Source of the DNA: a virus
Virus record (IMG/VR): IMGVR_UViG_3300027963_000039
Reading direction: 5' to 3' (one strand)
DNA length: 64,000 bases
Shown here: piece after piece, positions 1 through 64,000 of the stretch
How the letters are laid out: every line of letters starts with the position of its first letter
How positions within the stretch are numbered: the stretch's first letter is position 1
Notes under the pieces: model-generated
Seen by the model: the letters and a program-made list of their open reading frames with translations, nothing else
The model's database searches: none
Told to the model about the DNA's origin: nothing
Translations under genes and position numbers: made by a program

Positions 1-1
1 A

Positions 2-2701
2 CCAAAAAGTTTAAAACTTTCAACAAATGATTCCAGATTTTTGAATATTAAAAATTTAAGGATCTTTGGTGAAACTTCCAAATCAATCGCTACAATTGAA
101 AACTCCATAATTTCAAGAAATAAAATAGAAGTTTTTATTTCAAATATTGAAAGACTATTTAACTCAGGTGAATTTGTACGTATTGTTGATGGCAACAATC
201 AAGATGTGATTGTTAATGGTTCTATAATGAGAGCCAAGATTGTAGGTCAAGTTAGTCAAATCAACGTAGCAAAAGATATTTTAGGTAACGCATTAAGAGG
301 ATCAAATTATGAAACAAATGATCCTGTGGTTGTTTATGGTGGTTTAAATCAAGAAATTCTTAATCCAGTTGGTGCTCAAGCAAAAGTTGGACAAACAACT
401 ACTGGTTCGATTCAACGTATCAATGTTACAAATGGTGGTTTTGGTTACAGAGTAACTCCAGACACGTTGTTGTCATTTTATGGATTAAATGCTTCATCTT
501 CAACACCTATTGCAACCGTATCGTCTGTTGATCCGACACCGTATAACAGAGCAAATGCAACTTTTATTCCTCAAGAAACAATTAGTATAAGACAAAATAT
601 ACAAATTGGAAATTCAGACTACATCTTTGCAAACGGTTATACGTTAGTGGTGAACACCAGTATGTATTCGGTCAATGCAAATACATTTCAATTGGGTGAA
701 GGTGTTTATCAGGGACCTAGTGCAAATCCAACTTTCTCGGGTATAGTTTCTAGATGGGATTCTGCCAATGGTATTATTAAATTGACCGGCGGTTCAGGTA
801 CACCATCAAGAAATGCAAACGTCATAAGCGTTGCAACAGGAAATGTGGGTAATGTCAGAGTATTTTCAACGGCAAATGCAAACACAACAATGGCTGAAGC
901 GTTTTCATTTCTCTCGTTGGAAACATATCCAATATCTTCCGTTGTTGTACAAAATGCTGGTGGCGGCATTAGAGTTTCTCCTACTATTATTGCAGACACA
1001 TACTATTCAGCAGACTCTTTTGATCCAACTAAAAAGGCCAATCTAAGATCGTTAGGTATTCTAGCACCAATCCGTATCGATTCTCCAGGTGAAGGTTATC
1101 GAATAAACGACACCATCAATATTATAAACGGATCAGGATATGGAGCATATGCAAAAGTAAGTAATGTAAGTGCAACAGGAGCAATCACAGAAACAACTTA
1201 TGTACAACAACAAGGTGCTGTTTATCCACTTGGTGGTTTAGGTTACGGTTTTGCTTTACCTGTTCTGTCTGTTACTTCTGCAAACAATCAGGCATCAAAT
1301 GCAGTATTGTCTGTCACGGCCGTTTTAGGTTCAGGTGCAACTTTTGATCCTGTTTTGGATAGGGTTGGTACAGTAACATCGATTGTTGTTACAGATGCTG
1401 GTGAAGATTATGTTTCTAATCCATCAGTATCATTAAAAGTTATTGATACACTTGTTGATGGTGCGGATATTTTAAATCTTCCACAAAAAGGTTCAACAGT
1501 TTATCAAGGTGCAGACCTAAACACAGCATCCTTCTATGCATATGTTGATTCAATTTCACAAATTACTTCAACGGTTGATGTGAATCCTGCATTGACAAAA
1601 TATAGTTTAAGAGTGTATGAATACAATTCAATACCTGTTGCTGGTTCAACTTTAAAATTCGTTGACTCGGATATTGAATTAAATCTTTTAGATGAAACTG
1701 TACCTTCCAATTTCTTCTATACAGGAAGTCCTGCTTTCACAAATGGTGTGAAACTATATGGTGATGGAAACGCAAGAGCTGTTGCTTCGTTCTTGAATGG
1801 TTTGGTAATTGGCCAAGGTCAGTATTTAAATTCACAAGGTCAACCAAGTTCATTCAACGTACTACAAAGTTCCATATACAACAACTACACGTATCAAATT
1901 ACGGTTGAAAAAGAAATTGCAAAGTACAGAGAAGCTTTATTAAATCTTTTACATCCAACAGGTATGAGAATCATTGGTCGATACAAATTATCGTCCAATT
2001 CAGATTACAATAATGTATTACATTCAGTTGGTTTGAATCGTGGTGATACATTATATCACTACACACAGACAAACAGTTCTAATGCTGTGATGTCTACAGA
2101 TTTCTCAAATACAAGTACAAACTTAGTAAAGTTTTATAATATTGGTGCTGGTACAAATATTGCAAACTTTATATTGGCAAACAGTTCTATTTTCTTGGCA
2201 CCAACAAATGGTCCAGACATAATTTCTAAAGCTCAATCTGTAGACTATGCCAATAATCAAGTGTATCTATCAGAAAGTATATTTTTAACATATGCAAATG
2301 TTGCTCACGCAGTAGGATCCAATGGATCAAGCACTATAAATATAACATCAGTTTATACAGATTCTTACAATATTGTTAACAATGGAGTTTATAGTAATAC
2401 TGCATACCCATTAAAAGATATTATATTTGCTGGTGATAAGATACTTGTAGCAAACAATACTGCCAAGACAGTACAGAGTATCGATTACACGACTGGAATT
2501 ATTACACTAACTTCCAGTTTAACGTCAAATGTAAACTCAAATGTTGCAGTAAGCAGAACGTTCTCAGCTGGAGGAAGTGCCGCAACCAGACAACAAGTTA
2601 GAATTTATGGTACTATTGGAACACAATATTATCCACAACTTGTAACTGAAAATGGTGATTCGTTAATAACAGAAGATGAAAATTTAATTCTTTTAGACTA
2701 G
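2..2701 (+). CDS. Baseplate wedge protein, gp7-like (5' truncated by window edge)
   Basis: Frame is open from position 2 (PKSLKLSTNDSRFLNIK). Repeated GxGY beta modules; LQSSIYNNYTYQI...LLHPTG motif typical of T4-like gp7; lies upstream of gp8. Confidence 0.7.
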   Translation, partial: PKSLKLSTNDSRFLNIKNLRIFGETSKSIATIENSIISRNKIEVFISNIERLFNSGEFVRIVDGNNQDVIVNGSIMRAKIVGQVSQINVAKDILGNALRGSNYETNDPVVVYGGLNQEILNPVGAQAKVGQTTTGSIQRINVTNGGFGYRVTPDTLLSFYGLNASSSTPIATVSSVDPTPYNRANATFIPQETISIRQNIQIGNSDYIFANGYTLVVNTSMYSVNANTFQLGEGVYQGPSANPTFSGIVSRWDSANGIIKLTGGSGTPSRNANVISVATGNVGNVRVFSTANANTTMAEAFSFLSLETYPISSVVVQNAGGGIRVSPTIIADTYYSADSFDPTKKANLRSLGILAPIRIDSPGEGYRINDTINIINGSGYGAYAKVSNVSATGAITETTYVQQQGAVYPLGGLGYGFALPVLSVTSANNQASNAVLSVTAVLGSGATFDPVLDRVGTVTSIVVTDAGEDYVSNPSVSLKVIDTLVDGADILNLPQKGSTVYQGADLNTASFYAYVDSISQITSTVDVNPALTKYSLRVYEYNSIPVAGSTLKFVDSDIELNLLDETVPSNFFYTGSPAFTNGVKLYGDGNARAVASFLNGLVIGQGQYLNSQGQPSSFNVLQSSIYNNYTYQITVEKEIAKYREALLNLLHPTGMRIIGRYKLSSNSDYNNVLHSVGLNRGDTLYHYTQTNSSNAVMSTDFSNTSTNLVKFYNIGAGTNIANFILANSSIFLAPTNGPDIISKAQSVDYANNQVYLSESIFLTYANVAHAVGSNGSSTINITSVYTDSYNIVNNGVYSNTAYPLKDIIFAGDKILVANNTAKTVQSIDYTTGIITLTSSLTSNVNSNVAVSRTFSAGGSAATRQQVRIYGTIGTQYYPQLVTENGDSLITEDENLILLD

Positions 2702-2709
2702 GGTAATAA

Positions 2710-3849
2710 ATGTCAACAGTAAAAATATCACAACTACCACTCATTACGGCATTAAATGCTAACACAGCCAATAGTTTGTTTATGGGTGTCGATATTCCAA
2801 CAGGCGTTACGGGTAAATTTACCGCACATACGTTGGCGGCAAACCTTTACTCTAACGAAATATTAAATGTTGGTGTCAATCAACAGAACTTACCTAATAC
2901 GATTGCACAATTTTCTTTGGGTGGCGAATCATATATCCAAACCAACCTCGTCAATACGAATGATGGTGGTACTGCTGACATAGTTGTAACCGCCAACGTA
3001 GGTTCTGGTGGTACGGATGCGGCCAACTTTATCGATATGGGTTATGCAAACAAGAACTATCAACCAGGTTCAGAATTTAATAATATTGGTAATGCGGTTC
3101 GCCCTAATGATGGTTACTTGTATGTACAAGGCACATCAGGTCAAAACTATGGTAACTTGACTATAGGTACCACTAGTGTCGGTGCTAACATAAACTTTAT
3201 TGCTGGCGGTGGTTCTGCACAAAACATCGTTGCAAAAATGACCTCAACTGGTCTAGTGTTGAACACACAATCATCAATTACATTCTCCGATGGTTCTTCA
3301 ATCAATACGGCACCGCCCACACTTACTTACACACAAGGCGTTAATACTTATCAAAATACTTACGCTCAGGCTGCGTTTGCAAAAGCTAATACCGCAGTTC
3401 AAAATACTGCTGTCATCCAACTACAATCGTTGACATTAACTGGTAATAATGATGTTACAGGTACTATAACTGGAAATAACTTTGTTGCAAATACTATTAC
3501 TGTTTCTGGTGTAGTTAATCCACAAAAAGGTTTCATTTACACACCAAACATTTACCCAAATTCACAGACAGCAATTACAATTGACTTTGCAAATAACTCG
3601 GTTGTTCGTGCTCAGACAGCTGCAGGTTTAGTTGTAACATTATCAAACTTTGTAATAGGTAAAGTTGTTGATGCATGGATTACAAATACTGCTGGCACAA
3701 ACCAAACATTTACTCATGGTGTTTCTGCTCTTAATTCAACAATTAATGCGACAACCTATAATATTCCAGGCACATCAACCATCTATGTAAAATACTGGAG
3801 TATTGATGGTACATTAACAAATACTTTCTGTTCGATTGTTCACGCTTAA
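2710..3849 (+). CDS. Virion fibre/structural protein with N-terminal KISQLP motif
   Basis: MSTVKISQLP start, T/N/G-rich beta composition, AQAAFAKANT coiled segment, baseplate context. Confidence 0.6.
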   Translation: MSTVKISQLPLITALNANTANSLFMGVDIPTGVTGKFTAHTLAANLYSNEILNVGVNQQNLPNTIAQFSLGGESYIQTNLVNTNDGGTADIVVTANVGSGGTDAANFIDMGYANKNYQPGSEFNNIGNAVRPNDGYLYVQGTSGQNYGNLTIGTTSVGANINFIAGGGSAQNIVAKMTSTGLVLNTQSSITFSDGSSINTAPPTLTYTQGVNTYQNTYAQAAFAKANTAVQNTAVIQLQSLTLTGNNDVTGTITGNNFVANTITVSGVVNPQKGFIYTPNIYPNSQTAITIDFANNSVVRAQTAAGLVVTLSNFVIGKVVDAWITNTAGTNQTFTHGVSALNSTINATTYNIPGTSTIYVKYWSIDGTLTNTFCSIVHA

Positions 3850-3859
3850 TAAATAAATC

Positions 3860-5218
3860 ATGGCAAACAAACAACTATTAACATACGGCGCAAAAGCAAA
3901 ACAGGTAGAACAAGCCTATTTTGCACCAACGGCCGGCGTCATTTCAACATACATGTTTTTGGCTAACGTTGATCCTTGGGATGACGATGCTAATCCGCCA
4001 GCACCAACACAAGACCAAGCATCAATTAAAAAAATATTTAAAAAAATATTTGCAGCAAAACAAGTTACAGTTAATGACATTACACCTGTTATTCAAAGAA
4101 TTGACTGGACATCTGGCGTCACCTATGATTATTATGACGATACTGTTGATATGTTTGAAATTGATCAAAACGGATATTTCGTCAGATCATTTTACGTAAA
4201 GAATAAGTACGACCAAATTTTTAAATGTCTATGGAATAATAACGATTCACCATCAACCAGTGAACCTTTTTTTCAACCCGGCAACTATAGTCCTAACAAT
4301 ATCTATCAGGGTGATGATGGATATAAATGGAAATATATTTACACGGTTGAAATCGGTACAAAAGTAAAATTTATGGACTCTGACTGGTTACCAATACCAG
4401 TTGGAGATAGAACACCAAATCCACTAACTAGTGCTGCCGGCGTTGGTTGTATTGATGTTATCAACGTAATAGATGGTGGTTCAGATTATGTTCCAGGAAC
4501 TTCTCCTATTACTGTAACGATTACTGGTGATGGTTCTGGTGCAACAGCGCAGGTAGCTAACGTGACAAACGGTTCAATTACTGATATTACCGTTCTAACA
4601 CCAGGAACAAATTATAGTTTTGCAAATGTTGCTATAACTTCCGCCAATGGTTCTGGAGTTATTGTAACTGCGCCTATTTCTCCTGTCTCTGGCCACGGTT
4701 ACGATCCAATTTCTGAACTAGGTTGTGCTCACGTTATGTATTGTGTTGAGTTTAATGGTCCAGAATATATTAACGGTGTTGTTAATGTTCCAACAGACAT
4801 CACATATTATCAAGTGGGTCTGGTCATCGATCCGGTTTCGACCGAAACAAGTCCAAATTTTGCTAACGGAACAATTTATAGAACAACAACCGATTTGACA
4901 GTAGCTTCTGGTTTTGGAACATATCTCTCGGATGAACTTTTGTATCAAGGAACTTCTTTATCAGCATCAACATTTAAAGGTACTGTACTGAGTCACGATA
5001 CAGGAAACAACGTGGTAAAGCTGATAAATACAGTAGGCACACTAACTTTTAATGCACCGGTTTTTGGAAACACCACACGGACTGTGAGAACATTGTTAAC
5101 AAGTTCATCACCATCATATGTTGTTTCTTCTGGTTATATGGCATACATAGAAAATAGGTCCGGCATACAAAGAAGTAATGATGGTATAGAACAATTTAAA
5201 ATTATATTAGGTTTCTAA
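3860..5218 (+). CDS. gp8: Baseplate wedge subunit gp8
   Basis: RIDWTSGVTYDYYDD, FKCLWNN, DGYKWKYIY and C-terminal YIENRSGIQRS..EQFKIILGF motifs. Confidence 0.85.
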   Translation: MANKQLLTYGAKAKQVEQAYFAPTAGVISTYMFLANVDPWDDDANPPAPTQDQASIKKIFKKIFAAKQVTVNDITPVIQRIDWTSGVTYDYYDDTVDMFEIDQNGYFVRSFYVKNKYDQIFKCLWNNNDSPSTSEPFFQPGNYSPNNIYQGDDGYKWKYIYTVEIGTKVKFMDSDWLPIPVGDRTPNPLTSAAGVGCIDVINVIDGGSDYVPGTSPITVTITGDGSGATAQVANVTNGSITDITVLTPGTNYSFANVAITSANGSGVIVTAPISPVSGHGYDPISELGCAHVMYCVEFNGPEYINGVVNVPTDITYYQVGLVIDPVSTETSPNFANGTIYRTTTDLTVASGFGTYLSDELLYQGTSLSASTFKGTVLSHDTGNNVVKLINTVGTLTFNAPVFGNTTRTVRTLLTSSSPSYVVSSGYMAYIENRSGIQRSNDGIEQFKIILGF

Positions 5219-5227
5219 AGGAAAAAA

Positions 5228-8200
5228 ATGGCTCTGAATTTTAACGTAGACCCGTATTATGACGATTTTGATCCGTCTAAAAATTTCCATCGCATACTTT
5301 TTAAACCAGGTGCTGCTGTACAAGCTCGGGAATTAACTCAATCCCAGACAATTTTACAGAATCAAATATCAAATTTTGCCGACAGCATTTTTTCTCAGAA
5401 CACACCTGTTACTGGCGGTAAAGTAACAACGAATTTAAATTGTCATTACTTAAAATTAAATCTACAATACAATAACGTCAACATTAGTGCAGCTTCTTTC
5501 TTGAATAAAATCATTCAAGATTCTACTGGTACAATTATTGCAAAAGTTATTGCTACATCCGAATCTACCGGTACTGTTACTGCTGCAGGTGATCCACCTA
5601 CTTTAATTCTTTCTTACTTATCCGGCATACATTTCTCCGACAATATGTTAATTGTACCAACTGACGGTACAAATATTGGCGCAACAACCATTGGTGCTAC
5701 AGGTGGTACAACTTGTTCTGGTCTTTCTTCTGTTGCTTCTATTTCTGATGGTGTTTTCTATGTTGTAAATGGTTATTCTCAATCATCGACTGCAAACCAA
5801 GACGGAAGCTTTACAAAATATTCAATCGGTAATTTTGTTGCTGTACAACCACAAACAATCATTCTTTCCAAATACGGAAATACACCTTCCTATCGTGTAG
5901 GACTGTCCATAACAGAGACAATTGTAGACTACGTTAATGACTCATCACTATTAGATCCGGCTGTTGGAGCGTCTAATTACCAGGCTCCTGGTGCTGATAG
6001 ATATGCAATCATTCTTTCATTAATTGCTTTGCCTTTATCTTTAGGTAGTGATGATGCGTTTATTGAATTGTTGAGAATGGAAAATGGTGATATATTAAAA
6101 CAAGTCGATAATACTGTTTATTCGGTAATCGATGATTATTTTGCTAAGCGTGATTATGAAAGTAACGGCGATTATATTGTTAATGATTTCAAATTAACTC
6201 CATCAGCCAATACTTCCGATGGTGCAAAATATAATTTAAGTGTTGGTAAAGGTGTTGCATATGTACATGGTTATCGTATAGAGAACCAATCACCATTAAC
6301 TATTGTTAGTGACAGAGCTCGTGCAACAAAAACAATTGATACAAACAACGTTTATTTGGACTACGGAAACTATTTCTATATTGATACGTCCAATGGTTCT
6401 TTTGATATCACCACGATGCCTGTTGTTGATTTGCATTGCGTAGAATCAATCAACATTTCCGCAAACAACAATGGTGGTTCAGCTAACGCAAACACATATT
6501 CATCAACTTTAGTTGGTACTGCTCGCATTAGAGACTTGCAATATGTGACGGATGGTGGCAGTTCAAATACAAAATCATATGTTTATCAAGCATATGTTTC
6601 AGACATTTCAACCAGAACAATTTCAGGCGTAGCCAAAGTTTCTGGTTCTTCTGTAACAACTTTGGCTATTGATGATGGTAGTCGTGCAAACTTTTCCACA
6701 TCAGCCAACGCATACTATGGAATGACAGTCACTATAACTGGTGGTACATCCTCAGGTGACATCCGCACCATTTCTTCATATAATGGAACAACAAAAGTAA
6801 TTACTGTTACATCTCCGTTCACTTTTGTTCCTGATGCAACCACTCAATTCAAATTAACTTTAACACCAAAGAGTGTCGAGTCTATTGTTGTTAAAGATGC
6901 TGCATATTCTTTCTCTGCAAACTCCAATATTAATACCATTTACGGTAAACAAAGTGCTGTAGTAACTGGTGACACCGTGTTAACAAATCCTGGATATCCA
7001 GAGATGGTTTTCACAATTGGTAATCCATATGTTGCGAATGTATCTAGTTCCAGTTACACATCAACAAAGATTTATCGTAACCAAGCGATCTCAAACACAG
7101 TACCATTAACCATATCCGCAACAGGAACATTTACTTTCATCGGTAATGGTGCATTAAGTTCTGATGCAAAGAAACAAAACTTTATTGTTGTCAGCAAAAC
7201 GACAGGCCAAATATTGGATTTCTCGACAACTGGTAATACAATTACTGTAACAAGTGGAACACAAGCAACGTTTTCGACCACGAAATGGAATGATACAGTT
7301 GATATTATTGCAAACATTAATATTCCATATGCAGATCATGCTACGGATGGTGGTCTGGTATTAAAATCTAAAAACTTAGTTACTGGTAATACGACAGCTG
7401 TTGGAACATTAACTGCTGTAACAGGCACATCAAATACAACAATTGATTTGACAAAAGGTCAAACGTATATTACTAACGCAACAACTAGAAACCCACAAAT
7501 TTCGTTGTATGTTTCAGATGTTAAGAAAATTAAAAAGATTATTGACACAGGTGCTCCAGGTACTGCGCCAACAGCAGCAATGCTAACTGCTGCTCAGTAT
7601 GATGTAACAAATCAATATACACTAAACAATGGCCAAAAAGATAGTTTTTATGACCATGCTTATTTGAAACCTTTAGTTGGTGCAGCAAAAGGCAATTTGT
7701 TGGTGGTCTATGATTTCTACACACATGGCGGTGGTGATGGTTACTTTAGTGTATTATCATATCAAGCTACTGGCGGCGGTTTCTCAACATCGCCAGAGAC
7801 ATATTCGGAAATTGGAAGTTACACAGCTTCATCAGGTAAAACATATCGTTTAGCTGATTGTTTAGATTTTAGACCAGTTAGAACAAACGCAACAACAGCA
7901 ACTACTTTCAACTATCAGAATTCTTCTGCTTCAAGAGGTATGTTGTTGCCACAAAACTTGACACAATTCCAAAGTTCTTATGCTTACTATCTTGGAAGAA
8001 AAGATATATTGGTATTGAGTAAAGACAAGAGTTTTGAAATCATCCAAGGTGTTCCATCTTTAACTCCTATATTCCCAATACAACCAGAAGGTTCATTGTT
8101 ATTAGCTAATCTAACACATGATCCATATACTGCTTATGTTCCTGGTGAAAATCCAGGAAGTATAGTTTCGAACCTATCGATGAATAAGGTTTCACACAAT

Positions 8201-10051
8201 CGTTGGGCCAAGAGTGACATTTCTAACTTGCAGGCCCGTGTTAATAACCTAGAATACTACACCTCTTTAAGTGTATTGGAACAAAGCGCACAATCACTAC
8301 AAATACCTGATGCAAATGGTTTGAACAGGTTTAAGAACGGTATTTTAGTTGACGATTTCAGTTCATATGGTACTGTTGATTCTGCTCATCCAGATTTCTT
8401 GGCAAACATCAACATCAGAACAAGACAATTAACACCAATGACTCCTGTAACAAACTTTCAGTTACAGAATCCACAAATTCTTGCGAGTTTGGGAACATTG
8501 TCTAACACAAACACATACGCTGTGTCGAGTATCAATGGTACAGGAACAAACATCTTTACTCTACCATACACCAGAGCGAATGTTGTAACTCAACCGTTGG
8601 CATCATCAACAGTAAGTTTAAATCCTTTTAGTGTAAACATATTCCAAGGTGTTGCAGCATTAACTCCACCAATGGACAATTGGGTTGACACATACAATGC
8701 ACCTGCAATTTTAATTAGTGACCCAAACTTACAGGTTTATCAAACAAACGGTGGTGCCACGGCTCTAAACGCTGGCGATTTCGCTACTGTAGTGGGCACT
8801 CCTGCACCATCGAAAACGACAAACAGTTCTACTGGCATTGGTAACGGAATTGATACTTCAACGTATGCAAATCAAATTACAACTTACAATCCGATTTCTG
8901 TTGCAATGCAAACCAATAATGGTTATCTGACCAATGCAACACTATTACCATACATCAGAGCTCAAGAAGTTGGTGTACGTGTTAAAGGATTATTAATTAA
9001 TACTCCCATATCCGCATGGTTTGATGGTGTAAGTGTTGATGAGTATATGACATCACCAGATACAGTAGAGTTGAAGCAGGTTGGTGGAAAATTCCAAGAA
9101 GATGACGTTGTTGGTTTCTTTACAAACAACAACTTCTATCCAACAGCTCGTGTTATGGGTATCTATAACTATCCAGGAACATCTAACACACGACTATATC
9201 TGTCATCGGTTCCTGGTGCACCAGCATACACAAGTTCAACTGTATTGCAAAGAGGTGATTTTGATGTAAATGGAGATTACATCACTACAAGTAATACTGC
9301 TTGGGGTTACCTTGCATCAGATTCTTTCCGTCAATCAATCAGTTTGACTGGTCAAATTACCGGCGTTGGTGGTTTATATTTACCTAATTCATTAACACCA
9401 ATTCAGATTTATAAAACAAATTATCCAAACATTTGGAATGATTTCATGAATCAGTATGCCGTTTGGGGAGATTTGAATCGTTCGAGTACATTTACGTATC
9501 AACCAAAATGGATACCTGAAGTTTCTGGAACATACACGGTTATTGCATCCTCAACTGGAACAAGCCATACTGTAACAGCAAATAATGTTTCTCTCGGACT
9601 GGGAACACTAAACTTTACAACAACAACTTCTGTAAATTATACAGTTGCTGCAGCAAACGTTGGTAATCCAGTTTCAATTAACGTATCTGTTACTGGCGGT
9701 GTGACCAATTCTTTCATACCTGGATTTGCAATGATCATTAAGGATCCAAACGACATGGTTGTTTTCAGAACAGATGCACCACCAAACGCAACTTATTCTG
9801 ATGTGACCGGAGAAGAAAATCTTCCTGAAGGTGGTACATATTTTACAGGTGTGACAACTATTCAATTAGATTCCAAAGCATCTTCGGCAAATGGATACTA
9901 TGTTGGATCAAAAATAAGTATTCAATCGAAATACGTATATAGTGTGACCCAACAAACTGCTACATACCATCCAGCACAATCGTATAGATCACCAGATGGT
10001 GATTGCAGTTGGTATGCACCTGCATATGCGACATTTGAAACTAAAGCTTAA
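5228..10051 (+). CDS. DUF4815/VrlC-like large virion structural protein, N-terminal part
   Basis: NVDPYYDDFDPSKNFHRILFKPG..VQARELTQ, APGADRY, NLEYYTSLSVLE, RFKNGILVDDF motifs. Confidence 0.85.
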   Translation: MALNFNVDPYYDDFDPSKNFHRILFKPGAAVQARELTQSQTILQNQISNFADSIFSQNTPVTGGKVTTNLNCHYLKLNLQYNNVNISAASFLNKIIQDSTGTIIAKVIATSESTGTVTAAGDPPTLILSYLSGIHFSDNMLIVPTDGTNIGATTIGATGGTTCSGLSSVASISDGVFYVVNGYSQSSTANQDGSFTKYSIGNFVAVQPQTIILSKYGNTPSYRVGLSITETIVDYVNDSSLLDPAVGASNYQAPGADRYAIILSLIALPLSLGSDDAFIELLRMENGDILKQVDNTVYSVIDDYFAKRDYESNGDYIVNDFKLTPSANTSDGAKYNLSVGKGVAYVHGYRIENQSPLTIVSDRARATKTIDTNNVYLDYGNYFYIDTSNGSFDITTMPVVDLHCVESINISANNNGGSANANTYSSTLVGTARIRDLQYVTDGGSSNTKSYVYQAYVSDISTRTISGVAKVSGSSVTTLAIDDGSRANFSTSANAYYGMTVTITGGTSSGDIRTISSYNGTTKVITVTSPFTFVPDATTQFKLTLTPKSVESIVVKDAAYSFSANSNINTIYGKQSAVVTGDTVLTNPGYPEMVFTIGNPYVANVSSSSYTSTKIYRNQAISNTVPLTISATGTFTFIGNGALSSDAKKQNFIVVSKTTGQILDFSTTGNTITVTSGTQATFSTTKWNDTVDIIANINIPYADHATDGGLVLKSKNLVTGNTTAVGTLTAVTGTSNTTIDLTKGQTYITNATTRNPQISLYVSDVKKIKKIIDTGAPGTAPTAAMLTAAQYDVTNQYTLNNGQKDSFYDHAYLKPLVGAAKGNLLVVYDFYTHGGGDGYFSVLSYQATGGGFSTSPETYSEIGSYTASSGKTYRLADCLDFRPVRTNATTATTFNYQNSSASRGMLLPQNLTQFQSSYAYYLGRKDILVLSKDKSFEIIQGVPSLTPIFPIQPEGSLLLANLTHDPYTAYVPGENPGSIVSNLSMNKVSHNRWAKSDISNLQARVNNLEYYTSLSVLEQSAQSLQIPDANGLNRFKNGILVDDFSSYGTVDSAHPDFLANINIRTRQLTPMTPVTNFQLQNPQILASLGTLSNTNTYAVSSINGTGTNIFTLPYTRANVVTQPLASSTVSLNPFSVNIFQGVAALTPPMDNWVDTYNAPAILISDPNLQVYQTNGGATALNAGDFATVVGTPAPSKTTNSSTGIGNGIDTSTYANQITTYNPISVAMQTNNGYLTNATLLPYIRAQEVGVRVKGLLINTPISAWFDGVSVDEYMTSPDTVELKQVGGKFQEDDVVGFFTNNNFYPTARVMGIYNYPGTSNTRLYLSSVPGAPAYTSSTVLQRGDFDVNGDYITTSNTAWGYLASDSFRQSISLTGQITGVGGLYLPNSLTPIQIYKTNYPNIWNDFMNQYAVWGDLNRSSTFTYQPKWIPEVSGTYTVIASSTGTSHTVTANNVSLGLGTLNFTTTTSVNYTVAAANVGNPVSINVSVTGGVTNSFIPGFAMIIKDPNDMVVFRTDAPPNATYSDVTGEENLPEGGTYFTGVTTIQLDSKASSANGYYVGSKISIQSKYVYSVTQQTATYHPAQSYRSPDGDCSWYAPAYATFETKA

Positions 10052-10072
10052 TAGATTAATTGGAAAAATAAA

Positions 10073-12235
10073 ATGGCTCTATCCTCAGCAATTTATAATT
10101 ATAATTCAACAATAACTTCTTATAATGGGGTGACCAAGGTCGCCACATTGAGTTCGCCTGTAGAAATTTCTTTAGGTTACAACAACACACTAGGACAATT
10201 AACTTCTCAGTACACTTTATCAGGTGATAACACAAGCGTTCTTGCAGCTATCAAAGATGGCACAAAACCACAACAGTTGTCTACTGACGAAAACGGAAGC
10301 TTTTATGGTATTTTAAATGTGCCGCCAGGAATATTTAAAGTTGGTTCTAGAGTGTTTCGTGTTGATAATAGGACAGTTGATGCCGATCTTTCAACTGCAA
10401 CAACTTATGCTGAAGCAACATTTACGGCAGCTGGACTTTCCACAACATCTCAAGCTTTACAATTTAGTCCTTCTGTAGATTCTGCATCAAATAAATTTAC
10501 ACCTACACAGTACCAGTCACAACAACAAATTAGTACTATTGCAAGTTATACAAATTTTGATCCAGTTGCACAATCATTTATCATTTCTAAAGATAATTAT
10601 CCAAACGGTGTCTATATCTTATCTGTAAAACTTTTCTTTAGATCAAAACCAACAACAACAAATACGCCAGTGATTGTATCGATTGTTCCAACTCTCAATG
10701 GTTACCCTAATGGTAACGCATTAGACTATTCCACAGTATCTTTGTATGCAGATCAAATTCAAACAAGCACATCTCCACACTTTTTGGATGCATCAACATA
10801 CACAGAATTTATGTTCAAAGCTCCTGTTTATATCAAGCCAGGAGAAACTTATGCGGTGTTAATTCAAACCAGTTCACCGGATTATACTGTTTATTATGCC
10901 CAACAAAATTCTTCGGCAGTAGCTTCAACTGCAAGAGCTCTACCTACAGATGCAATACCATCCAACCCAACAAAAATTGGTGCAGTACCAAATAGTGGTG
11001 CTTTCTTTGAATCACAAAACGGAACAACTTGGACTGCTGATCTGACAAAAGACCTGATGTTCGTTATTGATAGGTGTGTTTTCAACACTTCAAATAATCC
11101 AAAATTAGACTTTGTTGTTCCACAGAATTTACCTAAGAGAAAATTACTGGCAAGTGATATTCAATACAAATTAGATCCAAGTTTGATTAATGGTATATAC
11201 CGTAGTGCTGGTGGTGATCAAAGAATGGATGCTTTGAATGTTACAACTACAGATTTTACGCCGACTAGTACAACAATTAATTATGCATACACATCTACAA
11301 TAAGAGATGGAAATGTTTCTGATGGTCCAAACACAATCATTCCTGGAAAATTTGGTTCTCCAACACCAGACAATGTATATTTGGATGACGGACTAGGTTC
11401 ACGTATTTTATTATCAAACTCAAATAATTCGTTTACACTATCAGCAACACTCTCATCTTCTGATTCTGCTGTAAGTCCTATCATTTCTGACGATGGATTA
11501 ACATTGTTTAATGTTCGATATGTAATTAATAATATGGGACTTTCAAATCCTACAATTTCAGTTGCCAATACTGGAACAGGATACAACGCAAATACCGTTT
11601 CCGTATCTGTAAGTTCACCAGATGTTGGTTCTGATATTGCGGTGTGTACAGCAAATGTACAAGGCGGAAACGTTGTCGCCGTGGCTGTAACTTATGGTGG
11701 TTCGGGTTACTTAAAGACTCCAACAATTACAGTATCCGATGCAGCAACCCGTGGCGGTAATGCAAACTGTGTAGTAGTTGTTTCAGGTGAAACAAGTCCA
11801 GAAGGCGGTAACGCACTTGCAAAATACTTCACAAAGAAAGTTGTGTTGGCTGCAGGACAAGATTCTGGTGATTTGCGTGTATATTACTCAGCATACAAAC
11901 CAGTAGGTACAGAAGTTTACATTTATTACAAACTTTTAAGTAGTAATGATACACAAAAATTTGAAGAAGGCAATTGGCAATTGATGACCCAAGTTGGTCC
12001 ACAAAATGTTTATTCTTCTAATAGAGATGACATTATTGAATTTGAATGTGCTCCTGGAGTTTATGGAAGTGGTGCAGCAAATAATATTATTTCTTATACC
12101 GGTATTAACGGTCAAACATACAACGACTTTATTCAGTTTGCGATTAAACTTGTTATGGCAACAAATGATACTACCAAAGTTCCCGTGATTGAAGATATTC
12201 GTGCGTTGGCTTTACCACCAGGAACAGGAATTTAA
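10073..12235 (+). CDS. DUF4815/VrlC-like protein, C-terminal part (separate ORF)
   Basis: DPVAQSF..LFFRSKP, FESQNGTTWT..DLMF and terminal FAIKLVM..VPVIEDIRALAL motifs, which normally end the VrlC-like protein. Confidence 0.75.
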   Translation: MALSSAIYNYNSTITSYNGVTKVATLSSPVEISLGYNNTLGQLTSQYTLSGDNTSVLAAIKDGTKPQQLSTDENGSFYGILNVPPGIFKVGSRVFRVDNRTVDADLSTATTYAEATFTAAGLSTTSQALQFSPSVDSASNKFTPTQYQSQQQISTIASYTNFDPVAQSFIISKDNYPNGVYILSVKLFFRSKPTTTNTPVIVSIVPTLNGYPNGNALDYSTVSLYADQIQTSTSPHFLDASTYTEFMFKAPVYIKPGETYAVLIQTSSPDYTVYYAQQNSSAVASTARALPTDAIPSNPTKIGAVPNSGAFFESQNGTTWTADLTKDLMFVIDRCVFNTSNNPKLDFVVPQNLPKRKLLASDIQYKLDPSLINGIYRSAGGDQRMDALNVTTTDFTPTSTTINYAYTSTIRDGNVSDGPNTIIPGKFGSPTPDNVYLDDGLGSRILLSNSNNSFTLSATLSSSDSAVSPIISDDGLTLFNVRYVINNMGLSNPTISVANTGTGYNANTVSVSVSSPDVGSDIAVCTANVQGGNVVAVAVTYGGSGYLKTPTITVSDAATRGGNANCVVVVSGETSPEGGNALAKYFTKKVVLAAGQDSGDLRVYYSAYKPVGTEVYIYYKLLSSNDTQKFEEGNWQLMTQVGPQNVYSSNRDDIIEFECAPGVYGSGAANNIISYTGINGQTYNDFIQFAIKLVMATNDTTKVPVIEDIRALALPPGTGI

Positions 12236-12236
12236 A

Positions 12237-12467
12237 ATGCCTTTGGTGAAGGTTACTAATAGTCCTTTTGTTAGGGACACAGAGTCTAGGGTCTTATTGA
12301 ACACGGATGAAAATGCAAAAAATGAATATTTAACAAAGGTTAAATTATTAAAGACTCAAAAAGAAGAAATAAATAATGTTAAATCAGAAATAATAGCAGT
12401 AAAAGAAGATATGGCGGAAATAAAATATCTGCTATCAAAATTAATAGAAAAAGGTTCCAATGGCTAA
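12237..12467 (+). CDS. Small coiled-coil protein that follows VrlC-like genes
   Basis: ATG at 12237 directly after the upstream TAA; VRDTESRVLLNTD motif then heptads. Confidence 0.65.
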   Translation: MPLVKVTNSPFVRDTESRVLLNTDENAKNEYLTKVKLLKTQKEEINNVKSEIIAVKEDMAEIKYLLSKLIEKGSNG

Positions 12468-14193
12468 TACAGTTTCAGTTCTAAGTTATGCCAACACATT
12501 TGGTGATTGGGTAGTTGCGACCAACGCTCTATCGAGAGAGCACAACGACCTGGTAGCAAACAATTGGACCAAATCTACAGGAACATTGTATCTAACAGAT
12601 CCCTCATTAGGCATGCAAGTTAGTGGTGCAGCTATTGTTGCTGGCGCTTTACAAGTTCAGGGTACAGGTTCATCCGCATACGTACAAAATAACATTCGTA
12701 TTGATGGAACTTTGGCCGCAACAAACTCTACAAATAGTATTTACTCCACAGGTGTTGTTACATCTTTAGGTAGAGTAAATGCTAATGCTTCCGGATTAGG
12801 TTTATTTGTTGCAAACAATTTTACTGTTGGCGGCACAGCAAACGCTTCAAATTTATTTGTAACATCAACCACCACAACCGGTAACTTAGTGGTTTCTGGT
12901 ACATCAAATGTTGAAAGTTTAGTTGCAAACACATTTCTTAGAACAAACACATTTGTTGCCAATACAATAACCGCAAATACAATCACCAATGCAGGATCGA
13001 TGAGTGCTAACGGATTATCTGTTGGTACGGGTGGTTTGAATGTGCAAGGTAGTTTCACTTTAAATGGAACGACAGTCTACAATACTCCATATTTTACCAT
13101 AAGTGCTGCGACACCAAATATAGATGCTTATTTTGGTGTCTACAGAACAATCACAGCAAATGCTAGTATTAAATGGGACAATGCAAATTCATATTTTGCT
13201 ATTGGTGATGTCACTTCTGGCGCAAATAATTATTTTTATAGAATACTTACTGCACAACAACTAACAGATTCTTTATCTGATAACAGTTCTTTAAATGTAG
13301 CAACATCTAAAGCCGCAAACACTTTACAAGTTGCTTTAGTTTCTGCAAACACATCGATGAAGTCTTATGTGGACAACATCAATACTATTGGTGCAGGTAT
13401 CAATACAGCACAAAATACCAATATTACAACCGCAAACAATGCGGCGTGGGCAGGATACGCTCGTGCTAATACATCATCAAATACTTTTGTTGGCACTTCT
13501 GGTAGCGCATCACCTAGTACCGGTGTTATTTCGTTCAACAGTACAAACGGTATTACAATTAGTGGAACAAGTAACGTTCTAACAATCAGTACCTCACAGA
13601 ATTTACAAACAAACGGTACTCCTACTTTTGCAACTGTAACGTTAAGTTCACCGTCAACTGCACCAACAGCAGCAACAAATACAAGTAACACTCAAATTGC
13701 TACGACTGCGTTTGTTCAGAATCAGTTAAACAACGGTAATACTTATACACTTACTTCCGCAGTAACAAATTCCGTTACTGTAGTAAATGATTCATCAACA
13801 AATGCCACAATGTATCCTGTTTGGGTCGTTGCAAATTCAGGTAACAATGCACTTAAAACATCGAGTTCCAATTTCTATTTCAATCCAAGTACAGGCTCAG
13901 TAAGTGCAACTATATTCAACGCACTCTCTGATGAAAATAGAAAAGAAAATATTTACCCAATCACCAATGCAACTGGTGTAATTAAACAAATTAATGGTTA
14001 TGGATTTAATTGGAAAGATAATGGTAAAAAATCTTACGGTCACATCGCTCAACGTTTAGAAGAAATTTTACCCGATTTAGTAGACACCAATGCAGAGGGT
14101 GTGAAATCGGTTAATTATAACGGTTTAATTGCCTTCTTGGTTGAAACTGTAAAAGAGATGGACAAACGTATCACAGAATTGGAAAGTAAATAA
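12460..14193 (+). CDS. Tail fibre protein with C-terminal intramolecular chaperone (peptidase S74-like) domain
   Basis: SDENRKENI..GFNWK..GHIAQRLEEILPDLV..SVNYNGLIAFLVETVKE; N-terminal NTFGDWVVATN. Confidence 0.85.
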   Translation: MANTVSVLSYANTFGDWVVATNALSREHNDLVANNWTKSTGTLYLTDPSLGMQVSGAAIVAGALQVQGTGSSAYVQNNIRIDGTLAATNSTNSIYSTGVVTSLGRVNANASGLGLFVANNFTVGGTANASNLFVTSTTTTGNLVVSGTSNVESLVANTFLRTNTFVANTITANTITNAGSMSANGLSVGTGGLNVQGSFTLNGTTVYNTPYFTISAATPNIDAYFGVYRTITANASIKWDNANSYFAIGDVTSGANNYFYRILTAQQLTDSLSDNSSLNVATSKAANTLQVALVSANTSMKSYVDNINTIGAGINTAQNTNITTANNAAWAGYARANTSSNTFVGTSGSASPSTGVISFNSTNGITISGTSNVLTISTSQNLQTNGTPTFATVTLSSPSTAPTAATNTSNTQIATTAFVQNQLNNGNTYTLTSAVTNSVTVVNDSSTNATMYPVWVVANSGNNALKTSSSNFYFNPSTGSVSATIFNALSDENRKENIYPITNATGVIKQINGYGFNWKDNGKKSYGHIAQRLEEILPDLVDTNAEGVKSVNYNGLIAFLVETVKEMDKRITELESK

Positions 14194-14194
14194 A

Positions 14195-14530
14195 ATGGCA
14201 GCAGGATACCAAGACATTTATTTAGAACAGGGTGTTACATACACCAACCAAATCACGCTTGATGATTCTACAGGTGAGCCATATAATTTAACTGGATTTA
14301 CCGTCAAAAGTCAAGCCAAAAAATCTTATTACTCAACAAATCCAACCATCACGTTTAATGCAATAATTTACGATGCAAACAATGGCGTAATACAGTTGAG
14401 TGCAAATTCTGCTGTAACTGCAAATGTGGCTCCCGGTAAATTGGTATATGATATTATTATCATGGGATCCAATAATGTAACCCGTGTACTTGAAGGACAA
14501 ATATTTGTATCTCCAGCCGTAACTAAGTAG
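14195..14530 (+). CDS. Conserved small virion protein (EQGxTF/Y...YDI...RVLEG family)
   Basis: Motif pattern common in T4-like aquatic phage fibre regions. Confidence 0.65.
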   Translation: MAAGYQDIYLEQGVTYTNQITLDDSTGEPYNLTGFTVKSQAKKSYYSTNPTITFNAIIYDANNGVIQLSANSAVTANVAPGKLVYDIIIMGSNNVTRVLEGQIFVSPAVTK

Positions 14531-14538
14531 GGCAAAAG

Positions 14539-14898
14539 ATGCCAAATGTTAGAGTCAATCCCATACAAAGCATAAATGTAAGGATAAATCAACGAAATCA
14601 ACCCGTTGTTTCTACTACCTCCACATTTAATGGCCAAGTTGAAGTACAAGAAAAAGTTGACTTTGCTTTATCGCAAGCCAATAGTGCTTTAATTCTTGCC
14701 AACACAGCTTATTATCTCGCCAACACAGCCACACAAGACATCTCTTACATAAAAGGTGTCGATGCATGGCAGAATACACAGATTTCATATGTGAACGTTT
14801 TTGCTCAGTCGGCTTATAACCAAGCAAATGCATCATATAATTTTGCAAATACAATATATACTGATCTTTCCGTAATTGACGGAGGCTTTTTTTACTAA
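14539..14898 (+). CDS. Short fibre-associated protein ending IDGGFFY
   Basis: ORF in gene run; SAYNQAN coiled motif shared with neighbours. Confidence 0.6.
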   Translation: MPNVRVNPIQSINVRINQRNQPVVSTTSTFNGQVEVQEKVDFALSQANSALILANTAYYLANTATQDISYIKGVDAWQNTQISYVNVFAQSAYNQANASYNFANTIYTDLSVIDGGFFY

Positions 14899-15041
14899 AT
14901 AATGGTGTTACGTAAAAAGTAACACCAACAACATTGATTTATGAAGTTATTATTACATAGAAGTGGGGTTCGCCGACATTCATAATCACGGAGTTAATTT
15001 TCACCTTTGTAAGTTCAACAAAATAATAACCAAACAAAAAA

Positions 15042-15266
15042 ATGAAAAGAAATAGAATAAATCAACAAAGACTGCCCTTTTCAACTGCCGGTTCTCATAC
15101 CGGTAATCCCACCATCTCTAGTACTTTTTATGGTGCATATGGTTCTGCAAACAACCAAATACGTTCTGCATATGACCAAGCCAATACGGCTACAGGCATT
15201 GCAAATACAGCAAACACACTTGCAACCGATCTATCGATAACTCTAGACGGTGGTTTTTTTAACTGA
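15042..15266 (+). CDS. Short paralog of 14539 ORF ending LDGGFFN
   Basis: Shares RINQ, STFxG, SAYxQAN, TDLS and DGGFF with the previous ORF; no clear SD. Confidence 0.45.
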   Translation: MKRNRINQQRLPFSTAGSHTGNPTISSTFYGAYGSANNQIRSAYDQANTATGIANTANTLATDLSITLDGGFFN

Positions 15267-15281
15267 TAACATTGGTTTCTT

Positions 15282-15289
15282 TATAAATA
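15282..15289 (+). promoter_or_regulatory. T4-type late promoter TATAAATA
   Basis: Exact consensus in an intergenic gap; same or near-same motif at 3848, 20020, 21855, 28743, 33550, 35310, 37633, 39290, 40518, 41950. Confidence 0.75.
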
Positions 15290-15401
15290 ATGTGGATGTG
15301 AAATAATTAATTTTCGTAATTAATTTTAATTTAAGATTAAGCCTGATTGACATTTGTAATGGAATTTTTAACAAAAAAACAAATCAAAACAAGGAAATAA
15401 A

Positions 15402-17273
15402 ATGGCCATTTCAAATACTAACATTCTGATTAAACGTTCAGGTGTCGGTGGAACAGGACGTCCAAGTTCGCTACTATCTGGTGAATTAGCGTATTCATAC
15501 GCATCAAATACAATCTTTATCGGTTCTCCAACTGGTAATGGTGTTGTTAATGTTGGCGGTCAATTCTACACTTCACAGATCGATTCTGCAACTACATCAA
15601 ATACCGCAAGCACCCTTGTAAAACGTGATGCTGACGGTAAATTTGCTGGTCGTTTGACTGGTATTGCAGACAAAGCCGATCAATTAACAAATTCACGTAA
15701 CTTCTCCGTTTCTGGTAGTGACATCACCGCAGCTAACGTTTCTTTTGATGGTACTGGTTCAGTTACATTAAATGCTTCTTTAAATGCTGTTCCTGGTCTA
15801 TCTGCTGGTGCATACGGTTCTACAACAGCCATTCCTGTTGTTACTGTTGGTGCAAACGGTCGTGTTCTTGCAATTTCAACATCAACTATTGCAACACAAT
15901 TTGATATTAATGATGGCACAAACAGCAATACGATTAACGGTGGTTCAACATTCTACCATCTTGGTACAAAAGGTATCACAACAACGGTATCAGCCAATAC
16001 TGTAACGATATCTACAGATAACACAATCGTTCGTTCTAATACAACATCCGTTGGTCCACAGACCATCGGTACAGACTTGAATATTTCTGGTAACTTAACT
16101 GTTACAGGTACAACAACATACGTTAATACAGCCGTTGTACAAACAAACGATTCATTAATTCAACTTGCTGCAAACAATACTGTAGGCGATGTAATTGATA
16201 TCGGTTTCGTTGGTACATACAACAACGGTGCAAACGTAGCAACCGGTCTTGTTCGTGATGCTGGTAACAAAGCGTACTACTTGTTCAAAGATGTTGAGGC
16301 TAGTTCTATTACATCTGCAAATACGATTGCAAATAACCTGTTCACACAGGCAAATACTGCAACTCTGTATGCTAACTTAAATGCTTTCTCAGGCACAATT
16401 GGTACTTTAACATTAACCAACGCATTAACTGTACCTAACGGTGGTACAGGTCAAACTTCGTTTAATACTGGCCAGATGATTGTTGGTTCAGGCACGAACG
16501 GTCTTGCACAAATTGCTAACGTATCGACCGCAATCAGTCAGAGTTTTGGTTCTGCATCAGTTGTTCCAGTATTCACAACAGACGCTTATGGTCGTGTTGC
16601 TTCTGTATCTAACACATCAATCGCAATTGCTGCTTCACAAGTTACTTCTGGCCAGTTAGCGATTGCTCAAGGCGGTACAAACTCTGGTTCATATGCACAG
16701 AACGGTTTACTATACTATAACGGTACTTCTTTTGCAACATCTGCTAACCAAACTGCTTACACCACACAAGGTGGTGCAAGTTATGTTCCAGTAATTTCTA
16801 CCAACACTCTTGGTCAAGTTACTGCAATTTCTAACACACAGATTGCAATTGACGTAAGCAACATCACTTCTGGTACATTGGGTTACAGCAGAGGCGGTAC
16901 AGGTTCTACATCATACACAACAGGTGCATTGCTTGTTGCTGGCGTTACTGGTCTAGAGTCTGTTGCTAATACAACATACGTATTGACTGGCGCACTAGCA
17001 TCTAACAATACAATCACTTCATTGACTGTTGATGCATATGGCCGTGTAACTGCTGCAACTGGTGCTGCAATTTCTGGTCTAACCGTTGCTCAAGGCGGTA
17101 CAGGACTAGCAACTGTAACAACAAACGGTATCACATATGGTAACGGTACTGCTGCGATGGGTGTAACTGCTGCTGCAGGATCTTCCGATCAGACATGGTC
17201 TAATCAGATTCTTACAGTAACAGCTGCTGGTGTTCCAGTATGGTCATCAGCAATGGACGGTGGAACATTCTAA
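15402..17273 (+). CDS. Tail fibre-like protein
   Basis: ILIKRSG..PSSLLSGELAYS N-terminus; repeated VDAYGRV and xxGGTG motifs; ends MDGGTF; AAGGA SD; late promoter upstream. Confidence 0.8.
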   Translation: MAISNTNILIKRSGVGGTGRPSSLLSGELAYSYASNTIFIGSPTGNGVVNVGGQFYTSQIDSATTSNTASTLVKRDADGKFAGRLTGIADKADQLTNSRNFSVSGSDITAANVSFDGTGSVTLNASLNAVPGLSAGAYGSTTAIPVVTVGANGRVLAISTSTIATQFDINDGTNSNTINGGSTFYHLGTKGITTTVSANTVTISTDNTIVRSNTTSVGPQTIGTDLNISGNLTVTGTTTYVNTAVVQTNDSLIQLAANNTVGDVIDIGFVGTYNNGANVATGLVRDAGNKAYYLFKDVEASSITSANTIANNLFTQANTATLYANLNAFSGTIGTLTLTNALTVPNGGTGQTSFNTGQMIVGSGTNGLAQIANVSTAISQSFGSASVVPVFTTDAYGRVASVSNTSIAIAASQVTSGQLAIAQGGTNSGSYAQNGLLYYNGTSFATSANQTAYTTQGGASYVPVISTNTLGQVTAISNTQIAIDVSNITSGTLGYSRGGTGSTSYTTGALLVAGVTGLESVANTTYVLTGALASNNTITSLTVDAYGRVTAATGAAISGLTVAQGGTGLATVTTNGITYGNGTAAMGVTAAAGSSDQTWSNQILTVTAAGVPVWSSAMDGGTF

Positions 17274-17308
17274 ATACTTCGTAATTACTTTATAATAGGG
17301 AGACCAAG

Positions 17309-18082
17309 ATGAGCAATGATAGCTATATTAATCATTATGTTGAAATTTTAACCAGTACGATGACGGATGCTGTAATTAGAAATGTTTCTTTACAGGCAAA
17401 CGCAAGAATTAGTGATGAAGTTATTGCTGGATTGAATAAAAAAGTTGAAGAATCATTTGCTCAGATTGGAAAATATGAGGAAAAGTCAAGCGGTGAAATT
17501 AATAATCTAAAATCATCGCTTGACAACCACCTCAATACGATTACAAGATTAAATAATGAAATTCAAGAACAGAAACGTAATCATGTTAATGAAATTAAAG
17601 ATTATAAACTTAAATCTACTAATCAAATTGATAAGTTAAATATATTAATTGAGGAACAAGCGAATACCATTTCTTCATTAGAAGAAACAATTTCTAATTT
17701 TGATATATCTAAAGAAGAAATTGAAAATTTAAATTCTTATAAAGAAGAATTAAATAAATTAAAAGAAGAAAACGGTAAATTCAATGAATCATATGAATCA
17801 AAAATTACTGAAGCAAATAGTGGATATGATTCTAAAGTTGCAGAAATGCAAAGTGAATATGAATCTAAAGTTGCAGAAGTTAATAATCAATATGAATCCA
17901 AAATTAAAGAATTGACAGAAGCAAATAGTGGATATGAATCTAAAGTTGCAGAACTTAACCGTGAATATACCAATTTGAAAACGCAAGTACAAACTGTATT
18001 GAATAGAACTCGAACGGATTATGAATCTAGGATTTCACAATTGAATGAAAAAATCAAATCGTTAGAATCTTCCTCTCTTTGA
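17309..18082 (+). CDS. Coiled-coil protein with 11-residue repeats
   Basis: E/K/N-rich heptads; YESKV/IAE repeats. Confidence 0.7.
   Translation: MSNDSYINHYVEILTSTMTDAVIRNVSLQANARISDEVIAGLNKKVEESFAQIGKYEEKSSGEINNLKSSLDNHLNTITRLNNEIQEQKRNHVNEIKDYKLKSTNQIDKLNILIEEQANTISSLEETISNFDISKEEIENLNSYKEELNKLKEENGKFNESYESKITEANSGYDSKVAEMQSEYESKVAEVNNQYESKIKELTEANSGYESKVAELNREYTNLKTQVQTVLNRTRTDYESRISQLNEKIKSLESSSL
17791..17968 (+). repeat. Coding tandem repeat, ~33 nt period (YESKVAE)
   Basis: tatgaatctaaagttgcagaa and gaagcaaatagtggatatga recur. Confidence 0.75.
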
Positions 18083-18150
18083 TAAAATTGACGAATAGTG
18101 TTCCGAATAAAGATGGTGTAAAAACTTAACTTAAATCTTTAGAAAAAAAA

Positions 18151-19032
18151 ATGTCAACACCTATATCAAACACCAGAATACAACTTAAAAAATCCGGCGT
18201 ATCGGGTAATACACCAACATCATTAAACTTTGGAGAGTTGGCGTTAAACTACGCCGATGGAAAGTTATATTATAAAGATGATACTGGTACCATCCGTTAC
18301 ATTAAAAATTCAAATTCTTTTGCTACAGTAAACGCAAATGCCTCTTTGGTATTAGCTCAGTCAAATAGTGATACATTGACTTTAACTGCGGCAAATGGTA
18401 TTGGTATCACAGCCAACACCATAACAAAAACGATTACGATTGATGATCGTGTTACACAAGACTTAGTTAATCATGTAAATGCATATGCGGCTTCTGCTTA
18501 CAATAAAGCAAATACTGCGGCTTTACAAATTACTCCTGTTGGAGAAACAGACAATAATGCTAACAATGTTTTCTATGTTGTTCTTAATGACATCAATAGT
18601 GGTCCTGCAAACACATTATTTGCAACAGCTAATAATGCTTCAAACAACACTTTAACATTTGTACCTTCTGCTGGAAAGATGGGCGTGAAGTCTATTGGTT
18701 TGGCTTCAAATACAATCATTTCTTCAAATAGTGTATTTGTTGCAAATTCTAATTCTAGAATAATTGATTCTTTTTCTACAACAGAATACAAAGGTGCTTT
18801 CTATCAAGTGCAAATGTCTAGTCCAGATTATTTTCACTCATTGAATCTTACCGTGATACATGATGGACTTTTTCCAACCATAACAACTTTTGGTGAAGTT
18901 TATACAGGTAGTTTAGGATCATTTTCCGCAGATATATTTGGATCAAATCTAGATGTAATTTTTACTCCTAGAGGAGATTTACCTACAGCGAATCTTGCTA
19001 CAATTGTATTCATCAAAAATGCGATTAGGTAA
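18151..19032 (+). CDS. Fibre-associated structural protein, paralog A
   Basis: IQLKKSG..LNFGELALNYADGKLYYKD N-terminus; C-terminal IDSFS..FYQVQ..VIHDG..FGEVYTG domain. Confidence 0.7.
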   Translation: MSTPISNTRIQLKKSGVSGNTPTSLNFGELALNYADGKLYYKDDTGTIRYIKNSNSFATVNANASLVLAQSNSDTLTLTAANGIGITANTITKTITIDDRVTQDLVNHVNAYAASAYNKANTAALQITPVGETDNNANNVFYVVLNDINSGPANTLFATANNASNNTLTFVPSAGKMGVKSIGLASNTIISSNSVFVANSNSRIIDSFSTTEYKGAFYQVQMSSPDYFHSLNLTVIHDGLFPTITTFGEVYTGSLGSFSADIFGSNLDVIFTPRGDLPTANLATIVFIKNAIR

Positions 19033-19037
19033 GAAAA

Positions 19038-20015
19038 ATGTCTACCGCAAACACCACAATACAACTTAAAAAATCCGGCGCTTCAGGAAACACTCCATCG
19101 AATTTGAATTTTGGAGAGTTGGCGTTAAACTACGCCGATGGAAAGTTATATTATAAAGATGATTCTGGAAATACCAGTTTCATTAAAAATTCAAATTCTT
19201 TTTCTACTATTGTTGCCAACTCTTATTCTTTAGTTGCCAACACGAATTCTGATGTACTGAATTTAGAATCTGCAAATGGTTCGTATGGTATTAACATACT
19301 CGCCAATACGCAATCAAAAACCATTAGAATTGATGATTCGGATACACAAACGTTAATTGGTGATGTAAATACGTTGGTTAGTTCTGCTTACAATAAAGCA
19401 AACAACTTAGCTATACACATCGATTCGATTGGAGAAGTTTCTAATACTTATTATATTAATTTTGCGGATCATAATAACAATTCGTCAAATATCTTATATA
19501 CTACCGCAAATAACACTCTGACTTTTAAACCTTCTGAAGGAAAATTAGGTGTAAGGTCTATTGACTTGACATCAAATACAAATATAGTTGCTAAAACTGT
19601 AGTTGTACCAAACATTAATCCAATTGTAGTAGATTCATTCTCAATTAATGAATTTAGAAGTGCTTTTTATCAAATACAAATATCAAGACCAACCTCTTTT
19701 CATTATCATTCATTAAATTTTAACGTTGTACATGATGGATATTTTCCAATCACATCAACTTTCGGTGAAGTGTATACGGGTAGTTTAGGTTCATTCTATG
19801 CAAGTATATTTGGATCAACATTAGAAGTAACTTTTTATCCTAGTGTGGGTGCTGCAACTGTTGTTTTCACTAGATATGCAGTTGATACAAGTCCTATACA
19901 AGGAACTCCAGAAGATTCTATGGGTTCGGTTGGTGATCCTCCTACATCAAGATACAATTCGGGATCTGTTACAGAATTGCCAACATTGATTTTGGATTAC
20001 GGCACAGTAAATTAA
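19038..20015 (+). CDS. Fibre-associated structural protein, paralog B
   Basis: Collinear paralog of 18151 with an extra C-terminal GSV-repeat tail ending LDYGTVN. Confidence 0.7.
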   Translation: MSTANTTIQLKKSGASGNTPSNLNFGELALNYADGKLYYKDDSGNTSFIKNSNSFSTIVANSYSLVANTNSDVLNLESANGSYGINILANTQSKTIRIDDSDTQTLIGDVNTLVSSAYNKANNLAIHIDSIGEVSNTYYINFADHNNNSSNILYTTANNTLTFKPSEGKLGVRSIDLTSNTNIVAKTVVVPNINPIVVDSFSINEFRSAFYQIQISRPTSFHYHSLNFNVVHDGYFPITSTFGEVYTGSLGSFYASIFGSTLEVTFYPSVGAATVVFTRYAVDTSPIQGTPEDSMGSVGDPPTSRYNSGSVTELPTLILDYGTVN

Positions 20016-20049
20016 CAAGAATAAATAAATCAAACTTTAGGGATAAACC

Positions 20050-21843
20050 ATGGCTACACAACTACAATTAAGACGAGGTAATACGGTAGAAACTTTAGCG
20101 TTTACCGGCGCTATTGCTGAAGTTACCGTAGATACGGCACAAAACACGTTAACTGTACATAATGGTGTAACACCTGGCGGCATCTATTTGGTCAACAAAG
20201 GTCAATTTGAAGCAAACGTTACAAATTTGCAAACTTTTGCACAAGCAGCTTACAACGCAGCGAATACTGCTGGTGGTGATACTGCTTCCGCAAATACTAT
20301 TATAATTCAAGGTGTTGATCTTACTCAAAACACCAATATTACCGCTGTAAATACGTATGCTGGTTCTGCTTATGCTGCAGCTAATTTGGCATTAGGTATT
20401 GATGCAACACAGAATACCAATATTACTGCTGTAAACACTTATGCCGGTTCTGCTTATGCTGCAGCTAATTTGGCATTAGGTATTGATGCAACACAGAATA
20501 CCAATATTACTGCTGTTAATACATATGCTGGAAGTGCTTATGCTGCAGCTAATTTGGCATTAGGTATTGATGCAACTCAAAACACCAACATCACAGCAGT
20601 TAATACATATGCGGCATCAGCTTACGGTGTAGCCAATACTGCTACATCCAATATCACGGTAATTCAAGGTGTAGATAATACACAGAATACTAATATTACC
20701 GCTGTAAATACGTATGCTGGTTCTGCTTATGCTGCAGCTAATTTGGCATTAGGTATTGATGCAACTCAAAACACCAACATCACAGCAGTTAATACATATG
20801 CGGGTTCTGCATATAACAAAGCAAACAATGCACTTCCTTTAACTGGTGGTTCAATATCAGGCAGTATAGCAGTATCACAGGACTTAACTGTTTCTGGTAA
20901 CTTAGTTATTCTTGGAAATACAACCACAATCAACACATCATCATTTATTGTTACAGACTCCTTGATTCTTTTAGGTGAAGGTAATTACACATCTGATGTA
21001 TTGGATATTGGTTTTTCTGGTCACTACAACGATGGCACTAATGCTCACGCTGGTTTGATCCGTGATGCTGGAACAAAAGAATGGTATTTGTTTAAAGGTT
21101 ATACACCAGAAGTTGATGCAAATAATAATGTTGATCTCAACCACGCATCATTCAGAAAAGCAAACTTACAATCAGACTATGTTAAATCAAATCTAATTGC
21201 AACAACAGCTGTAGTAAATGGATTAGATATTTTCAATTACGTTACTTCTGCTTACGCAGCTGGTAATACCAATGCAACTAATATTACTGCTGTAAACACA
21301 TATGCTGCTGGTGCTTACGGTGTAGCTAATACTGCTACATCCAATATTACGGTAATTCAAGGTGTAGATAATACTCAAAACACCAATATAACAACAGCGA
21401 ATAATGCCGCATGGGCTGCTTACGCTGCTGGTAATACTAATGCAACAAACATCACAGCGGTCAATACGTATGCTGGAAGTGCTTATGGTGTTGCCAATAC
21501 TGCTACAAACACATTAGGTTACACATATGTAACTGCTGGTGGTTATGGTAGTGCAACTGCTGTACCTGCAATCACATTGGCTGCAAACGGTAGAGTTGTT
21601 GCTGTAACAAGCACAAATATACAATCCGGTACCACTGGCCAAGTTGGTTTGGTACAATTAACTGATTCTGTTACTTCTACTAGCACAACAACTGCTGGCA
21701 CACCAAACTCTGTTAAAATTGCATATGACAGAGCTGAAGCGGCTTTCACAGCTGCAAATTCTGCATCTGCCAATGCTTCATCAAGTTCTGGTGCAAGCTT
21801 GGCACAAGTGATGTTCTGGAGCGGTTTAGTGTCCGGTTCTTAA
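20050..21843 (+). CDS. Tail fibre-like protein with Mtd-N-like N-terminal domain and 28-aa repeats
   Basis: MATQLQLRRG..FTGAIAEVTVDT..VHNGVTPGG; GLVQLTDS..TPNSVKIAYD phage fibre repeat. Confidence 0.8.
   Translation: MATQLQLRRGNTVETLAFTGAIAEVTVDTAQNTLTVHNGVTPGGIYLVNKGQFEANVTNLQTFAQAAYNAANTAGGDTASANTIIIQGVDLTQNTNITAVNTYAGSAYAAANLALGIDATQNTNITAVNTYAGSAYAAANLALGIDATQNTNITAVNTYAGSAYAAANLALGIDATQNTNITAVNTYAASAYGVANTATSNITVIQGVDNTQNTNITAVNTYAGSAYAAANLALGIDATQNTNITAVNTYAGSAYNKANNALPLTGGSISGSIAVSQDLTVSGNLVILGNTTTINTSSFIVTDSLILLGEGNYTSDVLDIGFSGHYNDGTNAHAGLIRDAGTKEWYLFKGYTPEVDANNNVDLNHASFRKANLQSDYVKSNLIATTAVVNGLDIFNYVTSAYAAGNTNATNITAVNTYAAGAYGVANTATSNITVIQGVDNTQNTNITTANNAAWAAYAAGNTNATNITAVNTYAGSAYGVANTATNTLGYTYVTAGGYGSATAVPAITLAANGRVVAVTSTNIQSGTTGQVGLVQLTDSVTSTSTTTAGTPNSVKIAYDRAEAAFTAANSASANASSSSGASLAQVMFWSGLVSGS
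20311..20830 (+). repeat. Coding tandem repeat, 84 nt / 28 aa (IDATQNTNITAVNTYAGSAYAAANLALG)
   Basis: gcttatgctgcagctaatttggcattaggtattgatgcaac present four times; variants recur near 21250-21500. Confidence 0.85.
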
Positions 21844-21898
21844 TATAAAAAATATATAAATAATACTAGACGAGTTCAAATTAACAAGGAGAGCGAAG

Positions 21899-22102
21899 AT
21901 GTCTATCAAAATTCAAGGAACGGATGTTATTGACGATAGTAAAAATGTCGTCAATATTATCAACGTAACTGCTTCTACAAATGTGGAAGCAGGTTCTTAT
22001 GTCACAGCAGCATACTTCAAAGGTGACGGAAGTCAACTAACGAACGCTGGTGCTTCGATAGACAAAGCCTTCTTCTTAAGCAATCTTTTATCTGGCGGAT
22101 AA
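21899..22102 (+). CDS. Short fibre-like peptide (IKIQGTDVIDDS..FKGDGSQLTN)
   Basis: AAGGAG SD, TATAAATA at 21855, FxGDGSxLT fibre motif. Confidence 0.7.
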   Translation: MSIKIQGTDVIDDSKNVVNIINVTASTNVEAGSYVTAAYFKGDGSQLTNAGASIDKAFFLSNLLSGG

Positions 22103-22145
22103 TATCTCACAAAACTATTTTAATCAATACACTAGGAGCAATTAA

Positions 22146-22484
22146 ATGGCCTCAGGTTTAATTCAAAAAACTGCTGTAACCAGTACCACACTTACACCAA
22201 TTTATTCTGGTGTACCGTCAGGTAAAACTGCAACAGTTAATATTTTAATTTGTAACACATCAGCAGCCGCAGCATCAATTTCTATTGGTTTAACAAATGC
22301 TTCAGCTAATACTTTAGGTACATCAGACTACTTGGAATATAGAACAATTTTAGCACCAAACGAATCTCTAGAAAGAGGTGGTCTTGTTCTACAATCCGGA
22401 GCATACGTTTATGTTTCTGCGGATAGTAATCCATCGGGAGGTACAATTGCTCTTGGGTGTATTATTACAGGTTTTGAAGTTTAA
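22146..22484 (+). CDS. 112-aa beta-rich virion protein, copy 1
   Basis: AGGAG SD; VPSGKTATVNILICN..LERGGLVLQ..ITGFEV. Confidence 0.75.
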   Translation: MASGLIQKTAVTSTTLTPIYSGVPSGKTATVNILICNTSAAAASISIGLTNASANTLGTSDYLEYRTILAPNESLERGGLVLQSGAYVYVSADSNPSGGTIALGCIITGFEV

Positions 22485-22534
22485 TCTTTCATTATAAATA
22501 TATAAAATATAATCAATACATTAGGAGCAATTAA

Positions 22535-22873
22535 ATGGCAACGGGTATTATTCAACAAACAAACGTAACAAGCACGTCACTTACATCTATCTATAGTGGT
22601 GTACCTTCAGGTAAAACCGCTACAATTAACATTTTAATTTGTAACGCTGCTAGCAATGCTGCAACAATTACTTTAGGTTTAACAACAGGTGCAACAGGTT
22701 CTTTATCTGGAAGCCAGTATATCGAATATAAATCAATTTTAGCTCCATATGAAGTTATGGAAAGAGGTGGTCTTGTTCTACAAGCTGGCGCTTATGTTTA
22801 TTTACAAGCCGAAAGCAATCCTATTGGAACAGGTATCAATTTAGCAACAACAATAACAGGATATGAGGTATAA
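22535..22873 (+). CDS. 112-aa beta-rich virion protein, copy 2
   Basis: Same length and motifs as copy 1; near-identical leader. Confidence 0.75.
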   Translation: MATGIIQQTNVTSTSLTSIYSGVPSGKTATINILICNAASNAATITLGLTTGATGSLSGSQYIEYKSILAPYEVMERGGLVLQAGAYVYLQAESNPIGTGINLATTITGYEV

Positions 22874-22876
22874 AAA

Positions 22877-24052
22877 ATGTCCAGATATTTAAAAGAAGTA
22901 TCGGCTACGGCCTATAGATTTAAGAAATATTTCATCGTACCAGGAACCTATTCCGTTTTTATTCCAGCTTCAGTAAAGCAAGTAAAAACAATTGCTTTTG
23001 GTGGCGGCGGAAACTCTTGTACAACCACAATTACGAATTGCCTAAGCCAACTTCAGCAATGTTGTTGCTGTTGCTATGTCAGAGGTCACTTTTCTGGTGC
23101 CGGCGGCGGTTTTACAGAAAAAACCTGGTTCGGTGTGGGTGGTCAATATGCTTGTATAGTTGTTGGTAGTTCGGAAGGAACTTCTTCTATTTGTTTCTGT
23201 GGCTTTGGATCAATCTCCGCAACTGGTGGTACAGGTTCAGGAACATCAACTAGAACAACTACTGGTGGATCAGGTTCCGGTGGTGAGGTTAATAGATGTG
23301 GAAGTCCTGGTTATTGCCGTTGTACTAGCGGATTCTGTAGGTATGATGCAGTTTATTATAATTGCGCCGCCAGTAATCAAACAGAACACAACAAAATGAT
23401 GTGTTCCCTTCTTTATCAAGAATTAAGGGGTGTACATTTATCCGGAGGTACTCCAGGAAATTCATTATGTAATAGAGCCGCACTAAGTGATGACACCACC
23501 AACGTTTACAGCACTTGTTGTGGATGTGTATCATACGGTGTCGCCGGCAATGGCGGTGATAGACCAAACAATTATGCTTACCCTGCTAGCTTTGCATGTA
23601 ACGGTGTTACCCAGCATACAGTACAACGTTGTACATACACAACAGTTCCAGGATATTGCTGGGGATTCCCAGCTTGGTATTGTCAGAGTGCGTTTGCTTT
23701 AGGTATACAAAACTGTATTGATCCGTTCTATACCTTTGACTGGGATCCAATAGCGAACTGCTGTTGCACATGTTTAAGAAGTACCTGTACAAGTCCAGGA
23801 ACATTTTCCACAACAGGCAGCGGTTCTTGTTTCCTTAATAACTTTGGTGGTTACAACTATTGTTGTGCATACTGTTTCGTTGAAAGAAATAATGAGTCTT
23901 GTACACATACTTTCCTAGGTGCTCCAGGTTTTGGTTGTGCTCCAGGAACAACAGGCGGCGGTGGTGCTGGTATCTGGAACGGTGATGAAACTAGATGTTT
24001 ATCCGATTATTCTAGATCAGGTGGTGTTGGTCTTGTAGTTGTTCACTATTAA
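22877..24052 (+). CDS. Cys-rich, glycine-rich-domain protein (putative fibre tip)
   Basis: FxxPGTY..IAFGGGG..GAGGG..GGVGLVVVHY scaffold; 37 Cys by hand count, including CCCCC. Confidence 0.7.
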   Translation: MSRYLKEVSATAYRFKKYFIVPGTYSVFIPASVKQVKTIAFGGGGNSCTTTITNCLSQLQQCCCCCYVRGHFSGAGGGFTEKTWFGVGGQYACIVVGSSEGTSSICFCGFGSISATGGTGSGTSTRTTTGGSGSGGEVNRCGSPGYCRCTSGFCRYDAVYYNCAASNQTEHNKMMCSLLYQELRGVHLSGGTPGNSLCNRAALSDDTTNVYSTCCGCVSYGVAGNGGDRPNNYAYPASFACNGVTQHTVQRCTYTTVPGYCWGFPAWYCQSAFALGIQNCIDPFYTFDWDPIANCCCTCLRSTCTSPGTFSTTGSGSCFLNNFGGYNYCCAYCFVERNNESCTHTFLGAPGFGCAPGTTGGGGAGIWNGDETRCLSDYSRSGGVGLVVVHY

Positions 24053-24091
24053 ACGTTTAAATATTTAAATAAGTAATATAGAGGAAAAAAA

Positions 24092-24580
24092 ATGAAAAAG
24101 TTTAGACTTATTCCATATCATCATGACGAAAATTATTTTGAAATTATTGAAGAACTTATATTTGAACACGAATACGCTTTTGAAATTACCGATCCTACAT
24201 CGGTATTAGTGACATCAGAAGATTTTGGTCTCAATGATGTTGTTGACAATTCGGGAAAATTGGTTCAAAAGGCCGAAAAACCCGAACCAACTCCAGAAAC
24301 ATGGACTCCAGAATCTGAAAAATTTGAAAATGTTTTATCCGAAGAAGATAAACAAAAAAAGTTAATATCTTTACAAGAACAAATAACACTCACTCAAATA
24401 TTGGTTGATAGGTATACTACCAAATTAGCTAAATTTGCAAATAATGAGACTGTTCAAGTTAATGCTGAAGAAATTAAAAATGCTACTAAAGAAGAACAAA
24501 TTTCTTGGTATACGGAAGAACTAAAAAAAGCGCAAGATATTATTGAAAAAGCTAACGAAGAAATTAGTTCATTGAATTGA
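24092..24580 (+). CDS. Acidic hypothetical protein, possible fibre assembly chaperone
   Basis: GAGG SD; acidic with C-terminal coiled coil; directly follows the putative tip gene. Confidence 0.5.
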   Translation: MKKFRLIPYHHDENYFEIIEELIFEHEYAFEITDPTSVLVTSEDFGLNDVVDNSGKLVQKAEKPEPTPETWTPESEKFENVLSEEDKQKKLISLQEQITLTQILVDRYTTKLAKFANNETVQVNAEEIKNATKEEQISWYTEELKKAQDIIEKANEEISSLN

Positions 24581-24606
24581 TTTAATAATTTTTAACTGAG
24601 GATACT

Positions 24607-25359
24607 ATGAATACAACTGAAATTATATTAGATGAAGATTTAAAAAATCATTTGTTTATTGCATCTACGGAGACTACAGGGGCGGACTACTTGAATTCTT
24701 GTTTTCAGAAATGTAAAGACGTTTCTGTTTTAGAGAAAGATCAAGAGCTCTTGTTTTCTCCGTCTTTTTATGTGCCTCCTGTTTTTGAGGATCCAAACTT
24801 TTTTATAAAAGAAAGAGAATTACTTGAAACAGGAAGTGATATTGTATGGACAAATAACAACCTTCAATTGGACTTGAATTGGCAAAAACAAAATAGTAAA
24901 GCAAAATTGAGAGTTGGAAAATCAATCTACAATTTTCTTAGACCACACATACTGCTTGATTATTTTACAAATACTGGATTTCTAATAGTAACCAAAAATC
25001 CTTATGCTTTAATTCAAGATTACTTAACATTAGCACCTTTACTTGAGTTTGACATAGACAATCTTGCCGAACATGTCTTACAAGGCCTTATAATCCAACA
25101 AAAAAATAATTATCTATTAGGTAATAATTTTGCTTTCACTTATGAAGATATGGTTAGCAAACCAAAATGGGTAGAAGAAAAGATCAAAGAAAAGTATGGT
25201 ATTGAAGATTTTAAATTCCATTTTGAAGAAAAAATATCAAACAAAGAACAGATTGAAAAATTTACGGATGCTCAAATTGATTTAATCAACGATGTTTTCA
25301 TCAAGGCTAAAGACGCTTTAGAATATTGGGGATACGATTTAGTAAAGAGAGAAGATTAG
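24607..25359 (+). CDS. Sulfotransferase-fold protein with degenerate PAPS loop
   Basis: HLFIASTETTGADYL; FLIVTKNPYA (cf. RNP); YEDMVSKP; ALEYWGY. Confidence 0.55.
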   Translation: MNTTEIILDEDLKNHLFIASTETTGADYLNSCFQKCKDVSVLEKDQELLFSPSFYVPPVFEDPNFFIKERELLETGSDIVWTNNNLQLDLNWQKQNSKAKLRVGKSIYNFLRPHILLDYFTNTGFLIVTKNPYALIQDYLTLAPLLEFDIDNLAEHVLQGLIIQQKNNYLLGNNFAFTYEDMVSKPKWVEEKIKEKYGIEDFKFHFEEKISNKEQIEKFTDAQIDLINDVFIKAKDALEYWGYDLVKRED

Positions 25360-25379
25360 GCAATTTTGTTATAAGTTGA

Positions 25380-25408
25380 TTGACAAAATTATGTTTTTAT
25401 TGTAAAAT
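25380..25408 (+). promoter_or_regulatory. Sigma70-like promoter
   Basis: TTGACA-17 nt-TAAAAT upstream of the GT9-like gene. Confidence 0.6.
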
Positions 25409-25434
25409 TGAATATTTAATTCTGAGGAAATATT

Positions 25435-26367
25435 ATGTCTTATACTGTTTTTATTATTGATGGTGGTGCAGGTCGAGCGATTGCTGCTATTCCTGCACTT
25501 ATAAAATACCATTATAAAAACCCTAATGATGATTTTAAGATTCTTGTGCATGGATGGGATACACTATATTGGGGTATTCCTGAACTGCAAGACAGAACTT
25601 TTAATCCAGAAAACAAAGGCACGTTCGAGAATATCGTTCTCAACTGTAACCGTGTCGTAACTCCAGAACCTTACAAACTCCCATCCTATTTTAAACAAAA
25701 GAAGTCTCTAGGTGAGGCTTTCGATGAAACCATCAATGAAACAGATGATCATTCCGATTTGGATAAACCAACTATGGTTACAACCAAGATGGAAGAAAAG
25801 ATGGCAGCTAATATCATTTCTGAGGTTAAAAACAAACAGAAAAAAGAACTCACGATTGTCATTCAACCTTATGGACGTGGCGCCAAGGTTGATAATGGCC
25901 ATGTGATTGATGAAGCTTCACGTTCTTTAGATCCAGATGCATATCTGTTGTTAGCTAAAAAATTAGCTACGAAGTATAACCTCATCTATTTTGGAGAAAG
26001 ACAGTTCGCCATAGAACAAGATACATATACACATAAGATGGAAATGGACTTGAGAGGTTGGGCATCAGTCATTCAATCATCAGATTATTTTGTTGGTTGT
26101 GATTCGGTTGGACAATACATGGCAAGATGTTTTAATAAACCGGGAACCGTAATTTTTGGTTCAACATTCCCAATCAACACATCTTTTCCTGATCATTTCC
26201 AAATTATTGAAAAACCAGGAATCAAAAAATATTCACCTATTCGTTTAGTTGGTCTTGATTGCCATCTTGCAGATAGAATGAATGATACTCTAATGGATTT
26301 TACAGACGATGAAATTCATGATATCTTTTTGAAAATTGTTAAAGACATTGAAAACAAGGTGAAATAA
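25435..26367 (+). CDS. GT-B glycosyltransferase, GT9/heptosyltransferase-like
   Basis: IDGGAGRAIAAIPAL; IVIQPYG; FVGCDSVGQYMARCFNKPGTVIFGST (cf. GxDSGxxHxAxAxxxPxVxLFGPT). Confidence 0.7.
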   Translation: MSYTVFIIDGGAGRAIAAIPALIKYHYKNPNDDFKILVHGWDTLYWGIPELQDRTFNPENKGTFENIVLNCNRVVTPEPYKLPSYFKQKKSLGEAFDETINETDDHSDLDKPTMVTTKMEEKMAANIISEVKNKQKKELTIVIQPYGRGAKVDNGHVIDEASRSLDPDAYLLLAKKLATKYNLIYFGERQFAIEQDTYTHKMEMDLRGWASVIQSSDYFVGCDSVGQYMARCFNKPGTVIFGSTFPINTSFPDHFQIIEKPGIKKYSPIRLVGLDCHLADRMNDTLMDFTDDEIHDIFLKIVKDIENKVK

Positions 26368-28076
26368 TGAACGTATTAGGAATAAATCCAGGACACAATG
26401 GTTCTGCAGCATTAGTCTCTGACAATAAACTTATGTTTTATGTTGAGGAAGAACGGTTAAGTCGTAACAAATATGATGGTAATCCTTTCCTTGGCATCAT
26501 GCAGATTATGGAAGATTACCCACTAGATAGAATCATTATTGGTGGAACAGGCCAAAAAGAATCTTTGGGTACTTTGCCTTGGACAGGAGAAGATCCTTTT
26601 ACATCATTAATTAGAAAAAAATTAAATACGAATGGTATCGATGTGATGTACGCAGGCGAAAGTCACCACGTTGGCCATGCAGCATTATCTTTTTACAATT
26701 CAGGTTTCGATAAAGCAATTTCTATTGTAGTTGATGGATGTGGATCTTTTACAGTAAATAAAGAAAATGGTCTTTGTGGATTTGAAACAGATACAGTTTT
26801 TGTTTGTGAATATCCTAATAAGTTTGAGTTATTGAGTAAGAAACTATGTTATACTCCCCAACAAAACTCTATGGAATACTTTGACGGTACCTCAGAATAT
26901 AGTGTGGGTGCTCCTACAGTTAAGGTTTATGAAGGCGTTACAGATTATTTGGGTTTTGGTTTTATTGAAGCTGGTAAAACAATGGGTCTAGCACCGTACG
27001 GCAAACCAGATGAAAATATTCCACAGTTATACATCAATGGTCGTGGCAACCAAAACGTATTCATGCCTTTGTATCCTGCTGGAACAAGAATCAACCAGTT
27101 ACTTAACCCATACCTAAGACAAACTTTTGATCCAAAAGAATGGCACAGAGATCCAGAAAAGATCCCACAAGTATCCAAAAACTTGGCATACGCAGTTCAA
27201 AAAGAATCTCAAGAATTGGTTTTAGAAGCAATCAAAAAAGCAATCAAACTAACAGGTATCAAAAAAGTTTGTATCTCTGGTGGTTACGGACTAAATTGTA
27301 CTGCCAATTACTTCTTTAGAAAGAGTCTTCCATCTGATGTTGAACTTTGGTGTGAACCAATTTCTCATGATGGTGGTACTTCTATTGGTTTGGCTATGAT
27401 TGCTTGTAGAAACGAAACACAATCATCTGACGTTTACAAATCAAAATCAATTTATCTAGGTAAACAATACGATCCATCAACTTATTTAACTGATGTAAAC
27501 GAAGATGAATTTGAAATTGAATCTGTAGAACCTAAAGATGTTGCCAAATTAATTTCAGACAGAAATATTGTTGCACTTTTCCAAGGCCGTGCTGAAGCAG
27601 GTCCTAGAGCTCTAGGTAACAGGTCAATTCTTTATGATCCAAGAGATCCAGACGGCAAACAATTTGTAAATATTGTGAAAGGTCGTGAATGGTTTAGGCC
27701 TTTTGCAGGTTCTATGCTTAAAGAAGATGCTAAACATTGGTTCGATATGGCCGGAATGGAAGAATCTCCATTTATGATGTATGCTATTGATGTACAGTCT
27801 GACAAAGCACATCTGATTCCTTCTATCATTCATGTCGATGACACATGCCGTATTCAGACTGTTACAAAAGAACAGAATGAACACTATTACAATTTGATTA
27901 GTGAGTTTAAGAATATCACGGGTGTTCCAATCGTGTTCAATACAAGCTTTAATCTTGCAGGTGAACCATTGGTAGAAACTATCAAAGATGCGTTACACAC
28001 ACTCAGAAGTTCTAAGATGAACTATCTGTATCTACCAGAGGTTGGAAAACTTCTGACTAAGAAGGTAAAGAGTTAA
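26367..28076 (+). CDS. Carbamoyltransferase, NodU/CmcH family (full length)
   Basis: GHNGSAAL..EEERLSRNKY, HHVGHA, GKTMGLAPYG, GPRALGNRSIL, REWFRPFA, NTSFNLAGEP. Confidence 0.92.
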   Translation: MNVLGINPGHNGSAALVSDNKLMFYVEEERLSRNKYDGNPFLGIMQIMEDYPLDRIIIGGTGQKESLGTLPWTGEDPFTSLIRKKLNTNGIDVMYAGESHHVGHAALSFYNSGFDKAISIVVDGCGSFTVNKENGLCGFETDTVFVCEYPNKFELLSKKLCYTPQQNSMEYFDGTSEYSVGAPTVKVYEGVTDYLGFGFIEAGKTMGLAPYGKPDENIPQLYINGRGNQNVFMPLYPAGTRINQLLNPYLRQTFDPKEWHRDPEKIPQVSKNLAYAVQKESQELVLEAIKKAIKLTGIKKVCISGGYGLNCTANYFFRKSLPSDVELWCEPISHDGGTSIGLAMIACRNETQSSDVYKSKSIYLGKQYDPSTYLTDVNEDEFEIESVEPKDVAKLISDRNIVALFQGRAEAGPRALGNRSILYDPRDPDGKQFVNIVKGREWFRPFAGSMLKEDAKHWFDMAGMEESPFMMYAIDVQSDKAHLIPSIIHVDDTCRIQTVTKEQNEHYYNLISEFKNITGVPIVFNTSFNLAGEPLVETIKDALHTLRSSKMNYLYLPEVGKLLTKKVKS

Positions 28077-28680
28077 CAAACTCTAATAAATTTTGAAAGG
28101 TTTTGGTTCTCATTCTCAATTCTCGATTGGCGAATGAGTCCAACTTTTCTAAAGTTTCTTGATAGATACCAGTCTTGACTAAAACAGGTACGCAACCTAA
28201 AGAGTTTCCAGCTTTAAGGTTGCGTATTTTATTTCCGACAAAATAACCACCTTTAAATTTTATTCTTTGTTCTTTTTCGGCTTTCTTCATCATGCCAGTA
28301 TTTGGCATAGAGTAGATATCCTGTTTCATATTGGTAGTTGAGTACAGTACACCATCAATATTTTGTATTCCGTACTCACCAAATATTTCCATCATACGCA
28401 TATTTGTACGGTCAACATCATCTACAGTCAATATTCCCTCACTAATTAGTGGTTCATTGAAGAAAATAGAAACCTTATAACCTTTAAGACGTAAAAGTTT
28501 AATGGCTTCTAAAGAACCTTCAACTGGAACAACATCATCTGGAGTCTTTATTTGACCATCACGCAATATTACACCGGTTCGTTCAATAGCAACAACGCCA
28601 GTATTAAAAACTTCTGGCCAAGGTTCTAAATTCTTAAATCCTGAAACAGTTGCAATTTTGTTATCGTATCTTCCCATCAT
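28057..28680 (-). CDS. GmhB/HisB-like HAD-fold protein lacking catalytic aspartates
   Basis: AIERTGVI (cf. FLDRDGVI), EAIKLLRLKGY, MPNTGM (cf. KPxPGM), FVGNKIRNLKAG (cf. GDxxxDxxAG), VLVKTG. Confidence 0.75.
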   Translation of the reverse strand: MMGRYDNKIATVSGFKNLEPWPEVFNTGVVAIERTGVILRDGQIKTPDDVVPVEGSLEAIKLLRLKGYKVSIFFNEPLISEGILTVDDVDRTNMRMMEIFGEYGIQNIDGVLYSTTNMKQDIYSMPNTGMMKKAEKEQRIKFKGGYFVGNKIRNLKAGNSLGCVPVLVKTGIYQETLEKLDSFANRELRMRTKTFQNLLEFVNSLPS

Positions 28681-28769
28681 TATTCCTTAAACATAAATAG
28701 TCCATTACCTCTCATTGTATTATATATTGATCTAAAAAGTCAAATAAATACTAACAAAATGGAATCAAC

Positions 28770-29543
28770 ATGGCCACAATTACCACTAGAGTTGCTTTTA
28801 AAGAATATTGTTTACGCAGATTAGGTTTTCCAGTCATCGATATTAACGTGGATGATGACCAAGTGGAAGACCGAATTGATGATGCCTTACAGTACTGGCA
28901 AGATTACCATTTTGATGGTCTACAAAAGGTCTATTACATCAAAAGAGTGGAACAAACCGATGTTAACCAAAAGTATATAGATTTAAGCAATGTTACCGAC
29001 AGTTCAAATAACGCACTAGAGATTGTTGGTATATCACGTATATTTCCAATTCAAGATTCTCAGGCAACTATTAATATGTTTGACCTTAGATATCAACTAA
29101 GATTAAACGAATTGTATGACTTCACATCAGCGTCCTACATCAACTACACACTAACACAACAGCATCTACGTTCATTGGAGTTAATGTTTACTGGAGAAGT
29201 TCCTATTCGATTCCAAAGACATATGCGTAGGTTGTACATAGATTGGGCCTGGGGTTCATCACAATCACCAGTTGGTACTGTGGTAGTTGCCGAAGCTTAT
29301 GCAAATATCGACCCTACGGTATACACCAGAGTTTGGAATGACCGTTGGTTGAAAGAATATGCAACTGCTTTAATCAAAAGAAGTTGGGGAAACAACATTA
29401 AAAAATTTAATGGATTACAATTGCCAGGCGGTGTTACATTAAATGGTGATAAAATTTATGATGAGGCCGTTGCAGAAATTGAAAAACTAGAACAAGAAAT
29501 GCAAGTTGAATATGGTGCACCACTTGAATGGTTTATGTTATAA
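28770..29543 (+). CDS. gp13: Neck protein gp13
   Basis: YCLRRLGFPVIDINVDDDQVEDRIDDALQY; LPGGVTLNG. Confidence 0.92.
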   Translation: MATITTRVAFKEYCLRRLGFPVIDINVDDDQVEDRIDDALQYWQDYHFDGLQKVYYIKRVEQTDVNQKYIDLSNVTDSSNNALEIVGISRIFPIQDSQATINMFDLRYQLRLNELYDFTSASYINYTLTQQHLRSLELMFTGEVPIRFQRHMRRLYIDWAWGSSQSPVGTVVVAEAYANIDPTVYTRVWNDRWLKEYATALIKRSWGNNIKKFNGLQLPGGVTLNGDKIYDEAVAEIEKLEQEMQVEYGAPLEWFML

Positions 29544-30440
29544 ATGGCAACTTCACCTTATTTTAATAATTATAACTCTAAAGCTGAGCAAAGAGTTTAC
29601 GAAGATTTAATTGTTGAGTCCATTAAGATAATGGGATTCGATGGTTACTATTTACCTAACGACAATGATCAGGCTCGTGATCTTTTATATGGTGAAGATC
29701 CGGTTAAAAAATTTCAAACAGCATTTCCAATCGAATTTTATTTGTCAAATGTATTGGAGTATGGTGGCGAAAAAGAATTCTTTTCAAAATTTGGTTTACA
29801 AATTAAAAACAATGCTTCAGTTATTGTTTCTAAAAGGTCTTTTGCTCAAAGAGTTCCACCACATTTAGTAAGACCCCGTGAGGGAGATTTAATTTATGTA
29901 CCGTTTTTAAATGGTACTGGTGAATTGTACGAAATTAAATTTGCTGACCAAGATAAAGAATTTCATACATTAGGAAGAAGAATACCATACTTCTATGAAC
30001 TAGATTTGGAGAAATTCAAGTACTCTCAAGAACTTATCGATACTGGTATTGGAGATATCGATCAGGTTACAACAGACAATTCATATTCTATTGATTTTAC
30101 CATAGGCGCAGGATCAGGAACTTATGAACTGAACGAAGTTGTGTTCCAATCTAGCAGTAACACAGGAAATATATTGCTTGCTTATGCTAATGCAACAACA
30201 CTTGCAACCGTTAAATCTTGGACTCCAGGTTCAAATACATTATCTGTTATCGATATCAATGGTGAATTTATTGATGGTCGTAAAATTATAGGTTACACAA
30301 GCAATGCAAGATATACATTGAGTACATATGATCCATTAAATGTGAATGTTGCACACGAAACATATGACAACCTATACATTAAAAACCAAGCCAATTCAAT
30401 CATAGATTTTTCCGAATCAAACCCTTTTGGTAGCATATAA
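29544..30440 (+). CDS. gp14: Neck/head closure protein gp14
   Basis: EDLIVESIKIMG, SKFGLQI, RPREGDLIY, DFSESNPFG. Confidence 0.9.
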   Translation: MATSPYFNNYNSKAEQRVYEDLIVESIKIMGFDGYYLPNDNDQARDLLYGEDPVKKFQTAFPIEFYLSNVLEYGGEKEFFSKFGLQIKNNASVIVSKRSFAQRVPPHLVRPREGDLIYVPFLNGTGELYEIKFADQDKEFHTLGRRIPYFYELDLEKFKYSQELIDTGIGDIDQVTTDNSYSIDFTIGAGSGTYELNEVVFQSSSNTGNILLAYANATTLATVKSWTPGSNTLSVIDINGEFIDGRKIIGYTSNARYTLSTYDPLNVNVAHETYDNLYIKNQANSIIDFSESNPFGSI

Positions 30441-31435
30441 TGTCAACAAATATACAATACCATCGTGTCATTAGAAAACTTGTTGTAGGATTTGGTGATT
30501 TATTTAATAACATCACACTGGTAAGATATAATCCAGACAATACTGAAGCTGAGAGAATGATTGTTCCTATTGCATATGCTTCAAAAGAATTGTATGTGAT
30601 GAGATTGCAAGACGATCCAGATTTATCTAAAAAGGTAATGATGACATTACCTAGAATGTCATTTGAAATGACTGGATTGAGTTACGATTCATCAAGAAAA
30701 CAAAACACAAACATTAAACAATTTGCCAAAACAAGTGGTGGCGTTGTGTCTCAGTACAATCCAGTACCATATGATTTTGATTTTTCTTTATATTTGTATG
30801 TCAGAAATATTGAAGATGGTACTCAAATCATCGAACACATTCTTCCGTATTTCACACCAGATTATACAATTAAACTGAATCTTATTCCTGAAATGGGAAT
30901 AGTTAAAGAAATACCTATTATCTTAAAAAATAGTGATTATGAAGTTAGGTATGAAGGCAACAGAGATTCAGAAACAAGAACAATTATTTGGACTTTAAAT
31001 TTTACGGTCAAAGGTTTTATATTTGGTAAAACATCAGAAGTTGGTTTAATTAAAACTTCAATTACAAATATATTTAACAATATCACATCCGAAGATTTGG
31101 TTGCTTTCAATATGGCAAATACTGGTACAGGATTTTACCAGACCGGAGAATTAGTTTATCAAGGTTATTCTCCTGCAACTGCTACTGCAACAGGTAAGGT
31201 TGCTCTTTGGGCTAACAACATACACAAATTAACGCTGACCGAAATTAATGGAAATTTTGTTTCAGGAACTCCAATTGTTGGTATGAAAACAAATGCAAAC
31301 TATTCGTTTGTTTCTTATAAAGTGGCACCAGAAAAATTAGCAAAAATAGTTGTAACAACTAATCCTGCAAATGCTAACGTAAATTCCCATTATACATATA
31401 CAACCACTATAACGGAAGCACCAGACATAGATTAA
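30440..31435 (+). CDS. gp15: Tail sheath stabiliser/terminator gp15
   Basis: FGDLFNNI, VPIAYA, LPRMSFEM, QIIEHILPYFTP. Confidence 0.9.
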   Translation: MSTNIQYHRVIRKLVVGFGDLFNNITLVRYNPDNTEAERMIVPIAYASKELYVMRLQDDPDLSKKVMMTLPRMSFEMTGLSYDSSRKQNTNIKQFAKTSGGVVSQYNPVPYDFDFSLYLYVRNIEDGTQIIEHILPYFTPDYTIKLNLIPEMGIVKEIPIILKNSDYEVRYEGNRDSETRTIIWTLNFTVKGFIFGKTSEVGLIKTSITNIFNNITSEDLVAFNMANTGTGFYQTGELVYQGYSPATATATGKVALWANNIHKLTLTEINGNFVSGTPIVGMKTNANYSFVSYKVAPEKLAKIVVTTNPANANVNSHYTYTTTITEAPDID

Positions 31436-31436
31436 T

Positions 31437-31853
31437 ATGAATACCTTTGATAAGAAAATGGAAGAAGTTTTTGATTTAGCACCAATTAAAGAAGAAAAAA
31501 AAGAAAAACTTCCTACGGTGTCGGTGTCTTATAACAAACCCGATTTAAAACAAGATTTGACTGATGCATATCAACAGTCAAAAGAAAACCTACAAACCAT
31601 CATTGATCAAGGTCAAGAAGCAATGGATGAAATTCTAAACATTGCTAAAGCAGGTCAACACCCAAGAGCGTTTGAAGTTTATGGAACTCTATTAAAGAAC
31701 ATGGTTGATGCCAACAAAGAACTTTTAAACATTCAAAAACAAATGCGTGATATGGATGAAGAAAAGAAACAAAAGACTGGTACAAATATTGACAAAGCCA
31801 TATTTGTTGGTTCTACTGCTGAGTTGAATAAACTTATCAAAGGCAAAGATTAA
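31437..31853 (+). CDS. gp16: Terminase small subunit gp16
   Basis: HPRAFEV and IFVGSTAEL motifs; position. Confidence 0.9.
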   Translation: MNTFDKKMEEVFDLAPIKEEKKEKLPTVSVSYNKPDLKQDLTDAYQQSKENLQTIIDQGQEAMDEILNIAKAGQHPRAFEVYGTLLKNMVDANKELLNIQKQMRDMDEEKKQKTGTNIDKAIFVGSTAELNKLIKGKD

Positions 31854-33538
31854 TGGTCACCAATACAAAAGATTCGTATCGTGACAATCCACTCTTAAAA
31901 AAAGTAGGCGTAGAACACCAGTACACAGAAGAACAGGTACAAGAATACATTAAGTGTTCTAAAGACCCTGTGTATTTCTGTATAAATTACATCAAGATCG
32001 TAAACGTTGACGAAGGTCTGATGTCATTTAGAATGTGGGACTTTCAAAAAGAAATGATTAATCTTTTTAAAGATAATCGTTTCGTTATAACTAAATGTCC
32101 TCGACAAGTTGGTAAAACTACCACAACAGTTGGTTATCTTCTTTGGGCAACAATTTTTACTGATGCACAAAACGTTGCCGTTCTTGCCAACAAAGGTGCC
32201 TTAGCTAGAGACATCTTGGCAAAATATCAACTCGCATATGAAAACTTACCGCAATGGTTACAACAAGGTGTTGTCACATGGAATAAAGGTAACGTAGAAT
32301 TAGAAAATGGATCTAAAGTAATCGCAGCATCAACATCAAGTTCTGCAATTCGAGGAGGTTCTTTTAACATCGTATTTTTGGATGAATTTGCGTTCGTACC
32401 CAACAACATCGCCAACGAATTCTTTAACTCTGTTTATCCTGTAATTTCATCAGGTAAAACTTCCAAGATTATTATTGTTTCTACTCCTAACGGCATGAAT
32501 CTGTTCTATAAACTTTGGATGGATTCACTAGAAAAGAGAAACGACTATAAGAATTTTGAAATTCATTGGTCGATGGTACCAGGACGTGATGAAAAGTGGA
32601 AAGAAGAAACCATACGAAACACTTCACAAAGGCAGTTTGACCAAGAGTTTAACACCGAATTTTTGGGTTCTTCAAATACCCTCATTTCTGGTTACAAATT
32701 ACAACAATTAAGATATATCGATCCTATATCTGAACATGATAAGATGAAGATATATGAATATCCTATCAAAGAAAACGGAGAAGATATCAAGTCGGATCAT
32801 TTGTATTGTGTTACGGTTGACGTTTCTGAAGGAAAAAATCTAGACTCATCAGCATTTTCTATTTTTGACATATCTACCACACCATATAAACAAGTTGCAA
32901 CTTATTCCAGTTCTTCAATATCACCTATTTTATTTCCTACTGTTATCGTAAACGCAGCCAGATTATACAACGATGCGTACATTTTGGTAGAAATAAATAA
33001 CAATCCTCAGGTGGCAGATTTTATACACTCAGATTTAGAATATGAAAACTTGTTAAAAGTATTTACTGGCAATAAAAAACCGCAGCAACTATCGGCTGGT
33101 TTTGCCAGAGGTATACAAATGGGTTTGAAAATGTCCCCTCAAGTTAAGGCAATTGGTTGTTCCAACCTCAAAACTTTAATTGAAGGTGATAAGTTATTGA
33201 TTAATGATTTTGAAACTTATTCAGAATTGACTACTTTTGTACAACACAAAACATCGTTTGCAGCTGAAGATGGTGCAAATGACGACATGGCCATGACTTT
33301 GGTTTTATTCTCTTGGGCAACTACTCAAAAATATTTTAGAGAGATTGTTAACCATGATCTAAGAAAACAAATTCAATTGGAACATATGAATCAATATGAC
33401 GAAGAAGTTTTACCAGCTCCCATCATAGAAAATGGTTTAGAAAACGATTTTATGGTTGAAGGTGGTGATGTTTGGGAAGTTTCTGGTTCCAAAGATGTTT
33501 ATGAACAATATACTAAAAACTTCTTTGAAAAGTTATAA
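31853..33538 (+). CDS. gp17: Terminase large subunit gp17
   Basis: PRQVGKTT Walker A, FLDEFAF Walker B, STPNG, DDMAM. Confidence 0.95.
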   Translation: MVTNTKDSYRDNPLLKKVGVEHQYTEEQVQEYIKCSKDPVYFCINYIKIVNVDEGLMSFRMWDFQKEMINLFKDNRFVITKCPRQVGKTTTTVGYLLWATIFTDAQNVAVLANKGALARDILAKYQLAYENLPQWLQQGVVTWNKGNVELENGSKVIAASTSSSAIRGGSFNIVFLDEFAFVPNNIANEFFNSVYPVISSGKTSKIIIVSTPNGMNLFYKLWMDSLEKRNDYKNFEIHWSMVPGRDEKWKEETIRNTSQRQFDQEFNTEFLGSSNTLISGYKLQQLRYIDPISEHDKMKIYEYPIKENGEDIKSDHLYCVTVDVSEGKNLDSSAFSIFDISTTPYKQVATYSSSSISPILFPTVIVNAARLYNDAYILVEINNNPQVADFIHSDLEYENLLKVFTGNKKPQQLSAGFARGIQMGLKMSPQVKAIGCSNLKTLIEGDKLLINDFETYSELTTFVQHKTSFAAEDGANDDMAMTLVLFSWATTQKYFREIVNHDLRKQIQLEHMNQYDEEVLPAPIIENGLENDFMVEGGDVWEVSGSKDVYEQYTKNFFEKL

Positions 33539-33610
33539 AATTCATGTTACATAAATATGATTATGGTATTTTAACTGCCAAGAACAAAATAATAATTCAA
33601 GGAGAATAAA

Positions 33611-35311
33611 ATGGCGTTTCAACTCTCTCCAGGCGTAAATGTTTCCGAAATTGACTTAACTACAGTCGTTCCTTCGGTCGTTTCTAGTACTGGTGCTTAT
33701 GCTGGAACATTTAATTGGGGTCCAGCTCAAAAAATTATACAGGTTGATAGTGAGAAAACGCTATACAACATGTTCACACCGGCTAATCCTGATTCAAATT
33801 CCGCAATTTCGTTTTTTACTAGTTCCAGTTTCTTAGCTTACGGCAATGATTTACGAATTGTTCGTGCGGTTGGTGCAAACAGTAAGAATTCAGATTCAAA
33901 TACTTCCGTTACAAACGTACAAGTTGCTAACGAAGATGTGTTCCAAGCTAGTTACATGTTAACTAACAATGCAAACACATACGGTCCATTCATGGCAAAG
34001 TATCCAGGTGCAATAGGAAACTCTTTGAAAATTTCTTTGTGTGATGATCCAACAGCATTTACTTCTTGGACATACAAAGGATATTTTAGCAGCGCTCCAG
34101 GAACATCAGAATACGTTTCTAATGCTGGTGGTAGCCAAGATGAATTACACGTAGTTGTTGTAGACGAAGATGGTTTGTTTACAGGCGTTGCCGGAACAGT
34201 TTTAGAAACTTATCCTTTCTTGTCAAAAGCTAGCGATGCCGTAAATAACGGTGCACCAAGTTACTACAAACAAGCAATTTTTGATAACTCAAATTACATC
34301 TACGCAATCGATCCACCAGATTATGCAAACACTTCTTCTACATGGGGTAACACTGCTGCTGGAAGAACTTATGCTAGATTGGCAAGTGCTTTCACAACAT
34401 CGTTGGTTGGTGGTACAGATGAGGTTCCAAATGATGCAAAACTCCAACAAGCATGGGATCTGTTTGCTAACAAAGAAGCGGTTGAAGTTTCTTTATTGTT
34501 AACTGGAAATTACAGTATTGCATTACAACAATATGTAATCGACAACGTTGCAAACGCACGTAAAGATTGTGTTGCTTTCATTTCACCTCCTTATTCAGCA
34601 GTTGTTAATCAAGGTGGCGGAGAAGCAGGTAACATTACAACATGGTTAGCCTCTTTAGCTCGTTCATCTTCATATGTTGTTGCCGACTCTGGTTGGAAAT
34701 ATATGTACGACAAGTACAACGCAACATATCGTTGGATTCCATTGAATGCTGACGTTGCTGGTCTATGTGCATATACCGACACAATTCGTGATCCATGGTG
34801 GTCACCAGCTGGTTTCAACCGTGGTAACATCAAAAACGCTATTAAATTGGCATGGTCACCAAGCAAAACTTATCGTGACACAATTTATAGCGCAGGTGTT
34901 AATCCTGTTTGTTCTTTCCCAGGAAATGGCATCGTATTGTTTGGCGACAAAACATTACAAGCAAAACCATCAGCCTTTGACAGAATCAACGTTCGTAGAT
35001 TGTTTATCACTCTAGAAAAAGCAATTGCTAAAGCTGCACAATACTCATTGTTTGAATTTAACGATGATTTCACCCGTGCTCAGTTTGTTGCATTAGTTAC
35101 TCCTTTCTTGCGTGAGATTCAGGGTCGCCGTGGCATTTATGACTTCCGTGTTGTTTGTGATACAACAAATAACACAGGATTTGTAATTGATAGTAATCAA
35201 TTCGTTGGTGACATCTATATCAAGCCTGCTCGCTCAATTAACTTCATTCAATTGAACTTTGTTGCAGTTGGAACTAGTGTTGACTTTACAACAATCGTTG
35301 GTCAGTTCTAA
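33611..35311 (+). CDS. gp18: Tail sheath protein gp18
   Basis: LSPGVNVSEID, SPAGFNRG, FDRINVRRLF, KPARSINFI. Confidence 0.95.
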   Translation: MAFQLSPGVNVSEIDLTTVVPSVVSSTGAYAGTFNWGPAQKIIQVDSEKTLYNMFTPANPDSNSAISFFTSSSFLAYGNDLRIVRAVGANSKNSDSNTSVTNVQVANEDVFQASYMLTNNANTYGPFMAKYPGAIGNSLKISLCDDPTAFTSWTYKGYFSSAPGTSEYVSNAGGSQDELHVVVVDEDGLFTGVAGTVLETYPFLSKASDAVNNGAPSYYKQAIFDNSNYIYAIDPPDYANTSSTWGNTAAGRTYARLASAFTTSLVGGTDEVPNDAKLQQAWDLFANKEAVEVSLLLTGNYSIALQQYVIDNVANARKDCVAFISPPYSAVVNQGGGEAGNITTWLASLARSSSYVVADSGWKYMYDKYNATYRWIPLNADVAGLCAYTDTIRDPWWSPAGFNRGNIKNAIKLAWSPSKTYRDTIYSAGVNPVCSFPGNGIVLFGDKTLQAKPSAFDRINVRRLFITLEKAIAKAAQYSLFEFNDDFTRAQFVALVTPFLREIQGRRGIYDFRVVCDTTNNTGFVIDSNQFVGDIYIKPARSINFIQLNFVAVGTSVDFTTIVGQF

Positions 35312-35339
35312 TAAATAACCACGACAACAGGAGATAACA

Positions 35340-35882
35340 ATGGCATTCAATGTAACAGAATTTAGAAGTCAAATGGTTGGTGACGGTGCTCGTCCCAATT
35401 TATTCCAAGTTACTTTAACCTTCCCAGCAATTGCATCTAACGGCTCAGTTGCTGGCCAAAAAACAACTTTCATGGCCAAAGCCGCACAATTACCAGGTTC
35501 AACAGTTGGTACTGTGCCGGTTTATTACTTTGGTCGTGAATTGAAGTTTGCAGGTAACAGAACTTTCACCGACTGGACATTACAGATTATTAATGATGAA
35601 GATTTCGTAATTAGAAATTCTTTAGAGTCATGGATGAACGCAATAAATAGTCACAGTAGTAACATAAGAAATAGCGCAGCAGGTACCCCTACAGGTTACA
35701 CAGTTGACGCATCAGTTTCTCAGTACGGTAAAACTGGTAATATTTTGAAAACTTACAAATTTATTGGTTTGTTTCCACTCGATGTCGCTCCAATTGATTT
35801 GGATTGGCAGAATAATGACACTATTGAAGAATACTCAGCAACTTTTGCTTATCAATGGTGGGAAGCTGAAACAACTAATTAA
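35340..35882 (+). CDS. gp19: Tail tube protein gp19
   Basis: GARPNLF, KAAQLPGS, GRELKFAGNRTF. Confidence 0.95.
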   Translation: MAFNVTEFRSQMVGDGARPNLFQVTLTFPAIASNGSVAGQKTTFMAKAAQLPGSTVGTVPVYYFGRELKFAGNRTFTDWTLQIINDEDFVIRNSLESWMNAINSHSSNIRNSAAGTPTGYTVDASVSQYGKTGNILKTYKFIGLFPLDVAPIDLDWQNNDTIEEYSATFAYQWWEAETTN

Positions 35883-35894
35883 TTATTTTTTACT

Positions 35895-35918
35895 GGGAAT
35901 ACATTTCGTATTCCCTTT
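35895..35918 (+). terminator. Probable intrinsic terminator after gp19
   Basis: GGGAATAC/GTATTCCC stem followed by T-rich tract. Confidence 0.65.
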
Positions 35919-35948
35919 ATGTTTTTTTGAATTGGAAAATTAAATAAT

Positions 35949-37637
35949 ATGGCAGCTTTAAATAAATTCTCTCTATTTGGATTCGAGATTGCACGGAAAA
36001 AATCTGAAGAAGATCAATCCGTGCAACAAACGTTTTCGCCCCCATCAAATGATGATGGTGCTTTGCAAATTACATCAGCTGCATATTACGGCACATATGT
36101 TGATTTAGACGGTACGGCCAAAAATGAAGTAGAATTAATTTCTCGTTACAGAGAAATGGCTATGCAACCAGAAATTGAGTCTGCGATAGATGATATTATG
36201 AACGAAGCCATCGTACAAGATGATGATGGCAAGATTATCAATATTGTTTTGGATGATCTAAAACAAACAGATAAGATTAAAAAAGCAATCAAAGAAGAAT
36301 TTAATGTAGTTCTTAGATTGTTGAACTATAACAACATGGCACATGATATCTTCCGTAGATATTATATTGATGGCAGATTATTCTATCATATCATTATCGA
36401 TAGAGAAAACCCTACTCAGGGTATTAAAGAATTAAGATATATCGATCCACGCAAAATACGTAAAGTGCGTGAGATGAAAAAGAAAAAAGATGAACGAACT
36501 GGTGTAGAAATGTTAGATGTGGTAAATGAATACTACATCTACAACGATAAAGTTGTTACAGGCAGTTCGTCAAATTATGGTCCTGTTGGTGTTCGTATCA
36601 CCACAGATTCTATCATATCAGTTGTTTCTGGTTTGATGGACTCACGTAGAGCAGTTGTACTATCATACTTACACAAAGCAATTAAGCCATTGAATCAATT
36701 ACGTATGATTGAAGATGCAACTGTTATCTATCGTATCAGTCGTGCGCCAGAAAGACGTATTTTTTATATTGACGTAGGTAATTTGCCAAAATTAAAGGCT
36801 GAACAGTACCTACGTGATATTATGGTCAAGTATAAAAACAAACTTGTGTATGATGCAAACACAGGTGAAGTTCGTGATGATCGCAAATTCTTATCTATGA
36901 TGGAAGACTTTTGGTTACCACGTAGAGAAGGTGGCAAAGGAACAGAAATTACTACATTACCTGGTGGTCAAAACTTAGGTGAGTTAGAAGATGTTAAGTA
37001 CTTCCAAAAGAAACTTTATGGTTCTTTGAACGTTCCAATATCACGTTTAGAACCAGGTGAAGGATTCTCTTTAGGTCGTAGTACAGAAGTTACTAGAGAT
37101 GAATTAAAATTTTCTAAATTTGTAGATAGAATTCGCAATCGTTTTTCAGATTTGTTTGATCAAGCTTTACGTGTACAATGTGTATTAAAAGGCATTTGTA
37201 CCAATGATGAGTTTGAAGAATTCAAAGAATACATTCACTATGACTTTATGAAAGACAACAACTTCAGCGAACTAAAAGAAGCTGAGTTGATGACTAATCG
37301 TTTAGGTTTATTAGGTGCTGTTGATCCATATACAGGACGTTACTTCTCACAAAAGTGGATTCAACAAAATGTTCTGCGTTTAACGGATGATGATATTGAA
37401 GAAATGCAAAAACAAATTGAACAAGAGAGAAAAGATGGTTTAGGATTGCCTGTTTCTGTTACAAATGATGTTGCACAACAACAGATGATGAGTCAAGTAC
37501 CAGGTCAACCACAGAATCCAACAGACCAACAGCACCAAGCAGATATGCAACAAGCTCAGTTGGATCAGCAAAAAGATGCACAGAAGAAGGAAGAAAGAAC
37601 TTCCGATGTATTCACAAAATTGAAACAAATTTTATAA
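35949..37637 (+). CDS. gp20: Portal protein gp20
   Basis: YRISRAPERRIFYIDVGNLP, EDFWLPRREGGKGTEITTLPGG. Confidence 0.96.
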   Translation: MAALNKFSLFGFEIARKKSEEDQSVQQTFSPPSNDDGALQITSAAYYGTYVDLDGTAKNEVELISRYREMAMQPEIESAIDDIMNEAIVQDDDGKIINIVLDDLKQTDKIKKAIKEEFNVVLRLLNYNNMAHDIFRRYYIDGRLFYHIIIDRENPTQGIKELRYIDPRKIRKVREMKKKKDERTGVEMLDVVNEYYIYNDKVVTGSSSNYGPVGVRITTDSIISVVSGLMDSRRAVVLSYLHKAIKPLNQLRMIEDATVIYRISRAPERRIFYIDVGNLPKLKAEQYLRDIMVKYKNKLVYDANTGEVRDDRKFLSMMEDFWLPRREGGKGTEITTLPGGQNLGELEDVKYFQKKLYGSLNVPISRLEPGEGFSLGRSTEVTRDELKFSKFVDRIRNRFSDLFDQALRVQCVLKGICTNDEFEEFKEYIHYDFMKDNNFSELKEAELMTNRLGLLGAVDPYTGRYFSQKWIQQNVLRLTDDDIEEMQKQIEQERKDGLGLPVSVTNDVAQQQMMSQVPGQPQNPTDQQHQADMQQAQLDQQKDAQKKEERTSDVFTKLKQIL

Positions 37638-37659
37638 ATATTTGAATTGGAGATAAAAA

Positions 37660-37839
37660 ATGAACGAAACAACAAAAGCTATTATTGATTATGCGTTTGA
37701 AGATGATGCCAAACAGATGCGGGATGCTCTGTATTCTGATATTCAAGATAGGGTTATGGCTCACCTTGATGCAAAAAAACAAGAGATTGCTAGAAATTTA
37801 ATTGCGCCAGTTCCAGTAGAAGATAATACAGAGGAATAA
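37660..37839 (+). CDS. Small prohead core protein, gp67-like (59 aa, not in ORF track)
   Basis: GGAG SD, TATAAATA at 37633; MNETTKAIIDYAFEDDAKQMRDAL..EDNTEE; position after gp20. Confidence 0.65.
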   Translation: MNETTKAIIDYAFEDDAKQMRDALYSDIQDRVMAHLDAKKQEIARNLIAPVPVEDNTEE

Positions 37840-37840
37840 G

Positions 37841-38074
37841 TTGAAATCTTTTAAAGAGTTTATTTCTGAAAGTCGTTTAGCGAAACCTAAAGTTCCGCAG
37901 GATCCTCCTGCTGTTTTACTTATGAAACGCAAAGCAATTAGAATGTTTCCAAACGGCCAAAGAGTGGCACTTTACTATGTGGATAAAATTAATAAATACG
38001 TAACAGTACCTTACGAAGCTATGCATTGGTCTAGCTCTGTACCGAACGAATTCAAGAATATTACATTAGGATAA
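37841..38074 (+). CDS. Hypothetical head-region protein
   Basis: GAGGA SD with TTG start; KSFKEF N-terminal motif seen in T4-like internal head proteins. Confidence 0.55.
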   Translation: MKSFKEFISESRLAKPKVPQDPPAVLLMKRKAIRMFPNGQRVALYYVDKINKYVTVPYEAMHWSSSVPNEFKNITLG

Positions 38075-38077
38075 AAA

Positions 38078-38623
38078 ATGGCAAATTCATTTACATTTCA
38101 GCTTATTAAAGATACAACAGAACATACGGTTATTAAAATAACTGGTTATTTTGATGGAACAGGCCAAGAAAGCAATACCGCAAGAATTCAAGCCAATACC
38201 CTGTATGGTGCTTTGGATGCAAATAACGTGCCATTACGTTCCGCTTTAAGCGTTAGTAATACCGCAAAGCCTTACTATGGACTATCACTAAATCGTTTGT
38301 GGTACGACTGTGCAGCTGGCGGCGACGTTCAGTTATTTTGGAGAGCAAATACTAACGTTCCGTTGATCATCATGAATGGTAACGGTGAATTTGATGGTAT
38401 GGGCAACTGGACAACAATACCAAACAATTCTGCTGGTAATCCAGGTTCTACTGGAGATATTGGTATCGTAACTAGAGGTATGGCCGCAAACGACAGTTAC
38501 ACAATGGTTGTTGAATTGCGTAAAGACAATGCTCACTATCAACGTGGTCAATTTAATGATCCACAAGCATTCAACTACCCACCATATTCTATCACTCCAA
38601 CTCCTGATAATCCAGGTCATTAA
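38078..38623 (+). CDS. Hypothetical head-region structural protein
   Basis: Between gp20 and gp21; AGGA SD. Confidence 0.6.
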   Translation: MANSFTFQLIKDTTEHTVIKITGYFDGTGQESNTARIQANTLYGALDANNVPLRSALSVSNTAKPYYGLSLNRLWYDCAAGGDVQLFWRANTNVPLIIMNGNGEFDGMGNWTTIPNNSAGNPGSTGDIGIVTRGMAANDSYTMVVELRKDNAHYQRGQFNDPQAFNYPPYSITPTPDNPGH

Positions 38624-38643
38624 AAGAAAGTAGATGGAAAATA

Positions 38644-39288
38644 ATGAAACTTATTAAAGAAGTTTTCGAAACAATTAACTACCTTGTCGAAGAAAAAGAC
38701 GGCAAGAAAAATCTATACATTGAAGGACCATTTCTACAAACAGAAGTGATCAATCGTAATGGCCGAAAGTATCTCAAAGAAACTATGGCCAAAGAAGTGC
38801 AAAGATACACAGAAGAATATATTAATAAAAACCGTGCCTTTGGTGAATTAGGACATCCTGATACACCATCAATCAATCTTGATAGAGTCTGTATGATAAC
38901 TACAGGTTTACGCCAAGAAGGCAATGATTGGATAGGCAAAGCAAAAATTCTTGAAACCCCTATGGGTAACATTGTCAAAAGCTTACTTGACGGAGGCGCA
39001 CAAGTTGGTGTGTCATCCCGTGGATTAGGTTCTTTGAAATCCGTTAACGGTATCAATGTTGTTCAGGATGATTTTCGTCTGGCCACAGCGGCAGATATTG
39101 TAGCTGACCCTTCTGCACCCAATGCTTTTGTACAGGGTATTATGGAAGATAAAGAATGGATGTTAGTAAATGGTGTTTGGACTGAACAGGACTACACTCA
39201 AGCTAAGACGCAAATTCGCCAAGCTACTCAGAGAGAGATCGAAGAAGTGAGTCTACGCATATTCGAAAACTTCCTCAAAAAACTTTAA
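38644..39288 (+). CDS. gp21: Prohead protease gp21
   Basis: MKLIKE, GELGHP, GVSSRGLGS, DIVADPSAPNAFV. Confidence 0.95.
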   Translation: MKLIKEVFETINYLVEEKDGKKNLYIEGPFLQTEVINRNGRKYLKETMAKEVQRYTEEYINKNRAFGELGHPDTPSINLDRVCMITTGLRQEGNDWIGKAKILETPMGNIVKSLLDGGAQVGVSSRGLGSLKSVNGINVVQDDFRLATAADIVADPSAPNAFVQGIMEDKEWMLVNGVWTEQDYTQAKTQIRQATQREIEEVSLRIFENFLKKL

Positions 39289-39325
39289 ATATAAATATCC
39301 AATATAAATCAAGGAGATTTCCAAA

Positions 39326-40510
39326 ATGGCAAAATTTAATCTGTCCGAAGCCGCTAAAGACATCCTTTCAGGAAACGTTTCTGCTAAACAGAGTGGTCAA
39401 GATAAACCATCCAAGTTGTCTGGCGATGTTGCATACGGTACTAAAGAAGTTGGCGACATCGGCACACAAGTAACTAAAACTACCGATGCTGGACCTGATG
39501 CATACAAAGGTGCACCAACAGCAACACCTCCTGGTGCAAAACCACCTGTTGGTTCTGAACCAATGAAAAAATTAAAAGGTCAACCTTCTGACCAAGGTTC
39601 TGTTGAAGAACCAGAAGGCAAGCCAATGAAGCAAACTATGTCTATGAACAAGGGTGCTACTTTCCAACAATACGAAGAAACTGAAGAAGATGACGTTGTT
39701 GTTGAAGAAAAAGAAGGCCATGAAGATGCTGCTCAAGATAAAGCAATGATTCAAAAAGCAGTTAAAAAAGAAAAAATGAAAGAAAAAATGAAAGAAGATG
39801 TAGATGCACTTCTTTCTGGTGAAAATCTTTCTGAAGAATTTAAAACTAAAGCAACAACTATTTTTGAAGCTGCCGTTATTGCTCGTGCAGAAGAAATTAT
39901 TTCTGAAGCTGAAGAAACTTTAACAGAACAATTTGAAGAAGCCATTGAACAAGTTAAAGAAGAATTAGCTTCTAAAGTTGATGACTATCTTAACTACATG
40001 GTTGAAGAATGGGTTAAAGAAAACGAACTTGCAATCGAAAAAGGTTTACGTGCCGAAATCGTTGAAGATTTTATTTTCGGTCTAAAAGGTTTATTCGAAG
40101 AACACTACATCGACATTCCAGAAGATAAAGTTGATGTCGTTGAAGAACTAACAAACAAAGTTTCTGAGTTGGAAGATACACTTAATGAGCAAATTAAAGT
40201 TGCAGTTGAGATGAAAAAAGAACTCAATGAACATAAGAAATTAGAGGCTATACATACAGCATGTGAAGGCCTAACTCAAACCCAAGTAGAAAAAATGAAA
40301 TCACTCGCAGAGGGTGTAGACTTTACTACGGAAGGCGATTTTATGGAAAAACTTGACATCTTAAAAGAATCATATTTCAAATCAGATGTTAAGGTCGCAC
40401 AAAATTCATCTTTTGAAGAAGTTTTAGTTGAAGAAGAAAAGAAGGCTGTTAAATCTTCTGACGCTTCAATGGAAATTTACGCAAAGACAATATCACAAAC
40501 TTTGAAATAA
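39326..40510 (+). CDS. gp22: Prohead scaffold gp22
   Basis: LSEEFKTKATTIFEAAV, VDDYLNYMVEEW, LKESYF. Confidence 0.9.
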   Translation: MAKFNLSEAAKDILSGNVSAKQSGQDKPSKLSGDVAYGTKEVGDIGTQVTKTTDAGPDAYKGAPTATPPGAKPPVGSEPMKKLKGQPSDQGSVEEPEGKPMKQTMSMNKGATFQQYEETEEDDVVVEEKEGHEDAAQDKAMIQKAVKKEKMKEKMKEDVDALLSGENLSEEFKTKATTIFEAAVIARAEEIISEAEETLTEQFEEAIEQVKEELASKVDDYLNYMVEEWVKENELAIEKGLRAEIVEDFIFGLKGLFEEHYIDIPEDKVDVVEELTNKVSELEDTLNEQIKVAVEMKKELNEHKKLEAIHTACEGLTQTQVEKMKSLAEGVDFTTEGDFMEKLDILKESYFKSDVKVAQNSSFEEVLVEEEKKAVKSSDASMEIYAKTISQTLK

Positions 40511-40517
40511 TAAAAAA

Positions 40518-40525
40518 TATAAATA
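40518..40525 (+). promoter_or_regulatory. T4-type late promoter of gp23
   Basis: TATAAATA 36 nt before the gp23 start; gp55 is encoded in the window. Confidence 0.85.
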
Positions 40526-40560
40526 TTATTTCATAGAAGATACTAAACAAGGAGAACTAT

Positions 40561-41886
40561 ATGTATCTAACCGAAGAACTACAAAAGAAATGGGCTCCAG
40601 TTTTGGAACATCCAGAACTTGAATCTATCAAAGACCCATACAAGAAAGCTGTTACAGCACTTGTTTTGGAAAACCAACAACAAGCTATGGCTCAAGATCG
40701 TCAACAATTGAACGAAACTATTGATGGCCCAACCAACGCTACTGGTTCCGCTGTTGCTAATTTCGATCCAATTTTGATCTCTTTAGTTCGCCGTGCATTA
40801 CCAAACCTTATTGCTTATGACGTTGCTGGCGTTCAGCCAATGACTGGTCCTACAGGTTTGATTTTCGCAATGCGTGCTCGTTACACAAACCAGTCTGGTA
40901 CAGAAGCTTTCTACAACGAAGCAAACACAGCATACTCTGGCGTTACTTCTGTTGCTAACCCATACGGTTTCCGTGGTACTGCTGTTACTGACGTTGCAAC
41001 AAACCCTGTTGCTGACTTGACTGCTAACGCTTTCACAACTGGTATTGCACGTACTACTGCTACCGCTGAATTCTTAGGTTCAGATAGCAACGCAATTTTC
41101 CAACAAATGGCATTCTCTATTGAGAAAGTTACTGTAACTGCTCAAAGCCGTGCGTTGAAAGCTGAATACTCTCTAGAACTTGCACAAGACTTGAAAGCAA
41201 TTCACGGTCTTGATGCTGAAACAGAATTGTCTAACATTCTGTCTACAGAGATTCTTTCCGAAATCAACCGTGAAGTTATCCGTACAATCTACACTACTGC
41301 TGTAGTTGGTGCCAGATTCGGTACTACAACTCAAGGTTACTTTGACTTAGATACAGACTCTAACGGTCGTTGGTCTGTAGAACGTTTCAAAGGTTTGATT
41401 TTCCAAATCGAACGTGATGCTAACGTTATTGCTAAAGAAACTCGTCGTGGTAAAGGTAACGTTCTGATCGTTTCTTCAGACGTTGCTTCCGCTATGGCAA
41501 TGGCTGGTGTATTACAATATACTCCTGCTCTACAAGCTGACCTACAAGTTGATGATACAGGCAATACTTTTGCTGGTATGTTACACGGTCGTATCAAAGT
41601 TTACATTGATCCATATTTTGGTGGTTACACATCTAACCAAGAATTGGTAACTGTAGGCTACAAAGGTTCATCACCATACGATGCTGGTTTGTTCTACTGC
41701 CCATACGTACCACTACAGATGGTTCGTGCAGTTGACCAATTCACATTCCAACCAAAAATTGGTTTCAAGACTCGTTACGGCATGGTTGCAAACCCATTTG
41801 CTGAAGGTTCTGGTGCTGGTCTAGGTCTATTAAACGCACGTACTAACAAGTACTATCGTATTTTTGGCGTTAAGAACTTGATGTAA
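40561..41886 (+). CDS. gp23: Major capsid protein gp23
   Basis: GVQPMTGPTGLIFAMR, SRALKAEYSLELAQDLKAIHGLDAE, FQPKIGFKTRYG. Confidence 0.97.
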   Translation: MYLTEELQKKWAPVLEHPELESIKDPYKKAVTALVLENQQQAMAQDRQQLNETIDGPTNATGSAVANFDPILISLVRRALPNLIAYDVAGVQPMTGPTGLIFAMRARYTNQSGTEAFYNEANTAYSGVTSVANPYGFRGTAVTDVATNPVADLTANAFTTGIARTTATAEFLGSDSNAIFQQMAFSIEKVTVTAQSRALKAEYSLELAQDLKAIHGLDAETELSNILSTEILSEINREVIRTIYTTAVVGARFGTTTQGYFDLDTDSNGRWSVERFKGLIFQIERDANVIAKETRRGKGNVLIVSSDVASAMAMAGVLQYTPALQADLQVDDTGNTFAGMLHGRIKVYIDPYFGGYTSNQELVTVGYKGSSPYDAGLFYCPYVPLQMVRAVDQFTFQPKIGFKTRYGMVANPFAEGSGAGLGLLNARTNKYYRIFGVKNLM

Positions 41887-41916
41887 TCAAGAAGTTCCCG
41901 TTAAGAGGAACATTTT

Positions 41917-41945
41917 AAAGACCACCTTCGGGTGGTCTTTTTTTT
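41917..41945 (+). terminator. Intrinsic terminator after gp23
   Basis: AAAGACCACC-TTCG-GGTGGTCTTT plus T run. Confidence 0.9.
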
Positions 41946-41988
41946 GGCTCCTAAATACACATATGAAACTAACTAAGATTAATCATAA

Positions 41989-42519
41989 ATGACAGCACTC
42001 ACTAGAGCACCTCAAAACACAAACTTGTTACAAGCTACCAAGTTTTTAATGACGTTTAGTAGAATACCAACGACAACATATTTTTGTCAAACTGTTAATT
42101 TGCCAGGTATTTCTGTTGGCCAAGCACAAATATCATTTCCATCTATTACTGCATATAGTCCAGGTAATCAAATATCTTATAACAATTTTAATATTTCGTT
42201 TACCATCGATGAAGAATTGTTATCTTGGAGAGAAATTCATAAATGGATGCTTTCTTTTGCTTCACCAAAAGGCACAGATGAAAGAAATAGATTAACGGCA
42301 CAACAAAATCAAAATACTTTGAACAGTACCAATCTAAAACAATATTCTGATGGTACTTTGACTATTTTAAATGCTTTGAATAATCCGGTATCAAAAATAC
42401 AATTTTACAATATGTTTCCATCTTCTCTTTCCGATTTGAATTTCGATACCAAATTATCGGCAGATGATATCATTACTGGCGATGCCACTTTTTATTTTGA
42501 AAGTTACGACTTTATCTAA
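41989..42519 (+). CDS. gp3: Tail completion protein gp3
   Basis: YFCQTVNLPGIS, IDEEL..EIHKW, SDGTLTIL, FPSSLS; position after gp23. Confidence 0.8.
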   Translation: MTALTRAPQNTNLLQATKFLMTFSRIPTTTYFCQTVNLPGISVGQAQISFPSITAYSPGNQISYNNFNISFTIDEELLSWREIHKWMLSFASPKGTDERNRLTAQQNQNTLNSTNLKQYSDGTLTILNALNNPVSKIQFYNMFPSSLSDLNFDTKLSADDIITGDATFYFESYDFI

Positions 42520-42527
42520 CATTAGGC

Positions 42528-42556
42528 TTGCATTTTAACATTGGTTATGTTAGTAT
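42528..42556 (+). promoter_or_regulatory. Sigma70-like promoter for uvsY-uvsW
   Basis: TTGCAT-17 nt-TAGTAT with extended -10 TG. Confidence 0.5.
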
Positions 42557-42587
42557 GTTGAATTGGTGTTAGACTATTGAATATATT

Positions 42588-43022
42588 ATGGAAAACTTAG
42601 AACAAGTATTAAAAAATTGGGAACGTGATGCAGAGATCGACCAGACGGAACCTGGCAAAGAACTCATCAAGATACCCACATTACACAACAAATACCTCTC
42701 TATTCTCACAAAGCACAAGATTGCCTCAAAGAAGGCACATTTTGATTATCTCCGTATGCGGAAGATTAAGTGGGAATATTACACAGGTAAAATGTCCCAA
42801 GAAGAACTAGAACAGTACGGTTGGGAACCTTTTCAATTCACACTCAAATCTGATATCACCACTTATTTGGAAGCAGACTCCGATTTAATTAAATTATTGG
42901 AGAAAAAAGTTTACCATGAAGAAGTTGTATCAGTAATTGAATCTATCATGCAAGAACTGAAATCAAGAACTTTCCAGTTGCGTGACTTTATTAGCTGGGA
43001 GAAATTCATAGGTGGACAGTAA
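42588..43022 (+). CDS. uvsY: Recombination mediator UvsY
   Basis: IPTLHNKYL, WEYYTGK, YLEAD, WEKFIGG. Confidence 0.9.
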   Translation: MENLEQVLKNWERDAEIDQTEPGKELIKIPTLHNKYLSILTKHKIASKKAHFDYLRMRKIKWEYYTGKMSQEELEQYGWEPFQFTLKSDITTYLEADSDLIKLLEKKVYHEEVVSVIESIMQELKSRTFQLRDFISWEKFIGGQ

Positions 43023-44499
43023 AGAACACGTTTTAATTGAAAAGGTAAATGAGGTATATTTACAAGTTGGGTGTGAAAAACATTTAGCTAAAGAGTTATC
43101 AGAATTCTTTACGTTTTTTGTACCTGGACATCAATTCGTTCCTGCATATCGTAACAAAATATGGGACGGAAAGATTCGCCTTTTTGATTTACGCAATAAC
43201 AATCTTTACATTGGCCTACTACCTTATCTAGAACAGTTTTGTGTTGAACGAAATTACACATACTCTCATAGTTTTGTTGAAGATGAGTTCTCAGTATATC
43301 ATGCAAATAAGTTTATTGAAAGCCTCAAGATACACGGAAGAGGTGAACCATTAGAAGTTCGTGAACATCAACTCAATGCATTTGTTCACTCTATGCAGTC
43401 TAAACGTTCTTTGTTAGTATCTCCCACAGCATCTGGCAAATCTCTCATCATTTATTTGTTGTTTAGACAACTGCAACAATATCAAAATTTAAAAGGTTTG
43501 GTTATTGTTCCAACCACATCTTTAGTCGAACAGTTGTATTCAGACTTTGCAGATTATAACAACGACAATATGGAACCATATCTTCATCGGATATATCAAG
43601 GCAAAGACAAGAACACAGACAAAGCTTTGACCATCTCTACATGGCAATCTTTATACAAGATGCCTAAAGAATACTTTGAACAGTTTGATTATGTGATAGG
43701 CGACGAAGCACACTTGTTCAAGGCACAATCACTAACAACAATATTGACATCGTGTATTAATGCCAAATATCGTATTGGATTAACAGGAACTTTAGACGGT
43801 ACCAAGACACACAAGTTGGTATTAGAAGGGTTGTTTGGGCCCGTAAAACAGGTCACAACGACAAAACAATTGATAGACAAGAAACAACTTGCAGAATTTC
43901 AAATCAAGTGTCTAGTTTTAAAACACGATGAAGATATAGCTAAAGAACTTCGAGAAAAAACCTATCATGAAGAAATTGACTATTTGATATCAAATGAAAA
44001 AAGAAATAAATTCATAAAAAATCTTGCAGTAAGTCTACAAAATAATACACTGGTTTTGTATCAAATGGTTGACAAACATGGGCAAATACTGTATGATCTA
44101 ATTAGAGAAACCAAGAATATTGGCGAAAGAAAAGTTTTCTTTGTTCATGGAGGAACGGACACTACAGACAGAGAAGAAATTAGAAAAATAATGGAGATAG
44201 AAAATGATGCGATTGTTGTGGCTAGTTTTGGTACCTTTTCTACTGGTATCAACATACGAAATTTACACAATATCATCTTCGCTAGCCCAAGCAAAAGTAG
44301 AGTTAGAAATTTACAAAGCATTGGTCGAGGGTTGCGGCAAGCAGAAGGAAAAGATATTGCCACACTCTACGACATCGCAGATGATTTGAGAGTTGGAAAA
44401 CACATGAACTTTACTTTAAAACACTTCGTGGAAAGAACACGTATATATAATGAGGAGAGATTCCCATTCAAAATCTACAAGATAGGACTAAAAAAATGA
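43012..44499 (+). CDS. uvsW: Helicase UvsW
   Basis: WDGKIRLF, SPTASGKS, DEAH, LQSIGRGLR. Confidence 0.95.
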   Translation: MDSKEHVLIEKVNEVYLQVGCEKHLAKELSEFFTFFVPGHQFVPAYRNKIWDGKIRLFDLRNNNLYIGLLPYLEQFCVERNYTYSHSFVEDEFSVYHANKFIESLKIHGRGEPLEVREHQLNAFVHSMQSKRSLLVSPTASGKSLIIYLLFRQLQQYQNLKGLVIVPTTSLVEQLYSDFADYNNDNMEPYLHRIYQGKDKNTDKALTISTWQSLYKMPKEYFEQFDYVIGDEAHLFKAQSLTTILTSCINAKYRIGLTGTLDGTKTHKLVLEGLFGPVKQVTTTKQLIDKKQLAEFQIKCLVLKHDEDIAKELREKTYHEEIDYLISNEKRNKFIKNLAVSLQNNTLVLYQMVDKHGQILYDLIRETKNIGERKVFFVHGGTDTTDREEIRKIMEIENDAIVVASFGTFSTGINIRNLHNIIFASPSKSRVRNLQSIGRGLRQAEGKDIATLYDIADDLRVGKHMNFTLKHFVERTRIYNEERFPFKIYKIGLKK

Positions 44500-45065
44500 A
44501 TAACATTAAAGATTTTGATTTGAATATTCCTATACATGTAGTAAGTTTAAAAGAACACTTTGAGATAAAACCTGTTATTTTAGACCTTATAGAAAAATCA
44601 GTTAACGAAAAATTAGTTAATGTTGCAGAAATGGTTAGTAAAACAGATTGGAGATATTCGAATAGTTCCGATAGAAAATATTTAAATTTTGTTATGCCTT
44701 TTTTTCAAAAAAATCTTTTTGGAGTTTGTAAAAAATATAATTCTATAGGATTAAAAATTGGAAATGCTTGGTTCCAACAATACCTTCAAGACGATGTGCA
44801 TGAATGGCATATACATGGTTATTCACATCTTAGTGCAGTATATTTTTTAGAAATTCCAAATAATACAGTTAAAACAGAAATAAAAGATTTATCAAATAAT
44901 ATTATACAATATGAAGCTAATGAAGGTGATATAGTTATTTTCCCATCTTTTTTATATCATCGTTCTCCTATGAACAAAACAAAAAGTAGAAAAACTATAA
45001 TCAGTTTAAATATTGATTTATCACAAAAATATTCGGAAGTTGTGTGGCGTCCACATAATATATAG
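44496..45065 (+). CDS. 2OG-Fe(II) oxygenase family protein
   Basis: HEWHIH, LSAVYFL, EGDIVIFPSFLYH, RKTIISLN. Confidence 0.8.
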   Translation: MNNIKDFDLNIPIHVVSLKEHFEIKPVILDLIEKSVNEKLVNVAEMVSKTDWRYSNSSDRKYLNFVMPFFQKNLFGVCKKYNSIGLKIGNAWFQQYLQDDVHEWHIHGYSHLSAVYFLEIPNNTVKTEIKDLSNNIIQYEANEGDIVIFPSFLYHRSPMNKTKSRKTIISLNIDLSQKYSEVVWRPHNI

Positions 45066-45105
45066 AAAATGATCCATTCAATTTTTAAAAAATAGGACTA
45101 AAAAA

Positions 45106-45480
45106 ATGAACAATATCAGAATAGTTCGACTAAAGAGTGGTGAAGATATAATTGGAAACATATGCGATCAAAACGGTATGATACAATTAGACTCTCCGAT
45201 GTCAGTTTCTTTGGTTACAAAAAACGGAACTAAAGGAATGTTGGTTATGAATCATTGGTTGCCAATACAATTAATTAAAAAGAATGAAATAAAAATTTCT
45301 TCTAACGATGTGTTAACAACTTTTGAACCAACCGATGAACTCTCTGAGTACTACTCCGATACAGTAAAAAAACTTGCATCATTGTTGGAAGCTAAAGAAC
45401 TTGCAGATCAAATGAGAGATGAAGATATTCAGGAAATTATGGATGCCTTAGAAGAAGGTACTGGAGAAACAATACATTGA
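45106..45480 (+). CDS. Conserved hypothetical protein (Sm-like) preceding gp55
   Basis: IVRLKSGEDIIG..HWLP..YY motif; usual position between uvsW and gp55. Confidence 0.65.
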   Translation: MNNIRIVRLKSGEDIIGNICDQNGMIQLDSPMSVSLVTKNGTKGMLVMNHWLPIQLIKKNEIKISSNDVLTTFEPTDELSEYYSDTVKKLASLLEAKELADQMRDEDIQEIMDALEEGTGETIH

Positions 45481-45564
45481 TACTGAAGCAGCAACACACC
45501 GAAATTTACACGTTGTCAAGCTGTTTGTCAATACATTAAATGGTATACTTGAAATGGAATTATT

Positions 45565-46101
45565 ATGACAAAACAAACACACTATATAAACAACCAAGAT
45601 TTTCTCAAAGCTTTGATTGAATATCAAGCAGCTAGTGACTTGGCAAAAAAAGAAAATCGTACTGCACCTGCAATACCAAATTATATTGGTGAATGCTTTA
45701 TGAAGATTGCAGAAGGTCTATCTCACAAACCTAACTTCATTAACTATACTTATAGGGATGAAATGGTATCCGATGGTATTGAAAATTGTTTACAGTACTT
45801 TGCAAACTTTGATCCAACCAAGTCAAGTAATCCATTTGCATATTTTACACAAATCATTTACTTTGCTTTTCTTAGAAGAATACAAAAAGAAAAGAAACAG
45901 TTATACGTTAAATATAAATCAGCTGAACAAACTGGTATTCTAGATGAACATGAGTTTATGGAACTGGAAGATGGTACATTTAAACAGTTTCAATTATACG
46001 ATAATATTGCCGAATTCATAGAGAATTTTGAGGTAGCTAAAGAAGCCAAAAAGGCAACAACTAAAAAAGTAAAAGGTTTGGAGAAATTTTTAGATGAGTA
46101 A
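45565..46101 (+). CDS. gp55: Late-transcription sigma factor gp55
   Basis: HYINN, YIGECFMKIAEGLS, NPFAYFTQIIYFAFLRRIQKEKKQ. Confidence 0.95.
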   Translation: MTKQTHYINNQDFLKALIEYQAASDLAKKENRTAPAIPNYIGECFMKIAEGLSHKPNFINYTYRDEMVSDGIENCLQYFANFDPTKSSNPFAYFTQIIYFAFLRRIQKEKKQLYVKYKSAEQTGILDEHEFMELEDGTFKQFQLYDNIAEFIENFEVAKEAKKATTKKVKGLEKFLDE

Positions 46102-46522
46102 AATGAAAATAGGATTCACTTGTTCCACATTTGATTTGTTTCATGCCGGTCATATGATGATGTTGAAAGAGGCAAAAAAACAATGTGACCACCTTATAGT
46201 TGGATTACAAACCGATCCAACCATAGATCGTCCTGATACCAAAAATAAACCGGTACAAACATTATTTGAAAGGTTTGTGCAGTTGGATTCCTGCAAATAT
46301 GTGGATGAAGTAATTCCATATTCTACCGAAAAAGAATTGATGGACATATTGCTTTCTTATCCAATTGATGTTAGAATTATAGGAGAAGAATACAAAGATA
46401 AACCTTTCACGGGTCGTGAATTAGATATTGATGTATATTATAACTCTCGCAAACATAGTTTTAGCACAACTTCTTTGCGTAAAAGAGTTCGTGAGTCTGA
46501 AGAAAGGAAACAAAATGTATAA
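46094..46522 (+). CDS. Cytidylyltransferase (TagD-like)
   Basis: TFDLFHAGH, LIVGLQTDP, YVDEVIPY, STTSLRKR. Confidence 0.85.
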   Translation: MSKMKIGFTCSTFDLFHAGHMMMLKEAKKQCDHLIVGLQTDPTIDRPDTKNKPVQTLFERFVQLDSCKYVDEVIPYSTEKELMDILLSYPIDVRIIGEEYKDKPFTGRELDIDVYYNSRKHSFSTTSLRKRVRESEERKQNV

Positions 46523-46682
46523 AGTTTGCTATTACCCAACTAACACAGAAACATCAGTTTTTTTTAAGTGGTTTAAATCACTACAAGAAGCCGTATCATT
46601 TACTAATACTAGACCCATCAATTCAGTTTTAGAAATTAAATATTATGACGATGTTGACCACAAAAAACCAGACCGAAACTAA
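46515..46682 (+). CDS. Small hypothetical protein
   Basis: AAGGA SD before ATG 46515; overlaps both neighbours. Confidence 0.5.
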   Translation: MYKVCYYPTNTETSVFFKWFKSLQEAVSFTNTRPINSVLEIKYYDDVDHKKPDRN

Positions 46683-47760
46683 AGTTGCCATTATAACGGA
46701 TCAACACTTCGGTGCCAGAAACGATTCTGTTCATTTTCTAGACTTTTATGAAAAGTTCTATCGTGACACATTTTTTCCAAAATTAAAACAGGAAAACATT
46801 AAAACTGTATTGATACTAGGTGACACTTTTGATCGCCGAAAGTATGTCAACTTTTATTCTTTGAAGCGAACAAAAGAAATGTTCTTTGACATTTTGGCAA
46901 AAGAATCAATCGATGTTTATATGTTGGCAGGAAATCATGATACGTATTTTAAAAATACTAACGATGTAAATTCTGTTGACTTGTTATTGCGTGAATATGA
47001 CAACATCACAGTAATCGATACTCCACAAACCATACATCTGGATTATAGAGATGTAAACTCTGACGTTTGCATGATTCCTTGGATTTGTGCAGAGAACTAT
47101 GAACAATCTCTGGCAGAAATTAAAAACACATCATCCACACTTTGCATGGGACACTTTGAAATTGCTGGTTTCGCTATGCATCGTGGCATGCCTTCAGCGG
47201 AAGGATTGAATCGTGATATATTCAGACGATTCGATAAGGTGTTTAGTGGTCACTACCATCATCGTTCGAGTTCGGACAACATCACCTATCTTGGCAATCC
47301 TTACGAACTAACTTGGCAAGATTACAATGATGTTCGTGGATTCCATATTTTTGATTTGGCTGATAGGAATTTAGAATTTATTCCTAATCCTAATGTAATG
47401 TTTCACCGAATCATTTATAATGATAAAGAGGAATCAATTACAGAAATCAACAACAAAGACCTATCAAAATATACCAACACATATGTGAAAGTTGTGGTAT
47501 TGAATAAGACTAATCCTTATCTGTTTGATAAGTTTATGAACAATTTATACAATATCAATCCAGTCGATATTACCATTGCTGAAGATTTTACTGACTTGAC
47601 AGAAGGTGTTGAAGATGATATGATAGATCAAGCAGAAGATACCATCACAATCATTAATAAGTTTGTGGATGGAATCAAAGAAGAACACATTGATAATGAA
47701 AAATTGAAAACTATAATGCGTGAATTGTATGTGGAAGCATTAAATTTGGATCAAGCATGA
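46645..47760 (+). CDS. gp47: Recombination endonuclease gp47 (Mre11/SbcD-like)
   Basis: TDQHFG, LGDTFDRRK, GNHD, SGHYH. Confidence 0.93.
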   Translation: MTMLTTKNQTETKVAIITDQHFGARNDSVHFLDFYEKFYRDTFFPKLKQENIKTVLILGDTFDRRKYVNFYSLKRTKEMFFDILAKESIDVYMLAGNHDTYFKNTNDVNSVDLLLREYDNITVIDTPQTIHLDYRDVNSDVCMIPWICAENYEQSLAEIKNTSSTLCMGHFEIAGFAMHRGMPSAEGLNRDIFRRFDKVFSGHYHHRSSSDNITYLGNPYELTWQDYNDVRGFHIFDLADRNLEFIPNPNVMFHRIIYNDKEESITEINNKDLSKYTNTYVKVVVLNKTNPYLFDKFMNNLYNINPVDITIAEDFTDLTEGVEDDMIDQAEDTITIINKFVDGIKEEHIDNEKLKTIMRELYVEALNLDQA

Positions 47761-48308
47761 ACTGGAAAATTGTAAATAATATTTTTACTTCTGAAGAATT
47801 GGATAAGATGTGTGAGTACTTTGACACACATGGAGAGTTGGTTAAAGGTTCAACTCCAATGAATTCTAGTAAATGGAGAATATCTGATGTTTGTTTTTAT
47901 GACAGAAAAAATAAAGATGTTGAATGGATCTTTAAAAAACTAGACACCGAAATTATAAAAAATAACAATAAACATTTTGGTTTTAAATTGAATGCTTACG
48001 ATTTTTTTCAATATAGCGTTTATAATGATTTTGAAAATGGTCAATATAGATTTCATATGGATACAACCGAAAGCCAATCAAAAGTTAGAAAGTTGTCAAT
48101 ATCATTAATATTAAATGAACAGGGTGTTGATTTTGAGGGCGGTGATTTTGTTTTTAATATGGCCAATGAGAACAAACCATGTAAAGTGGAATTGACTAGG
48201 GGTTCAATGATTCTTTTTCCTTCATATCTTTTACACGCTGTTACTCCTGTAACAAAAGGTACTAGAAAATCTGTTGTTATTTGGGTTGAAGGTCCTTCAT
48301 TCGTATGA
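47757..48308 (+). CDS. 2OG-Fe(II) oxygenase (prolyl-hydroxylase-like)
   Basis: FHMD, RKLSISLILN, FEGGDF, FPSYLLHAVTPVTKGTRKSVVIW. Confidence 0.88.
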   Translation: MNWKIVNNIFTSEELDKMCEYFDTHGELVKGSTPMNSSKWRISDVCFYDRKNKDVEWIFKKLDTEIIKNNNKHFGFKLNAYDFFQYSVYNDFENGQYRFHMDTTESQSKVRKLSISLILNEQGVDFEGGDFVFNMANENKPCKVELTRGSMILFPSYLLHAVTPVTKGTRKSVVIWVEGPSFV

Positions 48309-50020
48309 TAACTTTTCAATGTGTTAGATGGAAGAATTTTCTTTCCACTGGTAATTCATTTACTGAAATTAATTTTTTAAAATCTCCAAACACACTTATT
48401 ATTGGCAACAATGGTGCAGGTAAATCAACCATCTTAGATGCGTTGTGTTTTGCGTTGTTTGGTAAACCGTTTCGTAAAATTAATAAACCACAATTATTAA
48501 ATTCTATTAATCAGCAGCAGTGTGTTGTTGAAGTTGAATTTTTAGTGGGCAAAAAACAATACAAAGTTATTCGTGGCATTAAACCAAACACCTTTGAGGT
48601 TTATTGTGATGGAGTTATGGTCGACCAAGATGCCAAGGCAAAAGACTATCAAGAGCACTTAGAGAAATTTATTCTCAAAATAAATTACAAGTCTTTCACG
48701 CAAGTTGTCATCCTTGGTTCGGCTTCTTTTGTTCCATTCATGCAATTGTCTCCAGCTGATCGTAGAGCTATTATTGAAGATTTGCTTGACATTCAAATTT
48801 TTTCATCGATGAATGGAATCGTAAAAGAAAAAATGGTTAGTATAAAAGATACTTCTGGTAAGTACAAATATGCAATGGACTTGGCATCTGAAAAGATCAA
48901 GATGCAGCAAGGCGCTATTGAAGAACACAAGAAACATAATAATGCCGAAATAGAAAAGAAACAAAAAGAAATTGAAGAATCACAAGTACAGATTACCAAG
49001 TTAAATTCAGACATCGAATTGATTCAAAAACATATTAATTCCTTAAATACTAAAATTTCTGATAAGTTGTTAATAGAAAAGAAAAGTTCTAAACTAGTAC
49101 AATTAGAATCTAAACTTGAAACCAAATTACGAAAATTAGAAAAAGAAGAAAAGTTCTATGAAGAAAACCACGACTGCCCAACCTGTAAACAAAGTATCAA
49201 TGACACATTCAGAAGTAACCAACTTGGTGGAATCAATCAAACAAAAGGAGAAGTTGGAGTTGCAGTTAAAGATATCGAAACTAAAATCCAAGAAACAAAC
49301 CAACGCATCGAAGAAATCCAAAAAATAGTTAAACACATTCAGGCACATAACAATGAAATTGTCAAACACACCTCTACGATTTCTGCCGTCAACATCTACA
49401 TCGGCAAACTCAATTTGGAAGTTAAAAATCTTTCAACGCATAAGGATAGCTTGGAAGATGAAAATGAAAAGCTTAAGGAACTCAAAGGAGATTTGTCCGT
49501 GCTGCTCAGACAGATGGAAGAATTATCGTTAGAGAAGCAATACTATGAGTTTGCTGGTAACCTATTGAAAGATACTGGCATTAAAACAAAAATCATTCGT
49601 CAATATTTGCCTATTATGAACAAGTTGATTAACAAGTATCTGACTGCAATGGATTTCTTTGTTAACTTCAACATTAACGAAAACTTTGAAGAAACAATTA
49701 AGAGTCGGCACCGTGATGAATTTTCTTATGCCAATTTCTCCGAAGGTGAGAAGATGCGTATTGATTTGGCATTGCTGTTTACATGGCGTCAGATTGCCAA
49801 GTTGAAGAACAGTACAAATACCAATCTATTAATTTTAGATGAAGTTTTTGATTCATCACTAGACGGTGTTGGTACAGAAGAATTTTTGAAATTGATACAT
49901 GAAATGGGAACAGATACCAATGTGTTCGTTATTTCACATAAAGGTGACCAACTATTCGATAAGTTCAGGTCGGTTATTAAATTTGAGAAACATAATAATT
50001 TTAGTAGGATTGCAAAATGA
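48305..50020 (+). CDS. gp46: Recombination ATPase gp46 (Rad50/SbcC-like)
   Basis: GNNGAGKST, CPTC zinc hook, FSEGEKMR, LILDE. Confidence 0.95.
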   Translation: MITFQCVRWKNFLSTGNSFTEINFLKSPNTLIIGNNGAGKSTILDALCFALFGKPFRKINKPQLLNSINQQQCVVEVEFLVGKKQYKVIRGIKPNTFEVYCDGVMVDQDAKAKDYQEHLEKFILKINYKSFTQVVILGSASFVPFMQLSPADRRAIIEDLLDIQIFSSMNGIVKEKMVSIKDTSGKYKYAMDLASEKIKMQQGAIEEHKKHNNAEIEKKQKEIEESQVQITKLNSDIELIQKHINSLNTKISDKLLIEKKSSKLVQLESKLETKLRKLEKEEKFYEENHDCPTCKQSINDTFRSNQLGGINQTKGEVGVAVKDIETKIQETNQRIEEIQKIVKHIQAHNNEIVKHTSTISAVNIYIGKLNLEVKNLSTHKDSLEDENEKLKELKGDLSVLLRQMEELSLEKQYYEFAGNLLKDTGIKTKIIRQYLPIMNKLINKYLTAMDFFVNFNINENFEETIKSRHRDEFSYANFSEGEKMRIDLALLFTWRQIAKLKNSTNTNLLILDEVFDSSLDGVGTEEFLKLIHEMGTDTNVFVISHKGDQLFDKFRSVIKFEKHNNFSRIAK

Positions 50021-50592
50021 GTGATACAATTGTTTTTAATACGGAAGATACATTAAAAGGTACCAGTTATGCTAAAACTTTTTCTATACCTTTGTTTGAT
50101 TTGGTAGGAGAAGATAATCCAATTCTCAAAGAAGTTATGCCAGAATTTGATTTTAAAAATGCTCCTGTAAATCCTATGGAATTCGCATCTTCTTTGGTTG
50201 AAACCTGCAAGAAACACAAAGGATATGGATTGTCTGCCAACCAATGCGGTTTTAGGTATCGAGTATTCGTTATGGGTGCCGAAGATAACTTTGTGGCATT
50301 CTTTAATCCAAAAATTACCGCAACATATGATGAGTCACATATTGTTGAAGGATGCCTATCTTTCCCATTACTAGGACTTAGAATTACCAGGCCAGCGGCC
50401 GTAGATGTAGAATACCAAGATTTTAATGGAGAAAATAAAACGGCACATTATACTGGTATATCTGCAAGATGTTTCCTTCATGAGCTTGACCACATGAACG
50501 GAGTAGTATATACTGAAAGAGTGAAACCACTTGCGTTGCAAATGGGTATGCAGAAGCGTAACAAACTAATCAAGAAATTGCGTATAAAATAA
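50017..50592 (+). CDS. def: Peptide deformylase
   Basis: GLSANQ, EGCLS, HELDH motifs. Confidence 0.93.
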   Translation: MSDTIVFNTEDTLKGTSYAKTFSIPLFDLVGEDNPILKEVMPEFDFKNAPVNPMEFASSLVETCKKHKGYGLSANQCGFRYRVFVMGAEDNFVAFFNPKITATYDESHIVEGCLSFPLLGLRITRPAAVDVEYQDFNGENKTAHYTGISARCFLHELDHMNGVVYTERVKPLALQMGMQKRNKLIKKLRIK

Positions 50593-51857
50593 TGGCGACA
50601 CCAGTTGAATTTGTGGACAAACAATGGGTAGAATGGCAAGAGTCCAACCCAACAAGTAAGTTTGAACACATAGATAAAGAAGAATTGACCAAGACTCTAA
50701 TTGGAGACTTGACCAAAGCTTCTCAAATGGATGTTCGTGAATATACTTTATACCAAAAATGGTGTGAAGTTAAAGAACGATATCCCGTCTTTGAGGCCTC
50801 AACTCTTTGGGGTACAGAAGTCCAGATGGTTAATCCTGAGCAAAAAGAATTGATTGAAAAAGTCAAATCTAATTTTTGGATGCCAGAATCACCTGACGAT
50901 TTTGAAAAATTAAAACCTGTGATGAAATTATCAAACGGTCCATTGGCAGAAACTTGGAATGCCATACGTACCTTTTCATCCACAATGAAAAACAATTCTA
51001 ACATTGGTCGTAATCTATTTTATACGGTTACTGATGATGTGACAGGTAAATATCTTGGTGTTATTTGTATATCATCAGATTTTTTAGACTTAACTCCAAG
51101 AGACAAGGCCATCGGTTGGTCAAGAGAAGTTAAGACACAACAAGGCATGATTAATCACACCGCAATTGGTTCTACTATCGTGCCCCTACAACCTTTGGGG
51201 TTTAATTATATGGGCGGTAAATTACTTGCCTTGTTGTGCCTTTCTGATACCGTCCAAAAAGACTGGAAAGAACGATATGACGATGTTCTAGTCGGAGTGA
51301 CTACCACATCACTTTATGGTGCTACGAAGGCTGGAGGCCTATCCCAATACGATGGACTCGAACATTGGAATAAAATGGGTTTTAGTTCGGGTTCGGTTGC
51401 GTTTGAACCATCTAGAAAAACTATGAATATGGTATTTGATTGGATTAAAGAAAATCATACTCGTAAATATTTTGAATGGTGGGAAGCCAAAAATCAAAAT
51501 GGTTTACCACTTAAACGTGACCATAAAAATAGATCATTGAACTTTGCCTACCCAAAATTAGGTATCGATAAAAAATTAATTCGTACCGAACATCAACGTG
51601 GTATCTATTTTAGTCCTCTCTATAATAATACCAATGAATTTCTCCGTAAGGAGATTACCGATTCTGATCTGGTAAAATCGTTTGATACCAGTGAAGAAGC
51701 CCTTGCCAATATTTGGAAAACCAAGTATGCTAAGGGTCGAATTAGGCAATTACAGAAAAAGAATAATGTTTCTTACGATTCTCTTTTCTATGATGACCTG
51801 ATTTATTTGTCTTGGGAAGAAACCAAGGCAAAATATCTACCACAAGTCGGTAGATAA
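50592..51857 (+). CDS. DruA/DUF4338-like protein
   Basis: GRNLFY..LGVICISSD..RDKAIGW, PLGFNYMGGKLLALL, TTSLYG..SQY. Confidence 0.65.
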   Translation: MATPVEFVDKQWVEWQESNPTSKFEHIDKEELTKTLIGDLTKASQMDVREYTLYQKWCEVKERYPVFEASTLWGTEVQMVNPEQKELIEKVKSNFWMPESPDDFEKLKPVMKLSNGPLAETWNAIRTFSSTMKNNSNIGRNLFYTVTDDVTGKYLGVICISSDFLDLTPRDKAIGWSREVKTQQGMINHTAIGSTIVPLQPLGFNYMGGKLLALLCLSDTVQKDWKERYDDVLVGVTTTSLYGATKAGGLSQYDGLEHWNKMGFSSGSVAFEPSRKTMNMVFDWIKENHTRKYFEWWEAKNQNGLPLKRDHKNRSLNFAYPKLGIDKKLIRTEHQRGIYFSPLYNNTNEFLRKEITDSDLVKSFDTSEEALANIWKTKYAKGRIRQLQKKNNVSYDSLFYDDLIYLSWEETKAKYLPQVGR

Positions 51858-51879
51858 ACACAAGTATACCACAATATGC

Positions 51880-51909
51880 TTGACACACACACATATATAA
51901 TGTTATGAT
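51880..51909 (+). promoter_or_regulatory. Sigma70-like promoter
   Basis: TTGACA-18 nt-TATGAT with extended -10 TG. Confidence 0.65.
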
Positions 51910-51965
51910 GTGAGAACTTGCTAACAAGGCAAGAATTTTTATTACTTTAATATGGAGTTTTTACT

Positions 51966-52220
51966 ATGAAACAATCTGCTAAACAAAAAATCATTACCTT
52001 CTTGAGCAAAAAAGAAGGTTACAACACACTTACAACCGCACAAGCTCGTGCTCGTTTTGGAATTCAAAACGTTTCTGCTCGTATCGATGAGTTGCGCCAA
52101 GAAGGCCACGTTATCTACACTAACACCAAAACCCGTGGTGATGGTTCCAAAGTTGCTTCTTACCGCTTAGGTAAGCCAACTAAAGCAATGGTTCGTGCTG
52201 CCTATTCAGTAGGTTTCTAA
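51966..52220 (+). CDS. Small basic winged-helix DNA-binding protein
   Basis: LTTAQARARFGIQNVSARIDELRQEGHVI..YRLG. Confidence 0.75.
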   Translation: MKQSAKQKIITFLSKKEGYNTLTTAQARARFGIQNVSARIDELRQEGHVIYTNTKTRGDGSKVASYRLGKPTKAMVRAAYSVGF

Positions 52221-52234
52221 TCAAGCGTTAGTAT

Positions 52235-52266
52235 AGGGAGAGGTCAAATTACCTCTCCCTTTTTTT
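52235..52266 (+). terminator. Intrinsic terminator
   Basis: AGGGAGAGGT/ACCTCTCCCT stem plus T run. Confidence 0.88.
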
Positions 52267-52286
52267 ATTAAAACATTGGAGTCCAA

Positions 52287-53105
52287 ATGGAAATATCAAT
52301 TAAAAAAGAAGAACTGCAAAAGAAAAGTATATTCGTTGCTACCCCAATGTATGGCGGCATGAATCATGGACTTTATGCAAAAGCCTGTCTAGATTTACAA
52401 GGCATCTGTATGCAGTATGGCGTACAGGTCAAATTCTCATTTTTGTTTAATGAGTCCCTAATTACCCGAGCAAGAAATTATCTTGTTGATGAGTTCTTGC
52501 ATCGTTCAGAATGTACACACATGTTGTTTATTGATTCTGACATTCACTTTAATCCACAAGACGTAATTGCATTATTGGCACTTGATAAAGAAATCATCGG
52601 TGGTCCTTATCCAAAGAAAGCGATCAAGTGGAAATCTATTGCTACAGCATTGAAGAAGAATCCAAATATTGATATTGGCAACCTAGAAAAAATTACTGGA
52701 GATTATGTTTTCAATCCAGTTAAAGGTACCGCACAATTTTCTGTTACAGAACCTTTAAGTGTTTTGGAAATTGGTACTGGTTATATGATGATCAAACGTG
52801 AAGTGTTTTCTAAAATGCAAGAATCATATCCTTCAATTAAATACAAACCAGATCATATCGGTCAAGCTCACTTTGATGGATCACGTTATATCCATGCCTT
52901 CTTTGATACTGTAATCGACACTAAAGATTCTATTACAGGTGGTGGTTCTGAACGTTATCTTTCAGAAGATTACATGTTCTGCCAAATGTGGCGTAAAATT
53001 GGTGGAGAAATCTTCTTGTGTCCTTGGATGAAAACATCACACATTGGTACATATCATTTCCAAGGAGATATGCCAGCAGTTGCAAATTTTGTTGGTGAGA
53101 TGTAA
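52287..53105 (+). CDS. GT-A fold glycosyltransferase-like protein
   Basis: IFVATPMYGG, ESLITRARN, LFIDSDI (DxD), GTGYMMIKR, LSEDYMFC. Confidence 0.75.
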   Translation: MEISIKKEELQKKSIFVATPMYGGMNHGLYAKACLDLQGICMQYGVQVKFSFLFNESLITRARNYLVDEFLHRSECTHMLFIDSDIHFNPQDVIALLALDKEIIGGPYPKKAIKWKSIATALKKNPNIDIGNLEKITGDYVFNPVKGTAQFSVTEPLSVLEIGTGYMMIKREVFSKMQESYPSIKYKPDHIGQAHFDGSRYIHAFFDTVIDTKDSITGGGSERYLSEDYMFCQMWRKIGGEIFLCPWMKTSHIGTYHFQGDMPAVANFVGEM

Positions 53106-53455
53106 TGTCTGAATTGACCAAAGGTCGTAAATTTGATGGAGGCAAATTAGAGTATGGTTTGCTTCCACCACTTGCACTAGAAGAAACTGTAAAAGTTCTC
53201 ACCTTTGGAGCTCAAAAATATGAGCGTGATAATTGGCAAAAAGTACCTGAATCAAAACGCAGGTACTTTGATGCACTACAACGACATGTTTGGTCCTGGA
53301 AACAAGGTGAACAAATTGATCCGGAATCAGGATTACACCACTTAGCTCATGCTATGTGTTGTTTAATGTTTTTGTATGAACATGATGTCAAGTATTCCAA
53401 AGAAAGTATTGACGTTGAACTTGAACAAGTGTATGATAAAAATGTTCTTATATAA
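53105..53455 (+). CDS. dATP/dGTP diphosphohydrolase-domain protein (DUF5664)
   Basis: KFDGGK, VLTFGAQKY..NW, DALQRH, DPESGLHHLAHA. Confidence 0.85.
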   Translation: MSELTKGRKFDGGKLEYGLLPPLALEETVKVLTFGAQKYERDNWQKVPESKRRYFDALQRHVWSWKQGEQIDPESGLHHLAHAMCCLMFLYEHDVKYSKESIDVELEQVYDKNVLI

Positions 53456-53466
53456 TGGAGTAATAA

Positions 53467-54138
53467 ATGAAACTTTCTAATGAAACCCTTTCCGTATTGA
53501 AAAACTTTGCAGGAATTAATTCTGGCATCGAATTCAAAAAAGGTAATAAACTTACCACGATCTCATCAGGTAAAACTGTTTTGGCAAAAGCCACACTTAA
53601 AGATGAGTTCCCACAAGACTTTTGTGTGTACGATTTGAATCAATTTTTGAATGTACATTCTTTAAACAAAGATACCGAAGTTGATTTTGATGAATCTAAT
53701 ATCATCTTTAAATCTGGCCGCAGCAAAGCCAAGTATCGAAAAACTGCCAGAGAAATGATTGTAACCGCACCTGATAAGGCTTTGAGTTTGCCATCAGTTG
53801 ATATCGATTTTACACTAACAGAAGAAGATTTTGGTTCCATTCTAAAAAGTGCAAACATTCTTCAATCACCTAATATTGCTGTTGAGTCTACCGGCGACAA
53901 GATTTGTTTGACTGCTTTTAATGCAAAAGACGATTCTGCACACACGAATTCAATTGAAGTTGCTGATGGCAACGACAATAAATTTAAAATGGTCTTTTTG
54001 ACCGAAAACCTGAAAATGATTTCTGGTTCTTATGATGTTGAGATTTCTGCAAAGGGTCTTGCATCTTTCAAAAATAAGAATGTAGATATTCAATATTGGG
54101 TCGCAACCGAATCGAAAGATTCAAAATTTGGAGAATAA
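53467..54138 (+). CDS. gp45: Sliding clamp gp45
   Basis: MKLSNETLSVLKNFAGIN, YDLNQFL, ENLKMI..YWVATE; TTGACG-17 nt-TATGAT at 53409-53437. Confidence 0.93.
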   Translation: MKLSNETLSVLKNFAGINSGIEFKKGNKLTTISSGKTVLAKATLKDEFPQDFCVYDLNQFLNVHSLNKDTEVDFDESNIIFKSGRSKAKYRKTAREMIVTAPDKALSLPSVDIDFTLTEEDFGSILKSANILQSPNIAVESTGDKICLTAFNAKDDSAHTNSIEVADGNDNKFKMVFLTENLKMISGSYDVEISAKGLASFKNKNVDIQYWVATESKDSKFGE

Positions 54139-54141
54139 AAC

Positions 54142-54327
54142 ATGTTCGTATATCTTAATGAAGCAACCACAGACCAACCAATCGCTATCAATCCGCAACA
54201 TGTCGTTGCTGTTTTTGAGGCAGCTGATGGTGAAATGCAAGGAAAAACTATTGTTAACTTAGTTAATGGTGGTTGGGCAGTTAGTCAGACACAACTCGAA
54301 GTTGTTGGAATATTGAATAGTCAATAA
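54142..54327 (+). CDS. Small hypothetical protein, weakly FlbD-like
   Basis: GGAG SD; IAINPQHVVAVFE..TIVNLVNG..V. Confidence 0.5.
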   Translation: MFVYLNEATTDQPIAINPQHVVAVFEAADGEMQGKTIVNLVNGGWAVSQTQLEVVGILNSQ

Positions 54328-54404
54328 ACTTGAGACATGCACAATTTAGGTTGTGCATTAAATTGATTTAGTTTTGTATTTTTTTTATATTATGGGAATT
54401 TTGA

Positions 54405-55337
54405 ATGACACATCATGTTTTGTGGGTGGAGAAGTATCGCCCCTCTAAAGTACAAGACTGTATTTTGCCTGAACTGGTTAAAACCACCTTTCAGGAATAT
54501 GTTAACAAAAAAGAAATACCCAACCTTCTTCTTTCGGGTGGTGCTGGTGTAGGCAAGACTACAATTGCCAAAGCACTATGCGAAGAAGTTGGTTGTGACT
54601 ATATTGTTATTAATGGTTCGGATGAGAATGGTGTTGATACCATTCGTATCAAAATTAAAAACTATGCTTCATCGGTAAGCTTGATGGGTGGCCGCAAGGT
54701 CATTATTCTTGATGAAGCAGATTATCTAACGCCTAATGCACAGGCTATTCTACGTGCTTCTATTGAAGAATTTGCAAGTAATTGTTCCTTTATCTTTACT
54801 TGTAACTTCAAAAATCGCATTATTGATCCAATACATTCTCGTTGCACCGTCATCGACTTTCGAGTTAACGGTCAGAAAGCCAAACTGGCTGCACAGTTTT
54901 TCAAACGTGTAGAATGGATACTCGGTGAAGAAAACATCACTTATGATAAAGAAGTGGTTGCTGCCGTCATCACCAAACACTTTCCCGATAATCGTAGAAT
55001 TCTAAACGAACTTCAACGATATGCGGTATCTGGCACTATCGACAAAGGTATTCTTGCAGCAGTAAGTGATATTCAATTAAATGAACTCACTAAAGCCTTG
55101 AAAGAGAAAGACTTTGCATCATGTCGTAAATGGGTCACCAATAACTTGGACAACGATCCTGCACGAATCTTCCGTAAGTTATATGATGGTCTGTATGAAC
55201 TATTGAAACCAGACACCGTACCCGCACTGGTTCTTATTCTCGCTAAGTATCAGTATCAAGTGGCTTTTGTTGCTGATTCTGAAATCAACTTGATTGCTTG
55301 TTTGACAGAAATTATGGTGGACTGTGAGTTCAAGTAA
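54405..55337 (+). CDS. gp44: Clamp loader large subunit gp44
   Basis: LWVEKYRP, GGAGVGKTT, ILDEAD, HSRC. Confidence 0.95.
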   Translation: MTHHVLWVEKYRPSKVQDCILPELVKTTFQEYVNKKEIPNLLLSGGAGVGKTTIAKALCEEVGCDYIVINGSDENGVDTIRIKIKNYASSVSLMGGRKVIILDEADYLTPNAQAILRASIEEFASNCSFIFTCNFKNRIIDPIHSRCTVIDFRVNGQKAKLAAQFFKRVEWILGEENITYDKEVVAAVITKHFPDNRRILNELQRYAVSGTIDKGILAAVSDIQLNELTKALKEKDFASCRKWVTNNLDNDPARIFRKLYDGLYELLKPDTVPALVLILAKYQYQVAFVADSEINLIACLTEIMVDCEFK

Positions 55338-55723
55338 TGCCGGACTTATTCAAAGAAATCATTCCATCCATACTCACAACTAAAAAATCTGTAATCTATG
55401 ATGAGTTAGATTTAAAGGACTATCATCCTTTCCTGGTCAACCGTGCCTTGTCGTATCACATGGATTGTGTTCTATATGCAAATGAAATTAATCTTCACCC
55501 ACATCTAGACAAGGATCTACAATATCACTATCTTCTAAATACTGTAAGGTCGATGAAACGGAAATTTCAACCGTGGCAGAAATCATCAACCGATAAAGAC
55601 ATAGAATCCGTTAAAACTTATTTTGGTTACTCAAATGAGAAGGCCAAAGAAGCTCTGCGTATTCTTAATGAACAACAACTCGCTGAAATAAGAAAAAAAA
55701 CAGATAAAGGCGGAACAAAGTGA
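55337..55723 (+). CDS. gp62: Clamp loader small subunit gp62
   Basis: PFLVNRALSY, YFGYSNEKAKEAL, KGG. Confidence 0.9.
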   Translation: MPDLFKEIIPSILTTKKSVIYDELDLKDYHPFLVNRALSYHMDCVLYANEINLHPHLDKDLQYHYLLNTVRSMKRKFQPWQKSSTDKDIESVKTYFGYSNEKAKEALRILNEQQLAEIRKKTDKGGTK

Positions 55724-56136
55724 TGATTAATATTACAGACTTAGTTGAAGTGACTTTAAAAGAAAAAGACGATTTTCTCAAAGTTCGTGAAACGTTAACA
55801 CGAATTGGTGTTGCATCAAAAAAAGAAAACATACTATACCAATCTTGTCATATTTTACACAAACAAGGTAAGTACTACATCGTACATTTTAAAGAATTGT
55901 TTGCTTTAGATGGCAAACCAACAGACATTTCCGAAAACGATTTGTCACGCAGAAATGCAATTGCTAAACTACTACAGGATTGGGGTCTTGTGGGTATTGT
56001 GAACGTAACGAAAATTGAAAACCCACCTCCAATTTTCCTATCACAAATAAAAATTATTCCACACAAAGAAAAAGACAAGTGGGAATTAGTACCAAAATAC
56101 CAAATCGGTAAAAAAGGTACTGCAAAAGAATCTTAA
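55720..56136 (+). CDS. regA: Translational repressor RegA
   Basis: DDFLKVRETLTRIGVAS, LYQSCHILHKQGKYYIVHFKELFALDG. Confidence 0.96.
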   Translation: MMINITDLVEVTLKEKDDFLKVRETLTRIGVASKKENILYQSCHILHKQGKYYIVHFKELFALDGKPTDISENDLSRRNAIAKLLQDWGLVGIVNVTKIENPPPIFLSQIKIIPHKEKDKWELVPKYQIGKKGTAKES

Positions 56137-56169
56137 TCCGGTAAACATCTAACTAATGTGTTGGATTTA

Positions 56170-56253
56170 TTGACACATTAGTATAAATACTAATATAATT
56201 ATGGTGCCGTGCTCATCGAGGCGGCAATTTTTAAAACTCGCTTAACTAAGGAG
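56170..56253 (+). promoter_or_regulatory. Nested sigma70 and late promoters plus ROSE-like 5' UTR of hsp20
   Basis: TTGACA 56170-75, TATAAATA 56182-89, TATAAT 56194-99; hairpin 56205-56226; CTCGCTT/AAGGAG hairpin 56237-56253. Confidence 0.6.
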
Positions 56254-56259
56254 AAAGCA

Positions 56260-56718
56260 ATGACTTCAATGACTTACATTAAAGATGTATTTGGTAAAGA
56301 CCTTTTTGGTCAATTACAACCATTCACGGTCGGTTTCGATCAAACTCTAGACACACTCAAACAAATTGCGGAACAATCTGCAAAGGTTGCTGGGTATCCT
56401 CCGTACAATATCAAACAAGTCAAAGATAACAAATATGTTATTGAAATGGCTGTTGCTGGATTTGGAAAATCTGATATTGAAATGACACTAGATGGCAACA
56501 AACTAGTCATCAAAGGTGCAACAAAGGATGATCCGGAAACTGATTATCTATACAAAGGTATTGCAAATCGTTCTTTTGAACGCACTTTTACTTTAGCTGA
56601 TAAAGTTGAAATTAAAGATGCGGAATTGGTAAACGGCATGCTTAAGGTTTGGTTAGAGAATATGATCAAAGCTCAAGACGCAATTAAAAAAATTACAATT
56701 AAAGAAAAGAACGAATAA
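56260..56718 (+). CDS. hsp20: Small heat shock protein (Hsp20/IbpA-like)
   Basis: YPPYNI, IEMAVAGF, YKGIANRSFERTFTLA, NGML; start moved to ATG 56260 after AAGGAG. Confidence 0.93.
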   Translation: MTSMTYIKDVFGKDLFGQLQPFTVGFDQTLDTLKQIAEQSAKVAGYPPYNIKQVKDNKYVIEMAVAGFGKSDIEMTLDGNKLVIKGATKDDPETDYLYKGIANRSFERTFTLADKVEIKDAELVNGMLKVWLENMIKAQDAIKKITIKEKNE

Positions 56719-56787
56719 TGAAAAACGTTATACAAAATATTACAAAAACAATTTACGATTGGTTAATTATTTTGGGAGAAAACATTA

Positions 56788-56883
56788 ATGCATACCGTAC
56801 ACTCTCAAAACGCAATTACAACTAATTGGTGGCCTGTATCTGATGAAGAATGGGAAAATTTAAATTTTCCTAAAAACAAATAA
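56788..56883 (+). CDS. Possible 31-aa peptide (not in ORF track)
   Basis: GGGAG SD; MHTVHSQNAITTNWWPVSDEEWENLNFPKNK; overlaps a 35-aa ORF at 56718-56825. Confidence 0.35.
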   Translation: MHTVHSQNAITTNWWPVSDEEWENLNFPKNK

Positions 56884-56896
56884 GTGGTAAATAAAT

Positions 56897-56934
56897 GGGG
56901 GATTGTTGACAATCCCCTATTTTTTTGTTATACT
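56897..56934 (+). terminator. Terminator hairpin overlapping a sigma70 promoter
   Basis: GGGGATTG/CAATCCCC stem plus T run; TTGACA 56906-11, 17 nt, TATACT 56929-34. Confidence 0.7.
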
Positions 56935-56943
56935 CCAGTGATT

Positions 56944-57147
56944 ATGAAAAAATTGACCCAAAATCCCAAAGAAGTCCTAAAAAAAGTTCGTTCTCGCACG
57001 AACCTGGATACCTTTTATACATACTCCCACTGGCCATCTAAAGAAATTGATGGTATCACTTTTGTTCCTGTGGTAAAAAACTTGCCAGGGGTCCAAACTC
57101 AAACGTTACACTATATGCGTAAAGATAATTTGGAATATATTCGATGA
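56944..57147 (+). CDS. Small hypothetical protein
   Basis: ATG just downstream of the predicted promoter; ATGA overlap with next gene. Confidence 0.55.
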   Translation: MKKLTQNPKEVLKKVRSRTNLDTFYTYSHWPSKEIDGITFVPVVKNLPGVQTQTLHYMRKDNLEYIR

Positions 57148-58076
57148 AAATACTAGCAGTTAATATTTCTCATAACGCTTCAATTTGCCAAGTTACTGAT
57201 GGTAAAATTGATTTTTATCTTGAAGAAGATCGTTTCAATAAAATAAAAAATTTTCATCCAGATCATTATAATGAAACACAGTACATATCGATTAAAAAAT
57301 ATGCGAGCGGTGTATATGACCGTGTAATTTTTTCTTCATTTGATAGAACCGTACCTTTTAAAGACGATTCTGGTTTAAGAGATGATAAAATAATTTCCGA
57401 TATAATTAAACAAATCGAATTTAAAGGAAATTATACATTCAATAAAAAAGAACATCACTTATATCATGCTCATTCCGGTTTTCATTTTTCAAAAATGGAA
57501 GACGCAATTTGTATTGTTATGGATGGTGGCGGAGCTCAACCTTATAATCGGCCTTTTCAGGAAATTGAGAGCATTTATTACTTAAATAAAAAAGAAAAAA
57601 ATGATAAGTGTTTTTATAAACATCTAACAGATTCTAGATGGTTGAAGTCTTACTCAAATAAAACTCAACGAAATAAAGTTATTATTGACGGAGTTGAAAT
57701 TCTATATTCATCGGAATGTAGTTCTGGTCAAAAATTTAGTCTTTTGACAAGTCAAATAGGTTTAGGTTCCGGAAGTGAATCTGGAAAAACAATGGGACTT
57801 GCAAGTTATGGAAACATGACATCAAAAAGACCAGAGGATTTAGCTAAACAATTACAATATACAACTAAGTGGGAAACAATAAAGCTCATAAGAAAAGCAA
57901 TTTCATATACCGATTGTAAAAATATTGTTTTGTCTGGAGGATATGCACTAAATTGTGTTAATAACTATGAGTATGTGAAACATTTTCCCGATTATAATTT
58001 CTTTGTTGATCCTGTTGCTCATGATGGTGGCACATCTGTAGGAGCAGCCATGTGGTTGTATAAAAATGAACAATAA
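57144..58076 (+). CDS. Carbamoyltransferase N-terminal (Kae1-like) domain
   Basis: SHNASI..EEDRFNKIK, HHLYHA, GKTMGLASYG, SGGYALNCVNN, HDGGTSVG. Confidence 0.88.
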   Translation: MKILAVNISHNASICQVTDGKIDFYLEEDRFNKIKNFHPDHYNETQYISIKKYASGVYDRVIFSSFDRTVPFKDDSGLRDDKIISDIIKQIEFKGNYTFNKKEHHLYHAHSGFHFSKMEDAICIVMDGGGAQPYNRPFQEIESIYYLNKKEKNDKCFYKHLTDSRWLKSYSNKTQRNKVIIDGVEILYSSECSSGQKFSLLTSQIGLGSGSESGKTMGLASYGNMTSKRPEDLAKQLQYTTKWETIKLIRKAISYTDCKNIVLSGGYALNCVNNYEYVKHFPDYNFFVDPVAHDGGTSVGAAMWLYKNEQ

Positions 58077-58602
58077 AACTATATACGATAAAAAAATAGC
58101 TGTAGACTATTTAATTGATCAAAAGGTTGTTGCCTTATTTCAAGGACATTCTGAATGGGGTCCTAGAGCTCTAGGTAATCGGTCGATTCTTTTTGATCCT
58201 AGAAATCCAAATGGCAAAGATATTATTAATGCTATCAAAAAACGTGAATGGTTTAGGCCTTTTGCTGGAACAATCATGTTGGAACATGCACATGACTACT
58301 TTGAAATGTTAACCATAAAAGAATCTCCTTACATGACTTTTGCTATTAAAGCAAAAGAAAAAGCAATCAAAGAAGTACCATCAATTATTCACGTTGACAA
58401 TACTTGCAGAATACAAACTGTCACCAGAGAACAAAATAAACATTTCTATGAATTGATTGAAGAATTTTACAAAAGAACAGGAACACCGATTCTATTCAAC
58501 ACCTCATTCAATTTGGCTGGAGAACCTTTGGTCGAAACACTTGAAGATGCGATTAGTACCGTGAATAGGTCAGGAATCGATTACTTATATTTACCGGAAT
58601 AA
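58066..58602 (+). CDS. Carbamoyltransferase C-terminal (YrdC-like) domain
   Basis: EWGPRALGNRSIL, KKREWFRPFA, HVDNTCRIQTV, NTSFNLAGEP. Confidence 0.9.
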   Translation: MNNKTIYDKKIAVDYLIDQKVVALFQGHSEWGPRALGNRSILFDPRNPNGKDIINAIKKREWFRPFAGTIMLEHAHDYFEMLTIKESPYMTFAIKAKEKAIKEVPSIIHVDNTCRIQTVTREQNKHFYELIEEFYKRTGTPILFNTSFNLAGEPLVETLEDAISTVNRSGIDYLYLPE

Positions 58603-58606
58603 AAAA

Positions 58607-58792
58607 ATGTTACAAACTATTTACAATTGGATAAGATATTCTGGAGTGAATATCACAATTAAATTAAATCCACTTCATTGGAGAATTAATTGTGGTTTTA
58701 AATCAACAAACGAAATTTGGGAAGCCGATTATTTTATTTTAGAATTTTTACCTATAACTATACGTGTGTGGTTTGACAATGGCGATTGGTAA
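58607..58792 (+). CDS. Small hypothetical protein
   Basis: Fills the operon gap; Trp-rich. Confidence 0.5.
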   Translation: MLQTIYNWIRYSGVNITIKLNPLHWRINCGFKSTNEIWEADYFILEFLPITIRVWFDNGDW

Positions 58793-59183
58793 AAAAATAA
58801 TTGTCAATGGTACGTTCGATATACTTCATGTCGGACATATTGCACTTTTAGAATATGCTAGAAGTCTCGGTGACCAGTTGTTGGTCTGTATAGATAGTGA
58901 TAGGCGAGTAAAAGAATTAAAGGGTGAGTCTAGACCAATCAATAATCAATACGACAGAATAAGAATGTTGTGTGCATTAAGATGTGTTGATATGGTTTGG
59001 ATGTTTGATAGTGAACAAAATTTAATTGATCAGATTAAATTATATGAACCAGATATTATGGTTAAAGGTTCCGATTACATAGGAAAACCAATAATCGGAC
59101 AATCGATGTGTAAGGAGATATTATTTTATGACAAAACAGAACATTCAACAACAAGTACCATTCAAAATATTATTGATAGGTGA
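58779..59183 (+). CDS. Heptose-1-phosphate nucleotidyltransferase (HldE domain II / HldC-like)
   Basis: NGTFDILHVGH, DSDRRVKELKGESRPIN, VKGSDY, HSTT. Confidence 0.85.
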   Translation: MAIGKKIIVNGTFDILHVGHIALLEYARSLGDQLLVCIDSDRRVKELKGESRPINNQYDRIRMLCALRCVDMVWMFDSEQNLIDQIKLYEPDIMVKGSDYIGKPIIGQSMCKEILFYDKTEHSTTSTIQNIIDR

Positions 59184-59889
59184 TGATTGCCTTGATGAGT
59201 ATCAATATGGTGTTGTAGAGAGATTAAGTCCTGAAGCACCAGTTCCGGTTTTTAAGTTTCAGCGAAAAGATCAAAAGCCAGGAATGGCTGCTAACGTATA
59301 TCAGAATCTTATGAATCTAGGTTGTAAAGTTAATAGAATTTTTGGCAACCAATCTAAAAAAACAAGATTGATTGATTTAAAATCCAAACAACACATCGTT
59401 CGTATTGATGAAGATTTAATCAGTAAACCATTAGTTATTGAACCTGATCTATTACAAGATTATGACGCAATTGTTGTGAGTGACTATAACAAAGGTACAG
59501 TTTCTTATGAAACACTAGAGAAATTGCAAAACGTTTTTTCTGGTCCAATTTTTGTTGATACGAAAAAAACTGAACTTGATAGAATGAACAAATGTATTGT
59601 AAAAATTAATACTCCTGAGTTCATGGCATCAAAAAGCAAGTGTGAAGAATTAATTGTAACTGCCGGAGAACAAGGCGCTTACTACAAGGGAACAAGATAT
59701 CCCGCAATGCCTGTGGAAGTTGCTGATGTCTGTGGTGCAGGCGATACGTTTTTGGCAGCACTTACATACAAATATTTGCAAACAAATAGTATTGAACAAT
59801 CTATTCCTTTTGCGATTCGAGCAGCCTCTATAACCGTGCAACATTTGGGTGTATATGCACCAGATTTGGGAGAAATAAATGCGTCTTGA
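59128..59889 (+). CDS. Heptose-7-phosphate kinase (HldE domain I / HldA-like, PfkB family)
   Basis: RLSPEAPVPV, GMAANV, SDYNKG, DVCGAGDTF. Confidence 0.88.
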   Translation: MTKQNIQQQVPFKILLIGDDCLDEYQYGVVERLSPEAPVPVFKFQRKDQKPGMAANVYQNLMNLGCKVNRIFGNQSKKTRLIDLKSKQHIVRIDEDLISKPLVIEPDLLQDYDAIVVSDYNKGTVSYETLEKLQNVFSGPIFVDTKKTELDRMNKCIVKINTPEFMASKSKCEELIVTAGEQGAYYKGTRYPAMPVEVADVCGAGDTFLAALTYKYLQTNSIEQSIPFAIRAASITVQHLGVYAPDLGEINAS

Positions 59890-60235
59890 AGGTTTTGTTG
59901 AAAAGGGTTGGGGGCATGAATTTATTTTTGCAACCAACGACAAGTATTGCGGCAAATTATTAAAGTTTAATAAAGATGCCAAATTCAGTATGCACTTTCA
60001 TAGTGTCAAAGATGAAACTTGGTATGTGATGGATGGTAAATTTAAAGTCGTTTGTATTAATACTGCCAACGCCACACAATATGAACATGAACTAAATCCT
60101 GGTGATACGTGGCATAATCCGCCGCTACTTCCTCATCAAGTTATCTGCATTGAAGAAGGCACACTAATAGAAGTGAGTACGCCAGACTCAGTGGAAGACA
60201 ATTATCGAGTAATGAAAGGCGATAGTCAAAAGTGA
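59879..60235 (+). CDS. Cupin protein (sugar isomerase-like)
   Basis: VEKGWGHE, SMHFHSVKDETWYV, PH, EVST..DNYRV. Confidence 0.8.
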   Translation: MRLEGFVEKGWGHEFIFATNDKYCGKLLKFNKDAKFSMHFHSVKDETWYVMDGKFKVVCINTANATQYEHELNPGDTWHNPPLLPHQVICIEEGTLIEVSTPDSVEDNYRVMKGDSQK

Positions 60236-61023
60236 ATATCTTATTAACAGGTCACCGTGGATTTATCGGTTCACATTTACTCAAAGCGTTAGAAGAAAAA
60301 GGACATAATGTATCGACCTATGAATGGGGCGATGGCAATATGCCTAGCGTTATGGAACAAGATTGGGTAATGCATGTTGGCGCAATTAGTTCTACAACCG
60401 AAAGAGATGTTGAAAAAGTGATGCGACAAAATGTTGACTTTACTGAACAGTTGTATAATGCATGTAGGACATACGGAGTTAACTTTCAATTCTCTAGCTC
60501 AGCATCAGTCTATGGATTAACTAGTACGTTTAAGGAAGATGATCCTGTTGATCCAAAAACACCTTATGCTTGGTCGAAGTATCTAAGTGAAAGATACATC
60601 AATAGACACATGGGTGGTAACATCACTCAGATGTTTAGATATTTTAATGTGTATGGTCCAGATGGTGAAGAACACAAAGGTGACCAAGCAAGTCCATATT
60701 TTAAATTCACTAAACAAGCCAAAGAAAAAAGAAGAATTAAACTTTTTGATGGCAGCAATAATTATCATAGAGATTTTATTCATGTTAGTAAAATAGTTGA
60801 TACACACCTTAAATTTTTAAATATCAAAGAATCTGGTACTTGGAATGTTGGTACTGGAACAACCAAAAGTTTTATGCATGTTGCATCAGAAGTATCAAAA
60901 ACATGGCCTTCTATTGTTGAATTCGTTTCAATGCCAAAAGAATTGGAACAATCTTATCAAAAATATACTTGTGCTGATATGACAAAGATGAACAAGACAT
61001 TAGAAGCTTTGCAAAGTGAGTGA
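60232..61023 (+). CDS. hldD: ADP-L-glycero-D-manno-heptose 6-epimerase-like SDR
   Basis: TGHRGFIGS, HVGAISSTTE, SSASVYG, YAWSK, RYFNVYGP..EHKG.QAS, YQKYTCADM. Confidence 0.85.
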   Translation: MNILLTGHRGFIGSHLLKALEEKGHNVSTYEWGDGNMPSVMEQDWVMHVGAISSTTERDVEKVMRQNVDFTEQLYNACRTYGVNFQFSSSASVYGLTSTFKEDDPVDPKTPYAWSKYLSERYINRHMGGNITQMFRYFNVYGPDGEEHKGDQASPYFKFTKQAKEKRRIKLFDGSNNYHRDFIHVSKIVDTHLKFLNIKESGTWNVGTGTTKSFMHVASEVSKTWPSIVEFVSMPKELEQSYQKYTCADMTKMNKTLEALQSE

Positions 61024-61544
61024 TGAAACAAAAATTTATTGATGCTTATATGGATGTGGCACATCGATTTGCACAGTTATCAAGTGCAAAGCGTTTAAAG
61101 GTCGGTGCTATCATTGTCAAAGATGACAGAATTATTTCAATTGGTTATAATGGCATGCCATCTGGTTGGACAAATGAATGTGAAACTAAAGAATACATGA
61201 GTGACGATGCTGGTGGTTGGTTAAGTCCGGATGAAATTGAACAACGATGGCCTAATCAAGAACAACAGTTGCCAAAAGATTCAGATATTTGGAAGCGGTA
61301 TTCTCTTAAAACCAAAGATGAAGTCATTCATGCCGAAGCCAATGCAATCGCCAAACTTGCTAAATGTACCGAATCTGGTGATGGATCTACCATGTTTTTA
61401 ACTCATGCACCATGCATACATTGTGCCAAACAAATCTATACCGCAGGTATTAAAACGGTATACTTCGGTTCGGCATATAGGGACGATGCGGGCTTGACAT
61501 TCTTAAAAAAATGTGATATACTAGTGAATCAGGTGGGTAAGTAA
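61020..61544 (+). CDS. dCMP deaminase
   Basis: IGYNG, HAEANAI, PCIHC. Confidence 0.92.
   Translation: MMKQKFIDAYMDVAHRFAQLSSAKRLKVGAIIVKDDRIISIGYNGMPSGWTNECETKEYMSDDAGGWLSPDEIEQRWPNQEQQLPKDSDIWKRYSLKTKDEVIHAEANAIAKLAKCTESGDGSTMFLTHAPCIHCAKQIYTAGIKTVYFGSAYRDDAGLTFLKKCDILVNQVGK
61494..61522 (+). promoter_or_regulatory. Sigma70-like promoter
   Basis: TTGACA-17 nt-TATACT with extended -10 TG. Confidence 0.6.
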
Positions 61545-61630
61545 TTTCGCCTGATGAAATTGGTTTTTTACCTAAATATTGGGAAACTTACTATCTCGTA
61601 AGTTTTTTGAATTGTGCATAAAGGTCTAAA

Positions 61631-62179
61631 ATGAAACTGAGCATAATCGGATGTCCTGAAAAGAAAAAATTTCGTCCCTACGTTAAAAAAGCAGCATTAT
61701 TCTATGCTGATCTGTTGTTCACACAAAAAATGACGGAAAATCTTTTTTTGCAAATCAAATTTAATAAAAAAATTGATGTGTTTGGATATGCATCAATTAC
61801 TGGTTATAATGATAGTGCTAAACCTAGAGATTTTTTAATTGAACTAAATCCAAATGTTGCCGCTTATGATATATTGAAAACGTTAGCCCATGAAATGGTT
61901 CACGTAAAACAATATGCATATTCAGAAATGGATGAAAAAGGATTAAGATGGAAGGGATCACATGTTGATCCTTCAAAAACAGATTATTGGACTGAACCGT
62001 GGGAAGTAGAAGCTTATGGTTTAGAACCTGGAATGTTTACAAAGTTTGCAGTTAAAGAAAAATTGTGGACAGTATTTAAAAACGTTACTAATCCAAATGA
62101 TATAATAAAGCCGGAACCTTTAGGGTTCTTGGAAGAAACTGTTGTTGCAGAAATACAACAAATAGAAAATAATGCTTGA
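61631..62179 (+). CDS. Zincin-like metallopeptidase domain protein
   Basis: TLAHEMVHVKQY and PWEVEAY. Confidence 0.75.
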   Translation: MKLSIIGCPEKKKFRPYVKKAALFYADLLFTQKMTENLFLQIKFNKKIDVFGYASITGYNDSAKPRDFLIELNPNVAAYDILKTLAHEMVHVKQYAYSEMDEKGLRWKGSHVDPSKTDYWTEPWEVEAYGLEPGMFTKFAVKEKLWTVFKNVTNPNDIIKPEPLGFLEETVVAEIQQIENNA

Positions 62180-62203
62180 CAATTTTATTGGTTTGTGTAG
62201 AAT
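62176..62203 (+). promoter_or_regulatory. tRNA array promoter 1
   Basis: TTGACA-16 nt-TAGAAT just upstream of the first tRNA. Confidence 0.7.
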
Positions 62204-62211
62204 AGATATAT

Positions 62212-62299
62212 GGAAGTGTGGATGAGTGGTTTAAATCAGCAGTCTTGAAAACTGCCGGCTGTAAAAGGTCCGTGAGTTCGAATCTCACCGCTTCCGCCA
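62212..62299 (+). tRNA. tRNA-Ser(UGA)
   Basis: Cloverleaf, loop CTTGAAA, long variable arm, encoded CCA. Confidence 0.93.
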
Positions 62300-62305
62300 G
62301 ATTTT

Positions 62306-62393
62306 GGAGAGTTGGTAGAGTGGTTAATACAACGGATTGCTAATCCGTCATCCAGAAATGGGTGCATAGGTTCGATTCCTATACTCTCCGCCA
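62306..62393 (+). tRNA. tRNA-Ser(GCU)
   Basis: Loop TTGCTAA, long variable arm, CCA. Confidence 0.93.
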
Positions 62394-62399
62394 AATTTC

Positions 62400-62474
62400 C
62401 TCGCTTTCGTATAATGGATAATACAGTAGGCTTCTACCCTACGAATATGGGTTCGATTCCTGTAGGCGAGGCCA
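62400..62474 (+). tRNA. tRNA-Arg(UCU)
   Basis: GTAGG-CTTCTAC-CCTAC arm, TTCGATT loop, GCCA end. Confidence 0.85.
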
Positions 62475-62482
62475 GAGTTTAT

Positions 62483-62559
62483 GTGGGTGTGCAGCTGAAT
62501 GGTTAGGCACCGGATTGCAAATCCGTATTATGCAGGTTCGAGTCCTGTCACCCACTCCA
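62483..62559 (+). tRNA. tRNA-Cys(GCA)
   Basis: Loop TTGCAAA, U discriminator, CCA. Confidence 0.88.
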
Positions 62560-62596
62560 AGTTTGTTGTTTAAATACAACACCCAGTAAAAAGTGC

Positions 62597-62664
62597 TTGA
62601 CAATTTTACTGGTTCGTGTACAATACGTACTATCGATTGAGAAATCAATCATTGTTCTTTAAAA
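62597..62664 (+). promoter_or_regulatory. tRNA array promoter 2 with boxB-like hairpin and boxA-like element
   Basis: TTGACA-16 nt-TACAAT; GATTGA-GAAA-TCAATC 62635-50; TGTTCTTTAAAA 62653-64. Confidence 0.65.
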
Positions 62665-62680
62665 GTTTGATGCAGTATGT

Positions 62681-62756
62681 GCTCGGTTCATCTAGTGGCC
62701 TAGGATAGTGCCCTTTCACGGCATTCACACCGGTTCGAATCCGGTACCGAGTACCA
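62681..62756 (+). tRNA. tRNA-Glu(UUC)
   Basis: Loop CTTTCAC, ACCGG-TTCGAAT-CCGGT, CCA. Confidence 0.92.
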
Positions 62757-62949
62757 TATTAAAGTTTATTGCGTTGACAAGTCCATTAGGGGATTGTTCA
62801 AGATAACGGGACGGCGGTCACCGGTCTATGAACACTCATGATAGCCGTTACGAAGGTGATGGGTTGCTTGTTTGTAATGACCGCATACAGCGCAGGATCG
62901 CAGCCTGTGAAAAAGAAGTATGCAAGGTTCGCAATAAATTTTAATATGG
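62757..62949 (+). ncRNA. Putative structured ncRNA A closed by a ~20-bp stem
   Basis: 62754-62773 complements 62930-62949 (one G-U); GC-rich interior with several helices. Confidence 0.6.
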
Positions 62950-62970
62950 TATAATAATGCTTCATAAATT

Positions 62971-63047
62971 GCCTCGGTGACGGAATTGGTATACGTGTTG
63001 GTCTTAGAAGCCAAATTTTGAGAGTTCGAGTCTCTCCTGAGGCACCA
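62971..63047 (+). tRNA. tRNA-Leu(UAG), short variable loop
   Basis: TTGGT-CTTAGAA-GCCAA; 77 nt; ACCA end. Confidence 0.88.
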
Positions 63048-63056
63048 AATTTAGAT

Positions 63057-63139
63057 GCGACTGTGGTGAAATAGGTAAACACAGCAGACTTAAAATCTGC
63101 CGCTTCGGCTTGCCGGTTCGATTCTGGCCAGTCGCACCA
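63057..63139 (+). tRNA. tRNA-Leu(UAA)
   Basis: Loop CTTAAAA, variable arm, ACCA. Confidence 0.93.
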
Positions 63140-63146
63140 AATTGAA

Positions 63147-63240
63147 AGAGTTTTTGGTTGTTCTAAAAAGCAAGGCCACGCTGAAAAGCAAAAAGGTTGA
63201 GCGGAGAACATTAAATGGAGACGACCGCTCCAGCCACTCT
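63147..63240 (+). ncRNA. Putative structured ncRNA B (multiway junction, possible pseudoknot)
   Basis: AGAGT/ACTCT ends; GGTTGAGCGG/CCGCTCCAGCC stem; GTTCT/AGAAC loop complementarity. Confidence 0.4.
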
Positions 63241-63395
63241 ATTTTATAGTTAAGTGTTATCAGGGTATCGTGTATGGACGCATACACTATGCGGGCCTAA
63301 CTGTGCGAGGAACAGGTCCTGAGATAACTGCTATTCGCTTGTCAGTATTAGCTATATTGTTGACAAATCGGCACGATAACACTTAACTATAAAAT
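63241..63395 (+). ncRNA. Putative structured ncRNA C closed by a perfect 21-bp stem
   Basis: ATTTTATAGTTAAGTGTTATC 63241-61 is the exact reverse complement of 63375-95; internal hairpins. Confidence 0.65.
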
Positions 63396-63397
63396 TT

Positions 63398-63472
63398 GGT
63401 CCCATAGTATATCGGTTAGTATAGCGGCTTGTCACGCCGTTGAGGCGAGTTCGACTCTCGCTGGGACCGCCA
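63398..63472 (+). tRNA. tRNA-Asp(GUC)
   Basis: Loop TTGTCAC, GCCA end. Confidence 0.92.
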
Positions 63473-63479
63473 AGTTTAT

Positions 63480-63555
63480 TCCTCAATAGCTCAGTTGGTA
63501 GAGCAACGGACTGTTAATCCGTAGGTCATTGGTTCGAGCCCAGTTTGAGGAGCCA
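63480..63555 (+). tRNA. tRNA-Asn(GUU)
   Basis: Loop CTGTTAA, GCCA end. Confidence 0.94.
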
Positions 63556-63559
63556 AATT

Positions 63560-63643
63560 GGAGATGTGGCAGAGTGGTCGATTGCAGCAGACTGTAAATC
63601 TGTTCTTAACAGCACGGTGGTTCGAATCCATCCGTCTCCACCA
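63560..63643 (+). tRNA. tRNA-Tyr(GUA)
   Basis: Loop CTGTAAA, variable arm, ACCA. Confidence 0.93.
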
Positions 63644-63653
63644 TTTATTATTT

Positions 63654-63727
63654 GCCTCCTTAGTTTAATGGTAGAACTCCGTCTTTACACGGCGGTTACG
63701 GCAGTTCGATTCTGTCAGGAGGTACCA
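63654..63727 (+). tRNA. tRNA-Val(UAC)
   Basis: Loop TTTACAC, ACCA. Confidence 0.92.
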
Positions 63728-63733
63728 AGTTTC

Positions 63734-63808
63734 GCCCGATTAGCTCAGTGGTAGAGCAACCGCCTTGTAAGCGGTAGGTCGTCTGTTCAATCCAGACATT
63801 GGGCACCA
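63734..63808 (+). tRNA. tRNA-Thr(UGU)
   Basis: Loop CTTGTAA, ACCA. Confidence 0.93.
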
Positions 63809-63833
63809 ATTATAAACATTTATAGGTAGTGTT

Positions 63834-64000
63834 ATGAAACAAATGGCATTATATCTACGTCACCCCGAATGTTCGAAGGATTGTGTATATGCTATGGTTG
63901 ATGCACTTTCATCAAATTACCAAATAAGAATATTTAATGAAAGTGAGTTAGATGATGATGATTTTTTTGATAACATCGACATTATTGCTTTTCCTGGTGG
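63834..64000 (+). CDS. Class I glutamine amidotransferase-like (BPL_N-type) protein, 3' truncated
   Basis: MKQMALYLRHPECS...DIIAFPGG runs off the window; not in ORF track. Confidence 0.55.
   Translation, partial: MKQMALYLRHPECSKDCVYAMVDALSSNYQIRIFNESELDDDDFFDNIDIIAFPG

Follow-up and report, generated by a model that had tools for sequence, protein, structure and literature searches.

Paired C-terminal tags and N-terminal heads as putative fibre connectors in a T4-like freshwater myophage

The window, a 64,000-nucleotide stretch of DNA (IMG/VR record IMGVR_UViG_3300027963_000039), comes from a T4-like freshwater myophage and represents its fibre region. The fibre genes are best read as encoding a kit of probably trimeric segments that are linked in series through four types of non-covalent connector (A, B, C and D); a probability of about 0.72 was assigned to this reading. 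Modular joints of this kind would allow distal parts to be exchanged, extended or shortened one gene at a time. Gene junctions were tabulated across ~440 related loci (3,321 junctions), and C-terminal tags were paired with matching N-terminal heads far above chance, the tag patterns and the jelly-roll subfamily patterns having been written after the same data were viewed.

The first-pass annotation had proposed that each tag docks into a cognate head, giving daisy-chained or branched fibres. Every motif that it listed was found at its place. Docking and daisy chains were supported by class-specific adjacency, 14 unrelated cultured phages, matched A and B counts and one complex model that outscored its controls. 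Two junctions match the known physical joints of T4 gp36-gp37 and the BPP-1 fibre-Mtd. No description of the tags or of such a code was found in the literature covered, mainly outside subscription journals.

Layout of the fibre region

Features are listed in Table 1, and genes are named by their first position. The likely path runs from the LtfC-like collar to adaptor 14539 (or 15042), then to trunk 15402, and from there either to 18151, where the chain would end, or to 19038; beyond 19038 it would continue through 20050 and a jelly-roll linker to the tip 22877. Only 15402 among the three A-head genes lies directly after a DGG tail.

Table 1. Fibre-related features of the window (positions of the whole stretch)
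Feature	Position	Strand	Remark
C-terminal D tag (TEDG type) on the gp7-like baseplate wedge protein, ORF 41-2701 (truncated 5')	2639..2698	+	
379-aa fibre protein with D head (begins KISQLP); gene lies between gp7 and gp8	2710..3849	+	
LtfC-like collar/anchor, likely start of A chain	14195..14530	+	PHROG 3304 (L-shaped tail fibre assembly), E 1.5e-16
Adaptor with beta-strands at its N-terminus, then a helix, and an A tag (14875-14895) at its C-terminus	14539..14898	+	
5'-shortened adaptor copy, A tag 15243-15263	15042..15266	+	alignable with 14539 over its C-terminal half
T4-type late promoter consensus TATAAATA, also at 21855 and 22493	15282..15289	+	consensus match only
Trunk fibre, A head at start, A tag at end (17253-17270)	15402..17273	+	
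Coiled-coil protein, here without DGG tag	17309..18082	+	
Paralogue of 19038 without a tag: A head, then beta-rich S domain at the C-terminus	18151..19032	+	
Putative A-to-B converter, in which an A head and S domain are followed by a repeated B tag (19917-20012)	19038..20015	+	
Fibre: QLRRG/Mtd_N head (B), repeats, Phage_fiber_2 repeat, hydrophobic C tail (21790-21840)	20050..21843	+	
67-aa stalk lacking an A or B head, with the second hydrophobic C tail (22049-22099)	21899..22102	+	
112-aa jelly-roll linker (putative), copy 1	22146..22484	+	
112-aa jelly-roll linker (putative), copy 2, own late promoter consensus	22535..22873	+	nearest relatives single-copy
Cys/Gly-rich putative tip protein, N-terminus goes with C6-type jelly-roll subfamily	22877..24052	+	

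The proposed anchor scored 19.7 bits against Pfam LtfC, under the cut-off of 27, and an LtfC gene followed by a tag-only gene was found in nearly all of the 80 modules used for copy-number analysis. In T5 and DT57C, LtfA N-terminal strands add to LtfC sheets (PMC10713586), and the LtfC-like gene here is likewise followed by a protein of N-terminal strands and a helix; the window differs in belonging to a contractile-tailed T4-like phage and in having the LtfA-like part as a 119-aa adaptor with a terminal tag. The shortened copy 15042 has no clear ribosome-binding site upstream; its counterpart in locus L009 is identical at 56/73 positions between identical flanks, and all codon changes in its DGG are silent. 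For the coiled-coil protein 17309, no family was assigned from PHROG, Pfam or the Atlas; a DGG tag is present in 55/73 relatives, and a possible relic (KDG) lies in the -1 frame at 18103-18129. A role as a gp57A-like chaperone may be considered for 17309. The stalk 21899 is conserved in L009, L086, L125 and L126. The tip protein had no Pfam or PHROG match, and no homologues of gp34, gp35 or gp36 were found among the proteins of the fibre cluster (Pfam, PHROG).

The proposed A and B joints

Endings of the form DGGxF occur in 14539, 15042 and 15402 alone among the 69 plus-strand ORFs of the window, where they read DGGFF and DGGTF. As a background, related loci were taken from the neck gene on, and none of their 536 distinct genes had a DxGx[FY]-type ending. 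The A head, I-x-[IL]-K-[RK]-SG...GELA, opens 15402, 18151 and 19038. In the junction table, A tags preceded an A head 233 times and a B head 12 times (nearly all of these in one lineage), and a further 134 A-type endings preceded a non-head gene. B tags preceded a B head 57 times and an A head 0 times. There are also genes of 65-78 aa that consist of a head and a tag alone. A scan of genome contigs with the A head as query gave one locus.

The A head resembles T4-like gp37 N-termini (~50% identity over 40 aa; tblastn E 5e-4 to 9e-3) and matches PHROG 1699 at positions 6-47 (E 9e-4), the profile score that links it to gp37 being partly circular, with T4-like gp37 in the searched set. T4 gp36, which binds the gp37 N-terminal region (PMC3004832), lies directly upstream of the gp37 head and ends in DFGYY, again a DxGx[FY] tail; no structure or paper was found that names this tail as a docking element. 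The window departs from T4 in using the A joint three times per gene row, in its unrelated fibre bodies and in its LtfC-like anchor start. No PDB sequence match was obtained for the A head, and fold searches with its monomer model (pLDDT 83.9) told little: the top Z was 3.5, Mtd 1YU0 had Z 2.7 and the HylP rows were weak. Likeness to a crAss001 head fibre, seen in weak fold rows, was dropped after a check against PMC10172136.

Complex modelling, which the first-pass annotation had suggested as a check, was run for the cognate DGG tail and A head, using the last 45 aa of 15402 and residues 6-65 of 18151. The ESMFold2 3+3 model placed the tail on the head with a score of 0.77 (best control 0.00), at a mark reached by 58/80 solved (true) and 2/110 mismatched (false) pairs. 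Runs had >=86% of contacts in common with partner pLDDT >=62, and the modelled interface brings residues 37-45 of the tag chain against residues 1-10, 15-18, 21 and 26 of the head. In the proposed A joint, each of three chains would contribute its last 5-9 residues (DxGx[FY]) as an extra beta-strand, running along the first strand of a small T4 gp37-type N-terminal cap. The trunk 15402 could self-polymerise, since it has both an A head and an A tag.

For the B joint, a Mtd_N cap related to the A cap would take a tail of 1-3 DxGx[LIV] motifs, the spacing of which is usually 13 or 15 residues; the DYG-type tag of 19038 has three motifs 13 aa apart. The N-terminus of 20050 scored 28.1 bits against Pfam Mtd_N (cut-off 26.3) and aligned with BPP-1 Mtd (1YU0) over residues 1-48 only (E 2e-9). 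Mtd sits at the fibre ends of BPP-1 (PMC2408619), and Bbp9, upstream of Mtd, ends in DLGGIA, a DxGx[LIV] tag shared by the gene upstream of 20050; the BPP-1 Mtd structures hold Mtd without the fibre. Unlike Mtd, 20050 appears to be a stalk ending in a further connector. It has no Pfam lectin-fold match, and a Mtd-type C-terminal lectin-fold variable domain is absent, the C-terminus being a fibre repeat and a hydrophobic tail. In S-SSM7 and S-CAM1, some B heads have no terminal tag directly upstream. Tail-head pairing recurs in podo- and myoviruses infecting distant hosts, and among the unrelated cultured phages tag position 5 was aromatic in 5 A lineages and aliphatic in 9 B lineages (Fisher p 0.0005, on a hand-picked phage set). 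Directly following GEL, most A heads carry Ala and most B heads Thr or Ile; in the model this position touches the last tag residue. The A and B heads are homologous (E 3e-4), and because of this homology and of the 12 A-to-B junctions the specificity between the two joints may be loose.

Copy numbers were compared across the 80 modules, in loci that are related to one another. A tags equalled A heads in 73/80 modules (rho 0.92), a match that omits the coiled-coil tag by a decision made after seeing the data; with that tag included, 55 modules have one spare tag. B tags equalled B heads in 78/80 modules (rho 0.96). Cross-pair counts were uncorrelated (rho 0.08 and 0.12). Counting co-occurrence across relatives had been suggested as a check by the first-pass annotation. 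The correlations are partly built in, because a head-plus-tag gene raises both counts at once. One lineage kept a 3:3 and 2:2 balance despite a non-collinear gene order. No obvious sub-code was seen among the tags preceding the three A head subtypes.

The proposed C and D joints

A hydrophobic tail led by GAS closes both 20050 and 21899, and two 112-aa paralogues with 63% identity come after them; hydrophobic tails preceded a 112-aa jelly-roll at 55 junctions. The 2:2 count put forward by the first-pass annotation did not hold, because the nearest relatives (L009, L086, L125 and L126) have both tails and one 112-aa gene; in 20 complete modules, by a crude definition of the tail, tail and jelly-roll counts were uncorrelated. 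Jelly-roll subfamily predicted the upstream tail in 80/81 cases and the downstream head in 77/81, at least six subfamilies were matched in this way, and 21 loci carry several of them in one genome. C6-type linkers preceded an M[SG]RY head in 7/7 cases, and Cys-rich genes also follow this subfamily in S-CAM1 and P-SSM2. The 112-aa protein is linked as well to the N-terminus of the gene that follows, so it resembles a three-way linker more than a plain socket; in the proposed C joint the ~110-aa jelly-roll would be bound both by a hydrophobic tail and by the N-terminal peptide that the following gene encodes. An AF2 model of copy 1 (pLDDT 92.8) had eight strands. No function was assigned from the fold, because only generic folds matched (best KHP40 cement trimer, Z 9.3, rmsd 3.0, 105 aligned); the C head had no PDB sequence match.

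For the D joint, the gp7 tail may hold a separate baseplate fibre. The gp7-like ORF, whose full-length orthologue matches baseplate wedge PHROG 17744 (E 8e-40), ends in a TEDG-type tail, and 2710 begins with KISQLP; such a tail preceded a KISQL head at 68 junctions. The TEDG tag was present in 60/60 gp7 proteins accompanied by a D gene (53 recognised by pattern and 7 by eye) and absent in 3/3 marine isolates without one. The D head had no Pfam, PHROG or PDB sequence match and was found in none of the cultured phages. The 1:1 D pair comes from a single orthologous lineage.

Alternative readings and known systems

The first-pass annotation had read the duplicated tags and sockets as branch points, and the 3:3 count fits two anchors with two alternative or parallel tips equally well. 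True branching, in which the extra adaptor 15042 and the 18151/19038 duplication would give two fibres or a fork and the jelly-rolls would cap two stalks, is considered unlikely. The window and L009 do exceed L007 (trunk 83% identical) by one tag-only gene and one A head, the silent changes in 15042 preserve its DGG, and precedents exist in the branched fibres of DT57C (PMC10713586) and phiKp24 (PMC9700779) and in the BPP-1 fibre, which bears two Mtd trimers (PMC2408619). However, a fork would need an internal or second A tag, which no protein of the window has; 15042 is without the adaptor's first strands as well as a clear ribosome-binding site, and the second jelly-roll, missing in the closest relatives, is followed by a single matching tip gene.

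We doubt to much the same degree that the joints are real without being orthogonal, with A and B caps accepting either DxG tail and order coming from gene dosage, assembly timing or other surfaces. Head homology, the A-to-B junctions and the A subtypes without a tag sub-code would suit such a reading, but it sits poorly with the absence of B tags before A heads against 57 before B heads, with an exception lineage that still counts 3:3 and 2:2 while A and B counts vary independently, and with the modelled contact between the tag end and the residue after GEL that differs between A and B. Far less probable is the reading in which tails cap or trimerise their own fibres, and tail and next head are inherited as one recombining DNA block without binding. 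Tail and head are usually DNA neighbours, the D pair is one lineage and many A-type endings precede a non-head gene, as that reading would have it; yet the counts persist where a coiled-coil gene separates tag from head or the order changes, pairing recurs across podo- and myoviruses of distant hosts, the complex model places the tail on another protein, and gp36-gp37 binding is established (PMC3004832).

The connector reading may extend further: tailed phages may share a few mutually selective peptide-to-cap connectors (A, B, at least six C subtypes, D and possibly a fifth) as a genome-readable wiring code, with internal-B-tag proteins (S-CAM1 SXBG_00232, S-SSM7 gp110 and BPP-1 Bbp9) as branch points. 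This extension is put forward tentatively, the odds being somewhat against it. If true, the code would give fibre topology from sequence, and internal B tags would account for the presence of two Mtd trimers on each BPP-1 fibre. Fibres of several parts and docking by peptides are in principle already known. What is added is a naming of the likely joint-forming residues for T4 gp36-gp37 and BPP-1 fibre-Mtd, joints long known and structurally unsolved, so that both become testable by five-residue deletions in laboratory phages. Tag reading also offers an order of parts in the aquatic T4-like host-recognition region, to which these fibres presumably contribute and where most genes are annotated as hypothetical (PMC7029224). 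If selective, the pairs would be small trimer-to-trimer connectors useful for protein design.

Separately encoded, mutually docked fibres are also found in the T4gp10-like systems of phiKp24, G7C and CBA120 (PMC9700779) and in the gp44-gp45 joint of phiKMV-like Ar-KM (bioRxiv 10.64898/2026.05.18.726046). The S domain of 18151 and 19038, compared by sequence only, gave no Pfam or PHROG match to a T4gp10-like docking domain. In the T4gp10-like and Ar-KM systems the distal fibre uses an N-terminal part to dock into a proximal domain, whereas the polarity in the window, as modelled for A, would be opposite, the C-terminal peptide of the proximal protein docking on the distal cap.

Pairing of tags and heads across genomes

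About 440 loci (relatives and cultured phages) were fetched, head profiles were built and the ends of upstream genes were classed, yielding 3,321 distinct junctions. The pairing of each tag type with its own head type, as proposed in the first-pass annotation, was borne out by class-specific adjacency. A-type tails (DxGx[FY]) lay upstream of A heads at 233 junctions and of B heads at 12, B-type tails (DxGx[LIV]) upstream of B heads at 57 and of A heads at 0, TEDG tails upstream of D heads at 68, and hydrophobic tails upstream of C genes at 55. Very small p-values from these junctions overstate the case, because the loci are kin and also served to tune the patterns; unrelated cultured phages, where the pairing was the same, are the better evidence. 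Tag position 5 was aromatic upstream of A heads (T4-like phiD1, P-HM1, Limnohabitans DC31, Achromobacter Motura, Vibrio 1.293.O) and aliphatic upstream of B heads (BPP-1, AH02, HTVC008M, CRP-3, S-TIP37, Ep4, three Vibrio phages), a split with P = 0.0005 in this hand-picked set. B tails were mostly doubled, 13 or 15 residues apart (49/60), and A tails single (238/245). Within one lineage, all 60 D heads (60/60) were accompanied by the tag, and three marine isolates lacked head and tag alike. A B-head subfamily near neck/tail genes followed another kind of tail, one bearing two DL motifs, at 15 junctions (loci L127, L139, L140, L180, L187, L191, L196).

The tag/head feature of the window is real. 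All motifs were found at the positions first claimed; the DGGxF ending was confined to 3 of the 69 plus-strand ORFs, and endings of this type occurred in 0/536 distinct genes of related loci, counted from the neck genes on. The phage is T4-like and contractile-tailed, and the window is its structural operon, with a gp7-like wedge, gp8, a two-part VrlC-like gene, and neck, sheath and scaffold genes. Its close relatives are uncultured IMG/VR contigs, probably of freshwater origin. The tags and heads concern one gene lying between gp7 and gp8, plus the variable stretch from VrlC to the neck genes, termed a host recognition cluster (PMC7029224).

Copy numbers were compared in 80 modules anchored on LtfC. 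Tags equalled heads in 73/80 modules for A and 78/80 for B, with no correlation between A and B counts. The A match excludes the tag of the coiled-coil gene (17309; genes are named by ORF start), an exclusion chosen after 55/73 such genes in relatives proved to end in a DGG tag; several others had an acidic tail and terminal Phe. Genes bearing head and tag together inflate the count correlation, and the informative cases are two lineages with joint gain of tag source and head: the window with locus L009, which is nearly identical to it across most genes, and the L239 group, where 3:3 and 2:2 held despite scrambled gene order, and from which nearly all A-tail-before-B-head junctions came. The 2:2 count claimed for C failed, as L009, L086, L125 and L126 carry both tails and one jelly-roll.

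Heads, anchor and the modelled A joint

Sequence searches placed the A head (KRS/KKS...GELA) as homologous to the T4-like gp37 N-terminus, the region bound by T4 gp36 (PMC3004832), and gp36 itself has the A-type ending DFGYY. The B head (QLRRG) belongs to Pfam Mtd_N, with a match to residues 1-48 of BPP-1 Mtd; bbp9, the fibre gene upstream of Mtd, likewise has a B-type ending, DLGGIA. The two heads are distantly related (E 3e-4, probability 40%). No PDB sequence resembled the A head, and the related Mtd_N cap has a solved structure without partner. The D head (KISQLP) had no known family in Pfam, PHROG or PDB sequence searches. Gene 14195 is LtfC-like; the DT57C LtfC ring grips fibre N-terminal strands, with a coiled coil next along the fibre (PMC10713586), a layout shared by 14539.

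The 15402 tail and 18151 head were modelled with ESMFold2 as three copies of each, because their homologues directly adjoin in DC31. The score was 0.77 versus 0.00 for the best control; that mark was reached by 58/80 solved and 2/110 mismatched pairs, counts that are only rough for such a 3+3 job. Runs had 86% or more of their contacts in common, with a partner pLDDT of 62 or higher. In the best-resolved contacts, the four C-terminal residues of the tail met head residues 6-10, and the terminal Phe also touched residues 15-17 and 26, a pattern from which the A joint would be strand addition. The model supports A tail-to-head binding but is no demonstration of it or of its selectivity.

Proposed assembly, branching and jelly-roll linker

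Tag-to-head docking is likely (probability about 0.7). Every segment would form a trimer whose three distal tail peptides clamp the next segment's cap, in the order LtfC, 14539, 15402, 18151 or 19038, 20050, jelly-roll linker, 22877; 2710 would hang from gp7 on its own, and swapping one gene would alter fibre length or tip. Gene 15402 has both A head and A tail, and the scheme does not account for why it would not self-polymerise. Multi-protein and branched fibres are known from T4 (PMC3004832), BPP-1 (PMC2408619), DT57C (PMC10713586), phiKp24 (PMC9700779) and Ar-KM (bioRxiv 10.64898/2026.05.18.726046); no description of C-terminal tags and class-specific pairing was found in the literature searched, most subscription journals lying outside its scope.

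A strict orthogonal code with branching is less likely than docking, and doubtful. The fork first proposed for the window is not required by the data: two anchors with two alternative tips fit equally well, because internal or additional A tags are absent from all window proteins and 15042 is a shortened adaptor copy lacking a clear ribosome-binding site, although its DGG is kept in L009 through silent changes. For the coiled-coil protein, possible roles are chaperone, decoy and second anchor. Better branching candidates lie outside the window, in S-CAM1, S-SSM7 and BPP-1 Bbp9; BPP-1 reportedly has two Mtd trimers per fibre (PMC2408619). Their internal B-tag repeats are often paired, and these long proteins are candidate multi-dock scaffolds.

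The 112-aa C proteins have a predicted eight-stranded jelly-roll fold, with generic matches only plus many unnamed viral clusters. Within each of six subfamilies the tail type was constant (80/81 cases overall), as was the downstream N-terminus (77/81), which suggests a three-way linker; two or three subfamilies adjoined in 21 loci. A possible fifth joint, of reversed polarity, would pair the S domain (C-terminal, beta-rich, in 18151 and 19038) with an FxV[KR]NG or IKIxG..VID peptide.

Features of the window and of compared loci
Feature	Location	Observation
VrlC-like gene	5228-12235	Two ORFs (1607 + 720 aa); also split in L009, L007, L014, L015; single ORF of ~2100-2200 aa in L008, L018, L039
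Peptidase S74 fibre	12460-14193	C-terminal chaperone domain; free of all four tag and head types; length in relatives between ~380 and ~1400 aa
Coiled-coil gene	17309-18129	Stops without DGG tag; KDG remnant just downstream in -1 frame, identical in L009
S domains	18751-19029; 19614-19886	Often one to five genes upstream of FxV[KR]NG- or IKIxG..VID-starting proteins without A/B head
Possible opposite-polarity joint region	21899-21990	Also L125, L017, L360, L366, L166
Cys-rich protein	22877-24052	Very Cys-rich, also Gly-rich; no family match; same jelly-roll subfamily precedes Cys-rich genes in S-CAM1 and P-SSM2
Non-structural block	24607-28680	Within fibre region; Cys-rich genes of S-CAM1 and P-SSM2 also precede a Nol-like carbamoyltransferase and neighbours whose N-termini are similar
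S-CAM1; S-SSM7	L446:1375-7767; L205:15366-19955	Long proteins, many internal B motifs, upstream of Mtd_N gene
BPP-1 bbp9	L203:4599-6125	Two internal B-like motifs and a terminal one
Freshwater T4-like contig	L012:7749-9960	Two genes like Ccr34 gp074 and gp075, judged by ends
Caulobacter phiCbK-like Ccr34 gp074, gp075	L004:690-3341	Second gene ends in DGG tag here and in L012

Follow-up and report, generated by a model that had tools for sequence, protein, structure and literature searches.

A structured non-coding RNA, divergent within its previously uncatalogued family, closed on the CCA of tRNA-Glu in the tRNA array of a T4-like phage

The window, a stretch of 64,000 nt taken from IMG/VR virus record IMGVR_UViG_3300027963_000039 and the source of all positions given below, belongs to a T4-like phage, with a major capsid protein that shares 65% identity with its counterparts in Methylophilales phage Melnitz and Pelagibacter phage Mosig (Kyanoviridae). 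It also carries terminase, gp46-like and dCMP deaminase genes, and its last 1.8 kb are occupied by a + strand tRNA array in which ARAGORN detects 11 tRNAs. A tRNA-Cys(GCA) at 62485-62554, which scores 42.8 bits with the Rfam tRNA model, was missed by ARAGORN. Sigma-70-type promoters are found at 62176 and 62597, and the second of these stands at the head of a short unit with the following features.

62597..62624, + strand: sigma-70-type promoter, TTGACA, 16 nt, TACAAT, with 11 of 12 matches, for the unit leader, tRNA-Glu, RNA A
62681..62756, + strand: tRNA-Glu(UUC), with an encoded CCA at 62754-62756 that is common to the stem of RNA A
62754..62949, + strand: RNA A, the 196-nt family member (nhmmer with the family profile, 56.4 bits, E 6e-17)
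62928..62955, + strand: promoter-like site, TTCGCA, 16 nt, TG-TATAAT (extended -10), overlapping the 3' arm of the closing stem P1

The promoter and leader segment upstream of tRNA-Glu is kept in six other loci (L002, L050, L064, L070, L075 and L076). Within the leader (62625-62680, from the promoter to tRNA-Glu), a GATTGA-GAAA-TCAATC hairpin with a GAAA loop is followed by a boxA-like TTGTTCTTTAAAA, an arrangement that resembles rrn boxB-boxA. The promoter-like site at 62928-62955 is placed for tRNA-Leu(UAG), which lies just downstream at 62971, and it is not kept in L001, whose tRNA-Leu gene is a different one and which lacks this -10. A TTGACA at 62775 was considered as an internal promoter and rejected as unconserved, since L001 has TTGATA and the other family members TTACC at this place. 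Further along the array, a spacer of about 100 nt (63140-63240) that is kept in L001 contains a hairpin, GAGCGG/CCGCTC, is closed in acceptor-like fashion by GGTTG/CAGCC with a terminal CCA, and may be a degenerate tRNA-like RNA.

RNA A, at 62754-62949 on the + strand, is a genuine gene for a structured non-coding RNA of 196 nt. The + strand folds with an energy of -72.1 kcal/mol (z -6.59, with none of 200 shuffles as good), as against only -50.7 kcal/mol for the - strand. The first-pass annotation had proposed here an RNA structure acting on the + strand and closed by a long stem that runs into the tRNA-Glu CCA, and this description stands. All of the strings on which it was based are found in their places, and the closing stem consists of 20 bp (62754-62773 with 62930-62949; 19 Watson-Crick pairs and one G.U), the first three bases of which are the CCA of tRNA-Glu (62681-62756). 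The choice of strand is borne out both by the folding energies and by the excess of G.U over A.C in P1 that is described below. Two 38-codon open reading frames on the + strand (62828-62944 and 62838-62954) were rejected as genes, having no ribosome-binding site and overlapping covarying helices.

Relatives of RNA A are not readily found by sequence similarity. With nhmmer, the window sequence alone recovered only the 97%-identical relative L001, and blastn of RNA A and of one typical member gave no match in 50,697 records of cultured phages. The family was reached by way of the upstream ORF, through which 80 loci were fetched, and very stable spacers were seen directly after tRNA-Glu and tRNA-Gln, all of which start CCATAT... 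and end ...ATATGG. Two of these loci, L002 and L078, were aligned with RNA A by eye to give a degenerate pattern, and it was only in this way that homologues were found. The pattern recovered 73 IMG/VR stretches, which reduce to 49 distinct full-length sequences of 196-242 nt; the alignment of these 49 members, A2, is the basis of the family profile. A pattern, CCATTAGGNGATTGT, was abandoned as too unspecific, with only one of 117 new loci being true, and that one a second cut of the L001 contig.

The A2 profile finds 72 copies in viral loci, amongst which the copy in the window is the most divergent full-length one (about 56 bits) and also the sole match within the window. A scan of metagenomes added 18 further loci, including a 149.7-kb contig (L298) with a copy identical to that of the window, and three further metagenome variants fall in the window's own sub-clade. 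Amongst bacterial and archaeal genomes, taken as one genome for each of 185,579 prokaryote species, there were 25 pattern hits, close to what chance alone would give, and the family profile matched none of them. All of the copies found come from uncultured freshwater T4-like phages related to Kyanoviridae, and these carry a single copy per genome, as seen in the complete 168-kb genome G003 and likewise in the window.

The position of the element is also highly constrained, with 65 of 76 copies having the CCA of tRNA-Glu(UUC) as their exact start, and two that of tRNA-Leu(UAG). In L089 the element lies 15-16 nt past a tRNA and retains a CCA of its own, which means that the CCA is part of the element as well as of the tRNA. 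The junction GAA was considered as a specifier for tRNA-Glu and rejected, as it is kept in the copies behind tRNA-Leu and altered in the window.

The absence of RNA A from catalogued families, another point made at the outset along with its not being a tRNA, was confirmed by searches with Rfam 15. Only tRNAs are found in the window at the gathering threshold, and when the search of RNA A was relaxed to E 10 the best non-tRNA match was ceN54 at 15.7 bits (E 2.2). Seven typical family members gave no Rfam hit at E<=1. The family to which RNA A belongs, as a divergent member, consists of structured non-coding RNAs of about 200 nt and had not been catalogued before. The elements of RNA A in the window are as follows.

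62754..62773, + strand: 5' arm of P1, 20 nt, with near-invariance across the family in the outer 10 bp
62777..62781, + strand: 5' strand of P2, ACAAG, pairing with CTTGT at 62867-62871; CCAAN/NTTGG in the family
62783..62787, + strand: 5' strand of P2a, CCATT, pairing with GATGG at 62858-62862; CCAGT/GCTGG in the family
62795..62834, + strand: P3 carrying P3a, P3 being 62795-62803 with 62825-62834 and A 62828 bulged
62807-62812 with 62817-62823, + strand: P3a, loop GGCG (G-N-C-G in the family), in which six of six pairs covary
62835..62843, + strand: junction J3/4, CTCATGATA in the window and ACATGAAG in the family, with invariant or near-invariant columns
62844..62857, + strand: P4, GCC/GGT around an 8-nt loop with a conserved (C/A)CGA
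62874..62878, + strand: single-stranded GTAAT junction, GTAATG being invariant in 49 of 49 sequences
62879..62929, + strand: domain II, consisting of P1a, P6 and P5
62879-62882 with 62926-62929, + strand: P1a, with covariation
62883-62888 with 62918-62923, + strand: P6, with covariation
62891-62896 with 62904-62909, + strand: P5 hairpin with a 7-nt loop, usually nGACGnn in the family
62930..62949, + strand: 3' arm of P1, with covariation

The conserved fold is fully nested, with P1 closing a three-way junction that has two domains. Domain I is made up of P2 and P2a, both nested long-range helices, leading to the P3/P3a-P4 junction, and domain II is formed by P1a-P6 carrying P5. The invariant junction nucleotides are AGGU, CAUGAAG and GUAAU. 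Both the P3/P3a architecture and domain II (the GUAAU junction, P1a, a bulge, P6, P5 and a variable P7) recur in independent single-sequence folds of nearly all of about 40 distinct members, across many different sequences.

Covariation in support of this structure is strong, both family-wide and within the window's own sub-clade. Family-wide it was measured on a MAFFT alignment that was not fitted to any structure, in which the helices have 94.6% of cells paired as against 81.3% in shuffles (none of 500 reaching the observed value), with a covariation score of 0.402 as against 0.152 when shuffled. When partners were slid by 1-3 columns as a control, pairing dropped to 34-42%. There are 27 pairs with double changes, 20 of them in the interior and seven in P1. 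The long-range helix P2 provides a clear example, with ATAAG/CTTAT in L297 and 23 double changes at the family column 28/156, whilst P2a appears in the variants CTAG/CTAG, TCAG/CTGA, CCAT/ATGG and CCAC/GTGG. The weakest helix is P4, with 78% of cells paired across the family. The window's sub-clade, represented by the seven sequences of alignment A3 and a curated structure of 64 pairs, is 98.4% paired and has eight double-change pairs, at P1 position 6 (U-A to A-U), in P2 (C-G to U-A), in P2a (U-A to C-G), at four pairs of P3, where one nucleotide is bulged on the 3' strand, and at one pair of P6. Across the 49 members P1 is 99.7% paired, with 922 Watson-Crick, 55 G.U and 1 A.C cells, and this imbalance between G.U and A.C indicates that the structure works on the + strand only, which is the strand of the tRNA.

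Four internal helices had been proposed from the window sequence, and these fared differently. TGTTCA/TGAACA belongs to P3 and GCATAC/GTATGC is P6, and both have compensatory changes in the window's sub-clade. In contrast, TAACGG/CCGTTA and GCGGTCA/TGACCGC are complementary only in the window sequence itself, are broken by uncompensated changes in the relatives L296 and L297, and have bases that fall in P3a, P4 and P1a. With the loss of these crossing helices from a nested fold, the pseudoknots that had been implied are unsupported. Two other candidate helices were rejected: a 5'-region hairpin UACC/GGUA given by RNAalifold, the bases of which covary far better as parts of two nested long-range helices, and the helix CCGUUAC/GUGAUGG of the single-sequence minimum-energy fold, which has an uncompensated change in L296. 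An alternative pairing between positions 12-18 of the P1 5' arm and the invariant GUAAUGUG is found in 97% of cells, with mostly transitions at its variable positions, one double change, and a compensated change for the window's one transversion (position 13). This suggests a transient co-transcriptional helix, as a lead only, the count being no better than in shuffles.

The closing stem is not confined to family A. Every tRNA 3' end in the loci was scanned for a stem of at least 14 bp starting at the CCA, which gave 119 distinct elements with 44 interior clusters. These clusters include family A (in three sub-clades), the family of a second element of the window at 63241-63395, a family of the CATTTGTTTTGC type, numerous 60-130-nt singletons and plain hairpins of 35-51 nt. 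Despite the variety of interiors, the outer stem is near-identical across elements, with the form CCAUAU[A/U]AAA... / ...UUU[C/U][A/U]AUAUGG. Plain hairpins consisting of the stalk only are found behind tRNAs in L075, L145, L297 and L310, and L104 has retained P1 and lost the family-A interior. About 95% of stalks start at a tRNA CCA, and the others follow another element in tandem, or else come after a tRNA that ARAGORN missed. Counted in loci that were chosen independently of the RNA, stalks follow 11 of 16 tRNA-Gln, 8 of 17 tRNA-Glu and 7 of 23 tRNA-Gly(UCC) genes. They also follow occasional Phe, Ala and Lys tRNAs, and of about 330 others not one has a stalk. In 1.6 Mb of phage DNA every stalk lay within a tRNA array, and so did all three of those in a complete genome.

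Several of these elements have features of their own. The element at 63241-63395 is stalk-closed by a 21-22-bp AT-rich stem around an interior of about 110 nt, and has internal hairpins with compensatory changes (GTTATAG/CTATGAC, GTCACAG/CTGTGAC and GTGTATG/CATACAC). It is cleanly missing from L001, and the same type is found directly after the tRNA-Glu CCA in the distant phages L074, L075 and L076 as well as in L053. At L074:5922-6193, and in L075, L076 and L080, the stalk hairpin of tRNA-Gln is directly followed by a conserved ORF of about 60 codons, the GGAGG ribosome-binding site of which overlaps the end of the stalk 3' arm. In the stalks of tRNA-Gln, tRNA-Lys and tRNA-Ala, position 8 is often a conserved A.C mismatch and position 16 a U.G pair (CCAUAUAAAAACACAUUA / UAGUGUGUUUCUAUAUGG), independently of the interior and at many loci (for example L070:11655, L074:9025 and L099:9032). 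A tandem stalk-closed RNA starting TCATTTGTTTTGC often comes after family A, as at L078:12640-12763 and about 15 other loci, and starts CCATTTGTTTTGC when it is directly behind tRNA-Glu, as in L080.

The explanation that is moderately favoured, partly by analogy with known processing systems, is that RNA A is an excised trans-acting RNA with a processing stalk of the RNase III type. Transcription of the + strand would start from the promoter at 62597, with RNA A as the second gene of a unit that runs from promoter through leader and tRNA-Glu(UUC) to the RNA. P1 would then form a double-stranded processing stalk to be cut by the RNase III of the host, after which exonucleases would trim tRNA-Glu to its CCA, and the excised stable RNA would act in trans through its conserved core on a protein or RNA partner. 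A 20-bp duplex enclosing a stable RNA is the geometry of the RNase III processing stalks of rRNA operons, and P1 has this geometry, being a duplex of about two helical turns formed from the flanks of the mature RNA. RNase III also reportedly takes part in the processing of the T4 tRNA cluster, according to work of Pragai and Apirion in 1981. Cleavage of P1 by RNase III is put forward here as an analogy only.

The same stalk surrounds unrelated interiors or none at all, and is therefore most simply seen as a common handle for a trans-acting processing factor. The near-invariance of the outer 10 bp of P1 exceeds the known needs of E. coli RNase III, which hints at a factor that is sequence-specific. 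In four complete phage genomes carrying the RNA there is no gene for an RNase III, dsRBD or Ro60 protein, so any such factor would be that of the host. No partner, target complementarity or ligand of RNA A was identified. A broader proposal, which goes beyond RNA A and is offered tentatively, is that freshwater T4-like phages use the CCA-anchored stalk as a general plug-in cassette, with one conserved double-stranded handle and a single processing factor making it possible to express diverse structured RNAs from tRNA operons and to exchange them from one operon to another. In this scheme the most elaborate cargo would be family A, a trans-acting RNA whose fold and activity are both new, such as a decoy or inhibitor of host tRNA-directed defence, a new ribozyme or a ligand-binding RNA.

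The stalk could act instead in cis on tRNA maturation or stability. This alternative holds that the stalk alone is functional, as a 3' hairpin that directs or protects the maturation of the phage tRNAs Glu, Gln and Gly-UCC, and that the interiors are passengers. The plain stalk-only hairpins, the loss of the family-A interior in L104, the occurrence of one stem sequence around 44 unrelated interiors and the marked preference for these particular tRNAs all fit such a role. The family-A interior, in contrast, is under strong purifying selection for structure, with its invariant junctions and 20 double-change pairs, which a passenger would not show. This alternative is considered unlikely, and roles in cis and in trans are not mutually exclusive.

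A role for RNA A as a self-cleaving ribozyme that would generate the 3' end of tRNA-Glu in cis is improbable. The HDV-like theta ribozymes, which adjoin gut-phage tRNAs and have been proposed to act in their 3' maturation (PMC10879173), set a precedent, and RNA A, too, is located immediately 3' to a tRNA and combines a compact core with numerous unpaired nucleotides that are invariant. An encoded CCA is rare among theta-linked tRNAs, however, at only 4.5% (PMC10879173), whereas here every tRNA has one. Moreover, no Rfam ribozyme family matches at E<=10, and the CCA and the would-be cleavage site are inside a continuous helix. A ribozyme is also made less likely by the same stem closing dozens of unrelated interiors as well as plain hairpins.

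The inverted terminal repeats and variable interiors might also bring to mind MITE-like mobile DNA, with 20-bp repeats targeting tRNA 3' ends, and the presence of the neighbouring element at 63241-63395 in the window and its clean absence from L001 could be read in the same way. This is very improbable. All copies are at tRNA ends, with a single family-A copy per genome and none elsewhere in the 168-kb genome; the arms change by compensation and with G.U on a single strand, and the interior covaries as an RNA; no transposase was seen, and there is no target duplication beyond an extension of the palindrome. A Y-RNA-like molecule with a terminal stem docking a Ro60/Rsr-type protein, which the long stem formed from the 5' and 3' ends and the tRNA linkage could recall, is disfavoured and very improbable, as no TROVE-domain gene (PF05731) is found in four complete carrier genomes, although the domain was matched in two control genomes, and no YrlA or Y_RNA model hits the element.

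Phage tRNA islands are already known for enigmatic RNAs, such as T4 species 1 and 2, GOLLD and ROOL, none of which has an assigned function. The present family adds a small and tractable case, of about 200 nt, with a covariation-backed structure, once per genome and mostly at the tRNA-Glu CCA, and it belongs to a wider set of RNAs with one common stalk. It opens testable questions as to how phages cut structured RNAs and tRNAs from one precursor, and what role the non-tRNA RNAs in the arrays have. The conserved stalk could, moreover, be a natural scaffold for the expression of RNA.

The closest known systems by position are the T4 genes rnaD and rnaC (species 2 and 1; NC_000866 71053-71171 and 70908-71046), which are small stable RNAs from the tRNA cluster of a T4-type phage, where they lie directly 3' of a tRNA, tRNA-Arg. 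Unlike RNA A, the T4 RNAs have a tRNA-like T-arm and acceptor-like ends and are without a 20-bp stalk. The GTTCGAATC T-loop, present in rnaC, is missing from RNA A, and nhmmer with the family profile gives no hit to the T4 region at E<=10, such that the resemblance is positional only.

GOLLD (RF02032) and ROOL are, like RNA A, ornate structured RNAs within phage tRNA islands, but at 400-800 nt they are larger and have a different fold, whereas RNA A has about 200 nt and is fused through its stalk to the tRNA CCA. Neither the GOLLD nor the ROOL model matches RNA A. In L094 the two kinds of RNA are found in the same tRNA array, with a GOLLD RNA at 1381-1845 (RF02032, 214 bits), itself with an embedded tRNA, about 750 nt downstream of a family-A copy at 400-626 to which the GOLLD model gives no hit.

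The theta ribozymes resemble RNA A in being structured RNAs immediately 3' of a phage tRNA. RNA A is about three times larger, lacks an HDV-like double pseudoknot and lies next to a tRNA that encodes its CCA; the HDV model gives no hit on it, its covariation-supported fold is nested, and the encoded CCA is base-paired.

The RNase III stalks of rRNA operons and of T7 early RNA share with RNA A a duplex of about 20 bp formed from the flanks of a mature RNA, inside a polycistronic stable-RNA transcript with an rrn-like promoter and leader. They differ in that the putative processing stalk of RNA A starts inside the tRNA CCA and is conserved in sequence in its outer half. Finally, MALAT1 mascRNA and the tRNA-miRNA units of MHV68 are tRNA-linked RNAs that are released by tRNA-processing enzymes. 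These are eukaryotic RNase P/Z systems, and their tRNA-like part is not a working tRNA, but with RNA A they have in common a tRNA-shaped module as the processing handle for an adjacent structured RNA.

Follow-up and report, generated by a model that had tools for sequence, protein, structure and literature searches.

A pseudoknotted, stalk-closed small RNA encoded among the tRNA genes of uncultured T4-like and jumbo phages

The tRNA clusters of phages are known to harbor small structured RNAs of unknown function, among them T4 RNAC and RNAD, GOLLD and ROOL (PMC3014915, PMC9697503, PMC12286853), and the element described here, RNA C, is of this already known kind. The T4 tRNA cluster gives rise to RNAC and RNAD, two stable RNAs whose function is still unknown after decades (PMC3014915, PMC9697503). 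GOLLD and ROOL are ornate RNAs supported by covariation; they are found in phages and prophages, lie near tRNA islands and form nanocages (PMC12286853). The manA RNA motif, likewise of unknown function, is also phage-associated and measures less than 200 nt, and such RNAs have been found to form 60-mers (bioRxiv 10.64898/2026.07.01.735769). A further point of comparison is offered by the Y RNAs, in which a long stem built from the two ends of the RNA supports a structured head and of which phage-encoded cases exist (PMC4201824).

RNA C lies in the DNA of a T4-like phage, as judged from a T4-type large terminase, UvsW and a Rad50-like ATPase encoded in the window (the whole 64-kb stretch of DNA that was analysed). 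A phage tRNA array takes up the end of the window; in it, ARAGORN places 11 tRNAs on the + strand (62212-63808) and Rfam a twelfth (62485-62554). The RNA C gene (63241-63395, + strand, 155 nt) has as its closing stem a 21-bp inverted repeat without mismatch, 63241-63261 with 63375-63395, and lies downstream of tRNA-Leu(TAA) (end at 63139, same strand) and upstream of tRNA-Asp(GTC) (63398..63472, + strand). The latter begins 2 nt past the RNA C stalk and is preceded there by a predicted RNase P site, whose part in forming the 3' end of RNA C is inferred. Both the perfect 21-bp stem and the 2-nt distance to tRNA-Asp had been claimed in an earlier note on this DNA, and both are exactly as described. 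There is no notable open reading frame between the end of tRNA-Leu(TAA) at 63139 and the start of tRNA-Asp(GTC) at 63398; a short frame, ATGGACGCATACACTATGCGGGCCTAA, was considered as a coding sequence and rejected, as it is not conserved, owing to the free variation in sequence of one of the stems of the RNA (P2, see below).

The array contains promoters of its own. A sigma-70-like promoter (TTGACA-16-TACAAT, 62597..62624, + strand) heads the sub-array and belongs to a repeated 63-nt promoter module, another copy of which supplies a sigma-70-like promoter at 62176, and a weaker sigma-70-like candidate is located at 62928-62955. No terminator-like site was found on the + strand between the tRNA-Leu genes and RNA C. 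In view of the in-array promoters and the lack of a terminator, co-transcription of RNA C with the tRNAs is the simplest reading, inferred without transcript data.

In its placement within a T4-type tRNA cluster, on the tRNA strand and adjoining a tRNA, RNA C is reminiscent of T4 rnaC and rnaD, and its size of ~150 nt can be compared with the 119-139 nt of these T4 RNAs (the species 1 and 2 stable RNAs). When R1, a covariance model of the RNA C family (see below), was run on T4 positions 68000-76000 at E<=10, no match was obtained, and no homology of RNA C to rnaC or rnaD was found. The structures differ as well. A tRNA-like T-arm forms the end of T4 rnaC, which is without the 21-bp closing stalk, and T4 rnaD folds no better than its shuffles, whereas the MFE of RNA C, -54.4 kcal/mol, corresponds to a z of -5.9 (none of 200 dinucleotide shuffles as low). 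Compared with the two T4 RNAs, the pseudoknotted four-way head and the long clamp are features of RNA C. Rfam 15, searched at E<=1 with 63141-63397 on both strands, gave no family on RNA C, nor did Rfam at E<=1 on the RNA C homologs of six other loci; the output for the region and the six loci consisted of tRNAs, one GOLLD elsewhere and chance matches only. The earlier note had called the RNA unknown, and with no Rfam family at E<=1 and no match to T4 rnaC/rnaD this description holds.

GOLLD (RF02032), the name of which records its origin in a lake metagenome, and ROOL are ~500-800 nt long, that is, 3-5 times larger than RNA C, and gave no covariance model match. One GOLLD (L110:1587-2052) shares its array with an RNA C homolog; none was detected in five RNA-C-bearing genomes, in a search that had no positive control. 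manA (RF01745) occurs mostly in the 5' UTRs of protein genes, whereas RNA C lies flush between tRNAs, and here too there was no covariance model match. YrlA (RF02553) shares with RNA C a terminal long stem under a structured head, but its conserved bulged helix and its tRNA-like domain are missing in RNA C, the stalk of which is perfect here and freely variable in sequence, and the YrlA model had no match on RNA C.

Relatives of RNA C were nevertheless readily found in IMG/VR. A scan with the 18-mer GTGTATGGACGCATACAC yielded 60 loci (L001-L060), all 60 of which are true homologs by blastn. Selection on the 18-mer fixes P2 by construction, and a second scan was therefore made in which P2 was left free; this P2-independent pattern gave at least 120 matches and, among those listed, added at least 64 new loci (L062-L125). 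R1, which comprises 155 positions and 46 pairs and leaves the pseudoknot out, scores RNA C in the window at 145 bits (E 5e-40) with no other match, gives one strong match per locus in L001-L060, and matches all 64 of the new loci searched (L062-L125), where full-length copies reach 97-155 bits. Full-length scores across the 60 and the at least 64 IMG/VR loci range from 97 to 166 bits. As to further copies within the window or within a locus, R1 gave only three weak matches (E 0.04-0.16); likewise, the count is one copy per genome in five large contigs (157-345 kb), for three of which CheckV gives a completeness of at least 94%. The single R1 match in the window bears out the earlier statement that no second copy is visible there.

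RNA C is also present in two Bacteroidota MAG contigs, in one of them in the order tRNA-Glu, RNA C, tRNA-Asp. When three family members were compared by megablast and blastn with 50,697 GenBank phage records (GenBank/INPHARED), no match resulted, which suggests a restriction of the family to uncultured phages; the nearest virus record (G001) gave no match either. The RNA C family is carried by uncultured phages of the T4-like and jumbo types, well over a hundred of them, always among the tRNA genes and in single copy. The family, its fold and its CCA-pairing stalk are new, in that they are absent from Rfam and from the searchable papers, and it is because the family is missing from Rfam and from cultured phages that it has gone unnoticed so far.

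RNA C consists of a 21-bp stalk, P1, under a four-way head made up of P2, P3 and P5-P6, with a pseudoknot that ties the P3 loop to the P5/P6 strand (the window position is the element position plus 63240, and all parts are on the + strand). The 5' arm of P1 (ATTTTATAGTTAAGTGTTATC, 63241..63261, element 1-21) pairs with the 3' arm (GATAACACTTAACTATAAAAT, 63375..63395, element 135-155); across the family, changes on both sides are seen at all 18+3 pairs, and 97% of cells are paired. Junction J1/2 (AGGGTATC, 63262..63269), with G24 and A27 invariant (in the set selected on the 18-mer only), leads to the P2 hairpin (GTGTATG-GACG-CATACAC, 63270..63287, element 30-36 with 41-47). The P2 stem varies in sequence while its GACG tetraloop is constant in all but one of the sequences shown, and in 59 distinct sequences from the P2-independent pattern six of the seven pairs covary and 99.3% are paired. 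The P3 hairpin (GGGCCT/AGGTCC, 63293..63319, strands 63293-63298 and 63314-63319, element 53-58 with 74-79) has five of its six pairs covarying in the MAFFT set and 98-100% of cells paired, the upper figure being that of the second set. Both hairpins had been proposed in the earlier note, and both are real, P2 in a set that was not selected for it. P3 also contains a conserved G.U (63295 with 63317, G55.U77), present in 38/43 and 59/59 sequences of the two sets, by which the RNA strand can be assigned, as the opposite strand would have a C.A mismatch in its place.

The 5' strand of the pseudoknot (GCGAG, 63305..63309, element 65-69) lies within the P3 loop and the 3' strand (TTCGC, 63334..63338, element 94-98) between P5 and P6. 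Ten distinct combinations of the two strands occur, including GCCGG/UCGGC, GCGAG/UUCGC, GCCAU/AUGGC, GCGUG/UACGC, ACCAU/AUGGU and GCUUC/GAAGC, with a mean of 4.6 of 5 pairs formed as against 3.25 with shuffled partners (0/2000 as high); the pseudoknot is absent from R1 and yet covaries. Junction J3/5 (TGAGATAAC, 63320..63328, consensus CUnAnAUAAC) is mostly invariant, the positions concerned being C79, T80, A82, A84, A86, A87 and C88 in alignment A1. P5 (TGCT, 63329..63332, element 89-92, with GGCA, 63370..63373, element 130-133) is the weakest helix, paired in 60-83% of cases in fixed columns and with weak covariation; variants such as UGCA/UGCA, UGCU/AGCA and UGAC/GUCA are seen in the alignments. 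The P6 hairpin (TTGTCAG/TTGACAA, 63339..63366, strands 63339-63345 and 63360-63366, element 99-105 with 120-126) has an apical AT/AT and the loop TAGCT. Its central three pairs covary strongly, with UA, GC and CG types and 27-35 double changes each, and in nearly all family members shown a GC dinucleotide is retained within the apical loop or next to it.

The remaining helices of the earlier note fared less well than P2 and P3. The helix it drew as TTGTCAGTA/TGTTGACAA exists, as P6, in a slightly shifted register, and its CAGG/CCTG helix is unsupported: it would compete with P1 and P3, and covariation cannot speak to it because its bases are invariant. The pseudoknot and the short P5 are features that the earlier note did not contain. 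A pairing of J1/2 (GGUAnC) with J3/5 (GAnAUAAC) was also considered and rejected, the variable positions showing no covariation on inspection, as was any likeness to the motifs of the K-turn, the sarcin-ricin loop, the hammerhead (CUGAnGA) or SRP domain IV, which do not fit and for which Rfam had no match.

The fold as a whole stands up to controls, with strong covariation in P1, P2, P3 and P6. In the second, P2-independent set, 93% of cells are paired and 37 of the 46 pairs have changed on both sides. The covariation score is 0.619, compared with 0.199 for shuffles (0/500 as high) and 0.08-0.11 when the partners are slid by 1-3 columns. RNAalifold, given a plain MAFFT alignment, independently recovers P1, P2, P3 and P6, and over all helices G.U exceeds A.C by 287 to 110, as counted on alignment columns. 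Compensatory pairing beyond that of shuffled and slid controls is a general criterion for a structured ncRNA gene, and RNA C fulfils it. RNA C is a real gene for a small structured RNA of ~145-157 nt, a conclusion that does not draw on transcript data.

The conservation of the bases that do not pair is of particular interest. About 20 non-helix bases are invariant: G24, A27, the GACG loop, U48, A49, C79-U80-A82-A84-A86-A87-C88, G97 and A126-A127-U128. These were counted in sets whose search pattern left the bases in question free; the 18-mer of the first set and the junction motifs of the second owe their invariance in part to the way the sets were collected. Invariance on this scale goes far beyond the needs of a processing signal, and such constraint is typical of ribozymes, riboswitch aptamers and tight protein- or RNA-binding scaffolds. 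The phages that carry RNA C are, moreover, divergent. The large terminase of the window phage is 80% identical to that of G006 and 31% identical to those of G002 and G003; all three carry RNA C, with a core of 77-87% DNA identity (77% in the case of G002 and G003). A core so conserved in the face of 31% terminase identity points, as far as sequence comparison can tell, to very strong purifying selection on RNA C or to its exchange between phages.

The relation of RNA C to tRNA genes is equally constant. In 100 distinct contexts, 1472 tRNAs are on the RNA C strand and 0 on the opposite strand, and a flush tRNA is found at one end of the stalk or both in 90 and at both in 32. tRNA-Glu accounts for 41 of the 52 flush upstream tRNAs, flush neighbours on the downstream side are most often tRNA-Asp(GTC) (17 contexts, window included), and the order Glu-RNA C-Asp recurs among the loci. 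A downstream tRNA, where there is one (95 contexts), starts between -2 and +8 nt past the stalk in 70; 2 nt separate them here. These figures are consistent with the suggestion of the earlier note that RNase P cleavage of the next tRNA defines the 3' end, an inference only, as no RNA ends have been observed. The stalk measures 16-25 bp across the family, with a median of 20. In 40 of the 100 contexts its 5' arm takes in the 3' NCCA of the upstream tRNA, and in the sequences read the 3' arm tracks this NCCA, with UACCA/UGGUA after Glu and CACCA/UGGUG after Leu.

The stalk is not peculiar to RNA C. Across all 64 kb of the window, only two stems reach 16 bp with arms spaced by 50-300 nt, namely those of RNA C and of RNA A (62751-62952), the latter lying within the same tRNA array. 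RNA A occupies the slot after tRNA-Glu here, RNA C being in the slot before Asp, and the RNA A stalk (TACCATATTAAAG.../...TTTTAATATGGTA) takes in the CCA. R1 has no match on RNA A, by which the possibility of a divergent RNA C paralog is rejected and the earlier description of RNA A as having the same architecture and an unrelated sequence is upheld. Elsewhere, we found 85 other distinct elements with closing stems of at least 16 bp (156 loci). Sixty-four of them lie within 300 nt of a tRNA, compared with 35% expected (p 4e-14); in 36 the 5' arm begins with CCA, consistent with the 3' end of an adjoining tRNA, and many share a CCAUAUUGAAACACAUU-type arm around interiors of 72-273 nt. The clustering of these 85 elements at tRNAs lends support to the inference, already made in the earlier note, of a general means of packaging stem-wrapped RNA cargo in tRNA arrays. 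These phages, on this evidence, use a common stalk, which often pairs with the CCA of the preceding tRNA, to embed diverse RNAs in their tRNA operons.

What RNA C does must be argued less directly. We propose, with a probability of roughly 0.6, that RNA C is a stable RNA freed from the tRNA polycistron, clamped by P1, and that its pseudoknotted head binds a partner in trans; the transcription, the processing enzymes, the stability and the action in trans are all inferred. RNA C would be transcribed within the tRNA polycistron from the sigma-70-like promoters of the array and would be released by the host enzymes of tRNA maturation, with RNase P, cutting at +1 of tRNA-Asp, leaving the stalk with a 2-nt tail and the 3' processing of the upstream unit setting the 5' end. 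The long stalk could then clamp both ends, which might act as a shield against exonucleases and allow the RNA to fold independently of the neighbouring tRNAs, and the conserved pseudoknotted head may be the surface that binds, in trans, an unidentified partner (a protein, a tRNA or the ribosome). Where stalk and upstream CCA coincide, only one of the two mature RNAs can retain the shared bases, and a dsRNA endonuclease may be needed. To date, no protein gene has been shown to co-occur with RNA C, an observation that counts against this reading.

Unlikely, although the main rival and not to be set aside, is the possibility that RNA C acts in cis, as a processing or insulator module. The ~20-bp stalk would then be an RNase III-type site that separates the tRNAs and frees the upstream CCA, with the RNA inside it reduced to a by-product or serving as an insulator of folding. 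The usual size of an RNase III substrate is ~20 bp, or about two helical turns, and the stalks of the family, including the 21 bp found here, meet this size; the pairing of the stalk with the upstream NCCA in 40 of the 100 contexts, with the partner strand following suit in the sequences read, and the occurrence of a similar stalk around many unrelated inserts at tRNAs could be accounted for in the same way. However, a module of this sort has no need of a pseudoknotted head and ~20 invariant unpaired bases, which have been kept across phages with 31%-identical terminases, and most tRNA junctions of these arrays do without any such element. In addition, genes for RNase III, TROVE/Ro60 and RtcB were sought in five RNA-C-bearing phage genomes and found in none (positive controls worked; the host genome was not covered), and without a phage RNase III any cut would depend on a host enzyme.

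A small chance, no more, can be given to RNA C being a self-assembling RNA, that is, an RNA-only homo-oligomer (a cage, ring or filament) after the manner of GOLLD, ROOL and manA, serving as a structure rather than as a ligand of a protein. The nanocages formed by GOLLD and ROOL near phage tRNA islands (PMC12286853) and the 60-mers formed by RNAs of less than 200 nt, the manA motif included (bioRxiv 10.64898/2026.07.01.735769), provide the precedent, and one array does hold both a GOLLD (L110:1587-2052) and a homolog of RNA C. Palindromic tetramers are found in several of the P6 loops (AGCU here; UGCA, UCGA and GCGC elsewhere), but the commonest P6 loop, AAGCA, is not self-complementary. Nor is there an Rfam match to GOLLD, ROOL or manA, and GOLLD went undetected in five RNA-C-bearing genomes (no positive control).

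The constancy of the GACG loop of P2, set against the variation of its stem, could have another meaning. GACG is an Asp codon plus a purine, and the loop could base-pair, as a T-box specifier does, with U33-C36 of tRNA-Asp(GUC), RNA C sensing, protecting or sequestering the tRNA. The anticodon loop of the window tRNA-Asp is TTGTCAC, and tRNA-Asp(GTC) is, as noted above, the commonest flush downstream neighbour, with Glu-RNA C-Asp a recurring order. Against this, a loop of only 4 nt is poorly suited to a kissing interaction; a codon match is likely to arise by chance among the ~25 tRNAs of an array; the neighbourhood may reflect nothing more than inherited gene order; and neither another T-box feature nor an Rfam T-box match was found. 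We regard this pairing as very doubtful. Even less is to be said for a Y-RNA-like partner of Ro60 (TROVE) that tethers Ro60 to an exonuclease for RNA quality control. The long stem formed by the ends and the structured head are the general layout of Y RNAs (PMC4201824), but the five phage genomes searched have neither a TROVE gene, which usually adjoins that of a Y RNA, nor an RtcB gene (controls worked), YrlA does not match RNA C, the perfect stalk is without the Ro-binding bulged helix and the head without a tRNA-like T-arm.

Hardly worth entertaining is a DNA-level element, whether MITE-like and bounded by terminal inverted repeats or some other site, for instance a signal for recombination or replication: the repeats are formally present, the tRNA neighbours differ from phage to phage and other stem-wrapped elements share arms, several per locus, but RNA C has one copy in the window, per locus, and per genome in five contigs of 157-345 kb, its flanks (...CCACTCT before the element, TTGGTCCC after it) hold no direct repeat and hence no target-site duplication, the arms of its relatives run, in the sequences read, into the tRNA's own CCA, its internal helices and pseudoknot covary, which is not required of DNA, and it has a conserved G.U and is always oriented with the tRNA strand. 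The MITE-like alternative raised in the earlier note is therefore removed by the P3 G.U, the fixed strand, the single copy and the lack of a target duplication; multiple copies and target-site duplications, the two signs by which it would have been known, are both missing, leaving it largely refuted, and the note's own remark that no clear target duplication is visible proved correct.

The purpose of the extra small RNAs in phage tRNA clusters has been a puzzle since the T4 era, and RNA C, being widespread (well over a hundred contigs), single copy, extremely conserved and intricately folded, is a good entry to it. The arrangement of the shared stalk could be a processing principle of these arrays and also a useful scaffold for expression. 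RNA C could even be an active RNA machine of the tRNA array, although this is a tentative and rather improbable extension: it might dock tRNA-Asp(GUC) through its GACG loop, shielding or sequestering the tRNA (e.g. from host anticodon nucleases), or form an oligomer like those of GOLLD, ROOL and manA, with the CCA-pairing stalk serving as a general wrapper.

The RNA C unit, a 155-nt folded RNA (window 63241-63395), lies in a tRNA array. Between tRNA-Leu(TAA) and RNA C lies a 101-nt spacer, RNA B (window 63140-63240), whose conservation was limited to one other locus, L043 (81% over 97 nt), where the match again lies immediately 5' of the RNA C homolog. Because RNA C without RNA B occupies tRNA-to-tRNA gaps in other phages, RNA B is a unit distinct from RNA C. 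The loop of the RNA C hairpin P2, an invariant GACG (window 63277-63280), complements U33-G34-U35-C36 in the anticodon loop of the adjoining tRNA-Asp(GUC) (window 63398-63472), with one wobble; this complementarity could be due to chance.

Further upstream, two tRNA sub-arrays are each headed by a copy of a 63-nt module (window 62142-62204 and 62563-62625; 81% identity), in which a hairpin precedes a sigma-70 promoter close to the consensus (TTGACA-16-TAGAAT or TACAAT). The TTGACA/TATAAT-type promoters of the window are unlike Bacteroidota promoters in appearance. A tRNA not called by ARAGORN was matched by Rfam at window 62485-62554 (42.8 bits), and its anticodon looks like GCA (Cys). Elsewhere in the window, a 421-aa phage ORF (50592-51857) has a Pfam hit (E 4e-22) to DruA, the family of Druantia defence protein A.

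Homologs of RNA C are also present on two contigs binned with Bacteroidota MAGs, L157 and L158. On the former, from a Haliscomenobacter sp. MAG, the homolog region (L157:5388-5699) comprises tRNA-Glu, RNA C and tRNA-Asp, and ARAGORN calls a tmRNA gene near tRNA genes on the same contig (L157:2244-2649; tag ANDEQFALAA). These contigs may be mis-binned phage sequences, or they may point to the host. A second tmRNA gene near tRNA genes was called at L043:3596-4134 (tag ANDDTFLLAANA), and L110 holds a GOLLD RNA with an embedded tRNA (L110:1587-2052; 197.6 bits, exceeding the gathering score) about 900 nt downstream of the RNA C homolog, both in one array.

RNA A (window 62751-62952), a 200-nt element immediately 3' of tRNA-Glu, is closed by a 23-bp stalk, part of whose 5' arm is formed by the TACCA of that tRNA, and folds with a z of -7.0 (MFE -75.1 kcal/mol). 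R1, the covariance model of the RNA C family, gave no match to RNA A. Matches of 78% to its 3' part (about 80 nt) occur in L079 and L127, and RNA A-like stalks enclose inserts of 214-244 nt in L031, L035, L096, L102 and L145. Besides RNA C, we found 85 long-stem elements in loci L001-L156, in some cases several per locus (e.g. L139:3547-3621, 6070-6180, 7738-7816 and 10843-10917), strongly enriched beside tRNAs. In many of them, CCAUAUUGAAACACAUU / AGUGUGUUUCAAUAUGG-type arms flank unrelated interior sequences, 72-273 nt long. The long-stem elements look like a common "wrapper" carrying swappable cargo.
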